Shown: positions 1-64,000 of the stretch, piece after piece
How the letters are laid out: each line of letters begins with the position of its first letter
How positions within the stretch are numbered: the first letter of the stretch is position 1
Source: Asterias rubens
Taxonomy: Eukaryota
Direction of reading: 5' to 3'
DNA: 64,000 nucleotides
Assembly: GCF_902459465.1 (NCBI RefSeq)
Contig: NC_047082.1
Coordinates: 5,580,001 to 5,644,000 of the forward strand
Notes under the pieces: model-generated
The model's input: only the letters and a program-made list of their open reading frames with translations
Databases searched by the model: none
Told to the model about the DNA's origin: nothing
Position numbers and translations under genes: made by a program

Positions 1-503
1 TTGTTCAATTCTGGTCATACATACATCTGAATAGTTGTGAATTGATTGTATTTTGAAATGGTGATGGCATGAATATACATGTAACAGTTACAAAAAGAAA
101 TAAATGGATATAAGTGCTTTTAGGAAATACATTAAATTACCTGTTGATCAAAGTCCAAATATTCCATAGATCTTTAGAATAATAATGCATTATCTAAAGA
201 TGTTAAATGTTTGACATGATTACACACATATATTTGTTTATTTTACTGTAGTTTTTTAAGTAACTAAATCTGTCACCCAAAGTCACAATGGTGCTTCCTT
301 GAACCAGTTAACTTTCAGTGTATTTTACAGAACAAAAGGATGCATCAAAGACGTTGCAAAAGGGACTCTTGGGGTGAAGTTATTACGGCTATTTTCTTTA
401 CTAAATAGCTTGTTCTACTAAATCTTACTAAATCTTTACTACTTTCATCACTGAGCCACCCTTAACAATTTGGTAACATGAAATAACTAAACAAAACTAA
501 CAG

Positions 504-892
504 TTAAAGACACTGGACACTTTTGGTAATTATCAAAGACCAGTCTTTTCACTTGGTGTATCTCGTCATATCCATAAAATAACAAACCTGTGAAAATTTG
601 AGCTCAATTGGTTGTTGAAGTTGCGAAATAGTAATGAAAGGAAAAACACCCTTTTCACTTGAGGTTTTGTGCTTTTAGACGCTTGATTTCTAGACCTCAA
701 AATCTATATTTGTGGTCTCGGAATCAAATTGGTGGAAATTTACTTCTTTCTTGAAAACTACGTTAATTCAGAGGGAGCCGTTTCTAACAATGTTTTTTTT
801 TTACTGTCAACAGCTCCCCATTACTCGATACCAAGTAAGGTTTTATGCTAATAATTAATTTGAGTAATTACCAACAGTGTCCACTGCCTTAA
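504..892. mobile_element. TTAA-flanked MITE family A (Kolobok-like), full copy
   Basis: Termini TTAAAGACACTGGACAC and GTGTCCACTGCCTTAA. Related copies or fragments at about 2669-2850, 20272-20502, 21182-21440, 30070-30850, 43592-43968, 52744-53100, 55875-55930 and 61197-61300. Confidence 0.8.
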
Positions 893-980
893 TAGAGCAT
901 CATGTTTGTAAAGAAAATAAGACTAGTTCGGATAATTATTCTGATTGATTTGTAACATACTCACTTCTATGTGTCAATAG

Positions 981-2651
981 GGAGATGAGGAAAAGGCCCA
1001 AGGGAGAAATCCTATTCCGATGATGGATCGAGAGAAAGCACACCAACTGCCAACAAATCAGGTAAATAACCAATTGAGTACTAGATATCCACCACTATCC
1101 TGTGAGTAGCCCCAATCATCAAGGTTGATCACTACCTGGAGTACTAAGTATCCACCACTATCCTGGTAGTAACCCAATCATCTAGGTTGGTATCCTGGAG
1201 TATCCACCACTATCCTTTTATCAACCCCAATATCATCAACTATCCACAAATCCACAATTTTTTTCAGGAGGAAATGCAATGATGTAGTGTGTGCAGCAAT
1301 TTTGAAAATGATGATTTGATTGTATTAACTCATTTTATTTTCTGTGTTTACATTTCAAGGTATCTTTTATTGTTGGTATCTGCCTTCCGTGTTATGATCT
1401 GTTAAGTGCACTCCTTCCAAGTGCAAAACCAATGTATGATGGAGCAGCGTAAGTCTACACTTTCTTGAAATTTGTAAAGTCATGTACACGGATAACTAAT
1501 ATGAATAGCCATAGTCAGGAATATAATTTGAATTGCATAGCAAGACATCCCAACAACTCAATTATCAATTTGTAAGCTAAATTGACAGCCATTCTAGGAT
1601 AAACAGATAATCATGACATCATTTCCCTGTAACAACTGGAGACTCAGAATGTCGTGTCTGATAATTTGTTTTTTATTACAACACTACGAGTCTGAACAAT
1701 ATGGTGTTCTGTATAGATGGTTGCTGTTCAATAGTGACGTAAATTAGCAGGTTTGATTGGCATATAAACAACACCATTATTCATCTCTTTAAATGATTTG
1801 GTGAAGAGTTTTTACAGATAAGTTTTCTTCTACTGAAAACTACTATGTTGGTTTATCTGTTATTTTTGCCTCTTTCTGATGAAGTACATGTATTCTTACA
1901 TGCACATAGCTGTGGCTCAACAAGAATTTACTTATCAGGCGGTCAGACTGTTTTGTCTGTAGGGTTTATGTGGGAATTGGTTTGTAGGTTAGACTGGGTT
2001 ACTTAAGACACAACAGAAACCCCAAGTACATGTTGCATACATATATAGTTTGTGCAAGATTATTGATATTCTCTGTACGTAAATTTAAATGACAATGGTC
2101 CTTTCAATAATTGCTACAACAACTGTTGAGGATTTACCCAAATTAAATGTTCTGTTTCCATGCTATAACGACTGCATATTTGAATACAATCATAATTGCA
2201 CATACATGTACATGACTTGTGGGGAATAAGCTGCACGAAGAAGCGGAACAAAGTTTTCTGACACTTGTGCTTTCCTGGAATTTTATCTAAGTGTGTGAAC
2301 AATATTAATATGTGTGTTAACAAAAATTACTTAAAATTACTCAATTACAGGAGGAATTTACAGAATTGGTCAGCCATTGTTGCAAAACAAAAAGCAGAGG
2401 AGGAACAGAGTTTACTGAAAGAAGAGAGTGAGAAGGTGGAGGTTGACGCTCGGGTTCCTAAGACATCACCAAGTACATCTTCATCGATGGAAAATAAATC
2501 TAACACTAACAAAGAAATGATTCAAAGCAAAGATACTCAAGGAAGAGGTCGAGCACACAGTGACAGCAGCACAGCCAGAAAGAAGCAAGATAATAAATCA
2601 ATGGATGGTGTTAAACATGGAGTTGATGTCAGTAGGAAAGATGAAAAGTGA
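981..2651 (+). CDS. 3' end of a class I cyclic-nucleotide phosphodiesterase (PDE10-related catalytic domain C-terminus); exons 981-1061, 1360-1448, 2351-2651
   Basis: AG/GT-bounded exons with phases 0/0, 0/2 and 2/stop splice to GDEEKAQGRNPIPMMDRREAHQLPTNQVSFIVGICLPCYDLLSALLPSAKPMYDGAARNLQNW. This matches the PDEase_I motif GD.EK..G..P.PMMDR...Q..FI..IC.PCY, including the invariant purine-binding Gln. Upstream exons lie outside the window. Subfamily is from memory only. Confidence 0.9.
1080..1245. repeat. Short intronic tandem repeat (about 3 degenerate copies containing TATCCACCACTATCC)
   Basis: The motif recurs three times in the PDE intron. Confidence 0.6.
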
Positions 2652-4044
2652 TATGGTTAACTAAGCAGTTAAAGACTCTGGACACCTTTGGTAATTGTCA
2701 AAGATCAGTCTTCTCACTTGGTGTACATGTATCTCAACATACATGTATGTACACAATGACAAACCTGTAAAAGTTTGAACTCAATTGGGCGTCAAAGTTG
2801 TGAGGATTAATGGAAAAAAAATACCCTTGTCTCACAATAATGTGTGTTTTCTAGAGTGCATTGAAGGGATTGCAGAAAAGATAACTGCATTTTGTAACAT
2901 TTGTAAGTCAACAGAGGTATCAGGTGTACAAAGGTGTACAAAGTAAATTGCACTTCCCTATGGGAACTATAATGAACAGTGCAATTATATAAAAAAAATG
3001 CTGCAATCTTTTTATGCAGACTTGCAAAAGTTAGTGTATTTGGTCAAAGTGATTCTAACAATCCACAACAGAACGCAATACCAATTTTGTTTTTAGTATG
3101 AAGACACCATCATTCCAGACCACATGCCCATACAACTTAACCTGTGGTTTGGCGTTTTGCTGCATTTTATTATAACCTTGCTAGAAATGTTAACCACTTC
3201 CTGTTGGATGGCACGTTTGTCTTCAAATCTCTTTTGGACAGATTTATAGCGGACAATTTATAACACCTGGAACAACTTCGCTGACGGCTGCCTGAGTGTT
3301 GACGTTTATATTCACTCGAATGTTTAAGTGTGTAGCGTTATGAAGCAGGCTACTATACTGTGATACACTAGTTTCACCCGTACAAATAGCAACAACTTAC
3401 TTAGGAAACAGAGGTTTGCATCTAATTTAAGAAATCCAATATTTTAGAGTGAAAGTTTATCTGTGTTGGTAGTTAGATTCAATTACATGTAGGTAAACTT
3501 TTGATCACAACACTGAAAATTGTTCTCATACCTGAAATTTTCAAACGACAATTCGTCTTCATCAGCAGGATGACGCGGATGTTGAACCTGTGACCTTGCG
3601 TACGCGTGATTCCAAGACCGTGTCAGACTCCTGGGAGTTTGTATTGTGATCAAAATGTTGACCTGAATTACATCCAATATTTGTTACACATGGGAAAACT
3701 CAGACTGTTTTAGGAATACGGACAATACACCGATCCATAAGGCTCTGCCCATGGCACACGTGTGAGCAAGAACATGTTCGCCTCTCCAATGTCATTCTGC
3801 ACAACTCTGCCGCGCGCACCAAGCATACGCGCACACATGTCGGACCTTCTTTGCGTTGTGATTGGTCGATATGCAATGGGGCAGAGCTTAATGGATCGGT
3901 CTATTGGACAAGCAAGAACTGCTGATGCTTGAAAGCTTTATTGTGAATATATTTTCCCATTGATGAAAATTAATACCCCATCAAAATCTACCGCTGGTTC
4001 AGATACAATTGTGAACATTTGGATACCTCTTATGTGTTGGAATG

Positions 4045-4390
4045 CATCTATTATGCTGGAGCATACATGTACATGTACATGTACATGTGTACATGTACAT
4101 GTACATGACACATGTACTTGATCTATTATGCTGGAGCATACATGTACATGTACATGTGTACATGTACTTGATCTATTATGCTGGAGCATACATGTACATG
4201 TACACATGTACTTGATCTATTATGCTGGAGCATGCATGTACATGTACACATGTACTTGATCTATTATGCTGGAGCATACATGTACATGTACACATGTACT
4301 TGATCTATTATGCTGGAGCATACATGTACATGTACACATGTACTTGATCTATTATGCTGGAGCATACATGTACATGTGTACATGTACAAT
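4045..4390. repeat. Minisatellite TCTATTATGCTGGAGCA plus a variable (TACATG)n tract
   Basis: About 8 units seen directly, with unit length varying with the hexamer number. Confidence 0.9.
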
Positions 4391-4856
4391 ACCAACAAAG
4401 ACAATGAGAAATATTAACAGATACAATTTTGGTTGTTCATTAAAAACGTGATTGAATTGGTTTGCCTGGTCTTTCAATCTCAATCTTGAATGAGCAAGGC
4501 AATAATTTGAATGAAAACTTTGAAATTTATTTAATTCTGAATCTAAACTGCCAACAGTAATAACTGTAATACCTTGGAATAGTATTTGAAATTAAACTAA
4601 TTTTTGATAGGGATTTGGCAATGCTCAGCTTTTAATAGTTCTGTAGTGTCTTGGAATATACATGGGGAGATATTGATAATGGACCAAACAAATAATACCT
4701 GGCAATAAATATTTTTTGTTTTACCACATACATGTACACTGAAGGCAATGGCCACAAAGTAATAATCAACTATGATAGAATGCTTGCCAAGTTGAAAAGA
4801 AAATAATCAATTTTCGAAAGTGAATCAGAGTGTCAGTTACATACCAATGACAAGAG

Positions 4857-6090
4857 TATCAGTCAATCATGATTGGTTTGCAATGTCCAGTGAAATAGCA
4901 CTCAAGGGTATCAGTCAATCATGATTGGTTGGCAATGTCCAGTGAAATAGCACTTAAGGGTATCAGTCAATCATGATTGGTTGGCAATGTCCAGTGAAAT
5001 AGCACTCAAGGGTATTAGTCAATCATGATTGGTTGGCAATGTCCAGTGAAATAGTACTCAAGGGTATCAGTGAATCATGATTGGTTGGCAATGTCCAGTG
5101 AAATAGCACTCAAGGGTATTAGTCAATCATGATTGGTTGGCAATGTCCAGTGAAATAGTACTCAAGGGTATCAGTGAATCATGATTGGTTGGCATAGTCC
5201 AGTGAAATAGCACTCAAGGGTATCAGTCAATCATGATTGGTTAGCAATGTCCAGTGAAATAGCACTCAAGGGTATCAGTCAATCATGATTGGTTGGCAAT
5301 GTCCAGTGAAATAGCACTCAAGGGTATCAGTCAATCATGATTGGTTTGCAATGTCCAGTGAAATAGCACTCAAGGGTATCGGTCAATCATGATTGGTTGG
5401 CAATGTCCAGTGAAATAGCACTCAAGCGTATCAGTCAATCATGATTGGTTTGCAATGTCCAGTGAAATAGCACTCAAGCATATCAGTCAATCATGATTGG
5501 TTGGCAATGTCCAGTGAAATAGCACTCAAGGGTATCGGTCAATCATGATTGGTTTGCAATGTCCAGTGAAATAGCACTCAAGGTTATCAGTCAATCATGA
5601 TTGGTTGGCAATGTCCAGTGAAATAGCACTCAAGGGTATCAGTCAATCATGATTGGTTAGCAATGTCCAGTGAAATAGCACTCAAGCGTATCAGTCAATC
5701 ATGATTGGTTGGCAATGTCCAGTGAAATAGCACTCAAGGGTATCAGTCAATCATGATTGGTTGGCAATGTCCAGTGAAATAGCACTCAAGGGTATCAGTC
5801 AATCATGATTGGTTGGCAATGTCCAGTGAAATAGCACTCAAGCGTATTAGTCAATCATGATTGGTTGGCAATGTCCAGTGAAATAGTACTCAAGGGTATC
5901 AGTGAATCATGATTGGTTGGCAATGTCCAGTGAAATAGCACTCAAGGGTATCAGTCAATCATGATTGGTTGGCAATGTCCAGTGAAATAGCACTCAAGGG
6001 TATCAGTCAATCATGATTGGTTGGCAATGTCCAGTGAAATAGCACTCAAGCGTATCAGTCAATCATGATTGGTTGGCAATGTCCAGTGAA
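4857..6090. repeat. 52-bp tandem satellite, about 23-24 copies
   Basis: Unit TATCAGTCAATCATGATTGGTTGGCAATGTCCAGTGAAATAGCACTCAAGGG, with near-identical copies and no spacers. Confidence 0.97.
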
Positions 6091-6410
6091 AAAGCTGGCC
6101 TCTAAAAGGATTTGATCCAGTCAAATAAACCAAATGGTAAATTAATGATACCATGATAGTATATTGTTAATTTTAGTCAACAGCATACTTGTAATTCTTC
6201 CAAAGTTATAAATATTGTACTGCTAAAATAGCTGCATGGTGTATAGTCTTTACTCTATTTGTTACAGATGCATGAGCAATAAAATTGTTGTGTGGTGATA
6301 TGAAACATTGGGAAGTAAGTTATTTATTTGTAATCATACATGTACATTGAATTTTAATAATCTAAATGGTTATTTTGTCTTTGTAGCAGTGCACATGGAT
6401 ATCTGGCTAC

Positions 6411-6769
6411 TTAAAGGAACGCGTTGCCTTGGATCGGACATGTTGGTCTGTAAAAAGCGATTTAAAACCGCTTGTTATAAAATGCATATGTCTAGAAAGA
6501 TGTTTTAAAATTAGAATATAATGATCCACAAAAGTATCATTCAAAATTTTACGTCTAACACGGTCGGTCATTCATGGGAGTAAAAAAATTTACTCCCACA
6601 AATGGCCGACCGTGTTAGTCGACGAGGTAAACCACGCAATTTCAAGGCATATTTGTGTATACCATTGTATTCTACTTTTACAAAATCTTTCTACCTGTAT
6701 GCATTTTTTTAACAGACGGTTCAGAACCAAAGACCAACTCGACCGATCCAAGGCAACGTGTTCCTTTAA
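6411..6769. mobile_element. TTAA-flanked MITE family B (Kolobok-like)
   Basis: TIR TTAAAGGAACGCGTTGCCTTGGATCG / CGATCCAAGGCAACGTGTTCCTTTAA. A second copy lies at 57905-58277 in the opposite orientation. Confidence 0.85.
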
Positions 6770-8659
6770 GTACTGAACTAAATAGCCAAGTTGCAGGTCA
6801 TTTGATGTACATGTACATCACTGTTTAATTGTCTTTTGTTTAGTCTCAAAACTTGGATGTTGATGCAAACTATCAAAGATGTATACCAGGTTATGTGCAA
6901 TACTATATTTAAGAACCTAAATGCTGAATTTGTTTTTCATCAATAGGCCCTTTGTGGTTCATGTCTGATGACATTGACCAAAGAATACTCATCTTACATT
7001 TAACATGTACCGGTACATGTACAGTGTATGTATTTTAAATTGAATATAACTAAAGGACTGTCAACAGTTCATGTTTGTAGATCTGAATTGCAAATAAATT
7101 ATTGTAGATATCGACAATGTCTCTGGTATAAGTGCATGTTGGTTGTGTACACCTTTTTCATTAGTGTCTTGGATGTCAACAGTCAACCCCAATTCATAGC
7201 TAATCTCCAGTCTATATGCAGAATTCAAGTTCTCAGATCGCAACGCTCGTTTGGTGACTGCAGTTTTTTCCCACACTGGCCCTTCATCAAGCCTCATCAG
7301 CCAGCTATTTAAAAAAAATACTCCAAACCCATTTATTTGTTCAGACTGTAAAACCAATTTTTTAATATGTTTTGTTACTACATGGTTTGCCTTGAGCGTC
7401 ACTACATCATGGAGTTGTGTGAAAGTGCGGCAGTGTAACTGATGTAGGGTAAATAAAGACTGGGTTGTAGAACATGGGGATAAGAGATACAATGTAAAAA
7501 GGGCTCAAGGGATTTATTCTAATAATAGATACCTGATGACATTATAATGACATCATCAAGTTTGTTCTATCCTTATATTTAGGTTAAATCTTGAGTTTTG
7601 CTATAGAAGAGTTCTGAGAAAGTTACAAAGAAGAAGAAACAAAAACAATAAGAACCAAACTTAGGTAATAGGATTTATCCACAATTTATTTTAAAACCTT
7701 GAAATATTTATCTACATTTGATGTTAAATCTAAGTTTTAAATACATATACATGTATTGATACTTTTAATGTGTTCATTTCACATTGCTGCTTATCTTTCC
7801 TTTTCTTCATTCCCATTATGCATTTAGTATCATTTTAAAACCTTTACCGAATTTGCAAGTAATAATTGAAGTAGATGCATGATTCACATGCGTCTCTTAA
7901 TGTACATTATTAATCAAAAGTCTCTATGTAGTAACCAAATAGTTGTTATAGTTTTTAGCTTTTGTATTAGCCATGAAAAGAGGGACTTGGTAACTCTATC
8001 AATATTGCTCAAAAGAAATGTCTGACAAATTTGGTACAGATCAAAATAAGGCTAATTAACGTAATCCATGTTGAAGCATTCAGCAACAGAATCCATTTGA
8101 TACCTAGATGATTTTGTTGAATAAAAATAACGCAGTTGTTTGCCTGCACAAAATGAATGTTATAAGACAAGCGATACAGTACAAGAAGTAAATATTTCAT
8201 TTCATTACTCTTACCTCACATGACTCTCACATATTACTAATGTGGGCTTCCAAACGAGCAGTTTCTTCCCGAACAATTTCACTGAGCAGGAATGTATTTG
8301 ATATTACTATTTTGTTATCAACAAATGATAGGTATAGTCACATTATACAAAACAAAACTTGTTTGCAGATTAATCATTTCTGATGACGAACAATGCACTG
8401 CTGATTTGTCACCATTGTACAATGTATCGTGGTGAATTGCATGGCTTTGCAGTATAGTTTCATGACAATAACTACCGTCACCTGACAACTGTCAATTAGG
8501 GAACATTCTACATGTTGGTCATATTTTGCGCATTCATTTCATTTCATGAGTATTGAAATCACGGTCAAACAAATAAATATTGGCTAGTCCAAGTGCCAAA
8601 AGGGTCAAGACAGTAGATTGTGTTGCAAATACAGACGTTTCTTTATTAAGATGTAATAT

Positions 8660-8910
8660 AATATAATAATATTGTGAGTTTATATAGCGCTTTTTCACTC
8701 CCCAACGGGTGTCTCAAAGCACTTCAAATTATTACCCCTGGTCACTGGGACTTAATTCACTCCTTAAACCATCTCAGCTCCATGGGGAGTATACAGCCTG
8801 TGCAACAAATGCGCTACTCGGCTAAATCAATCACAAGAACCATCTCTGCCCTCACAGGTGCCCATTTACCCCTGGGTGGAGAGAAGCAATTATAGTTAAG
8901 TGTCTTGACT
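8660..8910 (-). mobile_element. SINE fragment with a conserved-core-type (Nin/Deu-like) central domain
   Basis: CCCATTTACCCCTGGGTGGAGAGAAGCAATTATAGTTAAGTGTCTTG resembles the conserved SINE cores of marine invertebrates (from memory). Confidence 0.5.
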
Positions 8911-9258
8911 TTATATCTTATTCAGGAACCCTAGCTACTCAAATCGGTTTTGATAAGTGGACTGCACAATTCTTTTATTAATGATTTATTTCTATTGTTT
9001 TGGTTTATTTTTATTTTATCTTCACCTTCCTTAAAGATGTTAACTTATAAGTACCGTTCATAAGACGCCTCTTCCCTTGCTATTTCTCATTCCAAGTTGG
9101 CTGATGGTAACAAAATCTTCAACAATATAGGCTTGTGCATGGAATTTGTGCCACTATATTTTCAAATTTGGCCACAAAAACTCTGAAAGTATACATCCTT
9201 ATCACTGAGTGGGTGTGTTTACATTGATATACATGTATACTAGGGTCATTAAACTTAA

Positions 9259-9484
9259 GTGTCTCTGCCTGTAAGAATATACCAAAGTAGGAGGGGTGAG
9301 ATTCATGAGTTATCAGATCTTCTAAAAAATAACATACCAAACAAATCAATCCCAAATACTAGTTTGTTGACTCTTTCGGTTTGGGAATTATCAGCCAAAC
9401 AGCCTTTAATTGAGGACAAACACATGTGCCAAGATATTATAAGTGGCTGTCCCCAACTTGGTCCATTCTCACAGGCAGAGACTC
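9259..9484. mobile_element. Internally deleted derivative of the 26415-27737 element
   Basis: TTAA|GTGTCTCTGCCTGTAAGAATATACC...CACAGGCAGAGACTC|TTAA shares termini and left subterminal sequence with the larger copy. Confidence 0.75.
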
Positions 9485-10575
9485 TTAATGAATAAGCAGT
9501 TAAACTGCCTGGCATGCCTGGGGAAGTCAGCAGTCCTACTGGTTTGTGTATGATTAGGTTTAACCTCATAGAGCATGTTATAGCTAACTTCACTGCTAAC
9601 TTTGCTGCTAAATATTCACAGCTGGGCTACGCATGACCAAACAACTTAGCTACAAAGTACCTTGCGATCACACAAGGCATGGTTGCAGTAAGCCAGCCAG
9701 AGTTGGCACGTTAGAAAGTTAAGGCCTATGTATGTAAAACATGCAATGTTCCATATAGTTTTGTTCAAGTTCGCAGCAATTCTACATTGTATTTTAAAGT
9801 TCCGTATTTTTTTCTCAGTTAGCATTGACTGTAGTTTATTTAAATTCCCAGTGATTTTAAATGACAAATGTATTTTGTTTTGCTCTGTTTTTGTCACTGC
9901 GTCGTGTTACAATTTCGTCCCCATACATTAGTGCACGATGTCATAGTACATTGCCTGTGGATGGGAAGGAGGATGAGCACGTGGCCGGCCATAGGATACA
10001 TTTTCAGATCGTACTGATAATTTACAAACATGGGTCGTCAAAGTGGCCGATTTTGTCGCCTTTTGAGTATGATTTAGCTGTCAAAATAAGAAAATGTAAA
10101 AAATGTAAAAAACTTCAATATTTTTGCACAGCAAGTGAGGGAAAATGTCAAGGCCTACGTGCAACACCAGGAGAAAAAATAAACGTCAGCGAAAACATCA
10201 AGCTGAATATTCGAAAAATCATTATGTTTACAGCCTCGTAGCGTCAGTTGCGTTCACACGTGAAAAACACACTTCTAAATTCTTTATATGCGGACAAAGT
10301 ATAAGTTTCGCTGCTTAGTTGAAATTACTTCGAAAATTTCGCTGCTAACTCCAAGTAAGCATTGTAGTTTACTATTTCTTCGCTCACACTGTCAACAAAT
10401 TTTCGCTATTAGCTAGCAGCGAAGATAGCAGTGAAGTTAGCTTCGTGTGAACAAACCCAAAGAAAGTCAAACAGAAACACCAACAGAGCTTCACAAACAT
10501 GGTTATTAGGTAATCATTAATGGTATTAACATGAACATGTCAAAGAATCTAGTTTACTCCAATGTACAATGACAT

Positions 10576-13500
10576 CTATTCCCAGCTTTCCCAATCATCA
10601 AGATCAACTTCCTCGTTGGTATTTCCAGTCTGATGGACTGCTACTTCAAGATCTTCCTCCGATACATCAATGTCATCAAAATCCTTCTCCCAATCGTCAC
10701 TAAGACTTGAACCTGCAGTCAAAAAACAAATGATATCGTCAAATCACACATTTACAATACAGCTAAATCATATAGAACATCATTTTAAATTAGCATTAAC
10801 CTGGAATTCTTTGACTCTGATTGGTCAAAACTCAATCAACATTATCAAGTGAGTTTGTGTTCCATGTGATAAAATATTTGGCCCCTGAACCAGGGTAGAT
10901 TAAGTACAAATGTACAAGTTGTGTGTGTAGTATACATGTAATATGCAGGAAGGCTGTTCCTCAAAAGAACCATTTTTATGAGGGAATAGATAAGCGTCTG
11001 ATCCAGTTTAGACCAAACTTACTTGCACATGTGTGTTCCACAACTCTCATAAGTTAAAATGCATGTTTTGGGGTTTTATTTCGTGTTTTATTATCGCAAG
11101 GCCGGTGCAAACAGATACTCGGTGCCTGCTGTACCCTGAGTACATTGGAAGATTAGTCTCCCCGGATTTTCTGCTCTCCCCGCTTGAGATTCGGAGAATA
11201 GCACAAGACAGGAGAGAATGGGAAAAGCTTGTGTCTGCCTGCTGTGCAGTTGACTGATGATGATGATGATTTCAGTGAGTTTTGTAGTTGCATACACTGT
11301 ACATGTACATGTTTGCACACACGATATCAATTTAAAGTACATGTACATGTAGCTGGTGTGAAGCAACAAAGTACATGTACTTATAAAGTTGGAGACAAAT
11401 TTAACATGCTGTTCATGTTCAACATGTAAATATGGCCATTGCACTTGGATAAAGCGAATGAACAAAATTTGCAAAAGAATAAGTACATAAGTGTTTTTGA
11501 CTGGAAATTATAAGCCTTCAATTTGTTCCATGAACACAGCGCTGGGAAGAAATGGTACCCACATACTATAACTCTCAATATCATAACATGAAATAATGTA
11601 AATGTTCATAAATAGCTTGAATTTGTTACATTGACATCTATGTATAAAATCTTATCAAATGCCCTGGCTATAAATAACCCTTTGGTGCACAAGGCGGTCA
11701 CTAGCGACCACCAAAAACAAGTCAAATTGGACTTTTATAAACGGTCATAACTTAAAAACTATAACCCCAATATATACCGCCTTCATTCGGTTGTGTAGAG
11801 AGACTGTTGAGCTTTAGTTTAGTGTGATGTTCAACAGGGGGTGCTAATGAAAAAAATCAAGAAAAACACAGTTGAACATGTTCTTTTTTTGCTTTAAAAA
11901 CAATTAATCTGTGCACCAAAGGGCCAAGTGCCATACTTGATGACAATATGTACCTTTATTACTTGTTTCTGATACAGTTGGTGAAACCTTATTTGATTGT
12001 TGACTGGTACTTTCTTGGGTTGATACCATCAATGGTTCCTGGGTTGATATCATCAATGGTTCCGTTAAACGTTGATCACATTTTGTAGGATCAGTCTCCA
12101 ATCTACCTTCTTCACCAGCACTAGTATCACATGTTCCATCTAGTTCAGTTTCATCAGCAGCAGTAGATACCAAAGGCATCTGATCTGGCATGTCTGGGGC
12201 TGTTCTCACTTGAATCGGTGTGTCATTAAGGTGTTCAACACTGGTATCAGTCATGATTTGTATCCCCTTCTCTTCACTGTTGAATTGTTTAATTTGATTC
12301 TGATGAATCAATGATGTTTCTGAATCATGACAATGCATAGATTCCTTTTCGCTGTCTTCTTCATCAAGTGGTTTATCAATGTTGGATACTTCTATCACGT
12401 TGTAATCGTCTGCTTTCAATCGTTCACTCGCCCGTTTACTAGTTATTGATGTTTGGATGTTGCTGCTGTGATGATGAAATGAAACTGAAGAGTCATCTGC
12501 AGTGAAAATTATTAAATGATTGATTAGTTACCAAAATCAACACAAGTAACTAAAAAGCAAAGTCCCTAAAATGATATTACAGGTTTGGGTACTTTTTGTA
12601 GGACAAAAAACACAATCTCCACAGATTTACATTAAAACTTACACAGTTTGAAGATAATGATGGTAGAAAGCTTCCCAGATCAGTGATCATGAGACGAAAA
12701 TTATTTTAGCATGTAAAAATGTATTTTCATGACATTGTTTTACTCATTTCTCAAAAACTATACAGCACCTCAATAACTAATATTTTAAGGGAAGCTTTCT
12801 ACCATCGTTACCTTCAAATGGTTTAAGCTGAATGTAAATCTGTGGACATTGTATTTGTGTTACAAAAAGAACCCAAATCCGTTAAGCGTAATTTAAATCA
12901 CTGTAATTGTATCAACGGAATTAGAACACTGTGTTTTATCTTGTCATAAGTTTTACAAGCATACTTGTAAGAAGTAACTATCAATACTAAATAACTTGTA
13001 GTAAACTTGCGGGTACAACCATGTATAATATCTCTTGAGGGAGTGTTGGCTCTGAGAAGAGCCGATTGGGGCTCGATGTTTCCAACAGTATACTCTGCTC
13101 ATCTAAAATCCCAAATTGCGAGTGCTTAGTGTGACGCCATTGGGGTCTAGGGCCCGCTTTAAGGCCCCTGGAACAATTTAAGTCGTAGAATCTCTCTGGT
13201 GCAATCTAAGGCCATTTCAGAGACATTTCATGGACTCATTAAATTCATCTGAAATGATTAAAAAGTAATACCAATAATGAAGTACAAGTGTGTCGACTTG
13301 ATGACGACAACAGAGGTAACTTTTGAATGCTTTTACGTATGACGCTGTTGTGACAGCAAATTGGTAAGCTGCGCTGTGAATGTGTGTCGCAAAAATTGTT
13401 TAGATTGAAAACAATTTAAAATAAATAAAAGAAAAATACACAAGAAGTTCTTCTCACAAATTAAACAAAGAAAAAACATTCATGAGTATTTTTTACAGCG

Positions 13501-16500
13501 TATCAATAGCGTATCAGTAGGAAAAAAAGAATGTCGGAACGCTATTGTATGCCTGGCTAGAACGCTGCTCTTTACTATCTATAATTTCCATATTATCTAT
13601 ATATACATGTAATTATCCATTTTGTTTCTAAATTTGGGGTTGAACAAAGATAAATTGAGTAGATCGGGACTTGTACCTGCGACCTCTGGATTAATGCGCT
13701 GGCGCTCTGCCAGCTGCGTTAGGCGGTCTCCTTACTTTGTCAATAAGCCTATCTATGTCCAAGGGAGGTATTATAGGCAAACTGTTTACCTTCATCATCA
13801 TCCCATTGAAGCTCTTCATCATCAAGTGTTTGTGAGGATGTCATATCAGCACGTTCCATCAGTGCTGCTCTCCTTGCTTCATCTTGCTTCAACTGATCAA
13901 CTTTATAAAAGTAACGTCCCCAAAAATCAGCATTGGATACAACTGCAGGTACCTGTGAATAAGATCAAAACATTCAATCAGACAGAAACAAATTAGACAA
14001 ATTGGGCACGTTATTATAATTTCACTTAATTGGTCTCCCAGTGGAAACAAGATTGCAAATGGTGTCAATGTCAAATCTGTCAGACCACTCCCTAAACGGA
14101 GCATGTATGAATTTGGCAGATGGATAACTACTCATCAAGTGGAAGAGGTTCTGAATGCCACTAGCACTGGTGAAAAATCTAATGGTTTTTTTTATACGTT
14201 CAATGCTGCACTGGATCTCTACTTTCCTAGTCAAACTTCACACTTATGACAAACCATGGATCACTGCTGAAATCAAGGACACAATCAAAGACACAATCAA
14301 AGAACAATAACAATAGCAATAGCGATAGCGATAGCGATAGCGATAGCGATAGCGATAGCGATAGCGATAGCGATAGCGATAGCGATAGCGATAGCGATAG
14401 CGATAGCGATAGCGATAGCGATAGCGATAGCGATAGCGATAGCGATAGCGATAGCGATAGCGATAGCGATAGCGATAGCGATAGCGATAGCGATAGCGAT
14501 AGCGATAGCGATAGCGATAGCGATAGCGATAGCGATAGCGATAGCGATAGCGATAGCGATAGCGNNNNNNNNNNNNNNNNNNNNNNNNNNNNNNNNNNNN
14601 NNNNNNNNNNNNNNNNNNNNNNNNNNNNNNNNNNNNNNNNNNNNNNNNNNNNNNNNNNNNNNNNNNNNNNNNNNNNNNNNNNNNNNNNNNNNNNNNNNNN
14701 NNNNNNNNNNNNNNNNNNNNNNNNNNNNNNNNNNNNNNNNNNNNNNNNNNNNNNNNNNNNNNNNNNNNNNNNNNNNNNNNNNNNNNNNNNNNNNNNNNNN
14801 NNNNNNNNNNNNNNNNNNNNNNNNNNNNNNNNNNNNNNNNNNNNNNNNNNNNNNNNNNNNNNNNNNNNNNNNNNNNNNNNNNNNNNNNNNNNNNNNNNNN
14901 NNNNNNNNNNNNNNNNNNNNNNNNNNNNNNNNNNNNNNNNNNNNNNNNNNNNNNNNNCATGTATACACATTTATACAGAAAGAGAGGCTATTGAAAGCTA
15001 TAGATTCTGAGACCCAATTTTGTAGCACCTTATAAGGGTTTACAAGGTGCTACACATGTACAGCGCACTTCTCAGCCTTATAAAAAACGGACCTAATCAA
15101 AAACGTCAGGTTGCATTTGTAGAGAAGAAAACATTCCTTTGGCGTCTTCTTCGTAACAAAGTCAGCCACGCAATCAGTCGAGCCAAAAATTAATTCTACC
15201 AAAATCGTCTCCAGTGATCTATCAGGCTGGCATAAAGGAATCCAAATGCTCACCAATAAGACTCAGAAGCTCACCATGCCCACTGTGATTTCCGTCCTAG
15301 GCATACCCAAGAATGGTGACAAAGCTATCGCAGAGGCAATTAACCTTTTAACAGTCTCTCAAGGCAGACCCCCTATCAATCCCCAGGAACTGCCTGCAAA
15401 TCAAAGCTTGGGATATGTTCAATGCTCTTTAAAAATTTTTTCCCAAGAAATCAGCAGGCCATGATGGGCTCCCGGGAAAACTAACAAAAGAATTTGCATG
15501 TGAGCTTAGCATACAGTGTACACGTTTCTGATATATTTACATGTACATGTAACTCCTCTCTTATTGAGGGTTGTGTACCACAGACTTGGAAGGATGCAAA
15601 TGTTGTGCCAATTCCTAAAGAAACGCCAGCCACCATCACAAAGCTGAGACATATTTCACTGACTGCTCTCCAAGCAAAAATATGCGAAGGGTTTGTTTCA
15701 AAATGGGTTCTTGAAGATATCTGCACATCTATCGGCCGTAACCAGTATGGTAGTATACAGGGGTCATCAACTACTCATTGCTTAATCGAACTCCTTGATG
15801 TGCTCTACAGGTATACTGACAAAGCCGATAGAGTTGGCACGCTGGTAGTGACAGACTTTTCCAGGGCTTTTGACTGCGTCGATCATACTTTGGCTATTCA
15901 GAGATTACACGATCTAGGTGTCCGTAGCGAAATAACACCTTCTATCGATAACTTCCTGACGGCACTACACAAGAGAGTTCAATACCTGTCTGCCCTATCA
16001 GAATGGGAAACCATTTCCTGAGGAGTTCCCCAGGGTACGAAGTTGATGGGACCCATCGCATTCATTGGCTTTATAAACGAGCACTTCTGAAAGTAAGTAC
16101 CGACTCTTCTAGTTTTAAGTATGTCGATGATCTAAGCCTTGCTGAGGTCCGTCCTGCCAGTGTGCATACTCAGATTGACTTGGACCTTCAGGACCTTGAA
16201 GATTGGACCGACAGTAACCACCTCAAGCTCAATCCCTCTAAATGCAAGGTTATAAACATGATAAATGCAAGTGTGCTTCAAAAGAAACCCTCCATGTCCT
16301 TCAGATATGAAGATTGCTGACAAGGGGCTTGCTGGTGACTGAGACCAAGCTTCTCGGTCTTACTGTTCAATCAGATCTTAGATGGCATTCTCAGGTCAAT
16401 GGTGTGTAAGAGCAGTCATAGAATTTACATAATTGGTCGTCTCAAGCGTTTTGGTGAACCCGTTATGGTCTTGGCATCTGTGTATGTTGGCTACAATGTA

Positions 16501-19500
16501 CTTCCTTCAGTTGAGAATGCGTCTCCAGTGTGGCATGACAAAATCAGTAAGCAGCAAACTACTCAAAATGAAAGAATTCAAATAAGAGCATGTCACGTTA
16601 TCCTTGGGAACATGTTACTACACACACAGGTCAGCAAGAGAAACCGGAATACATAGGTTATGTAGAATGAGGGACAACCTGGTTGCAATCAATGGTTTTT
16701 GTGACTGTTTAAAACTTGCCCTAGGATGATATCCTCAGTAACCTTCTATAGCACATTTCAACTGCATCCACCCATTTTCTCATCTTTCTGCGTCATAGCC
16801 CTTGATTCTGATCCATATCATGCATTGATTGAGAACACAGACGCCCTCAGTAGTTGCAGCGTCATGTTTGTATACACCCTTGATTTTCCAGATGGTGTTC
16901 ACTTTGACAGCTTGTCTTCTTGCAATTGCCAGTCTTCTTCGTATTTCCATTTTCGCTCTCACCTTTACTGTTGATACACTATCCCAAAATTGTGAACTTG
17001 TATAAACATGTATGTATAAATACAAACATAATATTCAAAAACATGTGAAACTTTCAATTCAACAGGTGGAATTTCAAAAAGGTGGTGATAAGATATTGCT
17101 GAAAGTCTGGTTTGGTTACATGTATATGCGGATATAAGGAAGAATAATCCAGAACTGGAAGACATTGACAAATGTTTCATGCAGAAAAAATCCTCAAATT
17201 GAAATGTTTTTGAATCCCTCTCTCTACTGTAACCACATTCCTTTGTAGAAAATTGTTTCTAAAAATGTTACACATTATCAACAGGTCTACAGTGCTTCGT
17301 ACCAAGTCAGTTTTTATAGCCATTAACTTTTGAGTTATTACCAAAGGTATACCCTCCCTGAAAGTTCTAAAGTTCTTTCTCGAGACTGAATTGGAAAAAG
17401 AATTAGTTGTAAATGCTGTCATTATATTAATCAAACTTTTGAAGAGGGAAAGAGTCGTTTTAAAAGGTTCCTTCTTACCAGCTTAGTGTAGATTGCCCTT
17501 ACATCAGTATTGGCCACCAGCAAATCAGAGATTTCCCCTTTGTATTCATCTGTATCAAATGAAGCCAACCAGTCTTCATACAAACATGGTGGTCCATCGG
17601 GATCATTACAATATGTGCCTGGAGAAACTTGAATAGCATAAAGACGAGCCTGTATTAAATAAAGTAAAACAATAATAATGTTATAATAAATAATTTGGGG
17701 TTGAACAAAGAAAAATCAACAAAGAGCGGGATTTAAACCAACGACATCCGGACTAACGTGCCGCCACTCTTCCCAACTGAGCTACATGTATCTAGTCCTG
17801 GCCTGATACTTCATGGAGGCACTGAAGGGGATTGCCTCCCTGCCCCCTGGTCATTGCCTTGGTACCCTTGAAATCTCAAGGGCGTTTCTCATGTTGTCAA
17901 TTCTCGTTAAACAAAGGGTGATCTGAATTTGGTGAATGTTGGCTAACAAGGTCAGCATTTTCCCAATGCTTCTGTGGACCAGGTTATTGCGGAGCGCATT
18001 TGCGCTATTATGAAAGGCAAACAGCACCCACTTTCCAAGTGAGAAAAATCACTTAGTCGTAAACCTGGCTTATCAATAATTATTTTGACTCTGCAAAGGA
18101 CAAGCTAGCAACAGACTCCAGTGCATCTGCTTCAAAGAAAACCCTTTGCCACGGAATTTGGTCAACCTCCTTCCTGCTTCTCCTCACAAAGTATTTGGTG
18201 TCAGGCTGTTAGGACAACTCAGTGGTGCCACAAGATTTGTTAATCTCAGCCTTCCATTGCCTTGACCATGGGCTATACTCAGTACTTGACTTATTCACGC
18301 GAGTGTCGTCCCTTGCAACATTGTCCTGTTGGGGAAACGTGCTGGATGCTCTTTTCCTCACTGATTGGCCAGGATCTCGTAGCGAGTAAACTCAAGGAAT
18401 TTATGCACACTGAAGCGAAACGATTGAAAGCAACTGAGCAAATAAATCTAATACGACCTTCAATGTTTTGAGGCTGCTTTGACAGCACCTGGGGTACTTG
18501 CAAGCACAGACTCAGCCATTCCTCCCCAGACAACAATGACCCCAAGCCACCATGGTGCAGGCCGCAACCGTCACGGACCACAACAACAGACACATCACTT
18601 CATGTTTTGGCCAGACATGTCACTTTTTGGTTGGGGGTCTCAAAAATGACATAAGTCATTATGCAGACTGAAATATAATTTTCTTGAGTCTTGAGTTTGT
18701 GTACTCTCCTGAAACCATTGCTGCTGTCCAGGAGAGGGTGGGATGCAAAATCCATTTGTGCTCTGTGCTTATGCTGTCAATATTGTACTTATCAGTTGTG
18801 GTATTGGCAGAAGACCTGTAAATACATTAATATACTTTGTACAAATGATGAACTACTCTTGGCATTAGATTCTAGCTGATGGGATACCAGATACCCTGTA
18901 TATTAATTTGTAGCTATATATATCGCATCTCCATTTGTCATTTGTAAATACAGACCTCTAAAAATCCCCTTATCAGAAAAAGTCTGGGCTCCAGTAGAAT
19001 TCTAAAATTAGGGTGTTTTTATGGTAACCATAGGTGATGGTTAATTTTAAATTAGCAAAGTCTAAGGCAGAGCCTACCGACCAATCAGTAGGTGAGTTGG
19101 CATGGAATGACCCTGCATTTATTCAAATATTAATTAAAAAAATAATTTTGTTTTTATTTGGATGATGAAATGTATGGATTGCATTACCTTTGCCTTATCG
19201 AAGATGTGTTGGTCACTCTTATGCAATACAATGCGAGGGTCAGACTCTTTTCTAGGATCTTTGGGAGCAAAAGTCTCTGATAATCCGCCCAGCATATTGG
19301 AGAATCCCTGCTTGACACGACTGGTTGTTGAAGACTCATTAGGGTCAGTCTTTATCAAATGAATAAACAAAACAACAACAAAAGTATGTAAGTAATACAG
19401 TTGGTGCAACTGTGTTCTCTGTGAATGCTTCATTGAACAACCGCAAAGTCGATGTGTACAGAGAGGAAAAGGAACAGGTTTATATGTCCATACATACATT

Positions 19501-22177
19501 CAACTCTTATTAACAGATAATGTTGTGTAAAACTAGAGTAGTACAAACACAAGATATTACAAACACAGGATAGTACAAACACAGGATAGTACAAACACAG
19601 GATAGTACAAACACAGGATAGTACAAACACAGGATAGTACAAACTCTGTGAATGCTTCATTGAACAACCGTAAAGTCGATGTGTACAGGTTTATATGTCC
19701 ATACATACATTCAACTCTTTTTAACAGATAATGTTGTGTAAAACTAGAGTAGTACAAACACAGGATAGTACAAACACAGGATAGTACAAACACAGGATAA
19801 TACAAACACAGGATAGTACAGACACAGGATAGTACAAACACAAGATAGTACAAACACAGGATAGTACAAACACAGGATAGTACAAACACAGGATAGTACA
19901 AACACAGGATAGTACAAACAAAGGATAGTACAAACAGATAGTACAAACACATGATAGTGCAAACAGATAGTACAAACACAGGATAGCAGCAAAACCTTAC
20001 TTTGCTTTAAACAGTTAATGAGTTTGGGCCGTGACATGAATCCCTACTCACTGTGAATGAAGATATATGTAATTTAATTTACTGATTTTGGGGGTTGAAC
20101 AAAGAAAAATTTACTAGAGTGGGATTCGAACCAACGACCTTTGGATTAATGTGCCGGAGGTCGGAGGACGTTGGTTCAAATCACACCCTAGTAAATTTTT
20201 CTTTGTTCAACCCCCAAAAACATTTTAAAATTTGTTTGAGCAAGTGACACAGCATATTTAATATTGAATATTACACGAAGTTGTGTGCTTTCTGATGCTT
20301 GATTTCGAGACCTCAAATTCTAAACTTAAGGTCTCGAAATCAAATTCGCAGAAAATTACTTCTTTCTCGAAAACTACGTCACTTCAGAGGGAGCTGTTTC
20401 TCACAATGTTTTATACTATCAACCTCTCCCCACTTGTAATCAAGAAAGGTTTTATGATGATAATTATTTTGAGTAATTACCAATAGTGTCCACTGCCTTT
20501 AAAGGTAACTGACCTTCTCGTTACAAACGAATAACAAACAATATTTTGCTCACAACAGGGCCAAACATTTACCTGGTATTTCCCCTCATGATCATGTACT
20601 GACTCATTCTTGCACATTGTGTATTTCATAACTCCCTAGTTCGTCTACATGTATACATGTAACTCAAATAAGTCATTGTTTCCATACCAGGTTAAATTCA
20701 AATGGTTTAAAGCCATATCATAATCTAATAAATCATTAATGTCTTTACTTTAAGATTGTGTTGGATAACTTCTGCCGATGTAGCGACAGCAGATGATGTA
20801 TCTCTTTGCACAGTGCTACCAAACTCATTCAGGTCCCTCTTCATTTGCTCCAAGGCAATAGAAGACTGCAAGGGAAAAAAAGAATGAAAACATTGACAAA
20901 TTATTTCGTTACTAATAAACATATTTATTGGTTAACAGTAACACCGTGTGTGTGTGTCCACTTGCCAGGTAGATTTTGTTCTACAGAGAACTGTTTTGCT
21001 TCTAATTCTACTACGGCAGAGTACAATTTTGGAATCCAGGAGACTTCTCAATTCTGAAAAGAACTGTCCTGCTGGGCAGAAGGTAGAAAATTAGTAGGAC
21101 AACTAAGCTTATAGTGGATCAGTATTAACTTCAATACCGCGGAGTGAATTCTCAATGTTTTGACTAACTTGCTTGTAAACTTTTAAGGCACTGGACACTA
21201 CTGGTAATTACTCCAAATAATGGTTAGCATAAAAAGTTACTTGTAACAAGCAATAGAGAGCTGTTAATACATGTAGTATAAAGCATCGTTAGAAACGGCT
21301 CCCCCTGATGTAGCGTAGTTTTTGAAAAAGAGGTTATTTCTCACTCAAATAATAAAAGACTTAAGGCCTGAAGACTTTTATTATGCATCTGGAAGCACAC
21401 AAACTTGTGCAACAAGAGCATTTTTTCTTTAGTTATTGCAACCTAGACGTCATGTACACCCCAATGAGACCAGTATTCGACCAATCAGAGTGAATAAACT
21501 CTCTGGTGTTTATAAGTGTAACGTTTAGTACAATTCATAAATACCTCACACAGTTTCACTTTTCCTATTGGTGGAGAGCGCGTCACGTGGGTGTGTATAA
21601 ACCTTTGTTTATGACCAGTAGAAAGTGTTGAAACATTGGCGTGATACGCGAGTTTGCACCTGTGCCTTTAAGACACTTTCTTCATTCCTATTGGTCGAGA
21701 GCAACGGCTGTGCCACATCACGCGAGACGCGCACAGCATTCCCTTATGAGGAGTTGTTTACCCGAGGGCCTTGACAGGGCTTACCATTTCATAGCTGGAG
21801 GGGTGTTGTGTTGAAAGAAATCATTGAACAAATTAAATTTTTGCATTTATTTTACTTTTTGACCATAAGTGTTTATGTTTTTTGACTGAAAAGGTATGTA
21901 TGAATGGGAATCAAAGTGTGTTGAATCGATTTTCAACTCGTGGTTTAAACCCGCCGAGGCCTGGTTCTTGATAATTTACCTCGACTTCGTCTCGGTAAAA
22001 TTATCAAGAACCAGGCCTCGTTGGGATTAAACCACTAGTTGAAAACCTCTTCACCACACATTGATTCCCTTATTATGTATCGTCTAGAACAGACTAACAG
22101 CAAAAATGTTTGCAAGCATTACCTTCTCTTTGGCTGCTTTGATCCATCCTCCCCACCAGGAATCTTCACTGTTACCA
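10576..22177 (-). CDS. BSDC1: BSD domain-containing protein 1; exons 22177-22123, 20865-20749, 19349-19188, 17649-17479, 13952-13790, 12496-11954, 10712-10576
   Basis: All junctions are GT-AG and phase-compatible. Peptides SWWGGWIKAAKEK/SSIALEQMKRDLNEF, ARLYAIQVSPGTYCNDPDGPP, VPAVVSNADFWGRYFYKVDQL (BSD domain) and C-terminal DDWEKDFDDIDVSEEDL...DDWESWE* match the BSDC1 pattern as I recall it. Confidence 0.93.
11120..11272 (+). mobile_element. RTE-type LINE 3' end
   Basis: Encodes EIRRIAQDRREWEKLVSACCAVD*, followed by a (GAT)n tail. Confidence 0.65.
11678..11923. mobile_element. MITE with CCC...GGG termini (piggyBac-like)
   Basis: 14-bp TIR CCCTTTGGTGCACA / TGTGCACCAAAGGG. The flanks are degenerate (ATAA/CCAA). 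Confidence 0.5.
12575..12885. mobile_element. Degenerate TTAA-type MITE
   Basis: Imperfect TIR GGTTTGGGTACTTTTTGTA / TACAAAAAGAACCCAAATCC with internal inverted segments. Confidence 0.5.
13630..13765 (-). mobile_element. tRNA-derived SINE fragment; related copies at about 17695-17800, 20090-20220 and 38490-38620
   Basis: Shared GGGGTTGAACAAAG...GGGATTCGAACC motif with a pol III B-box on the minus strand. Confidence 0.65.
14000..16680 (+). mobile_element. Decayed L2/CR1-type LINE ORF2 (reverse transcriptase) in a BSDC1 intron, antisense to the gene
   Basis: DKPWITAEIK, VPQTWKDANVVPIPK, DFSRAFDCVDH, GVPQGTK and YVDDLSL motifs with frameshifts. Interrupted by (GCGATA)n and an N gap. Confidence 0.9.
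14320..14564. repeat. (GCGATA)n microsatellite running into an assembly gap (N 14565-14957)
   Basis: About 40 perfect hexamers seen directly. Confidence 0.98.
16740..17200 (-). mobile_element. RTE-type LINE RT C-terminal remnant
   Basis: EIRRRLAIARR and LLRASVFSI..YGSES.AMTQKDEKK fragments across frameshifts. Confidence 0.65.
19420..19990. repeat. 16-bp minisatellite (TAGTACAAACACAGGA)n with a duplicated flanking block
   Basis: Two arrays. The block CTCTGTGAATGCTTCATTGAACAACCG...AAACTAGAGTAG occurs twice (about 19417 and 19645). Confidence 0.92.
21535..22072. mobile_element. TIR-less dispersed element with a long subterminal hairpin; other copies at 41965-42472 and 56361-56891
   Basis: Three highly similar copies running from TTCATAAATACC to TTGATTCCCTTA. 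Hairpin at 21930-22046. Confidence 0.85.
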
Positions 22178-22235
22178 CTGAGGAATATAAAACGACAAGA
22201 AATTTAACAGTAAAACTATTCAGAAATTATAGTTG

Positions 22236-22609
22236 TTAAAGCCATTGGACCCTTTCGGTACAGAAAAAAACCAAAAAGTTCACAGATTTACAAATAATTT
22301 ACAGGGTTTACAGAAGGTAATGGTGAAAGACTTCTCTTGAAATATTAGTCCATGAAATGCTTTACTTTTTGAGAAAACAGTAAAACAATATAAATTCTCG
22401 TTAGCGAGAATTACGGATTTATTTTAAACACATGTCATGACACGGCGCAACGCGCGGAAACAAGAGTGGGTTTTCCCGTTATTTTCTCCCGACTCCGATG
22501 ACCGATTGAGCCTAAATTTTCACAGGTTTGTTGTTTTATATATAAGTTGTGATACACGAAGTGTGGGACTTGGACAATACTGTTTACCGAAAGTGTATAA
22601 TGGCTTTAA
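22236..22609. mobile_element. TTAA-flanked MITE family C (Kolobok-like); second copy at 43044-43413
   Basis: Termini TTAAAGCCATTGGAC and TAATGGCTTTAA. The interior is partly similar to family A. Confidence 0.85.
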
Positions 22610-22619
22610 ACTTGCATCA

Positions 22620-23075
22620 GAATATTATGAGTATACAGTGCTAACACACATCGGTGTATGGGTAAAAACAAAAATTAATATTTTTTATCCCGATGCAAAT
22701 TTAACATCTATTATATCGTTGCGGTACCCGCTGCCAAAACATAGGATTCGAACTGCCTCTAGCTACCGGGCAATTTCGGTAGTCTTAGTATTGTTAGAAG
22801 CTTTGCATGGTGTGGAGATATAAGAAGAAACTATAAATAAATAGTAGACTTGCGGGTACAACCATGTGTAAATCTCTTAGGGTGAGTGTTGGCTCTGAAA
22901 ATAGCTGGTTTAGTGTCTGTTGGTAAGACACTGCTCTAGAATTGCAAGGGTAGTGGGTTCGAATCCCACCCGGGTAATATGCCTACGTGATATTTTTTTA
23001 CATGACTCGGAGAGTACTGAGTATACAGTGCTAACACACACGGTGTATGGGTAAAAACAAAAATTAATATTCAGA
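22620..23075 (+). mobile_element. tRNA-derived tandem SINE-like unit (same family as 52085-52743)
   Basis: B-box GGGTTCGAATCCC. The block GAGTATACAGTGCTAACACAC...AAAAATTAATATT occurs twice. Confidence 0.7.
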
Positions 23076-24118
23076 AATTATTCAGTTGACCGAGTTTGAA
23101 TAAGCTTAAAATATTGTTTAGCATCAAAACTGTATAGCTTCCATTTTCCCTCTGTTTATAAAACTACAGAATATCAAAAGCAAAAAGCAACCATCTGTCA
23201 CTCTGTTGATGTCTCATTTCATTCTGGAAGGTATAATCAACCTCTCTCAGCAATTCCACAAATTGGGGGGGGGTGTAAAGCTTGAATCTGAAGACATCAA
23301 AGAGGGGCATTTTTTCCAAGAACTTCAGTTTGATTTGAAGTCATTTTGAGCACGCAGGATTGTGCCTAAATTATATTATTTCAATTAATGTTGGTTCCCT
23401 GCTATTGGACTGTGTATTTTTGATGAGATGTTTGAGAAGTATGTACTCCAAAATATTATTACTTTTTAAACACACAAGGTGCAGTCTGGGCAGTAAGGTG
23501 TAAAGTAATAGGAAAATCTATAACACTAATTAATGGTACTCTTGTAATTTGTATAGCTCCCTCTCACGTGAGCTCACCACAGGAGGGCACTTAACAAAAG
23601 GACCATTTACTTCACAGATTTGTACATGTAAAGGGCTGATGCATCATGCATTGCATGCAGTGCAATGAGGGAATATCCAAGTCCACCAGTTACAGCGAGA
23701 TGATCTGCAATGATCTGCAACATTACCATCTAACTGGATCAAGAACTACCTACATTTGGGTTTGAAAAATAGGTTTTGTCGGGTTCCCTCAACAATTTTA
23801 AAACATGTACGATCAGTTGCTACAATTGAATTGGTACCAGACTGATTTACTTGACGCTCTGAGTAAATCTTGACAATTTTGGTCTTCTTCGCCAATAATA
23901 ATTGGAAACGATAACAATACAGATCCCCCCCGTTGTTACTGTTTGTTGATGTACATGTACACATGTACATGGACCTTGGTAAAAATATGTCACGCTGTAC
24001 GCACGACAACAGACAACACTGTGAGAAAACGATCGAAACGGGAATTTTTTACATTGGAAGCTGCATTATTTCACGAAAATGACGGATTTGTGAGGAAAAT
24101 ATGAGGACCAAAACCCAC

Positions 24119-24141
24119 CGCAGAAAAATGTATGCCGCCAT
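24119..24141 (-). CDS. BSDC1: Candidate first coding exon of BSDC1 (MAAYIFLR, phase 2)
   Basis: ATGGCGGCATACATTTTTCTGCG followed by GTGGGT. The phase-2 end fits the phase-2 start of exon 22177-22123. There is no homology support beyond ATGGCG. Confidence 0.35.
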
Positions 24142-24178
24142 GGAATGTGAATCTGTTGAAATTAGTGGCTTGTTGCAG
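24140..24178 (+). CDS. Candidate first exon of the PR-PLAG gene (MECESVEISGLLQ)
   Basis: Perfect Kozak GCCGCCATGG and a strong donor CAG|GTAAGA at 24178/24179. The linking exon to 35949 was not established. Confidence 0.4.
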
Positions 24179-24249
24179 GTAAGATTTAAGTTATGAAGCT
24201 GTGAAATTTTTCCGCCCCAGAAACGGGCCTCAATAGTTAGGACTCTGTT

Positions 24250-27200
24250 CCTGTGTACAGAGAAAGAGTCCTACATAGGGCTACCGAAAACCTAACTTTT
24301 AGACCTGCAAATCAGAGGTCACACCTAGATGCTGACGCAAAAAAGCGGGACAGCAACAAGCAGAACACCGCAAACTTCAGAAGACGGAAAGACACCGCAG
24401 AAGTAACAAGTGCAGACGAGACATCCCGAAATAGGGTGCAGAAGAATTCTGCAAGTATAGGTATTCTTGTTACTGCACCAATGCACAAAGTTTAGTAAAA
24501 AGGGCAGAATTACACGCTACAATTGACGAGCTGAAACCAGACATCATTGGAATCACAGAAAGCTGGTGCAACAGTACCATAGTGGATGGGGAAGTAGCAA
24601 TCAGAGGTTACAGCATGTTCAGACTGGACAAGAATACACCAAGAGGAACTGGAGGGGAGGTTATTCTATATGTCAATGAGTCATACACAGCATTGGCATG
24701 TCACAAGCTGAATGAATTAGAAATGGAAAGCTCTACATGGTCCTCGGTCGCGGACAAGCTACAATCAAACGAAAACTTGTTGGTGGGGCTATGCTATGGG
24801 AGTCCTAACAGCACAGAGGAAAATAACAAGAAGTTAAGGCAGCAGATAGCGAATATCAAGACAGTCCAGAATGTATCTCACCTGTTGCTGTAGGCGATTT
24901 CAATTTCCCGGATATAGACTGGATAAACAACACTGTCAACGCTAACCAAGATTCAGAACCACATAAGTTCTTTGACTCCACTCAAGATGAGTTTTTGGTT
25001 CAGCATGTACTCAGCAACACTAGATGTAGATCGAGGCCAACAAAACCCATTACTGGTAGACCTGATCTTCTCAAGGGATGAGAACACCATTGACGAAGTA
25101 CTACACTCAGCACCATTAAGAGGCAGTGACCACGACGGACTACATGTACATGTAACATGGGCTTATGTGACCCACTCCGATGTGTACAGCAGATGATGAA
25201 TGCACGACACATAATTTCAGGAAAGGAGATTATCAAGAAATAAGTAAGCACATCAATAGCATTGACTGGGAGACCAACCTAAACAGCCTGAGCTGTGAGG
25301 AAGCAGGAATACAACAAGGCAGTTGAAGATAACATCCCCATGACAAAGAAGAAGAGGAAGAGTAAACCACCATGGCTTCGGGCTGGTGTCAAGCGATCTA
25401 CATGTATTAGATACAAGAAGCTTTTTCAGAAGTACAAAAGGACGCAACGATACATAGATTATCTTGAATATACCAAGCAAAGTAATAAGACCAAGAAGAC
25501 TGTGAGGCAAGCACTGTAGGCAGAGTACGAGAAGAGGCTGATGAAGCAGTTTAAGCTACATTTGTAAAACCAATTAGGCATTCTACGGATATGTAGTTCT
25601 CAAAACGACCGTGAATCAGCAAATGTACTAAACGATTTCTTCAAGAGTGTGTCTACAAAAGGTCACTCGAAGAAGGAGTTGTCCCAGACGACTGGAAACA
25701 AGCTAAAGTTGTCCCAATCTACAAGAAAGGATCGAAGATTAAAGCAAGCAACTACAGACCAATTAGTCTAACCAGCATGCCTTGCAAGGTCATGGAATCA
25801 CTTATCAGAGACAATGTTCACAGACAAGGTCCTACTATTAACAGAACACGTGGCTTTATCACAAGAAGATCCTGCATGTCCAACCTTCTAGATACCCTTG
25901 AAGATATTACAATGAACCTGGACAATGGGTCTGGAGTGGATGCATGTCATCTATTTGGACTACTCCAAGGTTTTTGACACTGTGCCCCACAAGCGCCTCA
26001 TTTCAAAACTGAGAGCCTACATGTATGGTCTTGAAGGAAGGATAATCAAATGGATCCAGGAATTCCTGAGTAACAGGAAGCAACAAGTAAAGCTAAGAGG
26101 CAAGCTATCCAACTGGGCAGACATATTGAGTGGCGTACCACAAGGATCTGTGCTAGGTGCAATACTACTTGTCCTCTACATCAACGACCTGCCGGATATT
26201 GTAACATCTACATCCAAATTATTTGCCGATGACACCAAGCTCTACAACAAAGTCTCGAAAGGAAAGTACAGATGGGGGAAACACGCTGCAGCAAGATTTG
26301 CATACCCTGGAGAAGTGGTCCGATACCTGTTTGCTGAGGTTTAATGCTCCAAAGTGTAAGTATACATGTATATGCACATGGGCAAGGATAACCCACTCAG
26401 AAGCTACATCTTAAGAGTCCCTGCCTGTAAGAATGTACCAAGTGGTGATTCATGGGTTCTCAGATCTTCTTCTAAAAAATTAGAGTCATACATTATCATA
26501 CCAAACGAATAAATCCAAAATATTAGTTTGCTGACACTTTCGGTTTGGGAGTTATCAGTTATCAAAGTTTCGGCCTAAAAGCCTTCGAGCAACGAATAGT
26601 ACATTCCCTGTAAACACAAAAATGTGCGCCAAGGTCATCCCAACAAAAGTAAAACATTTTTTGAAACCTCCAGTTGGGCTTAAAAAAAATTTGGGATCTC
26701 GTTGGCGCGTCATGTTACGCGCACCTGAACCTTTGACGAACAGTGCCCTCGTGCCATTTTCAACGCCTCATAACTCAACTCGCCTATAAGATCCCACGAA
26801 TTAAACAAGTTCCCATGAAAGAGCTTGCATCCCTAAAACAAATTGAAGTGCAAAGTGCGTGGGATCTCGTTGGCGCACAGAAATAATATAGGTTAAAGTT
26901 CAAATTTTACCAATATATTGCGTTTTCGCACCTCCGTAACCTTGCGCGCCAACAACAAAAAGTTGTTTTATGGCAACCGGGTGTTGGAACAGTTTTCATC
27001 TAATGACAATCGAAAAAAGAATCTTGAGATCTCTGCAACTTGCATGTCAAAAGATTTGTTGAAAGTTTTCTAAAGTATTGCCATTCCACACATTTTGGCC
27101 TAAATTGGCACAACATTCACTTTTTTCATCACTGTAAGTATCTGTGCCAACAAGATCCCATCAATGTTTTCTTGTATTTGGTTAAGTTGAGTGTTCCTAA

Positions 27201-28390
27201 ACAGATTTCAATTGAAAAATAATTGGGATCATGTTGGCCCACCAATATAACAAAGGTTAAAGGTCATATGAAACTACACTACTGCCTATTTCGGGCGATT
27301 TTGCGTAGTCTAGAAATCCACGCCATGGGATCTTATAGGCACGTTGAATTATGAGGCGTTGAAAATGGCACGAGGGCATTGTTCGCCAAAGGTTCAGGTG
27401 CGCGTAACATCATGACGCGCCAACGAGATCCCACTTTTTTTTATACTTTTGTTATAAGCCCAACTAGAGGTTTCAAAAAATATTTTACTTTTGCTGGGAC
27501 GAGCTTGGCGCACATTTTTGTGTTTACAGGGAATGTACTATTCGTTTCTTGAGGGTCTTTTGGCCCAAACTTTGATAACTGGCAACTCCAAAACCGAAAG
27601 CGTCAGCAAACTAAAATTTTGGATTTATTCGTTTGGTATGATGGTGTATCACTCTAATTTTTTAGAAGAAGATCTGCGAACCCATGAATCACACCTCCCC
27701 CCCCCCCAATTTGGTACATTTTTACAGGCAGGGACTCTTAAACGGGGTAGAAATTCAAGCAGAAGATGAAGAGAAGGATCTTGGGGTTTACCTCACATGA
27801 GACTGTAAACACACCCTACAGTGTACGAAAGCTGCTGGTATAGCAATGCAGAGCCTTAGGATCATCAGAAGTACCTTCAAGTACATTGATAGGGAAAGTT
27901 TTGCTATCCTGTACAAATTACATGTAGCTTACATCAGACCACACCTCGAGTATTGCGTTCAAGCATGGTGCCCATACCTACCACAGAAAGATATAAAGTG
28001 TCTGGAGAAAGTGCAGAGAAGAGGGAACTTGATCTCTTTCCCCTGGAAGTAAGAAGAGTGCGAGGGGACCTCATTGAAACCTTCAAGATTCTCAAGGGGC
28101 TCGTGGATATAGACGCCAAAAGTCTTTTCACACTCTCACAAACAAATAACACAAGAGGGCATGGCATGAAGCTACTGAACAAAGGGCTCAATCTTAGAAA
28201 ATATTTCTTCACACAGCGAGTTGGTGATAACTGGAATAGACTCCCAGCCAAAGTGGTCAATGCCAAGACAACCAATCAATTCAAAAACAGCTTAGACAAT
28301 TACCTGAATGAAAATGGATATGGGGTGTTAAAAGGCATAAGCCTACAATACTAAAAATCAATTCAAACCTTAAGTGTAAGTGTAAGTGTT
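24250..28390 (+). mobile_element. CR1-clade LINE (APE endonuclease plus RT), decayed, split by a DNA transposon insertion
   Basis: PDIIGITESW, GDFNFPDIDW, SDHDGL, YLDYSKVFDTVPH, SGVPQGSVLG, FADDTKLY, YIRPHLEYCVQAW and RGDLIETFKILKG motifs, with an (AAGTGT)n 3' tail. Confidence 0.95.
26415..27737. mobile_element. 1323-bp non-autonomous DNA transposon with long inverted arms and a TTAA target duplication (Kolobok-like)
   Basis: TTAA at 26411-26414 and 27738-27741, with termini GAGTCCCTGCCTGTAA / TTACAGGCAGGGACTC. Removing it restores the CR1 reading SYILNGVEIQAEDEEKDLGV. Confidence 0.92.
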
Positions 28391-28499
28391 AGAGTCAATT
28401 ATCCATTTGCCCGGATATTAAACCCACCCACCTTACCCCACCCCCAAGGGGACGACCGAAAATTCACCCAATCCACCTCGTGCTGATGAGCCCCCGTCA

Positions 28500-28680
28500 C
28501 GGCCATCCGTCGACTTGTCTTGACCCTAAGTCAAGTTGTCTGACAGTTGATAAATCATCCGTCGAGTTCTGAACAGTCCAGTTGTCTGAGCCGTTGAGTT
28601 GGCAGAATGGTAGAGTTGTCTGAACCGTTGAGTTGTCCGAACAGGCGAGTTGTCCGACGGATGAGTTGTCTGGTCGCCCA
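28500..28680. repeat. Degenerate (GAGTTGTC)-rich short-period repeat; similar tract at about 40960-41110
   Basis: Recurrent GTTGAGTTG / GAGTTGTCC motifs. Confidence 0.5.
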
Positions 28681-30230
28681 ATTCCCAAAGCCAAACAAAG
28701 GTTTATCGCGATTCAGAACCGCAATGCGTTATGGGTAGGCAGATGGGGCAGTTTGCTATGCGGTGTATGTTGTCATGCACTACTCGCGCACGCATCGCCT
28801 ATCTATATCTTTGTGTGGGTTCAACAGCGCCCTCTCTTGATATTTTGCTATTCGCGATAGAATTAATAAAATGGACCTTGTCATCATCATTCATTTATCA
28901 GAATGTGAACAAAAACATACATTTCTTGGTTTACAAAAAATAACCAGGACAAGAAAAATACTGTGATCAGCAGATACGGTGCAGTCTTTTTTCATTTAGG
29001 GCCTACTGAATTTGTTTACCAGTTGTGTTACTCAGTTACTGTTTAGTTTACCCATGGTTTACCTGGACGCCATCATTGCTCATTGTTTTTTAACTACGTT
29101 GTCCCCACTGAGCTCTCCTTGGCTTGCTCTCTGCTGATTGCTGACACGGTGTGATCACAAAATGATTGCCGAAATGTCGACGAGAGGCTTTCCAATCCAA
29201 CAGCTTCCAAACCTACAGCACTAACTATGTTCCGCCCTACTAACGCTGTGCCCCAACTTGATAATCTTCACTCTATAAAATGTTGTTGTTTTTTGCTGTG
29301 TCTCTCTAGCTCTCTGGTGTAGTTGTTGATCCGTCGTGCCGTCCGCCAGCTGCAGCTAGCAAGCTACATTCATCGTGCACGTCACCGTCACACAAACCAG
29401 CCCAAACGCAATCTCTGGATTTGCTCAATTCCGAGATTGAGCCACCCAATCTCGAGATCGGGCTGCTTAATACCCAGATTGCGCACAAATTAACCATCCA
29501 CTACGCGTATACACCATAGTATACACTGATGTCTGTGCATTGTGTACACGTAATGTACATAATGTGTACATTCCGTTAAACTTGCATGGCGCGCCCCTTA
29601 GCCTCCTATATGACATTTGCATCAAAACTGCATGCATACTGTATGCTGATGATGACAGCGACATCATTTGTAGGACAATGTAGTGTGATCATAAGAGTCG
29701 TCAGAGAGTTGGTCTCATCAGCTGCAACCGGCAGTGATCGGGGAACAGCATAAAGCCCCCATATCACAACCCGCGATAGTCATAAGTGATCACTAATCCA
29801 CTCTGTAAAGTGGCATCTTCAACGACAGTCTAACTAACTAACACTCAGATGAAAGTTTTGCTCTCTTTCTAGGAGCCATGACATTTGCTGCTCAGTGATG
29901 TGAGGCTTGTCATGCTTGTCCGCCGCCCCCACTGCACACATCATAAACTACAGGTAGGCCTATTGCTAGGGTTTTTAACAAAGTGTCCCTGTCTAACTAA
30001 GAATTCACCCTATTTTAGGCCTACTTTCAATCTCACCAATCACTACTTGTTGACTTGAAGAGGATTAAATTAAAGGCAGTGGACACTTTTTATGGTAACC
30101 AACTGTCAAGAGACCAACATGACCAATCTGCTCACTTGGTGGTCACTCTTTTGGTGTAGGCCTATAGCCATAAATAAAATAAACCTGTGAATATTTGAGC
30201 TCAATTTGGTCGTCGAAGTTGCGAGATAAC

Positions 30231-30586
30231 TACAGTACTTTACTTTACTTAATCCTGTAACCTTGTTGAAGGTCGTATTTATAGAATAGAGGGGCACCAC
30301 AGCTGACTTTTTTACGATTGTGCGCCATCCAATGTGGTCCTTCGCTTTTCTCTGCAAGGTGCTGATTAATGTCAGGCCTGTCCACTCCTGGATATTTTCT
30401 TCCCATCGTTTCCTTTGCCTTCCTTGGTTTTTTTTCTCAGGGACTGTGCCTTGTACTTGCATTACAAGTCTTATTATTATTATTATTAATATTATTATTA
30501 TTGTAGTATGGTCTCTGTTCTGAGAGTCCTGTTGACCTAGTGATGTGACCATACCACCTCAGTTTCCTCTTCTTTACTGTTTACTG
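30231..30586 (-). mobile_element. 5'-truncated RTE LINE inserted into a family A MITE
   Basis: GTVPEKKNQGRQRKRWEENIQEWTGL...WRTIVKKSAVVP, an (AAGTA)n tail, and a flanking direct repeat GAGATAAC at 30223-30230 and 30587-30594. Confidence 0.8.
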
Positions 30587-31149
30587 GAGATAACAATGGA
30601 AGAAAAACACACTTGTCACACAAAGTTGTGTGCTTTCAGATGCTTGATTTCGAGACCTCAAAATCTAATTGTGTCGCGAAACCAAATTCTTGGAAAATAA
30701 CTTCTTTCTCGAAAACTATGACATTTCAGACAGAGGGAGCTGTTTCTCACATTGTTTTATACCATCAACCTCTCCCCATTACTTGTTACCAAGTAAGGTT
30801 TGTGCTAATAGTTATTTTGAGTAATTACCAATGCAATAGTGTCCACAGCAACTGCGACTGCACAGGTATGATCTTCCCAATGTTTCTATCATGACGATCT
30901 AGACCAAACCTAGACTCTGAAATTACCACCGCTACGGTACTACGAGAACTATAGGTACTGTTCTTGGTATTGTTTACCTAGACCGCACCTTGCATGATGT
31001 GATACAAAACTTAAATTCTAGAGATGAACATCAAAAGTAAATGAAAGATTGGTATGATGTAGTTATCAGGGTTCCAATGCATAATAACAATATTAATACC
31101 CTGAGCATGGGCGGGCTTAGTCTAGAAACCATCAACTAAAGAAAGTTGG

Positions 31150-31870
31150 AGAATGTGAAGTGATGTCTACCACTAGCTGCAAGACGATTGCAGTCCTGTT
31201 ACTGGTCCTTGGAGGGGATGTCGAAACAAATCCTGAGAAAGGAGAAAGTCAACACCCAGAAATTACAATGTTTACATTATCTTCAGCACTGATGGCTTTG
31301 AAAAGTTCACTGAGCAAGTTGAATCCTCGTAAAGCGTGTGGACCAGACCTCATACCCATCCGTGTGATGAGAGAGATAGCATTTAAGCAATATGAGGCGG
31401 GAGCACTACCAACAGTCTGGTCAACTGACAGCCAACCTTGTTGCAATCTACAAAAAGGGTAACAAGAACTTGCCTAGCAACTACCGCCCTGTCTTGCTGA
31501 CGTGTGTCACTACAAAGCTAATGGAGCATGTCATCTTCCACTCAATCATGGAGCACATTGACAGTACCAGCGCGGTTTTCGCCGACAACATTCCACTGAA
31601 CTCAGGTAGTCAACACCCTAGAAGAAATAACAAGATCTAAGGATTGACTTCTCGAAGGCATTCCACACGGTGGCACATCAACGAAGAATAGGACACTACG
31701 GCATCACCAACGAAACTCTTAACTCTCAAAAAACTAAATACATGATCTTTTCCAAGTTTAGGTCTACCATCATTGACGCCAATATCATCATTAACCATGC
31801 TACTATTGAAAGGGTACATTCAACCAAACTCCTTGGCGTTGTTATCGGTGACAACGTTCTTCCATATCAT
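31150..31870 (+). mobile_element. Internally deleted L2/CR1-type LINE with a 2A-like motif remnant
   Basis: LLLVLGGDVETNP is fused to KLNPRKACGPDLIP and IYKKGNKNLPSNYRPVLLTCV, followed by NSQKTKYMIFS and ERVHSTKLLGV fragments. Confidence 0.8.
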
Positions 31871-32029
31871 CATGGCTTCTACTAGTGACCGAGAAAGGCA
31901 AATCGTCTTGTAAGACAGCTCCTTTGCTTTCTGTAGAAAAAAAAAACAAGAAAAGTTTGTCTGTTTCTAGCACTCCAAACTCTGCGCCGACCTCCTCTTG
32001 GGTTTAGCAAAGTAGCAGAGAAATCAACC

Positions 32030-33200
32030 TCGCCTTGCCAAGGCAGGAGATCAATGTGCTCATCACGCAGAGTTGCAGTTTCAGAGCCATGAGCCAGGAA
32101 TTGGGTCACTTTGTCCTATTTCCCAACGGCATTCATCTTTGGCCCCGAAAGTTTCTTGAGTTCCTGAGACACAGTTTGTTGCTTAAAACGCAGGTACAGG
32201 TTTTACCTCGCCTTGGGTAAGAAGTCAACCTAGTACTGTACATGTCAAGGACGTTTACCTCATGGTCCCCATTGTCATAACATCGCAAATACCTGCGATT
32301 TCTTTGTTTGTTTTAGTTTGCTTTTCTCCCCTTTGGCCGGTCAATGCTCCAAGAACATTTCCAATGGTTCTCAAATCAGTTGCTGCACATCTTCATCAAA
32401 TGGTATTTTACCTAGACGACATTTTCGATTAAGTTTTCTTATGTCGTATGTCTTAATCTAGGCAAATCATCAGACGAATGTAAGGAGAACTTGAACCTAC
32501 ATGTAATTCAATATGTCATGTAGTTTGGGTTCTTGATAAACTACGACAAACGGCATTTTGTACCATCGCACCAGTTAACTTACCTTGGTTTTTTCATCAA
32601 TTCATCTACAATGACTTTGGCCCTGCCAGTTGAGAGAGTATACAAGATTGTAGAGCATTGCCAAAGGGTTCTTCAAGCAAATCTCTTGACGGTGAGAGAT
32701 CTTGCAAGACTTACTCGGTCACCTATCTTCAACCATTCCAGCAGTATTTCCTGCACTGGACAAGGTGGTTGCCCTGCACAGAGAAAACTCCTACATGTAA
32801 ATGAGTTGAGTAGATTTGGAATAAACTTGGATAAGCTGCATCAGAGTGTGTAAAGTCAAACCCTTCGCAACCCAACTCCAGATTGGGGTGCCTGCCCAAC
32901 TCCAGATACAATAAACCAGACAGATGCATCGCTCCAGGGATTGGGGTGCCTGCCCAACTCCAGATACAATAAACCAGACAGATGCATCGCTCCAGGGATT
33001 GGGGTGCCTGCCCAACTCCAGATACAATAAACCAGACAGATGCATCGCTCCAGGGATTGGGGTGCCTGCCCAACTCCAGATACAATAAACCAGACAGATG
33101 CATCGCTCCAGGGATTGGGGTGCCTGCCTATGGTAGGTGCAGTGCAAGGGTAGCAGATGGTCCTTAGAGGAACAGTCTCAAACCATCTCAATTTGCTGTA
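32030..33200 (+). mobile_element. DIRS-like (tyrosine-recombinase retrotransposon) RT/RNase H remnant
   Basis: KDVYLMVPI, APRTFPMVLKSVAAHL..FYLDDI, INYDKRHFVPSHQLTYLGFFINSSTMTLALP and TDASLQG fragments fit DIRS-type RT and RNase H. No recombinase was seen. Confidence 0.7.
32871..33126. repeat. 58-bp tandem repeat, 4 full copies plus a partial
   Basis: Unit CCCAACTCCAGATACAATAAACCAGACAGATGCATCGCTCCAGGGATTGGGGTGCCTG. Confidence 0.97.
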
Positions 33201-33914
33201 GCAGTGTTTACGCCCTCATAACTCTGTTTTCGCTGCAATGTTCGCAAGAGAGTTGAGCACCAACTCAACTGTTCAGAATTATGTTGCCAATTTGTGACGT
33301 CAACATTTGTATTGCGTTCACATTTGCAGGAAGTATGAACTGGGCTTTATGTTTGAGCCACAGTTAAAATTATTATTTTATACGTTTTATTTTGAATCAT
33401 TGTAAGTTTAATGTTTGTAATGCTGAATTTGTTAATCCACCAGCTATGCATAAACCCATGCCTATTTATCAGTCAAATAACCATACATTGTAAGTAAAAT
33501 GTGATTCAAATTTGTCTTTGGCACAGATGCTGCAAATGGATAGTGTGAAGGAGAGAAAAGACAAGAAGCTGATTTCAAATTCTGTATGGATTCCAATACA
33601 ATGGTAAATCTTATTCAATATGCTTATAAAATGACATAGCTTTTCTACAGATGTTGTTTTTGCTTGTAAACCATACACAGTTTAGATCCTACCCGTATTG
33701 GCATATTCAGAGTTATATTTTGGATCCAAACATGTACAACAAGACATAATGTAATGATTTTTTTTTTTTTTACTATTGAGCAATAGTGAATCATTGATCC
33801 ATTAAAACATTGTGTCAGCAGTAAAAAAAACTATCCTCTTAGCAACCAACGTCCTATACTATACCCTTACCAACACCAACTTCGTGGTACAGTACCATGA
33901 GTCCAGTGCAAAAG

Positions 33915-34110
33915 GGTGGCATGGTTGGCTTGTGCGTAAAGCGTTGCCTCTCACCAAGGTGACCCCGGTTTGAATCCCGGCCAGGTCCATAATAATATGT
34001 GAGTTGAGTTGTGCGTTGGTTCTCAGCTGTGCCACGAGGGTTTTCCAGACCATCCAGTTTTCTCCCTCGGGAAAAATCAAACACTTTCGATCTTGGCTGT
34101 GCTCCGTGGT
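33915..34110 (+). mobile_element. tRNA-derived SINE with a V/Meta-like core
   Basis: tRNA-like head with GGTTTGAATCCC, then ATGTGAGTTGAGTTGTGCGTTGGTTCTC...GAGGGTTTTCC...CCAGTTTTCTCCCTC. Confidence 0.6.
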
Positions 34111-35948
34111 CATAATGAGTTGATGTGGCTGGCAGCCAAAGGCGCCCTTGCATGCCTGCTTCTCGAACACGTTGTAGCCGTGTCCTTCAGCAATTCAGCT
34201 ATTAGCTGCGCGTAAGGATNNNNNNNNNNNNNNNNNNNNNNNNNNNNNNNNNNNNNNNNNNNNNNNNNNNNNNNNNNNNNNNNNNNNNNNNNNNNNNNNN
34301 NNNNNNNNNNNNNNNNNNNNNNNNNNNNNNNNNNNNNNNNNNNNNNNNNNNNNNNNNNNNNNNNNNNNNNNNNNNNNNNNNNNNNNNNNNNNNNNNNNNN
34401 NNNNNNNNNNNNNNNNNNNNNNNNNNNNNNNNNNNNNNNNNNNNNNNNNNNNNNNNNNNNNNNNNNNNNNNNNNNNNNNAAAAGAAAGATCTCATTTTCC
34501 TTTGTGCCGGTAACTCCTCGAGTCGGGCTACGTCCCGTAGCCTTAGATCTCAAGGGTCTTTCTCAGGATCCTCGCTGTTATTATTATTATTATTGTCTAG
34601 GGGCACATGGTACATGTAGGGAGTTATAAAACAAATATTGACTACATGTACATTTGCTACTGCTTCATTTATGGTTAAAACTATGACTCCCATGGCGATC
34701 TCTAGGGACTTTCCCTCAGCTACGCTGCACCTCAGGAAAACAGAACCCGCCGAGGATGCTAAGGCACCTTGCAAGTTATAGCCTTTAAAACCATAGCACT
34801 GGAAGCAGTCAATATTTACATACATGTACCATGACTCTCTGCTCAATGTATGTTTGATTATTACTCATTTCAGGGAGTAGTGTTGACTGCCATAGAGTTG
34901 TTCAATAGCCATGGGCAGAGAGCCCTTATGTAAGTAAAGGATCAATCGCTCCTCCGTGCTAAACAAACTTCTTTCCCCAAATTGATAATTAGATTGAGGT
35001 TGAAAATGACATGTACATGTTGTAACATCACTTTTCCTCAATATAATAATGGAAAGTCATCTGGTCATTGAAATAAAAAGGGGAATAAGGTTACACATGT
35101 TATCATAGTTTAGGATTACTTTTCATTCCCTTAGATATGATGAGTGCTACAAACATGTTTAAAGCTTATGTGGGTAAAATAAAAATAAATCTCAAAATTG
35201 TTTTCAGAAATGTTACAAGGAATACTGGGAACAATTTCCACTAGTGTAAAGATAAAAAGTTCAAGCTGAATTTTTGTTCAAGAAGAATCAAGACTTAATG
35301 TCCTTTTTTTATGAACAAAAAAACATTGACTAGTACAATATTTGATCCTCCTGGTTAATGTGCCGACGGTCTACCAACACAGTACACATGTAAAGTTCAC
35401 TTGCTCAAAACTCCAAAGCCTACATTTATGACACAATCTAAGACCCTGACTGTCATTGAGAAAGTGTTGAGATTGCGATGCAAAATGGTTATTGATGTGT
35501 AGCTCTTACTAACCTTGGGCGATATCACGACATTAACGAAAATTGCAATACCATTTCTTACGGTATCGTCTTGATTTTTTGTAGCAGTTAAAGTGTAGCT
35601 CTAGCTTTGTGAAATGTTGGCATTTTAGACTTCAAATCAAAAAAATTCACACCATGGGTAGGAGTACACCCAAAAGATGTATACCTCGATTGAATGGAAT
35701 TTTACACTTCAAAAAATTTATCGCGAATATCGCAAAACCTTTTTGACGATACATCGTGGTTTAAAAAAGCCATATCTTACCACTTTGTCCTCTCCATTGG
35801 GTTTGGGTACTGCATTAATAGTAAATCCTTTTTTTGACGTTACATACATTTTAATTTAATTATGCATAATTGTATGCAAGTTAAAGAGTACAGTGCTCAA
35901 AAGCATTGACTTTTACCCTGACTGAAAATACTTTCTTTCATAAAACAG

Positions 35949-38900
35949 GGTGTGAGGACTGTGGAAAAAGCCATATGGGGGATTGCCCAGTACATGGACC
36001 TTTGTTAAAGGTTAGGGATAAAGTGATACCTACAAGAGCAAGACTGACTTTACCCCACTACCTCATGTTAAAAGAGCTGGAGCTACGCACTGCAAACCAA
36101 CAAGGTAAATTTATAATACATGTACAGTGATGATAGCCAATCTTATTTTTCACTTAAAAAAAGAACATTTCCCAATGTGTTAAAAGTGAACATGCATGCA
36201 TTGAGCTGCTACAATTTTCCTGATTAATGTAGTTCTGACTTACCCTATCACAACCCTGATATGTTGGGGTATTCCGCCCGGAACACCTCTTGTTAGTTGT
36301 TTGGAGCGAAGCACAGACACCTCTTACTAGGTGTTGGGAGCGAAGCTCGGACACCTCTTACTAGGTGTTGGGAGCGAAGCTCGGACACCTCTTACTAGGT
36401 GTTGGGAGCGAAGCTCGGAACACCTCTTGTTAGAAGTTTGGAGCGAAGCTCGAAACACCTCTTGTTAGTTGTTTGGAGCGAAGCTCAGACACCTCTTACT
36501 AGGTGTTGGGAGCGAAGCTCGGACACCTCTTACTAGGTGTTGGGAGCGAAGCTCAGAACACCTCTTGTTAGAAGTTTGGAGCGAAGCTCGAAACACGTCT
36601 TGTTACAACCAGGTGTTTGGAGCAAAGCTCTTACTCTATGTAGGTGTTCCAAGCAAAGCTCGGAACACCTCTTAATACATGTTTGGAGTGAAGCTCGGAA
36701 CACCTCTTACTTGGTGGTTGGAACGTAGCTTCGAACACCTCTAGTTAGGTGTTTGGAGCGAAGCTCAGTACACCTCGTACTAGGTGGTTGGAGCTAATTT
36801 TTTGTTAGGTGATTAAAGCGAAGCTTGGAACAAATCTTAGTAGGTGTTTGAAGCAAAGCTCGGAACAGCTCTTACATGTCTTAGATGTTTGTTGAGAAGC
36901 TTGGAGAACCTCATTTGAGGTGTTTGAAGAGAAGCTGGGAACACGTCAATTTTGGTATTTGGAGCGAGGCTCGCAACACCTCTTTCTCGATGTTTGGAGT
37001 GAAGCTCGAAACACCTCTTGTTAGGTGTTTGGAACAAAGCTAGAGACACCTCTTACTAGGTGTTCGGAGCGAAGCTCGAAACACCTCGTAATACATGTTC
37101 AGATCGAAGCTGGGAACACCTCTTACTTGGTAGTTGGAGCGAAGCTTTGAACACCTCTTGTTAGGTGTGAGGAGCGAAGCTCGGAATACCTCGTACTAGA
37201 TGTTTGGAGCGAATTCTTTTTAGGTGATTTAGGTGTTTGGTATTTGGAGCGAAGCTCAGAACACCTCTTTTTAGGTGTTCAGAGCGAAGCTCGAAACACC
37301 TCTTACTTTTAATTTTGTTCAGGTGATTCAGGCATTGAGCTTGGAACACCTCTTATTATACATGTAGATACAAACACTACATGTAAAGGTTTGGTTTGTC
37401 TTAAAACTCCTTGCCCGTCACATATTATGCTGAACATAGTAACGTTTGTAACATGTTATTCTCACCTCTTGTTCTGTGCTTTTCTCTTTACAGTATTGGG
37501 AGTATTTGCTCGTAAGCTTATTCAGCAAAGAACACAGTTTGGTCCATTTATCGCCCCAAGAGTTCCAAAATTGGAGATCGTACCACCTGATAATAAACTC
37601 ATCTTCAAGGTAGTATTTTTGTGCAAAATTGAAGAAAAAAAACCAGTAAATCTGCCACGTTCTTCTGACAAATTGTGTGAGTGAGCATGTCTTAAAATGG
37701 CATTAGTGTTTGGTTTGTTTTACAGAAGCAACAAATAATGAGGATGGATTTACTGGAATGAAAAAGGCTGTTGTCAAAGTGAAGGATTGGTCAAAATAAA
37801 ACAAATTATGTATTCAATGGAGGGAAATGTACCATTTCTAGAGCGAGAAAGGGACAATACTTTAGTTTTCTTAGAATTGAAGGTTAATGTACCAGCCAGT
37901 TGTTTCCCCACTTCAGTGCGTTCTCTAAGAGAACATCTTACATCACATTTCATGTACAATCTAGTATAATCCCATTTACATAGTTGTCTTTATAGTGTTA
38001 CAGTGTTAAAATACCAATAACAATTTCTGTCCATTCTGATAAAACTTGAAGGTGTTCAAGAATAAAACTGAAGTCTCCACACTAGACCTCAGCAATGAAA
38101 ATGCCTGCAGTTGGATGATGTTTGTGCGAACTGCGACAACATTTGAGGAACAAAACTTGGTTGCCTATCAGTTCAACCAGGAAATCTACTTTGCTACTTG
38201 TAAAGTAAGTCACTCTGATTTATTATTATTTTTATGGGGTTCATATTGTGTTATGCCTGGTTGGTGGTGTGTGATGGAATAAGTCAAGTTGTTGTAATGT
38301 CAGCGTCCGGTACCATCAAATTTGTCTTGCATTCATGATAGGCCCTAGCATGCCTAGTGTGCGGATAAAATATTTACGATAGTCTAGTGATAATATTAAC
38401 AATGTTTTGCACCAAGACTGGCGCATCTTGTGCATAAAACATTGCTTCACCAATTTGATAAAAATTTGACCAGAAAAGACATCCTCGATTATAAATGAGG
38501 TCAATGTGCTGGTACTTTACCAACTGAGCTACATGTACATACAGCCATGTGTTGGCAGTCCGAAGGTCATTGGTTTAAATCCTGCCCTAGTAAAATTCTC
38601 TTAATTCAACCCCAATTAATTTGAAATTGACCCAGTCAGTCCCCTTGGATTATTTTTTTTTTATTAATCAGTTTTCACCCTAAACTACTATGTTGTTTCA
38701 CTTACTGAGTTGAAATTCCATTAGACTGAGTGCCACCTATGGGTTGGTATGAGAGAAGCATGGGCACAATCATCATTCACGACATCGGCAGTTCAAATGT
38801 GACAAGCGGGAATTTTTCTTTCTTTGATCTCTTCCTTAAACCACGTCAATTTATGACAATCCATGTAGCACAATGAGTGCATGCCCTGTGCAAGCTGCAC

Positions 38901-39823
38901 AATTGAATGTCCGCGCATGTTAACATGTACCCTCTTTGTTTTTGTCATACCCCCAAAAAAAATTCCAACAATCGCATCTCAGTTGCAACAATTGTACTAC
39001 TATATGTACTCTAACATTAATCATTATCAGGCTTTTATTTGTGTGTTTGTGAAAGTTTGATTTACACTCTTCCAGCTTTAAGTGTTAATCAAAATAAATT
39101 CTCTCATGCTACATACTGAACATGTACAACTGCTCTTATTTTTAACTGGTGGGTAATAAATACGTGGTTGTTACGTAGAAGTGTCATGGCCGAGCGGTTA
39201 AGAGCACCGAAGTCAAACTCTGGTGTTTCTGATCAGCAAAGTGTTTGTTTGAATCCCTCAGTCAGGACACTTATACAAGTGTCATTTAAAGCAAGACACT
39301 TAACCATTGCTTTTTCCTTCGTATGGGATGTAAAGCCATTAGTCCCATGTGTTGTGTAACGCATGTACACAATGTAAAAGAACCCAGTGCACTTATCAAA
39401 AAGAGAAGGGGTTCGCCCTGGTGTTCCTGGCTGTGGGTGCTGAATGCGCCATAGTACCTTGTTAACGTTACTGTGCACATAATTTGGTCGCAGAATTCAT
39501 AACCTTTCACTAACCTCCTTTCTGTATCAATGTATATACATTGTAGATGTACATGTAGGCCTATTAAGCGCCTTGAGTACCCTGTTACGTGTGCTACATG
39601 TGTATTTAAGACTTCCATATTATTATTACGGTTATTCCTTGTCAGTGTTGAACATCTCATGCATTAATACATTTCTGCAAACATTTGTGATTGGAAAGAG
39701 ATTTTCCCTTGTGTATTTTTTTGCTGTTCTAGCCTGTGGCACCCCATGCAGAGCTGAAAGTGTGGTATGCTTCTGACTATGCTGGGATCATGAACGTGGA
39801 ATTGCTGCATACAGATATCCCAG
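35949..39823 (+). CDS. PRDM10/PRDM15-type zinc knuckle plus PR/SET domain exons
   Basis: Spliced peptide (W)[101 protein letters not shown] carries the PRDM hallmarks [21 protein letters not shown] and ELKVWY. Confidence 0.92.
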
Positions 39824-42800
39824 GTAAGATTACAAAACTCTTTTAAAAACTCATTACTTCCATAATTGTATTCCCACTACTGAGATAACAAAAATATAAA
39901 AATGATTAAAAACTATGGCGTTTGTTTTAACAATGAATCAACCACCTTGGAAACTGTCACCTTCGGTTTATGGCAACCATTTGCATCATCTGTGACTGGG
40001 GCTGGTTTAAGGCCTGTGTTGTGCACTGTCTGATCTGCATGCTGTAAGACCATACCCTTGCTTGTTTTGGTGCCATGTCAACTTATGTACAAGGTTTCTA
40101 AAACACATAAGTTAGTGAAATACGATCAACCCCCCTCAGTGGGCGTAGCAGTACATGTACATGTACAGGTGTATGTACAACCAGTCAATACTAGTAGCTG
40201 CTATTCAATGAGCGAGTTTGAACTGTTTTGCATGGACGAGGGAGGAGGTGGAGCTTGATTATGGCTTCTAACACAAGACTGAAATAAATAGTGATTGTCA
40301 ATACATAAAACCAATTGAGGTTCGTTTTTTAACACTTTTGCATTCACACCTGTACAAGATTCATTCCTTTAATTGTCCTTTGTTTCTGCCACTATTGAAA
40401 AGGCTTGTTTTAGTTATTGATAGTCATTTCAGTTCTGGTGTTATCAATTGAAAGTAACCATGAACTCACCATTCAAACAATCTGTTGAATTGTCATTCAA
40501 GTTAGGGATCACATCTAAGAGAAAACAGGGTTTTGATTATGGTGTTCAAAATCAGTTGCAGCAGTTTGTGATATATTCAATTGTTGCTCACTTTATTTTG
40601 ACAGTATGTAAAGTCAGATGTACATGTATGCTAGTATTGAAATTGACTTTGTAAGGGGCAATTCAAAATTGTTGATGTTTTTTTTAATTCGACTATTTTT
40701 TTAATTAGTTGGTTGATGGGTCATGGTACATTAAATAATAAAAGCTAGATCGTTTGACTTGCCTGCTTACCAGCGTTCCTATGCGCGTGATGACCCGAGG
40801 TACAATGTGTACACAGACATTACATTATAATCTGTACAGCATGTGCATGACTCACCACTATGCAACACCATGTGCGTGGCCCATGTGAAACACCATTGGG
40901 AGTATGGCCCGCGTGTGATTCGGAACAACGGACGAGTCCACTTTTCTATTTTACTTGCAGCGGTCGAGTTGGACAACGAAAGTGTTGGACAACAGGCGAG
41001 TTGAGCTTTTAAGTTGAAAGCACAATGGTCGAATTAGAACAACATTCGAGTTGGTAAATGGTCGAGTTGGTTGGAATGGAGTTTGGCAAGCAGTGGTCGA
41101 GTTGACTGGAATCCATAACTTTCCAACCATCATAAACATGGCTGCCACCATGGATGTCAAATGCGAGTGCAATATACATGTACCATGTAGGTAGCAACCG
41201 CAGACCTAGTAAGTCTCACGCTTTTACGCAACGCAACCATTCTCTCACGCCTTGGGGCCAGACCAGGGGAAAAAAATAATGCACAATCTTCAGATTGCAA
41301 GCAGTTTTTCAGAACTATCAACTTAGGCTGGCATACAAACAGAGCGTGAATTTGCAGATTGCGCACGCTTTTGCTCTCTCACCAGATTCAGCTGACAATT
41401 TGGCAATTCGGCAATTCAGCAGAGCGCAAAACGCGAATTGTGCACAAGTTTGTCCCGATTCGTTTAGCAATTTGTTGAATGCGCTCAACAAGCATAGACT
41501 CATCAACACAACAGGCAGTCATGAGCGAAGGACTTTGCACATCATTTTATAGCCGGAAATTAATTTTCTTGGGGGAAATAATCTGTCACAATCGTACCTC
41601 CACATTAACCAGCAACATCGCCTGTGTACCTCATGTGAGTTTTAAGTACATATACTGAAAAGGTTTGAATGCAGTTTGAAACACTTTTTCCTCCACAGAA
41701 AAAAATTCTGCAAATTTTTTGTATTTAGCCGTTCTTTTTATTATTTCATTCCGGAGCAATTTTTGTCTTCTTCTGGCGGCGATTCCGTTAATTTCTGGGT
41801 AAAACTTCTTTTTTTTTAGGGGGGTTAAAAAATCTCATGCATAGCTGGCCTATGAACTTGGCACCCATCTTCACAGGTTTTGGTCACAACAAAAATTGAT
41901 GAGAAAAAAAAGTTTTAGCCTGGTCCGGTGTTATATACGATGCCTGAATATGCATTAACATCCATTCATAAATACCTCAGGCAGTTTCGCTATTCCTATT
42001 GGTGGAGAGCGCGTCACATGGGTGTGTATAAATCTTTGTTTATAACCAGTAAGAAGTGTTAAAACATAGGCGTGACATGCGAGCTTGCACCTGTGCTTAT
42101 AAGACAGTTTCTTCATTCCTATTGGTCGAGAGCAACGACTGAAACAGTTGTGCCACATCACGCGATACGCGCGACGCGCACAGCATTCCCTTATAAGAAG
42201 TTGTTTACCCGAGGGCGGCGGAGGACCTTACCATTTCATAGCTGGAGGGGTGTTGTGTTGAAAGAAATCATTGTAGAATTAAAATTTTTGCATTGATTTT
42301 ACTTTTTGACCAAAAAGTGTTGATGTTTTTTTGACCGTAAAGGTATTTATGAATGGGAATCAAAGTGTGTTGAATCGGTTTTCAACTAGTGGTTTAAACC
42401 GGCCTAGGCCTGGTTCTTGATAATTTACCTCGACGAAGTTGAAAACCTCTTCACCACACGTTGATTCCCTTATGCACACAAGTAAAAGTACATAATGCAA
42501 GTACATTGCCAAATGCAAACCACTTGTAGTTTTATTTTTAATACTGCATAATAAATCAATTTTTTTATAATAAAAATTAGGGGTGGGTAGGTAAAAAACA
42601 TCGAAATTTTAAAACATTGAAAGTTTTGAATGTCCAAGTGAAATACGCTTTAACTTTTTTTTTCTTTTTCTTATTGCAGATAATTCTCCAATTGATCATT
42701 CAAGTTCTTCTATTTCAAAATTACAAGTCAGTGATGATGCAACTAACATTGATGTCAAACAAACAACACAGGTACAGGTAAGTAAAGAGTTAATGTTTGG

Positions 42801-45638
42801 GAGATCTAAGTTACGTGATTTAACATCCATGCATATACTGGAAGTCGTTAAACTTATCATTGTTTGCAGGGACATTCAAACAAGCATGCATGTTGCATAA
42901 TTCATGTTATTCAATTATTATTATATATTACCAAAGGTTATATCACTCAGTGAGCAATTAACTATCTTCAAAGCTGATATTTGTTATGGTATGTGTGTGA
43001 CCGTTCCTGAAATTCGCAAGGTATCTCCATCATGATCAGGATATTAAAGCCATTGGACACTTTCGGTACAGACAAAAAAAAGTTCACAGATTTACAAATA
43101 ACTTACAGGGTTTACAGAAGGTAATGGTGAAAGACTTCTTTTGAAATATTATTCCATGAAATGCTTTACTTTTTGAGAAAACATTAAAACAATATAAATT
43201 CTCGATATCGAGAATTACGGATTTATTTTAAACACATGTCATGACACGGCGAACCGTGCGGAAACAAGGGTGGGTTTTCCCGTTGTTTTCTCCCGACTCT
43301 GATGATCGATTGAGCCTAAATTTTCACAGATTTGTTATTTGATATAGAAGTTGTGGTACACAAAGTGTGGGCCTTGGACAACACTGTTTACCGAAAGTGT
43401 CCAATGGCTTCAAGCAAAATTTTCTTTTTTACGTTGCCACATTAGAGTCAGATTCAGCCAAGTCATTAACCCATTACCTTTTTCTGATGACAAAATCAGA
43501 AATGTTGGGTGCGTTTGTAAATTTTTTGCTCAAAACTAACAACTGTCTGTCAAAAGTATCTTAATCTTCTCAATCTTTACCTTAAATGTTGTCAAAGGCA
43601 GTGGACACCTTTGGTAATTGTCAAAGACCAGTCATCTCACTTGATGTATCTCAACATATGCATAAAATAACAAACCTGTGAAAATTTGAGCTTAATTGGT
43701 CGTTGAAGTTGCGAGATAACTATGAAAGAAATCACTCTTGTCACACAAAGTTGTGTGCTTTCAGATGCTTGATTTTGAGACTTCAAAATCTAATTCTGAG
43801 GTCTTGAAATCAAATTTGTAGAAAATTACTTATTTCTCGAAAACTACGTCACTTCAGAGGGAGCCGTTTCTCACAATGTTCTCAACTTCTCCCCAATACC
43901 CGTTACCAAGTAAGGTTTTATGCTAATAATTATTTTGAGTAATTACCAAAAGTGTCCACTGCCTTTAAAACAATTTTGTTTGTACATTAAAATTATCAGT
44001 TAAAATTAAATTGTACCGCTACATCTACTTTGACAGCTTCATTTACTGAACCATTTTTTTCCCCACATTATGTTTTAGGACAAAAACAATAACAAGATCA
44101 GTAGAAACAGCTGTGAACCCTGGAAATGCTCAAATTGTAATAAGATGTTTGGAACCTTTTTTCTACTTGAGCAACACTCCTGTGAGTCGAAGAAAGCCAA
44201 ACGAGGACAGAAACCAAACAAGCACCTTCGCAGGAAACTGAATGCAAGAGAGTCACATCTTCGCAAGCATAAAGATCAAGAAATGAAGCAAGTGGCACAG
44301 GTCAAAGAACTAACACAGGTCAAAAATGAGGTTATTCAAGGATGTTCAAAGCCAAAGGTCAGAAAAGATCATGTAACATATGCTTGTCATTTGTGTCCAA
44401 AGGTGTTTTTAAATTCGGACAAATTGAAAACACACAGCTACATCCATACAGGGGAGCGCCCTTTTCCTTGCACAAGTAAAGATTGCACCAAGGCGTTTAT
44501 CTCAAAATACAAATTATTACGCCATGTGACGACCCATTCTCCGATGAAAGTTCATATTTGTTCATACTGTGACAAAAAATTCCATCGTAAAGATCACCTA
44601 AAAAACCACTTGCAAACCCATGACCCTAATAAAATCTCCTTTAGGTGTGGGGATTGTGGGAAAATGTACAACACTAAACCAGGGTTCAAGAAGCACATTG
44701 CTCTTCATGCTGCAGCGTCAGGAGAGCTCACTTGTAAAATTTGTGATAAAGATTTTGGAAACACACAAAGTTTACTTGAACATATCAAACTTCATTCAGG
44801 AAAATCAAATGGCGCTAAAGAGAAAAGACATCGGTGTGAACATTGTGATAGACAATTTTACACAAGAAAAGATGTGAGGAGACATATGGTTGTACATACA
44901 GGCAGAAAAGACTTTCTATGTCAAGCTTGTGGGCAAAGGTTTGGTCGTAAAGATCATCTTGTAAGACATACAAGAAAAAGCCATGATAGTAGCGAGCAAT
45001 TACGGGTTAAATTAGGCGAGCATTTGCAAACTGTGGGATCAGCAACTGTTCAACAGATGTTAGATATGCAGCAATTCCAAGGACAAATTCATATTCCTCT
45101 GCCTCAAGGTAATCAATGCTCAATTGGACAAATGACATCTTCTCACCAGTTAACAGATTTGTTGAAGATTCCTCCAGTACCAACACCTAGGTTCTCCAAC
45201 AAGACTGCGCAGAAGGTTTCATCACCTAAGGCACCTGTTAGATTGATGATAGAAAAGACAACAGTGGATACATATTTAGACTCTGGCAACCTTAAAGGAA
45301 TATCAGGAGCAGATTCATTCCACTCAGGATCTGTTGATTTAGGTCAACTTTTAGGCTTTCTACCAATCCAGCAACATTCTCCAATACCACCACCAACTCC
45401 TCCGCAAACTTTGACACCCACTTCCCCACCTAACACACTACCTCACAGCCCTATTACAATATGTCTACCCCAACATCAGCAATCCCAGCAACCACTCCAT
45501 CCACAAATGCAGCATCAATCACAACAACAGCTACAAACTATGCAGTCACCATGTACAGACAACATTCATAGTATGGTGCAAGTACCATTTACCAATATGC
45601 ATTCTGCATTGCCACGCTTCCATCAAGCTTTCCAGTAG
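35949..45638 (+). CDS. PLAG1: PR/SET-domain PLAG-family zinc-finger protein; exons 35949-36104, 37494-37609, 38052-38204, 39733-39823, 42680-42777, 44079-45638
   Basis: Six GT-AG exons with continuous phase (1/1, 1/0, 0/0, 0/1, 1/0, 0/stop). The N-terminal part has a zinc knuckle [17 protein letters not shown] and a PR/SET domain. The terminal exon has seven PLAG-type C2H2 fingers and ends LPRFHQAFQ*. The symbol denotes the PLAG1/PLAGL2 family, probably a pro-ortholog. Confidence 0.88.
36283..37352. repeat. 34-35-bp minisatellite (about 30 units) in an intron of the PR-PLAG gene
   Basis: Unit GAGCGAAGCTCGG(A)ACACCTCTTACTAGGTGTTGG, decaying toward the 3' side. Confidence 0.95.
39178..39575 (+). 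mobile_element. tRNA-derived SINE
   Basis: Head GTGTCATGGCCGAGCGGTTAAGAGCACC (A-box) and TTTGAATCCC (degenerate B-box), followed by a GCAAGACACTTAACC core. Confidence 0.75.
44079..45638 (+). CDS. PLAG1: Terminal exon: seven C2H2 zinc fingers plus Pro/Gln-rich PLAG C-terminal region
   Basis: ORF 44145-45638 extends upstream to the acceptor at 44078/44079. It contains [72 protein letters not shown] and LPRFHQAFQ, which I recall as PLAG1/PLAGL2 signatures. Confidence 0.95.
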
Positions 45639-48600
45639 TACTCAATGTTCTCATATCTATATTTATTTTACAATTGTTCATGTTGTTATATATAAACTCA
45701 ACATTTTCAAAAACAAAATGAAACTTGTCTTTGAATAACAAGGAAACCAGGAAGGAGAAAATGGAAGACTCAACAAGATATATAACTTACATTGAACAGC
45801 TTATTCAATGATTGGGCTCTACGCATTATAAACTCAGATATCCCAAAATTAATGTGCTACCTTGTTTTATTCATTTTGGGTGATAAGGTCAGTGGAAATG
45901 TTAATGTTGATTTTTAAGGGACGATACAACTCAATTTGGAGTTTCCTCCTTATTTTAGATAAAGGGATAAAAGGGTAGCAACGAGTTCTTAAACTGCCAG
46001 TTAAAAACAAATGTTAAGTTTTTATCCTTTGTGAATTAACAATTTGAACAGCAGTTTAATTACATGTCATTGACAGCACTCCTTAATTTAATGTTTGGCT
46101 TTGTCAATTGTTGACTTCATTGTCAAAGACAAGAGCGGTGTTTGAAAGGTCAATGGTATGGTTATCTCTGTTTCGGGAATTTATATGTTTTCAGTTTCAT
46201 TCAAGTGTAATTGGGAAGTGTTTACAAATATTGACTGTTCCAATGCTATGGTTGAAACATCAACTGCCCAGGAGATTTTTCACAGGTGAAGCCAAGGGAA
46301 AATGGAATTGTCCAATCATCAACGAGGGAGTCATAGTTGCAAGAACATAACCATATATTAACCATACATGTATATTTGCTAACACATCATACTTTACACT
46401 ACCACATAATTATGTCTTGGTACCAAGAAGCTGTCATTGCTACAGTTTTAGTACATGGGTTATGCCGGCCTACTTTAAACCATTCACATGGCAGATTTAG
46501 GTACATGTGTGTGGGGGCGTTATAACACTACAAAACCATGATCATGATTCCACTCCCAAATACACAGCCATTAATTAGCACTATTAGACTCTTCATTCTG
46601 TGTACATACAGACAGACTTAATTTAACGATTGTCATTCAAGCTTATTATGGATATGTTTGCGCATGGATAGCTGCCGACTGGGGTTGGTTTGCCACAATG
46701 TGAAAGTGCACTCGATTCCACAAATTAAAGCTAATTCTGACTTCTTATTTATTTGTATTTTGTTATTTATATTTTTGTATAATTCTGGGTTTGGTTTTTT
46801 TATATTTTATGTTGTGTGCCCCAAAATTACAGTTTTTTCATCTGAACCATAGTTCCCCAAAATGTTCAGCAGATGAAATCCACAGCTTAACAAAGATGAC
46901 TCATATTCAGGACAACGCTGTAGTACACTGCATAGACTTTATACACTAAGCCAATCCTGTATCAGTTTGTTAGTCACACTGTATACTGATACCCTATAAG
47001 GGTAGGAACTCCAATACAAAAGCTCATATTGTACACAACAAGTACATTATTTTGTAGTAAAAAATGTATCAACAAAAGTTTTTGCAATAGTGTAAAAAAA
47101 CATTAACCAGCATTTATTTATTCCATTTAAGTAAAACCATGCATATAAATGTATAATCACATTAAGGCATTACGCATCCAATTGTAAACCAACCAATGTG
47201 ATGACATTTGACATTGTGCATTGCTTCTTATTGTTATCATAACATTGAATAAACACAGTTGATTTGTTTGTAAAAAATATACCTAAAATTTAACCTTTAA
47301 ATTTTAAAAGAAAAATGAATGATGTTATTGTATCCCAAGAATCTCAATAAGGTTAATGCCTGATTATTAATTCCTGATACTTTGACACATTTTAGTCTGT
47401 GAACTATTGTCACAAAATAAATAACATCTTCCCTCACCAAGCAAGAAACCTTATAGCATTTAATACAATAAATAATTCTCGCTAACCTTTTTATTTATAC
47501 TTGACAGTATTGAGATTTTAACTATTTGTTTGTAGGATATTTATTTTTATTATCCATTTGATCTGGTTTAAGGTTATTGTTGCAAATTAATGTGCAATTT
47601 AAATAAGTTGTGTGTGCGGGAAGTTAAATTTGTATTATGTTTAATAGTTGTTAGGATTGTAAGCAGAGGTTGTTTTATGTTTTGTGAATTCGTTACCATT
47701 TGTTGATCAAGTATTAGTATTGCAACAAGTTTGTTGTGTCAGCTTTGTTTGTTGCAGCTTTTTATACAACTGAAGATATTAACTATTTGGACAGATAATC
47801 AAGTAGTGAAAGGCTAACCATTTTCCCGTATATGTACAAAGCCTATTCGTACTGCTTGATTATTGTGAAAAGAGACCATGCACAAATTAACCAGTCTATT
47901 AGCTGCCACCAATAACCTGAGATTTGTACCATTTTCATTGGTAAATGCGCTTGTTTGATATTTTAAAATGTATTCCAGTCACTGCTTTATTTGTTATCTG
48001 TAGATTAATATTGAAATTCTTTGAAATCCAAAAACTAAGTAGAGCTTTACTTATTTAATTTCTATTTACTTATAAATGTTAACAACAACATGGGTTGTTA
48101 AATTACTTTCAAAAAAAGAGTCTAATACAAACTCAAAGTATACGGACATTATCACTTTTAATTCGTGATGTTGTACAGATAGATTGTCCTCCAATTTGTC
48201 TGAAAGAGGAGGTTCAAGCTCGAATTAATTTTTGTGACAAATTTATTTTCCAATAGATTTGGGTGCATATGGAATTGAGAAGATATGGGGTATCTAACCT
48301 ACATGACCGTTAGATAATCTTCCAGTGCCAACTTAGTCAACTTAAATAACAGTCAAATGTTGCAGCATCTGTGATTTTCTGTTGCTTATAGTTTCAGAAT
48401 TGTTGTATTCATATTAGGGCAATTAAAATAGTTAATGTTTGCGTGGGACCGGATCTCTTACCAAATGATGAAATAAGAAATGCCCCTTTTTACACAAAAA
48501 TGGGTTTGGTTTTGGGTTTGTTTGGTGGCATCTGGTGTTGAACAATAATACTTCCCTTATGCATATGTGCACGATTTCAACAAGAAATAATGTCCCTCAC

Positions 48601-50281
48601 TTGTCAAATTATTAACTGTACAGCAACCATCACCTTAAAACAGCATAAGCTAATATATGCATGAAATGTTTGTAATATATATTCTTGACTGTTCGTTCAT
48701 GTACATATGCTCAGCAAGGCTGATTTTAAGTGTTTTCCCTATACCAATAAATCTAGGGTAAATCAATATACATGTATACCCAGTGCTAACTTTCTTGAGA
48801 CTTATTCGAGAGGAAAAAACACTTAATCACCTTCGTTGTGATTAAACCTTAATACATTTTGGGCTTGGTCGAATTTTTGAGGCCAAAATATTAAAATCCG
48901 CTTCGAGATGTTTACCAAACTGACAAACTCAAGCCAATTTTTCAACAATTGAAACTTAGGGCTGCTGTGCTGTGTTAAAATTGCTTTCGTTCCTGATATC
49001 GAACTGTTTCTTAATGAAAATATTGCTCTAGAGACATTGTAATAATGAATTAAACTAGAGCTCGTAGTGCTCTTGATTACTTGGCTTATGGGTGTGATTA
49101 GTAGAAATACATTGATACAACTGTTAGAGGCAATACCGTATTTGTGTATTTCTTGAAATGGTGTTGATATGTAACATTGTGAAATTATTTTTACTAGGAT
49201 TTATAATACGTATATGTGATACAAATACGATGTTGTTGTGTATTCATCTTGTTAAAATACTATTTATACTATACTATAAATGCATTATTGGTGTTTTTTT
49301 AATGCTTCGATGATCATCGTATAAATTATATCCAATGCTTTGTTGATCTTGTGACCTCACTTGTAAGTAATTCGTAAACAGTATTACAATTGTAACATAT
49401 TTAAGAATACTTATGGTATTATTTTAACTTCAGCAGCTTTTGTAACAGATAACATATTAATATGTAAATATGAATATTTATTATGCATATTTTTTAATAT
49501 ACTAATACAGTACCAGTATATTCTTATCCATTGTGTTATAATGCTTTTTATCCATGTATATTTTTTAATTAAGATTATTACAGTAGATGGGACTAGTCAA
49601 TGACATAAAGCACTGTTTTGTACGAAGCCTTTGATGTCTCGAATACAAGACCTATTGTTCTTTCTTTGTAGGCTTATCATTTTTATTTTGTGTCAACATT
49701 ATTTTGTAACTCTGAGATAAAACCCCATAGCCACAGGTATTTTCTAGTAGGAAATAATATCTCGTCACATAATTTATTTGATTTATTTTTGTTTTGAGGT
49801 TAATAGCTATGTTTTTCTTTGAATTATACTTTAAATGGTTTTATCTTTCCTTGATTGTGTGATGAAGCACTGGTTTGTGTGTTGATTTCGAGATCTTGCA
49901 GCAAAACCTATTGTCACCTTCAAAAGGGTTTACCCTTTCAAGAACAGAACTTGTAATGTCAGTTTTTATCCTTGTAATAAGGTACAGCAAACAACGTTTC
50001 ATTCTGGCTTTTCAAACACTAGATAATCACTTTAAATGGCTAAGATATATAGTCTGGAAGATTGGAAGATTGGCAATTGTATTCAAAGTATGACAATGAC
50101 ATATTTCTGCATGCAATTAAAATGTTACTACTCCAACTTACCTATTAACTGTTATGAATGCGGAAAATCATGCCCATGTGTTGTTTTCCCGCTGGACTCG
50201 ACAAGCATCGTTGGCTTTAATCGTGCACCGATTAATAACCATTCAAACCTAAGTAAGATTTTAAACTTTGCATGGTGGAAA

Positions 50282-50512
50282 TATGATATGGAAAAGTTTG
50301 CGGTAACACCGTGTAATGACTTTCTCTCCTGAGTTGGGGTGGTTGACATTTCGATTAGTAGGCTGTGATCGTCTTCTGGAGATAAGAAGACGATTAGAGC
50401 ATACTGATCGAAACGTCGACGCGTCGAGTTGAAACCAACGGTTCTTTTCAGAACCACCCCAACTCATTTAGAGATAGTCATTACACGATGTTACCGCAAA
50501 CTTTTCCATATC
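50282..50512. repeat. Nested fold-back element (about 60-bp outer arms plus an inner hairpin)
   Basis: ATGATATGGAAAAGTTTGCGGTAACA...GAGTTGGGGTGGTT pairs with AACCACCCCAACTC...TGTTACCGCAAACTTTTCCATATCAT. Inner GATCGAAACGTC resembles Penelope-like termini. Confidence 0.8.
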
Positions 50513-51457
50513 ATTCAAACTTAGTTTTTGAAAATGAGACATTAAATTGAGAGGCAGAATTGTAGTGCCGGTATCCACGGTTTGGGTAATTTCTAGGTAT
50601 TTTGCAATTTTTTTTAAGCTGAAATAATTTGACAAAACTTGCCTTTGGTAACAAAAATTTACTTCATTTCAGAAAATGTTTTTCTTTTTAAAACGATCCT
50701 GTATAACTTGTCTGTTACCAAAAGAGGGTTTAAATTAATATTGATATTTTGTCTATGAGTTAGGACAAACTTTTCATGCAACAATAGTGTAACAGTATTT
50801 ACTTGAATTACGGCCATTCTAGGAAAGGTTAGGACACAGGATAAATAAATGTTTAAAGTGTAGAGTTTTACGTCTTATTTGAATTATAGAGCAGATTACA
50901 TGTAATATTATTTTCTACAAAAATGATTTGAAATTCATTCGTGGAAAGAGGTTGTATTGAAAAAGTTCAAAGTAATACAAGTCTTTACCGACATACCTTT
51001 GTTTTAAATGTGTGCCTCTATGTTGACTTGATTTATGCAACAAAAGCATAATTATTTTATTGATGTCTTCCATATTTAACGCAATTAAGCATTATATAGT
51101 CTTCATTATTTTATTTTTTAATTAACATTGATTTTTTTTTAAAGAGAAGAAAAGAGCAACTTGGATTTTTTTCTTCAAGTATAATTTTAAAGTAGATTTT
51201 CATTATTGCACCGCTAATACAATTTACATCTTTTTTTACACAATTTGTCTCAAGATTATGTCCTTTAAGTAGTCTTAAAGATGATGCTCAGGTTTGTTAA
51301 AACTTTTTCAACTTCAATTGATGATGTAAATCGTTGTGTAACACAAATGTTGTTGGTGCATAAACTTGTACACGTGTGGGTGTTTCAAATGTTTAAGCAA
51401 AAGAAATGAGCCGAATGTAAGAAAATGTTAGCCACAATTATACCAGAGTATACTTCC

Positions 51458-51685
51458 AAAACATGCTTATAAATGTAAGCAAAACATGCTTATAAATGTA
51501 AGCAAAACATGCTTATAAATGTAAGCAAAACATGCTTAGAAATGTAAGCAAAACATGCTTAGAAATGTAAGCAAAACATGCTTATAAATGTAAGCAAAAC
51601 ATGCTTAGAAATGTAAGCAAACATGCTTATAAATGTAAGCAAAACATGCTTATAAATGTAAGCAAAACATGCTTATAAATGTAAG
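51458..51685. repeat. 23-bp minisatellite, about 10 copies
   Basis: Unit AAAACATGCTTATAAATGTAAGC. Confidence 0.95.
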
Positions 51686-52084
51686 TTGGCGATGAGTTTT
51701 CCATATGGCTTTCATTTTTTAAATTTTATGCAACTTTCATGTGTGTGTAAATTTGTGTGGTTAGACAATTTTTATCAATTCCTGCGTTTTGATATGTTTT
51801 ACATTTTCTTCAGGGCAGAATGGAATGCCTCTTTTCTAGATACGTTTACGGGTAAGAGCTTTCAGTTCAGTTGATTATGTCATGTCATGTAAAATAGTTA
51901 TATAATGATTACTGCAAATAAACCATACAAATTGCTGAACGAAATCCAGATGTGTTTGTATATATACTCCCCATGGAGCTTAAATTGTTTAATGAATGAT
52001 ATTAGTCAAATTAACCAGGGGTTACAATGTTGAAGCGCTTTGAGACGCCCTTTACAAAGCGCCAGTGTGTTCAATAACAAGGAC

Positions 52085-52743
52085 CACCGATAGCTAAAGG
52101 CAGTTTCGAGTACTATCTAATAAATTAAGCAGTGGGTACCGCAAACGATTTGACATATACAAAATTGCATCGGGGATGGAATACTTTTGTATTTTCACCC
52201 ATACACCGACATGTGTTAGCACTGATACTCGGTACTTATGCCAGAGCTCTGTGCAAAACAAATCACAGGCATATTATTCTGGTGGGATTCGAACCCACAA
52301 CCTTTGCAATTCTAGAGCTGTGTCATACCAACTAGACTACCGAGATTGCCCGGTAGCTATGGAGGCAGTTCGAATACTATATTTAGCAGCGGGTACCGCA
52401 AATTATTTAACAGACGCAACTTTGCATCGGAGACAGAATAATAATTTTGGTTTTACCCATATTCACCGATGCGTGTATAAGCACTGTGTACTCCGTACTT
52501 TCATGAGCTCTGTAAAAAAATTGTATAATTTTTGGGTGGGATTCGAACCCACGACCTTTGTATTTCCAGAGCGGTGCCTTAACAATAGACCACCGAGATA
52601 CCGAGTTAGTTGGAGGCAGTTCGAATCATATATTGAGCAGCGGGTACTGCAAACAGATGGACATTTGCATCGGGGATAAACAATAATTCATTTTGGTTTT
52701 ACCCATACACCGATGTGTGTTAGCACCATATACTCGGTACTTG
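52085..52743 (-). mobile_element. Head-to-tail array (about 2.6 units of 251-257 bp) of a tRNA-derived element
   Basis: GCAGYGGGTACYGCAAA recurs at 52129, 52386 and 52637. GGTGGGATTCGAACCCAC occurs in the two complete units. Confidence 0.8.
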
Positions 52744-55555
52744 TTAAAGACACCAGACACTATTGGTAATTGTCAAAGACTAGTCTTCCCACTTGGTGTA
52801 TCTCAATATATGAATAAAATAACAAACATGTGGAAATTTGAGCTCAATTGGTCGTTGAAGTTGCGAGATTTAGTAATGAAAGAAAAAACACCCTTGTCAC
52901 ACGAAAGTTGTGTGCTTTCAGATGCTTGATTTCGAGACCTCAAATTCCAATTCGGATGTCTCGAAATCAAAATGCGTGGGAAATTACTTCTTTCTCGAAA
53001 ACTATGTCATTTCAGAGAGAGTCGTTTTTTCACAATGTTTTATACTTTCAACCTCTCCCAATTACTCGTTACCAAGTAAGGTTTTATGCTAATAATTACT
53101 TCTTATTTTTCTTACTCCCCTGTCCTTTTTAGGGGCTTCGGTTTTATGTCCTTCACAAAAATGATTTAAACTGAACACTACACCGTCAATATAACTAAAG
53201 TGGCATTATGTGTTGACGTCATAAATATAACTTAATTATAATTTAAGAAAAAACTCCTTACAAATCAGGGGAGGGAATTGTCACGCACGAAACGTGGCGA
53301 TCATAAAGACACCAAGCGGATTCGATCATCAGCGATGTGTAACAACTGACAAACCCACAATGACAAACAAGTACTTGGTGGGCTGGCGCGCTACCCCTCC
53401 CACAATCTCCCACAAGCTCATGGCTATACCGGCAAGAGGAGGAGTCAATGCCCCGGAGTTCGTCTCTTATATAGCCCAACCAGACACGACACCGGCTGTA
53501 CGTGATGTGCCATGTAAGGCCTACGTTCCGCTAGCCCCGGGCCTGTGCCATTTAACACGCTTCCGTTTCACGGACTCTCTTAATGCGAATCTTAAGTTTG
53601 ATTTTTCGTCAAAAATTACAACTTTTATCGATAGTTTGTTTTGTTTTGCCAAACACTTAACAACTTGTAGACAAATTAAAAAAATGTTTTTTTAGTAATT
53701 TACTTTCATACGGCTGGAGGTAAGACTAACTCGAAAGATCACGTGATTTATCGAAACCATTAATTTTGGTTCGGATACGTCACTTGACCTTCGTGTTTTG
53801 GGGGTTTTTTTATGCGCGAAAATTGCCAAATTTGATGGGTTCTCCATTCATGTAAAATCATTTGGAGTAATATTTTAGTCTATTACTGTGCAGCCCAAAT
53901 ATCCCAAACGAAGCTGGTATTCTCTTTAACGCCATAGAGGCGCTGATGTTTGACCAATGTTGAGTCAACTACGCTCTCCATGCCGCTTTTAACAAAAAAT
54001 AAACGTGCCCAACCCATGATAACGTAGACTTGATTCAAGTCCCATTCTCGTGTGAGAGGTCCCTAAGCTAATACCTCAACTAACTATGAATTATACTCTG
54101 TGACATCACAGTAGAAGAAGTTGTAAACTCATTAGCAGGCAAGGGGTTGTCGGTGTCATAAGTCGTTTTATTGCACTTCCCAAAATTCAAATTTTGCAAA
54201 CAAAACCGACCCCAATACAACGTTTTACTTAAATTCAAGTGAACATTTAGTGCTTTCTTTTTTATAATTAATTGGTTATTAAAAAATGTATTTTAATCAT
54301 CAACTATTAACCCACAAGTGACAAATGAACTAGTCTTCTTTTTGGGTGCGTTTGATTGGTCAACACGTATCACGTAACAATGTTACATATTCACTAGTGA
54401 ATACATTTACATACCAGGCGACTGCGACATCGTCAAGTCCCTGTCCCGCATGCGGAACAGGTTTTGGAATGCAGAGCTTCACAAAACAGTAGTTTCCTGG
54501 GGATGGCACGGGATTGGGACTTGAGTCAAGTCTAATGATAACGCCGTCCATGCAAAATCCAACAAAATACAATGTACAAAGGTATGGTCATCGTTTGGCT
54601 TGTGAAGCTGATATAAAAAATAAGCAAAGTTATTACGTCGGAAGACACTATAGAAGTCACCTATGAAAGTTTCAACTGAATACAGTATCATCTCATAACA
54701 AATTGTTGTAATAGCCCAACATCGCCCAATCCAAGGCAACGTGTATTCGCTATGCGTAATGCGCGTGCGCATTAAGTATGGCCAACAAAGTAACTCATAC
54801 GAGGCCCCGTGTAGAGCATTTAGAGGGGTCCATATCAACAAAGTCTCAACTATTTATACTGACAACAAAATTAATAACATTGGTGTCTCGAATACCTCAC
54901 AACAACCAAGCTAACCATTAATGTTGTCCTTTTTTGGCTATCTAAAGCTATGCTTTTGTCATTGTTGCTTGAATGAAATAAATAAATACACACAAGAACT
55001 GAAACTGAAAGGGAAACCTTAATGGCTGAATTTGCTTCAGCTGCTTGATTTTGTGAACCTTAAAATCCAATTGGAGCTGTAAACCATAACTACTCGTTTT
55101 TATATCGGGTTGAAAGTTTAACTTGTTTAAGATGATAAACGGCAGATTTGTTATGTTAAATTTAATAAACGAATAAAGTTTTTAACATCATCGACTCCGC
55201 AATAAAATAATTATGTAGTAATAAATGAAATCAGCCAAAACATTAAATGTACTATTGTTTCTTTACTAAATCTGTGGATATGGGCAACCTTTAGAGAAGA
55301 TGTTTCTTACATGTACTAGTAAGTAGGAAGTCCCCCTAACGCAAATGATGATGAATAAGCAGGACGCGCAAATGTAAGACCGACAAATTAATCATATGGG
55401 GGCTGCTGGGTAATCGTGTCTTCCTGCCCAGTCCCTGGCTATATCAATCATGTGATAGGTCTTTGCATTACACCGTCGTGAGTGACCTACTGGCTTATAG
55501 ACATTAACCTTACTGACTTCCCCTTCTTTTGTTGTATCACCCCAGCGAGCCTAAC

Positions 55556-55848
55556 ATGGAATTTGTCAGAATCACCGTTTTTGGTGCTTTTCTAGTAATT
55601 CTCTTTAGTTCAACACAGTCACTTACTTTTACAAGCAAAGACTCATCGTTTGTGCAATTTTCCCCCAATTGGTTGCCTTCTTCACCGCAAGGTATTTCCT
55701 TCAAATTCAAGACTTTAGATGCCGATGCACTGCTGTTTCTCCACTACTTTGCCAACAAAACGCAAGATGAGCCATCCTATCTGTTTTGGCTTGAACTCAA
55801 ACAAGGGAAACTACTTGCAAGTCATCTGCTGGATGAAAACGTAGAGAC
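55556..55848 (+). CDS. First coding exon of a secreted laminin-G-domain protein
   Basis: Acceptor CAG at 55543-55545, ATG at 55556, signal-peptide-like MEFVRITVFGAFLVILFSSTQS, then the LamG-like pattern ISFKFKTLDADALLF...YLFWLELKQGKL. Donor AC|GTAAGT at 55848. No downstream exon was identified in the window. Confidence 0.7.
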
Positions 55849-57667
55849 GTAAGTGATTACAATTTGCATTATTTAGTTAAGAAAGGTTTTATGATAATGA
55901 GTAATTACCAATAGTGTCCACTGCCTTTAAGTTTAGGTCTGCACCCGATAACTTTAAAATGCAAAACTAACTACTTTGCATTAGCCTTGGTAGTTTTTGT
56001 TTTGTTTTATTCCCCTGGTTATGCTACTGTCAGGACCATTTCAAATGAGAATTTTAACAAAATATTCAAAGGAAATAAAGTCTTACAATCATAAGGGGTC
56101 AATACAATTTAAAAAGAATTTCACGTAACTCTAGAATGTTTCAACCAGCCCCGCCCTGTATATCTACATTAATCACTGACCGACCTCGGGCAACCATCTT
56201 TTGAGCAAAATTTGTTTGGCCTTCACTTGGAGATAAGTTTCCCTCAAAGTATCTGCCTGTAAATAGGCAGCTATACGAATCAGCAGAAAGCACATAACAT
56301 TGAACTTAAATTTGAATACAAAAATTTGGCAAAGTTTGCTTTTTGATAGTTAAATGCTGATTCATAAATACCTAGACAATTTATCCATTCTAATCGGTGG
56401 AGAGGGCATCACGTGGGGGTGTTTGAACGGCTGATATAACGCCAGTAAAAAGTGTTAAAACATAGGCGTGACACGCGAGCTTGCACCTGTGCTTATAAGA
56501 CAGTTTCTTCATTCCTATTGGTCGAGAGCAACGGCCGGAACAGTTGTGCCACATCACGCGATACAAGCGACGCGCACAGCATTCCCGAGGGCCTTACCAT
56601 TTCATAGCTGGAGGGGTGTTATGTTGAAAGAAATCATTGAACAATATTATTATAATTTTTGCATTTATTTTACTTTTTGACCAAAAAGTGTTGATGTTTT
56701 TTGACCGAAAAGGTATTTATGAGTGGGAATCAAAGTGTGTTGAATCGGTTTTTAACTAGTGGTTTAAACCCGCCGAAGCCTGGTTCTTGATAATTTACCT
56801 CGACGTCGTCTCGGTAAAACTATCAAGAACCAGGCCTCGTTGGGATTAAACCACGAGTTGAAAACCTCTTCACCACACATTGATTCCCTTATTCAAAGTA
56901 GCATTCGTTTTCAAACTAAATTGAATGAGCGGGGAGTTAAAGTGAATGGATTATTGATGAAATTGGCCGGGAAAATCTATAATATTATCACAAAATATTG
57001 GCAAAGATGTTACCAGATTTTCCCGGCAAATTGCAAAAAAAAATACCTGTGCGTTCATAAAGCTTGCAACACACGCACTAAATGTCGGCTTGGTTCGAAC
57101 AATTCTGTTTTTGTTGTTGTTTTTAGTCAATATTGGTTCAGTCGTTCTATTTCACTCGTTGAAACACTTGTGTAAGCATTTTTCACCATTGTTATTGCGA
57201 CACAATTCTCAGGTTATTTCAAAGTGAGACTGGGTGCATGGCAATGCTTTCTAGCAAACAAGCCACGATCCATAACCCCTAGAAGCGTGACTTTGAAATA
57301 TCCAAATACATACCCCTTTGCACAATGTGCTGATTGGATATTTAAATTTCAATGAAAAGCGTACGAAACCGTTTATGAAATGAATTGTCATGATTGGAAA
57401 AGTAGAGTATGATAATCCACACAAACAATATGCCTCGAAATTGCACGGTTTTCCTTTTACGTCGTGAGCTAATACGGCCCGCCATGAGTCACAACTTTAA
57501 CTCACAAAATGGCCGACCATGTCAGTTCGAAACGTGTCCTCCTAGCAACCAAAAGACTAATTAAAATTCTGTTATTTGGATTTTCAGAGTCACACTATTC
57601 GGGGGGGGGGGAGGTCGAGCAAAACTATGCGCGGCAATATCGTACACCACTTTTTTCGACAGTATGG

Positions 57668-57900
57668 AGGTTTAGCTGCACGTTCCGCGTGAACGAACGT
57701 GAACGTCAGAAAATTGTGTCACGTTATATCACGTTTTTAGCGTACTTGCAGTACAATTTTCCACGTCGGTTACGTACACACCGCATACGTCACCCGTGAG
57801 CATGCAATAAGCCCAAATTGGCGACGTCACCCAGAAACAACGCCATTTTTGACTTTCACGTTCACGTATACTTCGGTCGCGTAACGTGCAGCTAAACCTC
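57668..57900. mobile_element. MITE with an 18-bp TIR
   Basis: GAGGTTTAGCTGCACGTT / AACGTGCAGCTAAACCTC. No clear target duplication. Confidence 0.7.
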
Positions 57901-57904
57901 GCTA

Positions 57905-58277
57905 TTAAAGGAACACGTTGCCTTGGATCGGTCGAGTTGGTCTTTGAAACCGTTTGTTATAAAATGCATATGGGTAGAAAGTTGCAAAAGTAGAATACAA
58001 TGATCCACACAACATGCCTCGAAATTGCACGGTTTGCTTTTTACCTCGTCGACTAACACGGTCGGCCATTTATGGGAGTCAAATGTTCGATTCCCATAAA
58101 TGGCCGACCGTGTTAGTTCGCAAAGTCAAAGGAAAACCACGCATGTTCGAGGCAAATTTGTGTGGATCATTGTATTCTACTTTTAAAACATCTTTCCATC
58201 CATGCATTTTATAACAAACGGTTACAAACGCTTTTTATAGACCAACTCGTCCGATCCAAGGCAACGTGTTCCTTTAA
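57905..58277. mobile_element. TTAA-flanked MITE family B, second copy
   Basis: Same TIRs as 6411-6769, with TTAA on both sides. Confidence 0.85.
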
Positions 58278-59122
58278 CACATTGGGTTCTTTCGATTAGC
58301 TTCACCGGGTCAACTCCGTTGCATGGTTGTCTGTACTCATCCGAGTGAGCCCCTAACTGAGTTAATCGAACGCAAACTTCCCATATAGTATTAAAACCAA
58401 TGCATCTTGGGACAGCCGACTGGTTATAATGTACAAAATTACGTTCGAAACTTTTCGTGCATTCCCGAAAAATCGTAAAATAATTATTTTGAATACAAAA
58501 CTGCCACCTTAAATAGTAGTGTCATGCGATACAACACAGTGCCGTATGGATGGTTACCGATTTTGTTTTTGTCACGTATTGGTCCCTTAAAAGCTCCGTA
58601 CATCTGATATAAGTAAATACCATTTTATTTCATAACTAAGGGTGGTAGCAGGATACGAACACTCCCAAAATTAACTTTTAATCAAACAGAATTAGAAACT
58701 CCGTTTGCCAATGTCAGAATTTGTGCAACCATGACATAGGTTAAACGATAACATCTGGCACCAGTCGGGCAAAATGTTTACGTCATCGGAAACGGAGCTC
58801 AAAGCGTGTGGGGTTTTCTTTGTTGAGTCTACTTTCTCAAATTTAATATAATTTGTATAGCCGTATTTCATAATTTAGCCGTATAAACTAATTTTGCAGA
58901 AACAGAATCGAATTTTCATGAATTTTTAATTTAATTTTCATGATGTATGCCTACTACGCCATGAACTGTTTATGGTTACAGATCCGTTTTCGCGTATAAG
59001 CTCTCGGAAATTGTTTCGGTCATGAACTTTACATCATAAACTTGTTTCCGGTCATAGTCGCCAAAACGCACCCCAAAAGGGACGTTCGTCAACGGTGGCG
59101 GCGCACAGCTCGTTTGACTTGG

Positions 59123-59278
59123 AATAGACCTTTTCGCAAATACCGGGGCGCGCGCGTAAAGCTTGGAATAAGGTGCATTGTGGTCCAGCTGGTATCCAAA
59201 TTTGATCCATATCTATCCAACAATGCACCTCATTCAACAGTCTGCGCTTGCGCGTTGGTATTTGCGATAAGGTCTATT
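59123..59278. mobile_element. Small MITE
   Basis: TIR AATAGACCTTTTCGCAAATACC / GGTATTTGCGATAAGGTCTATT with one mismatch. Confidence 0.65.
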
Positions 59279-61679
59279 GTTGGCGAGTGTGTTTCGCCCC
59301 AGGAACTACAGCCATATCCCAAGCGACTGGAAGGGGAGTGCCACGCAAACCTCCATTCACACTCACACACCGACCAAAAAGCACAGCAAAGTTTCGTTTA
59401 AAACTTAATGCACATCATCATTGATGATGATTTTCTTGATTGCGTGTTTGTTTTGTCTTTTTACCTTTTTGTGCGTGTGTGTTTGGTTTTTTGTTTGTGT
59501 TTTTTGTTTGTGTTTGTGTTTTTTGTTTGTGTTTGATAGATGTTTGTGTTTTTTGTTTGTGTTTGATTTTCTTGATTGATTGATGATTTTCTTGTTTGCG
59601 TGTTTGTTTTGTCTTTNNNNNNNNNNNNNNNNNNNNNNNNNNNNNNNNNNNNNNNNNNNNNNNNNNNNNNNNNNNNNNNNNNNNNNNNNNNNNNNNNNNN
59701 NNNNNNNNNNNNNNNNNNNNNNNNNNNNNNNNNNNNNNNNNNNNNNNNNNNNNNNNNNNNNNNNNNNNNNNNNNNNNNNNNNNNNNNNNNNNNNNNNNNN
59801 NNNNNNNNNNNNNNNNNNNNNNNNNNNNNNNNNNNNNNNNNNNNNNNNNNNNNNNNNNNNNNNNNNNNNNNNNNNNNNNNNNNNNNNNNNNNNNNNNNNN
59901 NNNNNNNNNNNNNNNNNNNNNNNNNNNNNNNNNNNNNNNNNNNNNNNNNNNNNNNNNNNNNNNNNNNNNNNNNNNNNNNNNNNNNNNNNNNNNNNNNNNN
60001 NNNNNNNNNNNNNNNNNNNNNNNNNNNNNNNNNNNNNNNNNNNNNNNNNNNNNNNNNNNNNNNNNNNNNNNNNNNNNNNNNNNNNNNNNNNNNNNNNNNN
60101 NNNNNNNNNNNNNNNNNNNNNNNNNNNNNNNNNNNNNNNNNNNNNNNNNNNNNNNNGGTGTCTGTTGGCGGGGGGGGGGTATTTTTGTCGGGCTGCTGTT
60201 GGGTTTGTTAGTTAAGTGTGCTTGTTAAATATTTATTGTTTTTGTTTTATCTAATTTTAGTTCTCATGACGTCTCTTTTGACTTTGCTCTTAATTTTTCA
60301 ATTTTGCTTGTGTATAAATTTTCTCTCTGCTTTTTAAAATGTTTATATTCGTGTAATAATGTAAATCTGTATTTTAATTCAGTCTCTGGACTGCGACAAG
60401 CAGATGTTTTTACAATAAACCAGTAATAATAATTATAACATAACAGTGTAGACGGCCCTCATTGATCAAAAGCTGTCATAACGTGCTGCAGCTTTATATA
60501 TCCTCATAGTTATACAGATTCCTCTAATCTGATTGGTTGAAAATAAAATAGATGCGCCCCCTTTTCTATCAAGATGACGTCACAATTAGTTAATCGACTG
60601 TGCATGGTCGGGTCGCAAAAGGGTTGGTCGTGTGGTAGTGCCTAGGATAGGCCTAAGATTATTATAATATGCACAGTGTCCGTTGCGCGTTTCACGGTGA
60701 CATTTATTCGCAGACGACACCGTATAGTCGGTGTTGTTGATAGAAGAATCTTTATTCGGTAATAAAAGAAATATTGACCGCTTATGATAAGGGGCACAGT
60801 TGAAATTATAGGCCCTCGGTGATGTAAAAACCATGGCTATGCCCTAGTCAGCTTTCGCTTTGGGCATAGGCATGGTTTTGACATCACCTTACATATAACT
60901 ATACTATGCCACTATAAATAGGTCTATATTATTTCTATACTATGAACATGATGAAGAAGAAAGACACGATCAACCTCGGCATGCTTGACGTCGTTATCAT
61001 CGCCCCATCAGTATCCAATTAGAATCTATTTACAAAAACTCTGGTATACTATTGACAATCAGTAATATAAATCTTCATGCATGGTTATACTCCTATAGGC
61101 AACATTATTAACATTGAGGTTTTTTCCCCATTAGTTGCAGAGCATTTCATTATAGAAGAAAATCTCGTTCATTTTGTTATTCGTGGATTGTGTGGTTTAA
61201 AGACACGCCTGTAGTAAATTGCAAAGATCAGTCTTCTCACTTGGTGTATCTCAACGTATGCACCAAATAGCAAACCTGTGAAAATTTGAACTCAATTTTT
61301 CGTCGGGGTGGGGGGGGGGGGGGGGGGGGGGAGTTGTACTTGTAGTGTGTATGAGTGTTTTCACCCATTGGTTTTTCCCACCTAATGGTAGAGTAACTGC
61401 ACAGTACACTGGCTAAGATTATTTGTGGAAAAAACACTGTTTTACGTCAACTGTCAAGAAACGGCAGAGAATCGAGAATGTTTAGTCGTGAATTTGATTT
61501 GAAAGAGTGTTTGATACACTTTTTGGTTAGGAATTATTTTGATGGCCCCAACATTATGATGTCTTGTAGAAATGCCTAAAATACCACAACTATTGCATTT
61601 GAAAGGGCAACTATAACCAGTGGAGCCTTACGTTTTTCTAAGTTTCGATACAACAGGTGGAATCTATAGGGACCGTTTA

Positions 61680-64000
61680 CATATTGCACGCAGAGGAGTA
61701 AAAGATTTGCATCGATTCTAACATCCTTCGAACCAACAGTTGGAATTTTGAAGATGATGATGACATGAGTTTTGTTGTCTCGTGTCCAACAACTAGAGCC
61801 CCAATCAATCCATCACATTTTCGAATACAAGCTGCAAGATTTGACACAAGACCCTTCTGGAACTGCCGTTGACTTTGTAACAAAGTGGAAATCAATGCAG
61901 CCCAGTGCAAATTCCGTGATGACAAGGAAATTCAAGACAGGGTTGTGGATCAACTCATATGGGGTTCTGCCCATAAAAATGTACAGAAAAAGTATGTATT
62001 CAAAGAAAACCCTGTCATTAAATGATGCTATTGATCTTGCCTGAGGCAACTGCGAATTAGCTCAAATCCCTGCAGGAGAATGCTCAGATTCCCCAGAGTG
62101 CTACACCAGAAGTGAGTGTAAATGAAATTAAACCAAAAACAGTCAGGCAGGAGTCTGTACAGAAAAAATGCTACAACTGTGGTTATAGTGCATCCAATTT
62201 AACCAAAGACCAACTGCCCCGCTTGATAAATGGTTCCACACGCAACAAATGTGGAAAAGACAACCATTGGAAAACCATTGGAAATCCAGATCGGGGAAAC
62301 GGCAGCAACAAAACCCTCGCTCCAAATCTCCTCGCAGACGTGTGCACTGTGTCTATGAGGATGAGGATTGAACTTCTCACTATCGGCACCATTAACAGCA
62401 GTAGGCTCAACTACGTCACTTGAGCAGAAGTCTTCGCATCACTAAACATAATGCAAACTTAGGGCAGACGACCAATCAAGCTCCGTTGTAAGGTGTCACA
62501 GGAGCAAAGAGAAACATGTATACTACCGGTCCACCTTTTTCGCATAATCTTCCCAGAGAAGTTGGAAAGTGAAGGAAATCCGAAACCGGAATGTCTGAAG
62601 CAAAAAAACATGGCCCTGACCGCATACGGTGGATCCACGCTTACAGCTGGGCACAGTTAAGATTCCAGTGCATACAAAGACTTGGTACTGCATTTTTCAT
62701 GTCACAGATGCAGCAGGCCCCGCAATTATTGGTTTGCAAGCTTGTCAAGCGTTGAATCTGCTCAAACTACACTGCTCAGTGGAAACGAAACCGGTAACTG
62801 GGGCTGCGATTCCTGCGAATACACCCAACCCGCCAGACACCAGAGCAGACTGCTACATTGTATAGGACAATCCACAATCCATTTTGTAGACCAACCAACA
62901 CAGTCTGCCACAATGATCACCAGTGCTTCGCCACTCGAAAAGAGACCAGCAATCCACAGCAAGGCCGATATCCTTGAAATGTATCCTGATTGTTTTGATG
63001 AAGCTGTTGGATGTTTTGAGAATTTCAAGTGTCACATCAACATTGATCCTAATGCGAAGCCAGTGATACACGCACCGCATCAAGTCCCCTTTAGAACTCA
63101 CAGCAGGACTTGAGGTGGAACTGAAAGAAATGGAAAACAGATTGATCATATTAAAACCAAAGTTTCAAAGCCTACAAACTGGGTCAACTACCTAGTCATA
63201 GGAGAGAAACTTGGGAGATAACGCCAATGCCTTGATCCATGAGGACCTCAATGAAGCTATACCGTGCAATCATTATCCAGTGCCCACACTTGAAGAGATA
63301 ACCCCAAAGCTTTCTGGTGCAACAATGTTCAGTAAGCTGGATGCACGGAATGGATACTGGAATGTCCAGTTAGATGAAGAGTCAACATACCTTACGACCT
63401 TCAAAACACTGTTTGGCCGGTACAGATTCCTACGCATGCCATTCGGCCTCCACATGAGTCAAGATGTTTTCCAACAGGATATTTATAAAACAAACCGTGA
63501 CTATGCAGGCACTGTTGAAATTGCAGATAATATTTAAGTTTATGGCACTATGTGAACGTGACCATACTGCATACGCATCCAAAACGCTATGGAACGCACA
63601 AGAAAATGGGCCTTAAAATTTACTTGCAAACAAGTGTGTCATCAAAACGACTGAAATTTTTGGGTAACTGTACACACCTGAAGGAGTGAAGCCCAACCCA
63701 GCCAAGGTGAAAGCGCTTACAGTAATGCACCATCAAGGCACAAGGAAGGAACTCTGCATACCTTGGTCTGGTAAATTAGGGTCCCTTCGTCCCCCACCTG
63801 GCCGACCATACAGGGTCACTGAGAGGACTCCTTGGAGAAGCAATGATAACAGCTGGTCCCCGTCGCACGCGAAAGTCTTCAACACTATGATATCGCTAAT
63901 CGCAGCTCAGACTACCTGGCCTACTATGACCAAGTGATACTTAAAGTCGACGCTTCGACCAAAGGGCAAGGCGCAATGCTCGTGCAGAATGGCCATCCAA
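61680..64000 (+). mobile_element. Decayed Gypsy/Ty3 LTR retrotransposon (gag, protease, RT, start of RNase H), running off the window
   Basis: CYNCG knuckle remnant, DLNEAIPCNHYPVPTLEEITPKLSGATMFSKLDARNGYW, TTFKTLFGRYRFLRMPFGL, IADNI and KVDASTKGQGAMLVQNGHP, with many stops and frameshifts. No LTR was identified. Confidence 0.92.

Follow-up and report, generated by a model that had tools for sequence, protein, structure and literature searches.

An abundant TA-flanked six-base insertion in the starfish Asterias rubens: a candidate transposon excision scar

Introduction

The footprint of Minos adds six bases (+6), which are composed of four element bases from one end or the other and the duplicated TA. 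For Tc1 and Tc3 of C. elegans, a 2-nt staggered cut was reportedly established (van Luenen 1994, Vos 1996). The cut that Tc1/mariner transposases make in the non-transferred strand lies a few bases within the element, of which 2-4 terminal bases remain between the TAs after end joining (PMC6943129). Of the somatic scars that Tc1 leaves in C. elegans, 78% are +4 (PMC13148408), while the Sleeping Beauty scar is +5 (PMC6943129), and the published target consensus of Tc1 reads CAYATATRTG / AYATATRT (PMC9635669). Moreover, a comparison of rice species has disclosed genome-wide excision footprints of DNA transposons, which are heterogeneous and tied to identified families (PMC4423477).

The subject of this report is TACATGTA, a palindrome of A. 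rubens in which CATG stands between two TAs and which is termed the scar hereafter. Like the Minos footprint, it comprises six added bases, which would be four element bases and a duplicated TA; Minos, however, leaves four bases from either one end or the other, and the single palindrome of the starfish would need CATG termini, none of which were found. The TA duplication, the putative CA...TG ends and the symmetric target consensus CAYATATRTG are held in common with Tc1/Tc3 (PMC9635669), whose somatic product is +4, whereas the starfish product is +6 with both ends kept and is germline-fixed at tens of thousands of places. The Sleeping Beauty scar, TAC(A/T)GTA, is likewise a TA-flanked remnant of end joining with an AT-rich palindromic target preference (PMC6943129), but its 3-nt stagger and pairing overhangs give +5, and +5 words are unenriched in the starfish. 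As in rice, it is the comparison of close relatives that reveals the scars (PMC4423477); unlike in rice, the spectrum of 6-bp indels is dominated by one invariant scar without an assigned family. Because Tc1 mostly gives +4 and Sleeping Beauty +5, the uniform +6 is a variant rather than the textbook outcome, and no description of a genome with one invariant scar as its commonest local 8-mer was found in the literature searched.

Abundance of the scar

TACATGTA is the top-ranked 8-mer of the window (the whole 64-kb stretch of DNA that was analysed), where 68 copies were counted against 1.76 expected and a maximum of 5 in dinucleotide-preserving shuffles. Most of them lie outside the repeat at 4064-4387 (no strand is assigned to this or any later feature):

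76..55315: span of the 51 TACATGTA sites outside the minisatellite, from window counts

Along the window these sites thin out from 11 per 8 kb to 0, and the seedless ones, which have no TG/CA-type seed beside them, number 23 where the genome mean predicts 5.9 (P = 7e-8). The window and 20 random 10-kb samples together make up 263 kb of unbiased DNA, in which 112 copies were counted, compared with 13, 7 and 13 for three words of equal dinucleotide content. Genome-wide, 91,620 copies stand against 20,653 of TGTATACA, a palindrome with the same dinucleotides, and the surplus over this matched control amounts to ~70,000 copies.

Identical sites were recovered, gap-free, in contigs from independent sequencing runs. 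Two assembly gaps are present in the window (14565-14957 and 34220-34479, the closest sites being 13604, 15538, 32792 and 34611), which are immaterial to the finding because each site is a local 8-bp feature; the orthologous alignment block across 34220-34479 was left out. That the surplus stems from a repeat-consensus motif, from chance or from an assembly artefact is extremely improbable, and as the main cause this account is already refuted. Paralogues do share 12 of the 39 sites they cover, and the further enriched TA...TA words TATGCATA, TAGGACTA and TACATTTA are wholly repeat-borne. On the other side, the DNA surrounding 117 of 156 sites has no paralogue in the sample, seven of the 39 covered sites show private 6-bp gaps, the observed count was never attained by shuffles, and the sites are present both in the independent runs and in the assembly of a second species.

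Two candidates for additional scar types, TATGCATA and TAGGACTA, were dropped as repeat-borne. Transition neighbours among the one-mismatch variants of TACATGTA number 61 against 55 expected; a dating of the scars from this halo, which hints at a young age, was discarded as too noisy.

Insertion at TA in repeats and coding fossils

Isolated copies of TACATGTA are confirmed as 6-bp insertions at TA, and the following sites were read in repeat copies, LINE fossils and SINE heads:

2724..2731: first scar of a MITE copy; exact 6-bp gap in nine sister copies, empty site TGTATC
2740..2747: second scar of the same MITE copy; exact 6-bp gap in nine sister copies
15538..15551: double scar in a LINE fossil; a 12-bp deletion restores the peptide SDIFNSSLIEG
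17783..17790: scar at the TA of a tRNA-like SINE head (GAGCTA), from genomic CAACTGAGCTA counts
20646..20661: two abutting scars, from the sequence read directly
21268..21275: scar in a repeat copy; 6 bp missing from 17-28 paralogous alignments
25141..25154: double scar (TACATG twice, then TA) in a LINE fossil; a 12-bp deletion restores the frame
25399..25406: scar in a LINE fossil, private to A. rubens; 6-bp gap in A. amurensis
26018..26025: scar in a LINE reverse-transcriptase fossil; plain TA in the A. amurensis orthologue, gap against the R2 reverse transcriptase
38530..38537: scar at the same SINE-head TA as 17783, in a second, unrelated copy; also in A. amurensis

A preceding sequence-only reading of the window had noticed two inserts in the MITE copy that its sisters lack, and both are indeed missing in nine sister copies. 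They are spaced 16 bp, and the empty site of the second, ACATATGC, matches the Tc1 consensus AYATATRT at 7 of 8 positions, the last being C and not T (PMC9635669). The same reading held that deletion of CATGTA recovers LINE peptides, which is true of the peptides it quoted; at 26018 the two-residue insert YM is the sole gap when 81 residues are aligned to the R2 reverse transcriptase, and the double scar at 25141 also occurs in A. amurensis, there with one extra base. The inserts it reported in SINE copies were located at 17783 and 38530, in SINE bodies only ~60% alike. Genome-wide, CATGTA follows 48 of the 4,141 CAACTGAGCTA words, and these are spread across 19 of the 22 large contigs. The abutting scars at 20646..20661 are as expected for a TATA target.

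Three of the nine polarised private 6-bp insertions in repeats convert TA to TACATGTA, and none of the control words displayed such private gaps in the repeat paralogue alignments. The filter for private insertions was applied in a relaxed form, the strict version having lost true cases in which alternative gap placements were counted against them. Empty sites, whether in sister copies or in A. amurensis, are TA, as the TA duplication of a Tc1/mariner element would leave them, with the exceptions of CA at 25399 in A. amurensis and TC in the L037 repeat.

TA specificity, scar shape and target preference

The insertions are directed to TA, as had been proposed from the sequence: among the 16 words of the form XY-CATG-XY, the TA-flanked one alone is enriched, with 112 copies against 9 expected in the 263 kb. 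The length of +6 corresponds to two bases per end or to four palindromic bases. No excess was found for +5, one-end four-letter or 3+3 shapes: TACAxyTA is in excess only where xy is TG, the 3+3 decamers are likewise without excess, and the Sleeping Beauty-type +5 words TACAGTA/TACTGTA number 44 against 47-57 expected. The +4 forms were observed 199 times against 229-277 expected, a background high enough to mask a modest excess, and the +4 scar type accounts for 0 of 15 private 4-bp insertions.

The flanks of the scar are enriched in A at -3 and in T at +3 and depleted of T at -1. The genome-wide counts are 6,021 for ANH-scar-DNT and 2,380 for TNH-scar-DNA, while the corresponding ratio at ordinary TA sites is 0.94. 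This bias matches the published Tc1 consensus and has the symmetry (AYATATRT) of a Tc1/mariner footprint (PMC9635669).

Accumulation in two sister species

A comparison set of 27 kb of orthologous A. rubens / A. amurensis alignment, with 21 + 21 sites, was examined. Clean differences between TA and TACATGTA occur in both directions: A. amurensis carries plain TA at the A. rubens scar 26018, and A. rubens carries plain TA at the A. amurensis scars L054 5678, 17883 and 13155. Scars have accumulated independently in the two sister species, and their accumulation is still ongoing in both. Ten 6-bp indels separate the species, of which four are clean scars and two others resemble scars; some lineage differences at scar sites are not a clean +6 (+4, +5, +7, +9 and +12). 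Across 6300-12299, the states of the sister species were taken from reads and are bounded by gap arithmetic alone.

In addition, a second scar-like palindrome, TAGGCCTA, behaves similarly to TACATGTA, and it is represented by the following features:

29955..30164: three TAGGCCTA sites within 210 bp, all three common to A. amurensis
39550..39563: TACATGTA and TAGGCCTA with one TA in common, from the A. amurensis comparison

At the latter, TAGGCCTA is present in A. amurensis, which has a lone T where A. rubens has TACATG.

Slippage, doubles and the minisatellite

As TACATGTA equals 1.3 units of (TACATG)n, the birth of a microsatellite by slippage from TGTACA- or CATG-like seeds has to be considered. 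Of 114 isolated sites, 19 are followed by CA against a background of 9%, G before or C after is found in 57% of genomic copies against ~38% expected, doubles exceed expectation, and two paralogous loci differ in length by one hexamer, all of which would suit slippage. Nevertheless, 84 of these 114 sites lack both a preceding TG and a following CA, and the sequence-only reading's own counter-scenario, in which inserts always arise beside a CATG seed, does not hold. Neither G before nor C after accompanies 39,108 genomic sites. Where sister copies or A. amurensis lack the insert, a plain TA amid unrelated flanks is seen, the gain of six new bases from a dinucleotide is beyond slippage, and slippage leaves the A(-3)/T(+3) symmetry unexplained. 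It is consequently a very improbable origin and is already refuted as the main cause of the sites.

The array at 4045-4390 had been attributed to re-use of the TAs of earlier scars. Tandem Repeats Finder (TRF) resolves it differently:

4064..4387: 44-bp minisatellite with 2-3 TACATG hexamers per unit (TRF: period 44, 6.5 copies, 93% matches)

Since it is a 44-bp minisatellite, it is no proof of scar-TA re-use, and its many hexamers come from duplication of the unit, not from repeated re-insertion. Short-range clusters of scars (10 gaps of <=40 bp against 1.8 expected) and the doubles are compatible both with scar-TA re-use and with slippage.

Search for donors and proposed mechanism of scar formation

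No CA...TG element was found at or near any scar in the 27 kb of orthologous alignment and the 263 kb of unbiased DNA, and the latter contained no TA-flanked CA...TG element at all. The small samples at hand likewise contained no element in one species opposite a scar in the other (21 + 21 sites, 27 kb) and no element-occupied allele in the contigs of four runs over 6 kb; the anticipated series of TA, TACATGTA and full element did not materialise in these data. TA-flanked CA...TG candidates from an inverted-repeat scan of 363 kb were rejected with one exception as internal parts of larger, mostly TTAA-flanked elements, because their repeats extend past the TA.

Matches to DDE_3 number 93. One intact Tc1-like element with the ends TA|CACTG...CAGTG|TA is located elsewhere in the genome and encodes a 344-aa ORF with HTH_Tnp_Tc3_2 and DDE_3; the expectation that TA-flanked CA...TG elements of the Tc1/mariner type exist is borne out by it, but it is single-copy and no such element sits at a scar in the DNA covered. 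An exact-protein look-up of the L007 transposase returned no match. One TA-duplicating insertion specific to A. amurensis in the aligned region is a 1.1-kb element related to the intact Tc1-like one. The termini of a Tc1-derived family that was mobile recently are AA...TT, and the scar predicted for this family, TAAATTTA, is not enriched (40 against a control median of 34). Finally, an intact DD34E transposase ORF of 372 aa was found in a 2.2-kb unit that has no inverted repeats; this unit starts at a pyrimidine tract and CAG, ends past AATAAA and is present in two copies that are 94% alike.

The best explanation, in which we place about even confidence, is that each isolated TACATGTA records one insertion and one excision of a Tc1/mariner-type CA...TG element. 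Such an element, with ends reading CA...TG, would integrate at TA and duplicate it; on excision, the transposase would cut the non-transferred strand two bases in from either end, each flank would thus retain TA and two element bases, and fill-in and joining of both ends without loss in the germline would yield TA-CA-TG-TA, i.e., +6. What we infer are the 2-nt stagger, the lossless joining and the donor family itself. The original notion of a both-ends-retained footprint gains from the TA specificity, the target bias and the gains in two species, and it falls short in that no element-occupied scar site was found. Against the excision reading stand the single-copy state of the one bona fide CA...TG element, the lack of a donor at the scars in the DNA covered, the unenriched predicted scar of the AA...TT family, the mostly +4 outcome of the 2-nt-stagger Tc1 in C. 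elegans (PMC13148408) and the lineage differences at scar sites that are not a clean +6. Scars would nonetheless pile up (~70,000 in excess) while donors are rare, because a cut-and-paste element leaves and its scar stays.

Excision might instead involve a stagger of 4 nt, such as has been inferred for Minos, and a donor that begins and ends with CATG, which we regard as rather unlikely. Self-complementary CATG overhangs would anneal and be ligated directly, and the uniformity of the scar, with no excess of other TACAxyTA words, 3+3 decamers or +5 forms, would be accounted for. The Minos-type +6 is four terminal bases and TA, within the 2-4 terminal nucleotides cited (PMC6943129), and cohesive ends would need no processing, whereas unpaired 2-nt CA overhangs give mostly +4 in C. 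elegans (PMC13148408). However, no CATG-ended element was seen, frequent words led by TACATG being arrays or belonging to the long inverted repeats of a different family. Moreover, TAGGCCTA would demand a second family with palindromic GGCC termini, while retention of two bases from each end makes a palindrome from any termini.

A TA-directed insertion with no mobile donor at the site, performed by a stationary Tc1-like transposase or a repair pathway not yet known, appears improbable. One possibility is that a stationary transposase nicks preferred TA sites or integrates tiny fragments derived from ends. The absence of donor elements at scars (27 kb alignment, 263 kb DNA), the 2.2-kb inverted-repeat-less unit with its two copies and intact ORF, and the very short-range clustering of scars noted above would accord with it. 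Yet ordinary insertion and excision predicts all of these observations equally, and cut-and-paste elements are expected to be much rarer than their own scars. We also know of no mechanism by which a fixed CATG is written without element ends, which counts against a donor-free origin.

Significance

Excision footprints have hitherto been known locus by locus, and here one scar accounts for 4-6 of the 10 six-base indels that distinguish A. rubens from A. amurensis. A more far-reaching scenario, which is quite unlikely as a whole, is that faithful repair of transposase breaks in sea-star germlines has turned the genome into a datable, near-lossless ledger of ~70,000 CATG and ~25,000 GGCC scars that is still being written while donors are almost absent. 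Its driver might be a stationary inverted-repeat-less transposase gene that mobilises very rare non-autonomous elements, or a resident-free TA-directed insertion, and the scar sites might become hot spots for further indels.

If the excision reading is true, past cut-and-paste events would be directly countable, which copy numbers do not permit, and the genome would receive a recurrent supply of in-frame two-codon insertions. It would also offer a view of how the echinoderm germline joins non-complementary ends made by a transposase, apparently without loss.

Abundance of the scar word

The TA-flanked 8-mer TACATGTA, which can be read as TA followed by an inserted CATGTA and is termed the scar here, is the commonest 8-mer in the window (C22:5580001-5644000), where 68 copies were counted against 1.76 expected from dinucleotide-preserving shuffles; 17 of these lie inside 4064-4387, and the other 51 are dispersed. 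The unbiased DNA of 263 kb, composed of the window and twenty random 10-kb samples, holds 112 copies, compared with 13, 7 and 13 for three words of equal dinucleotide content, while the 417.6-Mb assembly contains 91,620 copies versus 20,653 of TGTATACA, a palindromic control with the same dinucleotides. The abundance noticed in the sequence-only reading was thereby confirmed in the window and genome-wide. The window is a hot one, with 23 sites lacking a preceding G or following C where the genome mean predicts 5.9. All ten sites of 6300-12299 are present, gap-free, in contigs of independent sequencing runs, and the scar word is therefore not an assembly artefact; no site in the window adjoins the assembly gaps at 14565-14957 and 34220-34479. 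No description of a genome-wide signature of this type was found in the literature searched.

Insertion of six base pairs at TA

Isolated TACATGTA sites are 6-bp insertions at TA. The 6-bp inserts at 2724 and 2740 of a MITE copy are both absent from nine sister copies, whose empty sites read TGTATC and ACATATGC, respectively. Nine 6-bp insertions could be polarised with the help of three or more paralogues; three of them were scars of the CATGTA type and no other inserted sequence was seen twice, in line with the proposed excess over other hexamers; 6-bp gaps of this kind were absent from control words in the paralogue comparison. The LINE peptides quoted earlier are indeed restored on deletion of CATGTA, and the alignment of the fossil at 26018 with the solved R2 reverse transcriptase has one gap only, of two residues, located at the inserted YM. 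At the TA of a tRNA-like SINE head, CATGTA is carried by 48 of the 4,141 occurrences of the head word in the genome, across 19 of the 22 large contigs. In another locus (L037, 1230-1560), repeat units have TC rather than TA where three sister units hold the full scar.

Comparison with Asterias amurensis

The strongest test is provided by the orthologous locus of A. amurensis (L054, 33.9 kb, reached via its protein P0009), of which 27.1 kb was aligned to 25060-54090 of the window with 3.2% substitutions; the alignment leaves out the block across the gap at 34220-34479, and no claim relies on gap continuity. Of 21 A. rubens scar sites in the aligned blocks, 13-14 are common to both species. A. 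amurensis has plain TA at 26018 and a 6-bp gap with the empty site CA at 25399, and conversely TACATGTA is found at L054 5678, 17883 and 13155 where A. rubens has TA. This sharing, together with the two-way differences, indicates repeated gains of the scar in each lineage since the two diverged, with a larger share of gains dating from before the divergence. Ten 6-bp indels separate the species outside a tandem-repeat zone, including four clean scars and two scar-like ones. A scar-like 6-bp insert is located at 32237-32250, where the window reads TACATGTC and A. amurensis TC (not TA). At L054 24042, a 6-bp insertion at TA in A. amurensis created TAGGTGTA, a non-palindromic TA...TA insert that perhaps represents a one-end, four-base scar left by a different family.

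Unclean differences were also observed at scars (+4 at 26363, +5 at 39550, +7 at 34821, +9 at 27919 and +12 at L054 14619). By our own estimate, about 20 indels of 5-9 bp in 27 kb would give about 0.2 chance overlaps with 21 scars, and three were observed, so scars seem prone to further indels, which could be explained by repeated insertion with imprecise excision or, equally, by a site that was occupied in the ancestor and from which the element was excised independently. The occupied allele anticipated by the sequence-only reading, an element residing at a scar site, was not encountered in this small sample of 27 kb of orthologous alignment.

Specificity, slippage and a second palindrome

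Enrichment among the sixteen XY-CATG-XY words is confined to the TA form, which upholds the suggested TA bias, and the only TA-NNNN-TA words in excess and not repeat-borne are TACATGTA and TAGGCCTA. The latter, a palindrome with a GGCC core, was counted 26 times in 263 kb, where 1.4 copies are expected, and has 27,776 copies genome-wide. It is dispersed and lies chiefly in unique DNA, its flanking bases being G at -1 and C at +1, and all four copies in the aligned region are also present in A. amurensis. A GG...CC-ended family probably left this word as its scar.

Copies of TAGGCCTA in the window
29955-30164: three copies within 210 bp
39556-39563: one copy
60648: one copy

TACAGTA and TACTGTA stand at expectation, and one-end four-base scars (TACAxyTA) and 3+3 decamers show no excess over it. 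The 6-mer TACATA is likewise at expectation, with a background high enough to hide a modest +4 class, and no +4-type event was seen among 15 private 4-bp insertions.

Slippage cannot be the main cause of TACATGTA, since 84 of 114 isolated sites are neither preceded by TG nor followed by CA and plain TA is what the empty sites show; the constant link to a pre-existing seed, which the sequence-only reading had named as a refutation, is thus absent. Seeds are nevertheless moderately over-represented at scar sites, so slippage or re-use adds to doubles and short arrays. The stretch at 4064-4387 is a minisatellite of period 44 (6.5 units, two or three hexamers per unit), and the idea that re-use of scar TAs built this array is accordingly unsupported there.

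Mobile elements and candidate donors

Other repeats of the region
Window 26410-27744: TTAA-flanked foldback element, ~1.3 kb, inverted repeats of at least 300 bp, in a LINE fossil
Window 22234-22610, 43044-43417; L054 11330-11694, 30484-30843: MITE family of ~375 bp, TTAA duplication, ends AGCCATTGG...CCAATGGCT
Window 6408-6772, 57906-58276; L054 28517-28886: second TTAA-flanked MITE family, ~370 bp, ends AGGAACRCGTTGC
L054 18082-18362 (window 40074-40080): 281-bp MITE, ends GGGGTCGAAATT..., 7-8-bp target duplication, A. amurensis only
Window 4851-6095: 52-bp satellite, 24 units
Window 14313-14564: (ATAGCG)42 array adjoining the first assembly gap
Window 36279-37305: 35-bp tandem array, length very different in the two Asterias species

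At least 37 genomic sequences match the first 90 bp of the foldback element at 94-99% identity, which marks the family as young. Two A. amurensis-specific insertions in 30 kb show that the ~375-bp MITE family was recently mobile, and the ~370-bp family contributed one such insertion.

Candidate donors and transposases
L007 1090-2862 (C16:9.60 Mb): intact Tc1-like element, 1,769 bp, 30-bp inverted repeat
L003 42-2271 (C1:27.44 Mb) and L009 59-2267 (C15:14.40 Mb): 2.2-kb unit without inverted repeats, two copies, 94% alike

The genome holds 93 DDE_3 matches. The element at L007, with the ends TA-CACTG...CAGTG-TA, encodes a 344-aa ORF whose domains are HTH_Tnp_Tc3_2 and DDE_3; the element is single-copy, and its end sequence has essentially no second occurrence in the genome. 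It lies in the context TAGATG-TA / TA-CACTAG, the preceding TAGATGTA being the scar with one mismatch, and in its catalytic triad the second D and the E stand ~46 residues apart, not 34. The L003/L009 unit starts at a pyrimidine tract and CAG, ends after AATAAA and carries an intact 372-aa DD34E Tc1-type transposase ORF with TACATG clusters upstream; it may be a stationary, host-gene-like transposase.

A 1.1-kb non-autonomous Tc1-derived family has 206-bp inverted repeats and the ends TA-AACTGC...GCAGTT-TA. Its copy at L054 16394-17538 is A. amurensis-specific and TA-duplicating, A. rubens having an unoccupied TA run at ~39,537-39,543, which points to recent TA-specific transposition in the genus. 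Apart from this copy, the aligned 27 kb holds four lineage-specific insertions: three are TTAA-flanked MITEs, and the fourth has a 7-8-bp duplication. The scar predicted for the AA-ended 1.1-kb family, TAAATTTA, shows no enrichment, and no true CA...TG element was found in the 263 kb of unbiased DNA.

Target preference and the footprint mechanism

At isolated, de-duplicated TACATGTA sites, A is raised at -3 and T at +3, while T is reduced at -1 and A at +1, a trend kept in the 59 sites without a seed or CATG-like word within 8 nt. Genome-wide, A(-3) with T(+3) occurs 6,021 times versus 2,380 for the reverse among 39,108 sites without preceding G or following C, the corresponding ratio at ordinary TA sites being 0.94. 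This preference agrees with the symmetric target consensus of Tc1, which is given as CAYATATRTG or AYATATRT and was borne out by 1,659 insertions (PMC9635669). Of the eight flanking positions in that consensus, six are matched by a TA within CATG-TA-CATG, which might be why doubles, and gaps of 40 bp or less between scars (10 versus 1.8 expected), are in excess.

In Tc1/mariner excision the transposase cleaves the non-transferred strand slightly inside the element, by a few bases, and on end joining 2-4 terminal bases stay between the duplicated TAs, the Sleeping Beauty scar being TACAGTA or TACTGTA (PMC6943129). The usual scar of C. elegans Tc1 is +4 (PMC13148408), whereas that of the sea star is uniformly +6, which therefore needs either lossless fill-in joining or a 4-nt stagger on CATG termini. 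Under the former, CA...TG ends cut with a 2-nt stagger and both overhangs kept would give TACATGTA, provided that germline fill-in were followed by lossless blunt joining of the ends. A 4-nt stagger, as in Minos, is less favoured than this 2+2 version, because its product is palindromic whatever the termini, which covers TAGGCCTA as well. Excision footprints are the best supported reading of TACATGTA; we infer the link of the scars to a donor, and scars outnumbering donors is what cut-and-paste transposition would predict.

What the first reader, a model, noticed from the sequence alone, without database searches (positions are those of the whole stretch)
35949..45638. PR/SET domain fused to a complete PLAG zinc-finger protein
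Seen: six phase-consistent GT-AG exons give one ORF with a zinc knuckle, a PRDM10/15-like PR/SET domain, a short linker, seven PLAG-type C2H2 fingers and the PLAG C-terminus ([19 protein letters not shown]). Established: vertebrate PLAG1, PLAGL1/ZAC1 and PLAGL2 are seven-finger growth regulators and oncoproteins with no PR domain, and standard PRDM1-16 classifications have no PLAG-type member. Inference: PLAG may be an unrecognised PRDM lineage whose vertebrate members lost the PR domain, or this is a lineage-specific fusion. Either way a PLAG-site DNA binder would carry its own chromatin-type domain. I cannot check whether this architecture has been reported.
Basis: partly seen in the sequence, partly recalled or inferred. 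Interest (0 to 1): 0.85.

Follow-up and report, generated by a model that had tools for sequence, protein, structure and literature searches.

The report
Starfish PLAG gene keeps PR/SET domain
This starfish gene really does encode a PLAG-type zinc-finger transcription factor with a PRDM-type PR/SET domain at its front, and the same layout occurs across bilaterian animals (sharks, turtles and birds included), so the PLAG growth regulators look like an overlooked branch of the PRDM family that lost this domain in mammals.

Summary
The window is Asterias rubens. The spliced ORF equals the RefSeq model "zinc finger protein PLAG1-like isoform X2" (728 aa) once a 19-nt first coding exon (34911-34929) is added and one donor is moved (37609). 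It encodes a zinc knuckle, a PR/SET domain (Pfam PRDM2_PR, 1.1e-34), a conserved post-PR finger, seven PLAG-type C2H2 fingers and the PLAG C-terminal motif LPRFHQAFQ.

The lineage-specific fusion reading is refuted. The reading that PLAG is a PRDM lineage that lost its PR domain is supported. PR plus PLAG fingers occur in echinoderms, hemichordates, amphioxus, sharks, turtles, crocodilians, birds (annotated as PLAGL1), molluscs, annelids, brachiopods, crustaceans, insects and tardigrades. The PR-domain tree and the finger tree agree with each other and with the species tree. Several species also carry a separate, true PRDM10.

The PR domain lacks most PRDM9 catalytic residues, so it is probably a non-catalytic interaction module.

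The architecture sits in databases under automatic names. Ten full-text searches found no paper describing it. Interest is moderate to high.

The parts
34911..34929 (+). Coding exon 1: start codon, MGREPL and the first base of the Trp codon. Donor GTAAGT.
   Evidence: It is required to reproduce P0001 exactly.
35949..36104 (+). Coding exon 2: zinc knuckle (C8, C11, C19, H22) and the start of the PR domain.
   Evidence: C8, C11, C19 and H22 are invariant in the 8-sequence alignment of PR-PLAG proteins plus one PRDM10.
37494..37609 (+). Coding exon 3: PR domain, with the VLGVF and TQFGPF motifs. The donor GT is at 37610, not 37613.
   Evidence: this is the only combination of the exon 3-5 borders tried that reproduces P0001. 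Residues.
38052..38204 (+). Coding exon 4: PR domain core ([26 protein letters not shown]).
39733..39823 (+). Coding exon 5: end of the PR domain ([10 protein letters not shown]).
   Evidence: RNA depth is above zero in the bin 39700-39898.
42680..42771 (+). Coding exon 6: low-complexity linker.
   Evidence: A transcript-contig piece starts at 42680.
44079..45638 (+). Coding exon 7: conserved post-PR C2HC finger ([10 protein letters not shown]...LLEQHSC), a basic stretch, seven PLAG-type C2H2 fingers (protein residues 312-512), a Q/P/S-rich C-terminal region with [10 protein letters not shown] and the terminal LPRFHQAFQ, then the stop codon.
   Evidence: Transcript contigs cover the whole exon.
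36279..37305 (.). Minisatellite of 35 bp x 29 copies inside intron 2. Not part of the protein.

Best explanation
This is the single Asterias rubens orthologue of the PLAG family (PLAG1, PLAGL1/ZAC1, PLAGL2) in its ancestral, full-length form. It is a sequence-specific transcription factor.

The seven C2H2 fingers carry the same base-contacting residues as mammalian PLAG proteins in fingers 2, 3, 6 and 7. They are therefore predicted to read the bipartite PLAG site, a GRGGC core plus a G-cluster. The Q/P/S-rich tail, which ends in LPRFHQAFQ, is the presumed activation region.

The N-terminus is a PRDM-type module: zinc knuckle, PR/SET domain, then one conserved C2HC finger. The same module, in the same order, is found in PRDM10. 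The PR domain keeps the fold but not the PRDM9 catalytic set, so it most likely works as a non-catalytic docking or regulatory module, as is assumed for PRDM10/15 and PRDM4, rather than as a histone methyltransferase.

In evolutionary terms, PLAG is a distinct, bilaterian-wide PRDM subfamily that is nearest to PRDM10/15. The PR module was lost in the common ancestor of PLAG1 and PLAGL2, and separately in mammalian PLAGL1. Sharks, turtles, crocodilians and birds keep it in PLAGL1.

Shown here: the gene model, the domains, the distribution across animals, the trees and the residue patterns. Inferred: the DNA motif, the non-catalytic role and the activation function.
For: Gene model: it equals the RefSeq protein exactly.

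Domains: Pfam PRDM2_PR at 1.1e-34. PDB sequence hits are PRDM10 at 4.6e-25 and PRDM4 at 1e-23. The AlphaFold model of residues 1-262 has pLDDT 82.9, with pLDDT above 90 over most of the PR domain. Foldseek's top hits are PRDM4 3db5 (target TM 0.89) and PRDM10 3ihx (0.86-0.90).

Fingers: 62-70% identical to vertebrate PLAG1, PLAGL1 and PLAGL2 over about 210 residues. The recognition quartets SYKR, RDHN, TKDR and RDHR in fingers 2, 3, 6 and 7 are identical from starfish to mammals. Those of fingers 3, 6 and 7 are also identical in the crustacean, insect and brachiopod examined. PRDM10 fingers are unlike them.

Finger tree (50 rows): it follows the species tree. Ambulacraria has support 98/91*, vertebrates 97/88*, PLAG1+PLAGL2 98/96*, and shark PR-bearing genes plus PLAGL1 97/85*.

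PR tree (55 rows): PLAG-type PR domains form one group (80/84, in 86% of bootstrap trees), apart from a PRDM10 clade (97/81*). That PRDM10 clade holds PRDM10 from Owenia, Dreissena, Aplysia and Branchiostoma, taxa in which a PLAG-type gene was also found. Deuterostome PLAG-type PR domains have support 96/90*.

Shared N-terminal module: invariant C8, C11, C19, H22, C226, C229 and H242 across PR-PLAG proteins and PRDM10.

Catalytic positions: PRDM9 Y276, N320 and Y341 are F77, R123 and F144 here. Only Y357 is kept, as Y160. The roles of these residues are taken from PMC5519329 and PMC9861158.

Selection: the PR domain is as conserved among starfish (83-85% identity) as the fingers are (85-87%).
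Against: There is no direct splice-junction read-out for PR exon to finger exon in Asterias, because the joint table was truncated. Support there rests on contig geometry, the RefSeq model and conservation.

Support for PLAG-type PR monophyly is moderate (80/84). In the larger quick tree, two long-branch mollusc sequences (Patella, Octopus) fell outside the group. An insect 'PRDM15-like' PR domain falls inside it.

Sister status to PRDM10/15 was tested only against a PRDM9-like outgroup. PRDM4 is nearly as close by sequence and by structure.

Loss of the PRDM9-type tyrosines does not prove that catalysis is absent. PMC5519329 notes that compensatory changes can occur, and vertebrate PLAGL1 PR domains keep the Y276-equivalent tyrosine.

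DNA specificity and the activation function are inferred, not measured.
Confidence: 0.85

Rival explanations
1. Annotation chimera: a small PR-only gene and a downstream PLAG gene are separate transcription units that were wrongly joined.
For: Birds have PR-only models of about 200 aa, once named 'PRDM10-like' and now named short 'PLAGL1' isoforms. Saccoglossus and some other models lack the PR part. The joints were not displayed.
Against: All six introns are phase-compatible GT-AG, with no stop codon in the spliced frame. Exon 7 has no start codon of its own upstream of the conserved post-PR finger. Transcript contigs run 352 to 612 nt 5' of the exon-7 acceptor, and a piece of the same depth covers exon 6. 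The joined architecture is predicted independently in more than 40 species from at least seven phyla, and the two domain trees are congruent.
Confidence: 0.04
2. Lineage-specific domain fusion in echinoderms or ambulacrarians: a PRDM10-like PR exon set captured by a PLAG gene.
For: None beyond the textbook, mammal-based picture of PLAG proteins without a PR domain.
Against: The same architecture occurs in amphioxus, sharks, turtles, crocodilians, birds, annelid, brachiopod, molluscs, crustaceans, insects and tardigrades. The PR tree mirrors the finger tree and the species tree.
Confidence: 0.01
3. The gene is simply the starfish PRDM10/15 orthologue, as some automatic names suggest for Patiria, Lingula, Patella and Octopus, with convergently PLAG-like fingers.
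For: The PR domain's best non-PLAG hits are PRDM10. The knuckle-PR-finger module is shared with PRDM10.
Against: True PRDM10 genes coexist with the PLAG-type gene in Owenia, Dreissena, Aplysia and Branchiostoma, and they form a separate clade at 97/81*. The fingers are 62-70% identical to PLAG proteins, with identical recognition residues and the PLAG C-terminal motif. PRDM10 has ten fingers with different residues.
Confidence: 0.03
4. Same gene and same evolutionary history, but the PR domain is an active lysine methyltransferase that deposits a mark at PLAG binding sites.
For: The Y357-equivalent tyrosine (Y160), the ELxVWY motif and one glycine of the GxG motif are conserved. The PR domain is under strong purifying selection.
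Against: The SAM-binding Asn320 of PRDM9 is Arg in nearly all PR-PLAG and PRDM10 sequences. The Y341 equivalent is Phe nearly everywhere. The Y276 equivalent varies between F, Y and L across phyla. The closest relative with a statement in the papers read, PRDM15, is called uncharacterized and keeps only Y357.
Confidence: 0.12

Closest known systems
Vertebrate PLAG family (PLAG1, PLAGL1/ZAC1, PLAGL2)
   Same: Seven C2H2 fingers that are 62-70% identical. Recognition residues are identical in fingers 2, 3, 6 and 7. The Q/P-rich C-terminal region ends in LPRFHQAFQ. In the finger tree the starfish gene sits as the pre-duplication orthologue.
   Different: It carries about 260 N-terminal residues (zinc knuckle, PR/SET domain, C2HC finger) that are absent from PLAG1, PLAGL2 and mammalian PLAGL1.
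Shark and archelosaur (turtle, crocodilian, bird) PLAGL1 long isoforms
   Same: Same full architecture. The PR domain is 50-58% identical to the starfish one and is orthologous in both trees.
   Different: They are products of the vertebrate gene duplications. They keep Tyr at the PRDM9 Y276 position, where the starfish has Phe. They are known only as automatic gene models.
PRDM10 / PRDM15
   Same: Nearest PR domain (about 40% identity; 3ihx at E 4.6e-25; model TM 0.86-0.90). Same N-terminal order of knuckle, PR domain and lone finger. Same substitutions at the catalytic positions, Arg for N320.
   Different: It is a separate clade, and the two genes coexist in the same species. PRDM10 has ten unrelated fingers, is a much larger protein and has no PLAG C-terminus.
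FOG1/ZFPM1, a cryptic PRDM member (PDB 2mpl, 'PR domain of FOG-1')
   Same: A precedent for a zinc-finger regulator that was recognised late as carrying a PR domain. 2mpl appears among the structural hits.
   Different: The FOG PR domain is highly divergent (Foldseek E 6.7e-05), whereas this one is a canonical PR domain. FOG keeps its PR domain in mammals, and mammalian PLAGs do not.

Membership tests
PRDM family | N-terminal PR (PRDI-BF1/RIZ) subtype of the SET domain | tested here: met
   Pfam PF21549 at E 1.1e-34, 119 bits against a cut-off of 27. 15 PRDM PR-domain chains in the PDB match, down to 1e-06, plus a PRDM4 zinc-knuckle peptide at 0.0066. The AlphaFold model matches PRDM4 and PRDM10 structures with target TM 0.86-0.90.
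PRDM family | C-terminal array of C2H2 zinc fingers in the same polypeptide | tested here: met
   Seven canonical fingers at residues 312-512 of the same ORF. Linkage at the transcript level is only partly shown.
PRDM family | Zinc knuckle directly upstream of the PR domain (a feature of the PRDM4/9/10/11/15 group, not of all PRDMs) | tested here: inconclusive
   PF18445 at E 0.0019, 18.4 bits, below the cut-off of 25.8. However, C8, C11, C19 and H22 are invariant and align with the PRDM10 and PRDM9 knuckles.
Active PR/SET methyltransferases (PRDM9 type) | Catalytic tyrosines Y276, Y341 and Y357, and SAM-binding N320 | tested here: not met
   The equivalents are F77, F144, Y160 and R123. Only the Y357 equivalent is kept. 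Residue roles are from PMC5519329 and PMC9861158.
PLAG family | Seven C2H2 fingers orthologous to PLAG1, PLAGL1 and PLAGL2 | tested here: met
   62-70% identity over about 210 residues. The finger tree places it with other ambulacrarians as sister to chordate PLAGs. The recognition residues of fingers 2, 3, 6 and 7 are identical.
PLAG family | Conserved C-terminal end motif LPRFHQAFQ | tested here: met
   Identical in Asterias, Ptychodera, Branchiostoma, lamprey, frog and mammal PLAG1, and coelacanth PLAGL2.
PLAG family | Binding to the bipartite GRGGC(N6-8)GGG site and transcriptional activation | not testable with these tools
   Predicted only, from the identical recognition residues. The motif itself is recalled from the PLAG1 literature and was not checked here.
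PRDM10/15 subfamily | The PR domain and the fingers group inside the PRDM10/15 clade as its orthologue | tested here: not met
   It is a separate clade from PRDM10 (97/81*). PRDM10 paralogues are present in Owenia, Dreissena, Aplysia and Branchiostoma. The fingers are unlike those of PRDM10.

The most novel reading that the evidence does not exclude
PLAG is a bona fide but so far undescribed PRDM subfamily that dates to the bilaterian ancestor and is sister to PRDM10/15. On this reading the oncogenes PLAG1 and PLAGL2, and imprinted mammalian PLAGL1/ZAC1, are natural 'PR-minus' derivatives, while sharks, turtles, crocodilians and birds still make the 'PR-plus' PLAGL1. That would extend to PLAG the PR-plus/PR-minus tumour-suppressor versus oncogene logic that I recall for RIZ1/RIZ2 and MDS1-EVI1/EVI1 (recalled, not checked here). 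It would also date the loss of PR from PLAGL1 to the mammalian stem, near the origin of its imprinting.
Probability: 0.55. Interest if true: 0.7.

Novelty: new variant of a known kind. Interest (0 to 1): 0.62.

Why it matters
PLAG1, PLAGL2 and PLAGL1/ZAC1 are studied as plain seven-finger growth regulators, oncogenes and an imprinted tumour suppressor. PRDM classifications name subfamilies after human genes (PMC4760075 defines 14) and do not include PLAG.

If the ancestral PLAG protein carried a PRDM10-like knuckle-PR-finger module, which is still expressed in non-mammalian vertebrates, several things follow:
- The PRDM family gains a subfamily.
- The function of PLAG proteins in most animals probably involves partners recruited by the PR domain that mammalian work cannot see.
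- Mammalian PLAGs become a natural experiment in PR-domain loss.
- Chicken, turtle, shark, amphioxus and starfish become tractable systems for asking what the PR module adds to a PLAG-site binder.

The point is evolutionary and annotational. No new biochemical mechanism is shown.

Tried and rejected
(1) Splice sites. Brute-force enumeration of splice-site combinations gave many open frames. This was resolved only by matching the RefSeq protein, which moved the exon-3 donor to 37609.

(2) RNA reads. The single read-laying run was swamped by intronic high-copy repeats at 41889-42485 and 42884-44077, so the exon-exon joints were not listed. Only contig geometry could be used.

(3) Literature. Ten full-text searches (PLAGL1 + PR domain + PRDM; Prdm genes + PLAG; PLAG + SET domain + amphioxus; plagx; 'PLAG family' + PR domain; PLAG1 + PRDM10; PLAGL1 + SET domain + chicken; 'lost the PR domain'; PLAG paralogues + phylogenetic + invertebrate; and one for PRDM9 residues) found no paper linking PLAG to PRDM. 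The PRDM evolution paper PMC4760075 never mentions PLAG, and its supplements are not held. Subscription journals are not covered, so prior description cannot be excluded.

(4) Earlier scan notes. The search of earlier findings had nothing near this place.

(5) ESM Atlas. The look-up returned only generic PRDM clusters.

(6) Large quick PR tree. With 163 rows the deep relations among the PLAG-type, PRDM10 and PRDM9-like groups were unresolved, and two long-branch molluscs were misplaced. A smaller careful tree was used instead.

(7) Non-bilaterians. Cnidarians, sponges and placozoans were not specifically searched. None appeared among the named hits.

(8) Rejected readings: lineage-specific fusion, PRDM10 orthologue and annotation chimera. 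See the rival explanations.

Full report
**What is in the window.** The 64-kb window is eukaryotic and AT-rich, with three N gaps. Exon 7 of the finding (44079-45635, 519 aa) hits the RefSeq protein "zinc finger protein PLAG1-like isoform X2 [Asterias rubens]" (P0001, 728 aa) at 100% identity, so the genome is the common starfish.

P0001 is reproduced letter for letter by seven coding exons:

| Exon | Coordinates |
|---|---|
| 1 | 34911-34929 |
| 2 | 35949-36104 |
| 3 | 37494-37609 |
| 4 | 38052-38204 |
| 5 | 39733-39823 |
| 6 | 42680-42771 |
| 7 | 44079-45638 |

All borders are GT-AG.

**Transcript evidence.** Only one read-laying run was allowed, and its tables were swamped by high-copy repeats in introns 5 and 6. 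Even so, two transcript contigs from a closely related sample (3727 nt and 1978 nt, about 1% divergent) cover all of exon 7. They begin at the acceptor and carry a further 612 and 352 nt on the 5' side. A piece of the same depth begins exactly at 42680, the exon-6 acceptor, and there is depth over exon 5. This fits a spliced PR-to-finger mRNA, but the junction rows themselves were not displayed. I rate the direct RNA support as partial.

**Domains.**
- Pfam gives PRDM2_PR at residues 52-169 (E 1.1e-34), a sub-threshold PRDM4-type zinc knuckle at residues 6-30, and C2H2 fingers.
- Against PDB sequences, residues 1-185 match the PR domains of PRDM10 (4.6e-25), PRDM4 (1e-23), PRDM9 (9e-19), PRDM11, PRDM1, PRDM2 and others.
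- An AlphaFold model of residues 1-262, built with a 35-sequence alignment, has mean pLDDT 82.9 and pLDDT above 90 over most of the PR domain. Foldseek puts PRDM4 3db5 (target TM 0.89) and PRDM10 3ihx (0.86-0.90) on top.
- After the PR domain there is a short, variable linker. Then comes a finger-like motif, WKCSNCN-x-F-x5-LLE-x-H-x-C, that is conserved from starfish to turtle, crayfish and brachiopod. It aligns with the lone canonical finger that follows the PR domain of PRDM10. C226, C229, F233, L239 and H242 are invariant in that alignment.
- So the whole N-terminal module (knuckle, PR domain, finger) is shared with PRDM10.

**The fingers are PLAG fingers.** The seven-finger block is 62-70% identical to vertebrate PLAG1, PLAGL1 and PLAGL2. 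BLAST alignments run on to the C-terminal residue of PLAG1. The base-contacting quartets (helix positions -1, 2, 3 and 6) of fingers 2, 3, 6 and 7 are SYKR, RDHN, TKDR and RDHR. They are identical in Asterias, amphioxus, mammalian PLAG1, coelacanth PLAGL2 and marsupial, bird and shark PLAGL1. Those of fingers 3, 6 and 7 are also identical in crayfish, katydid and Lingula. PRDM10's ten fingers are unrelated. The terminal LPRFHQAFQ is identical in Asterias, Ptychodera, Branchiostoma, lamprey, frog and mammal PLAG1 and coelacanth PLAGL2. Near-copies occur in PLAGL1, in an insect and in an annelid.

**Distribution of the architecture.** Proteins carrying both the PR domain and PLAG-type fingers were found in many groups:
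- Echinoderms: three asteroids, two crinoids, an echinoid and a holothurian.
- A hemichordate (Ptychodera) and amphioxus.
- Seven sharks.
- Turtles, an alligator and birds. These are annotated "PLAGL1 isoform X2", and the bird clusters stand for 400-600 member sequences.
- A lamprey, whose model is N-terminally truncated.
- Outside deuterostomes: the annelid Owenia, the brachiopod Lingula, bivalves, gastropods, Octopus, decapod crustaceans, polyneopteran insects (Timema, Anabrus) and tardigrades.

Automatic names waver between "PLAG1", "PLAGL1", "PRDM10-like", "PRDM4-like" and "PRDM15-like". This shows that the pipelines see both halves of the protein.

A search with the turtle PLAGL1 PR domain found only turtles, a crocodilian, birds, sharks, amphioxus, ambulacrarians, Lingula and Owenia above PRDM10 level. 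It found no mammal, squamate, amphibian, teleost or lobe-finned fish.

**Trees.**
- Finger tree: 50 rows, 232 columns, IQ-TREE, rooted on protostomes. It reproduces the species tree. Ambulacraria has support 98/91*, chordates 97/90* and vertebrates 97/88*.
- Vertebrates then split into (PLAG1+PLAGL2) at 98/96* and (lamprey + (shark PR-bearing genes + PLAGL1)). Sharks plus PLAGL1 has support 97/85*. The PLAGL1 clade (99/96*) contains both the PR-bearing archelosaur proteins and the PR-less marsupial protein.
- So the shark "PLAG1-like" PR-bearing genes are PLAGL1 orthologues.
- The most parsimonious history is one PR loss in the PLAG1/PLAGL2 stem and another in mammalian PLAGL1.
- PR-domain tree: 55 rows, 177 columns, rooted on PRDM9-like sequences. 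The 38 PLAG-type PR domains fall on one side of a branch (80/84, in 86% of bootstrap trees). They are apart from a PRDM10 clade (97/81*).
- That PRDM10 clade contains PRDM10 from Owenia, Dreissena, Aplysia and Branchiostoma, taxa in which a PLAG-type gene was also found.
- Inside the PLAG-type group, deuterostomes (96/90*), Ambulacraria (99/93*) and chordates (98/93*) are recovered.
- The two halves of the protein therefore share one history back to the bilaterian ancestor. The lineage-specific fusion alternative is refuted, and the gene is not a PRDM10/15 orthologue.

Caveats on the trees: support for PLAG-type PR monophyly is moderate. Patella and Octopus are long branches that strayed in the larger quick tree. 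A beetle "PRDM15-like" PR domain sits in the basal polytomy of the PLAG-type group. PRDM4 and other subfamilies were not in the tree.

**Likely mechanism.** The fingers predict binding to the PLAG bipartite site. The motif and the assignment of fingers to half-sites are recalled from the PLAG1 literature and were not verified here.

The PR domain is as conserved among starfish as the fingers are (83-85% against 85-87% identity), so it is functional. At the positions that mediate PRDM9 catalysis, however, the pattern is as follows (roles from PMC5519329, and PMC9861158; residues):

| PRDM9 residue | Role | Asterias | Other PR-PLAG and PRDM10 sequences |
|---|---|---|---|
| Y276 | catalytic tyrosine | F77 | F, Y or L, varying by phylum |
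| N320 | binds AdoMet | R123 | Arg in nearly all |
| Y341 | catalytic tyrosine | F144 | Phe in nearly all |
| Y357 | catalytic tyrosine | Y160 | Tyr in nearly all |

This is the pattern reported for PRDM15, which also keeps only Y357. I therefore read the PR module as a non-catalytic interaction or regulatory domain (about 70%), with a residual chance of weak or atypical methyltransferase activity (about 12%).

**Comparison with what is known.** The PRDM evolution study of 976 genes defines 14 subfamilies named after human genes, plus 45 orphans. It never mentions PLAG. Ten full-text searches found no paper that links PLAG to PRDM or reports a PR domain in any PLAG protein. The architecture is, however, visible in public databases under automatic names. 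The library searched also omits most subscription journals, so I cannot exclude an earlier description.

**Verdict.** The Asterias gene itself is an ordinary, annotated orthologue. The interest lies in the family-level inference that PLAG is an overlooked, ancient PRDM subfamily and that mammalian PLAGs are PR-minus derivatives. I rate it a new variant of a known kind, with interest 0.62.

Noticed in passing
window 36279-37305: A minisatellite of 35-bp units, about 29 copies at 72% match, fills much of intron 2 of the PLAG gene. It creates many spurious short ORFs on both strands.
   Followed up: partly
window 41889-42485 and 42884-44077: These intronic stretches have enormous depth in RNA runs (10^3 to 10^5 times that of the exons), with many internal rearranged joints and opposite-strand joints. 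They look like very high-copy, probably transcribed, interspersed repeats or transposons.
   Followed up: no
window 15494-16021, 25925-26344, 27953-28354: ORF fragments that look by eye like non-LTR retrotransposon reverse transcriptase (for example 'YLDYSKVFDTVPH...'). Not searched against any library. No other gene was recognised among the long ORFs upstream of the PLAG gene.
   Followed up: no
window 14246-14565 (next to N gap 14565-14957): A long dinucleotide (GA/TC-type) microsatellite abuts an assembly gap.
   Followed up: no
P0128, P0131, P0134, P0154, P0226, P0281 (bivalve PR-PLAG proteins): In bivalve models the PR domain is split into an N-terminal half and a C-terminal half, separated by about 200-400 residues. 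This is either a real large insertion in the PR domain or a shared gene-model artefact.
   Followed up: no
P0221 cluster (bird proteins of about 200 aa): Older bird annotations call a PR-only protein of about 200 aa 'PRDM10-like'. Newer ones call the same sequence a short 'PLAGL1 isoform X2/X4'. Birds may therefore make PR-only PLAGL1 isoforms, or the PR exons were once annotated as a separate gene.
   Followed up: partly
P0268 (Anthonomus 'PRDM15-like') and a 34-tip clade of unnamed sequences that includes it (only P0268 was looked up): The one member carried into the careful PR tree, the beetle P0268, sits in the basal polytomy of the PLAG-type clade. P0268 is absent from the best PLAG-finger matches. 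It may be a derived descendant of the PLAG-type gene or a long-branch artefact.
   Followed up: no
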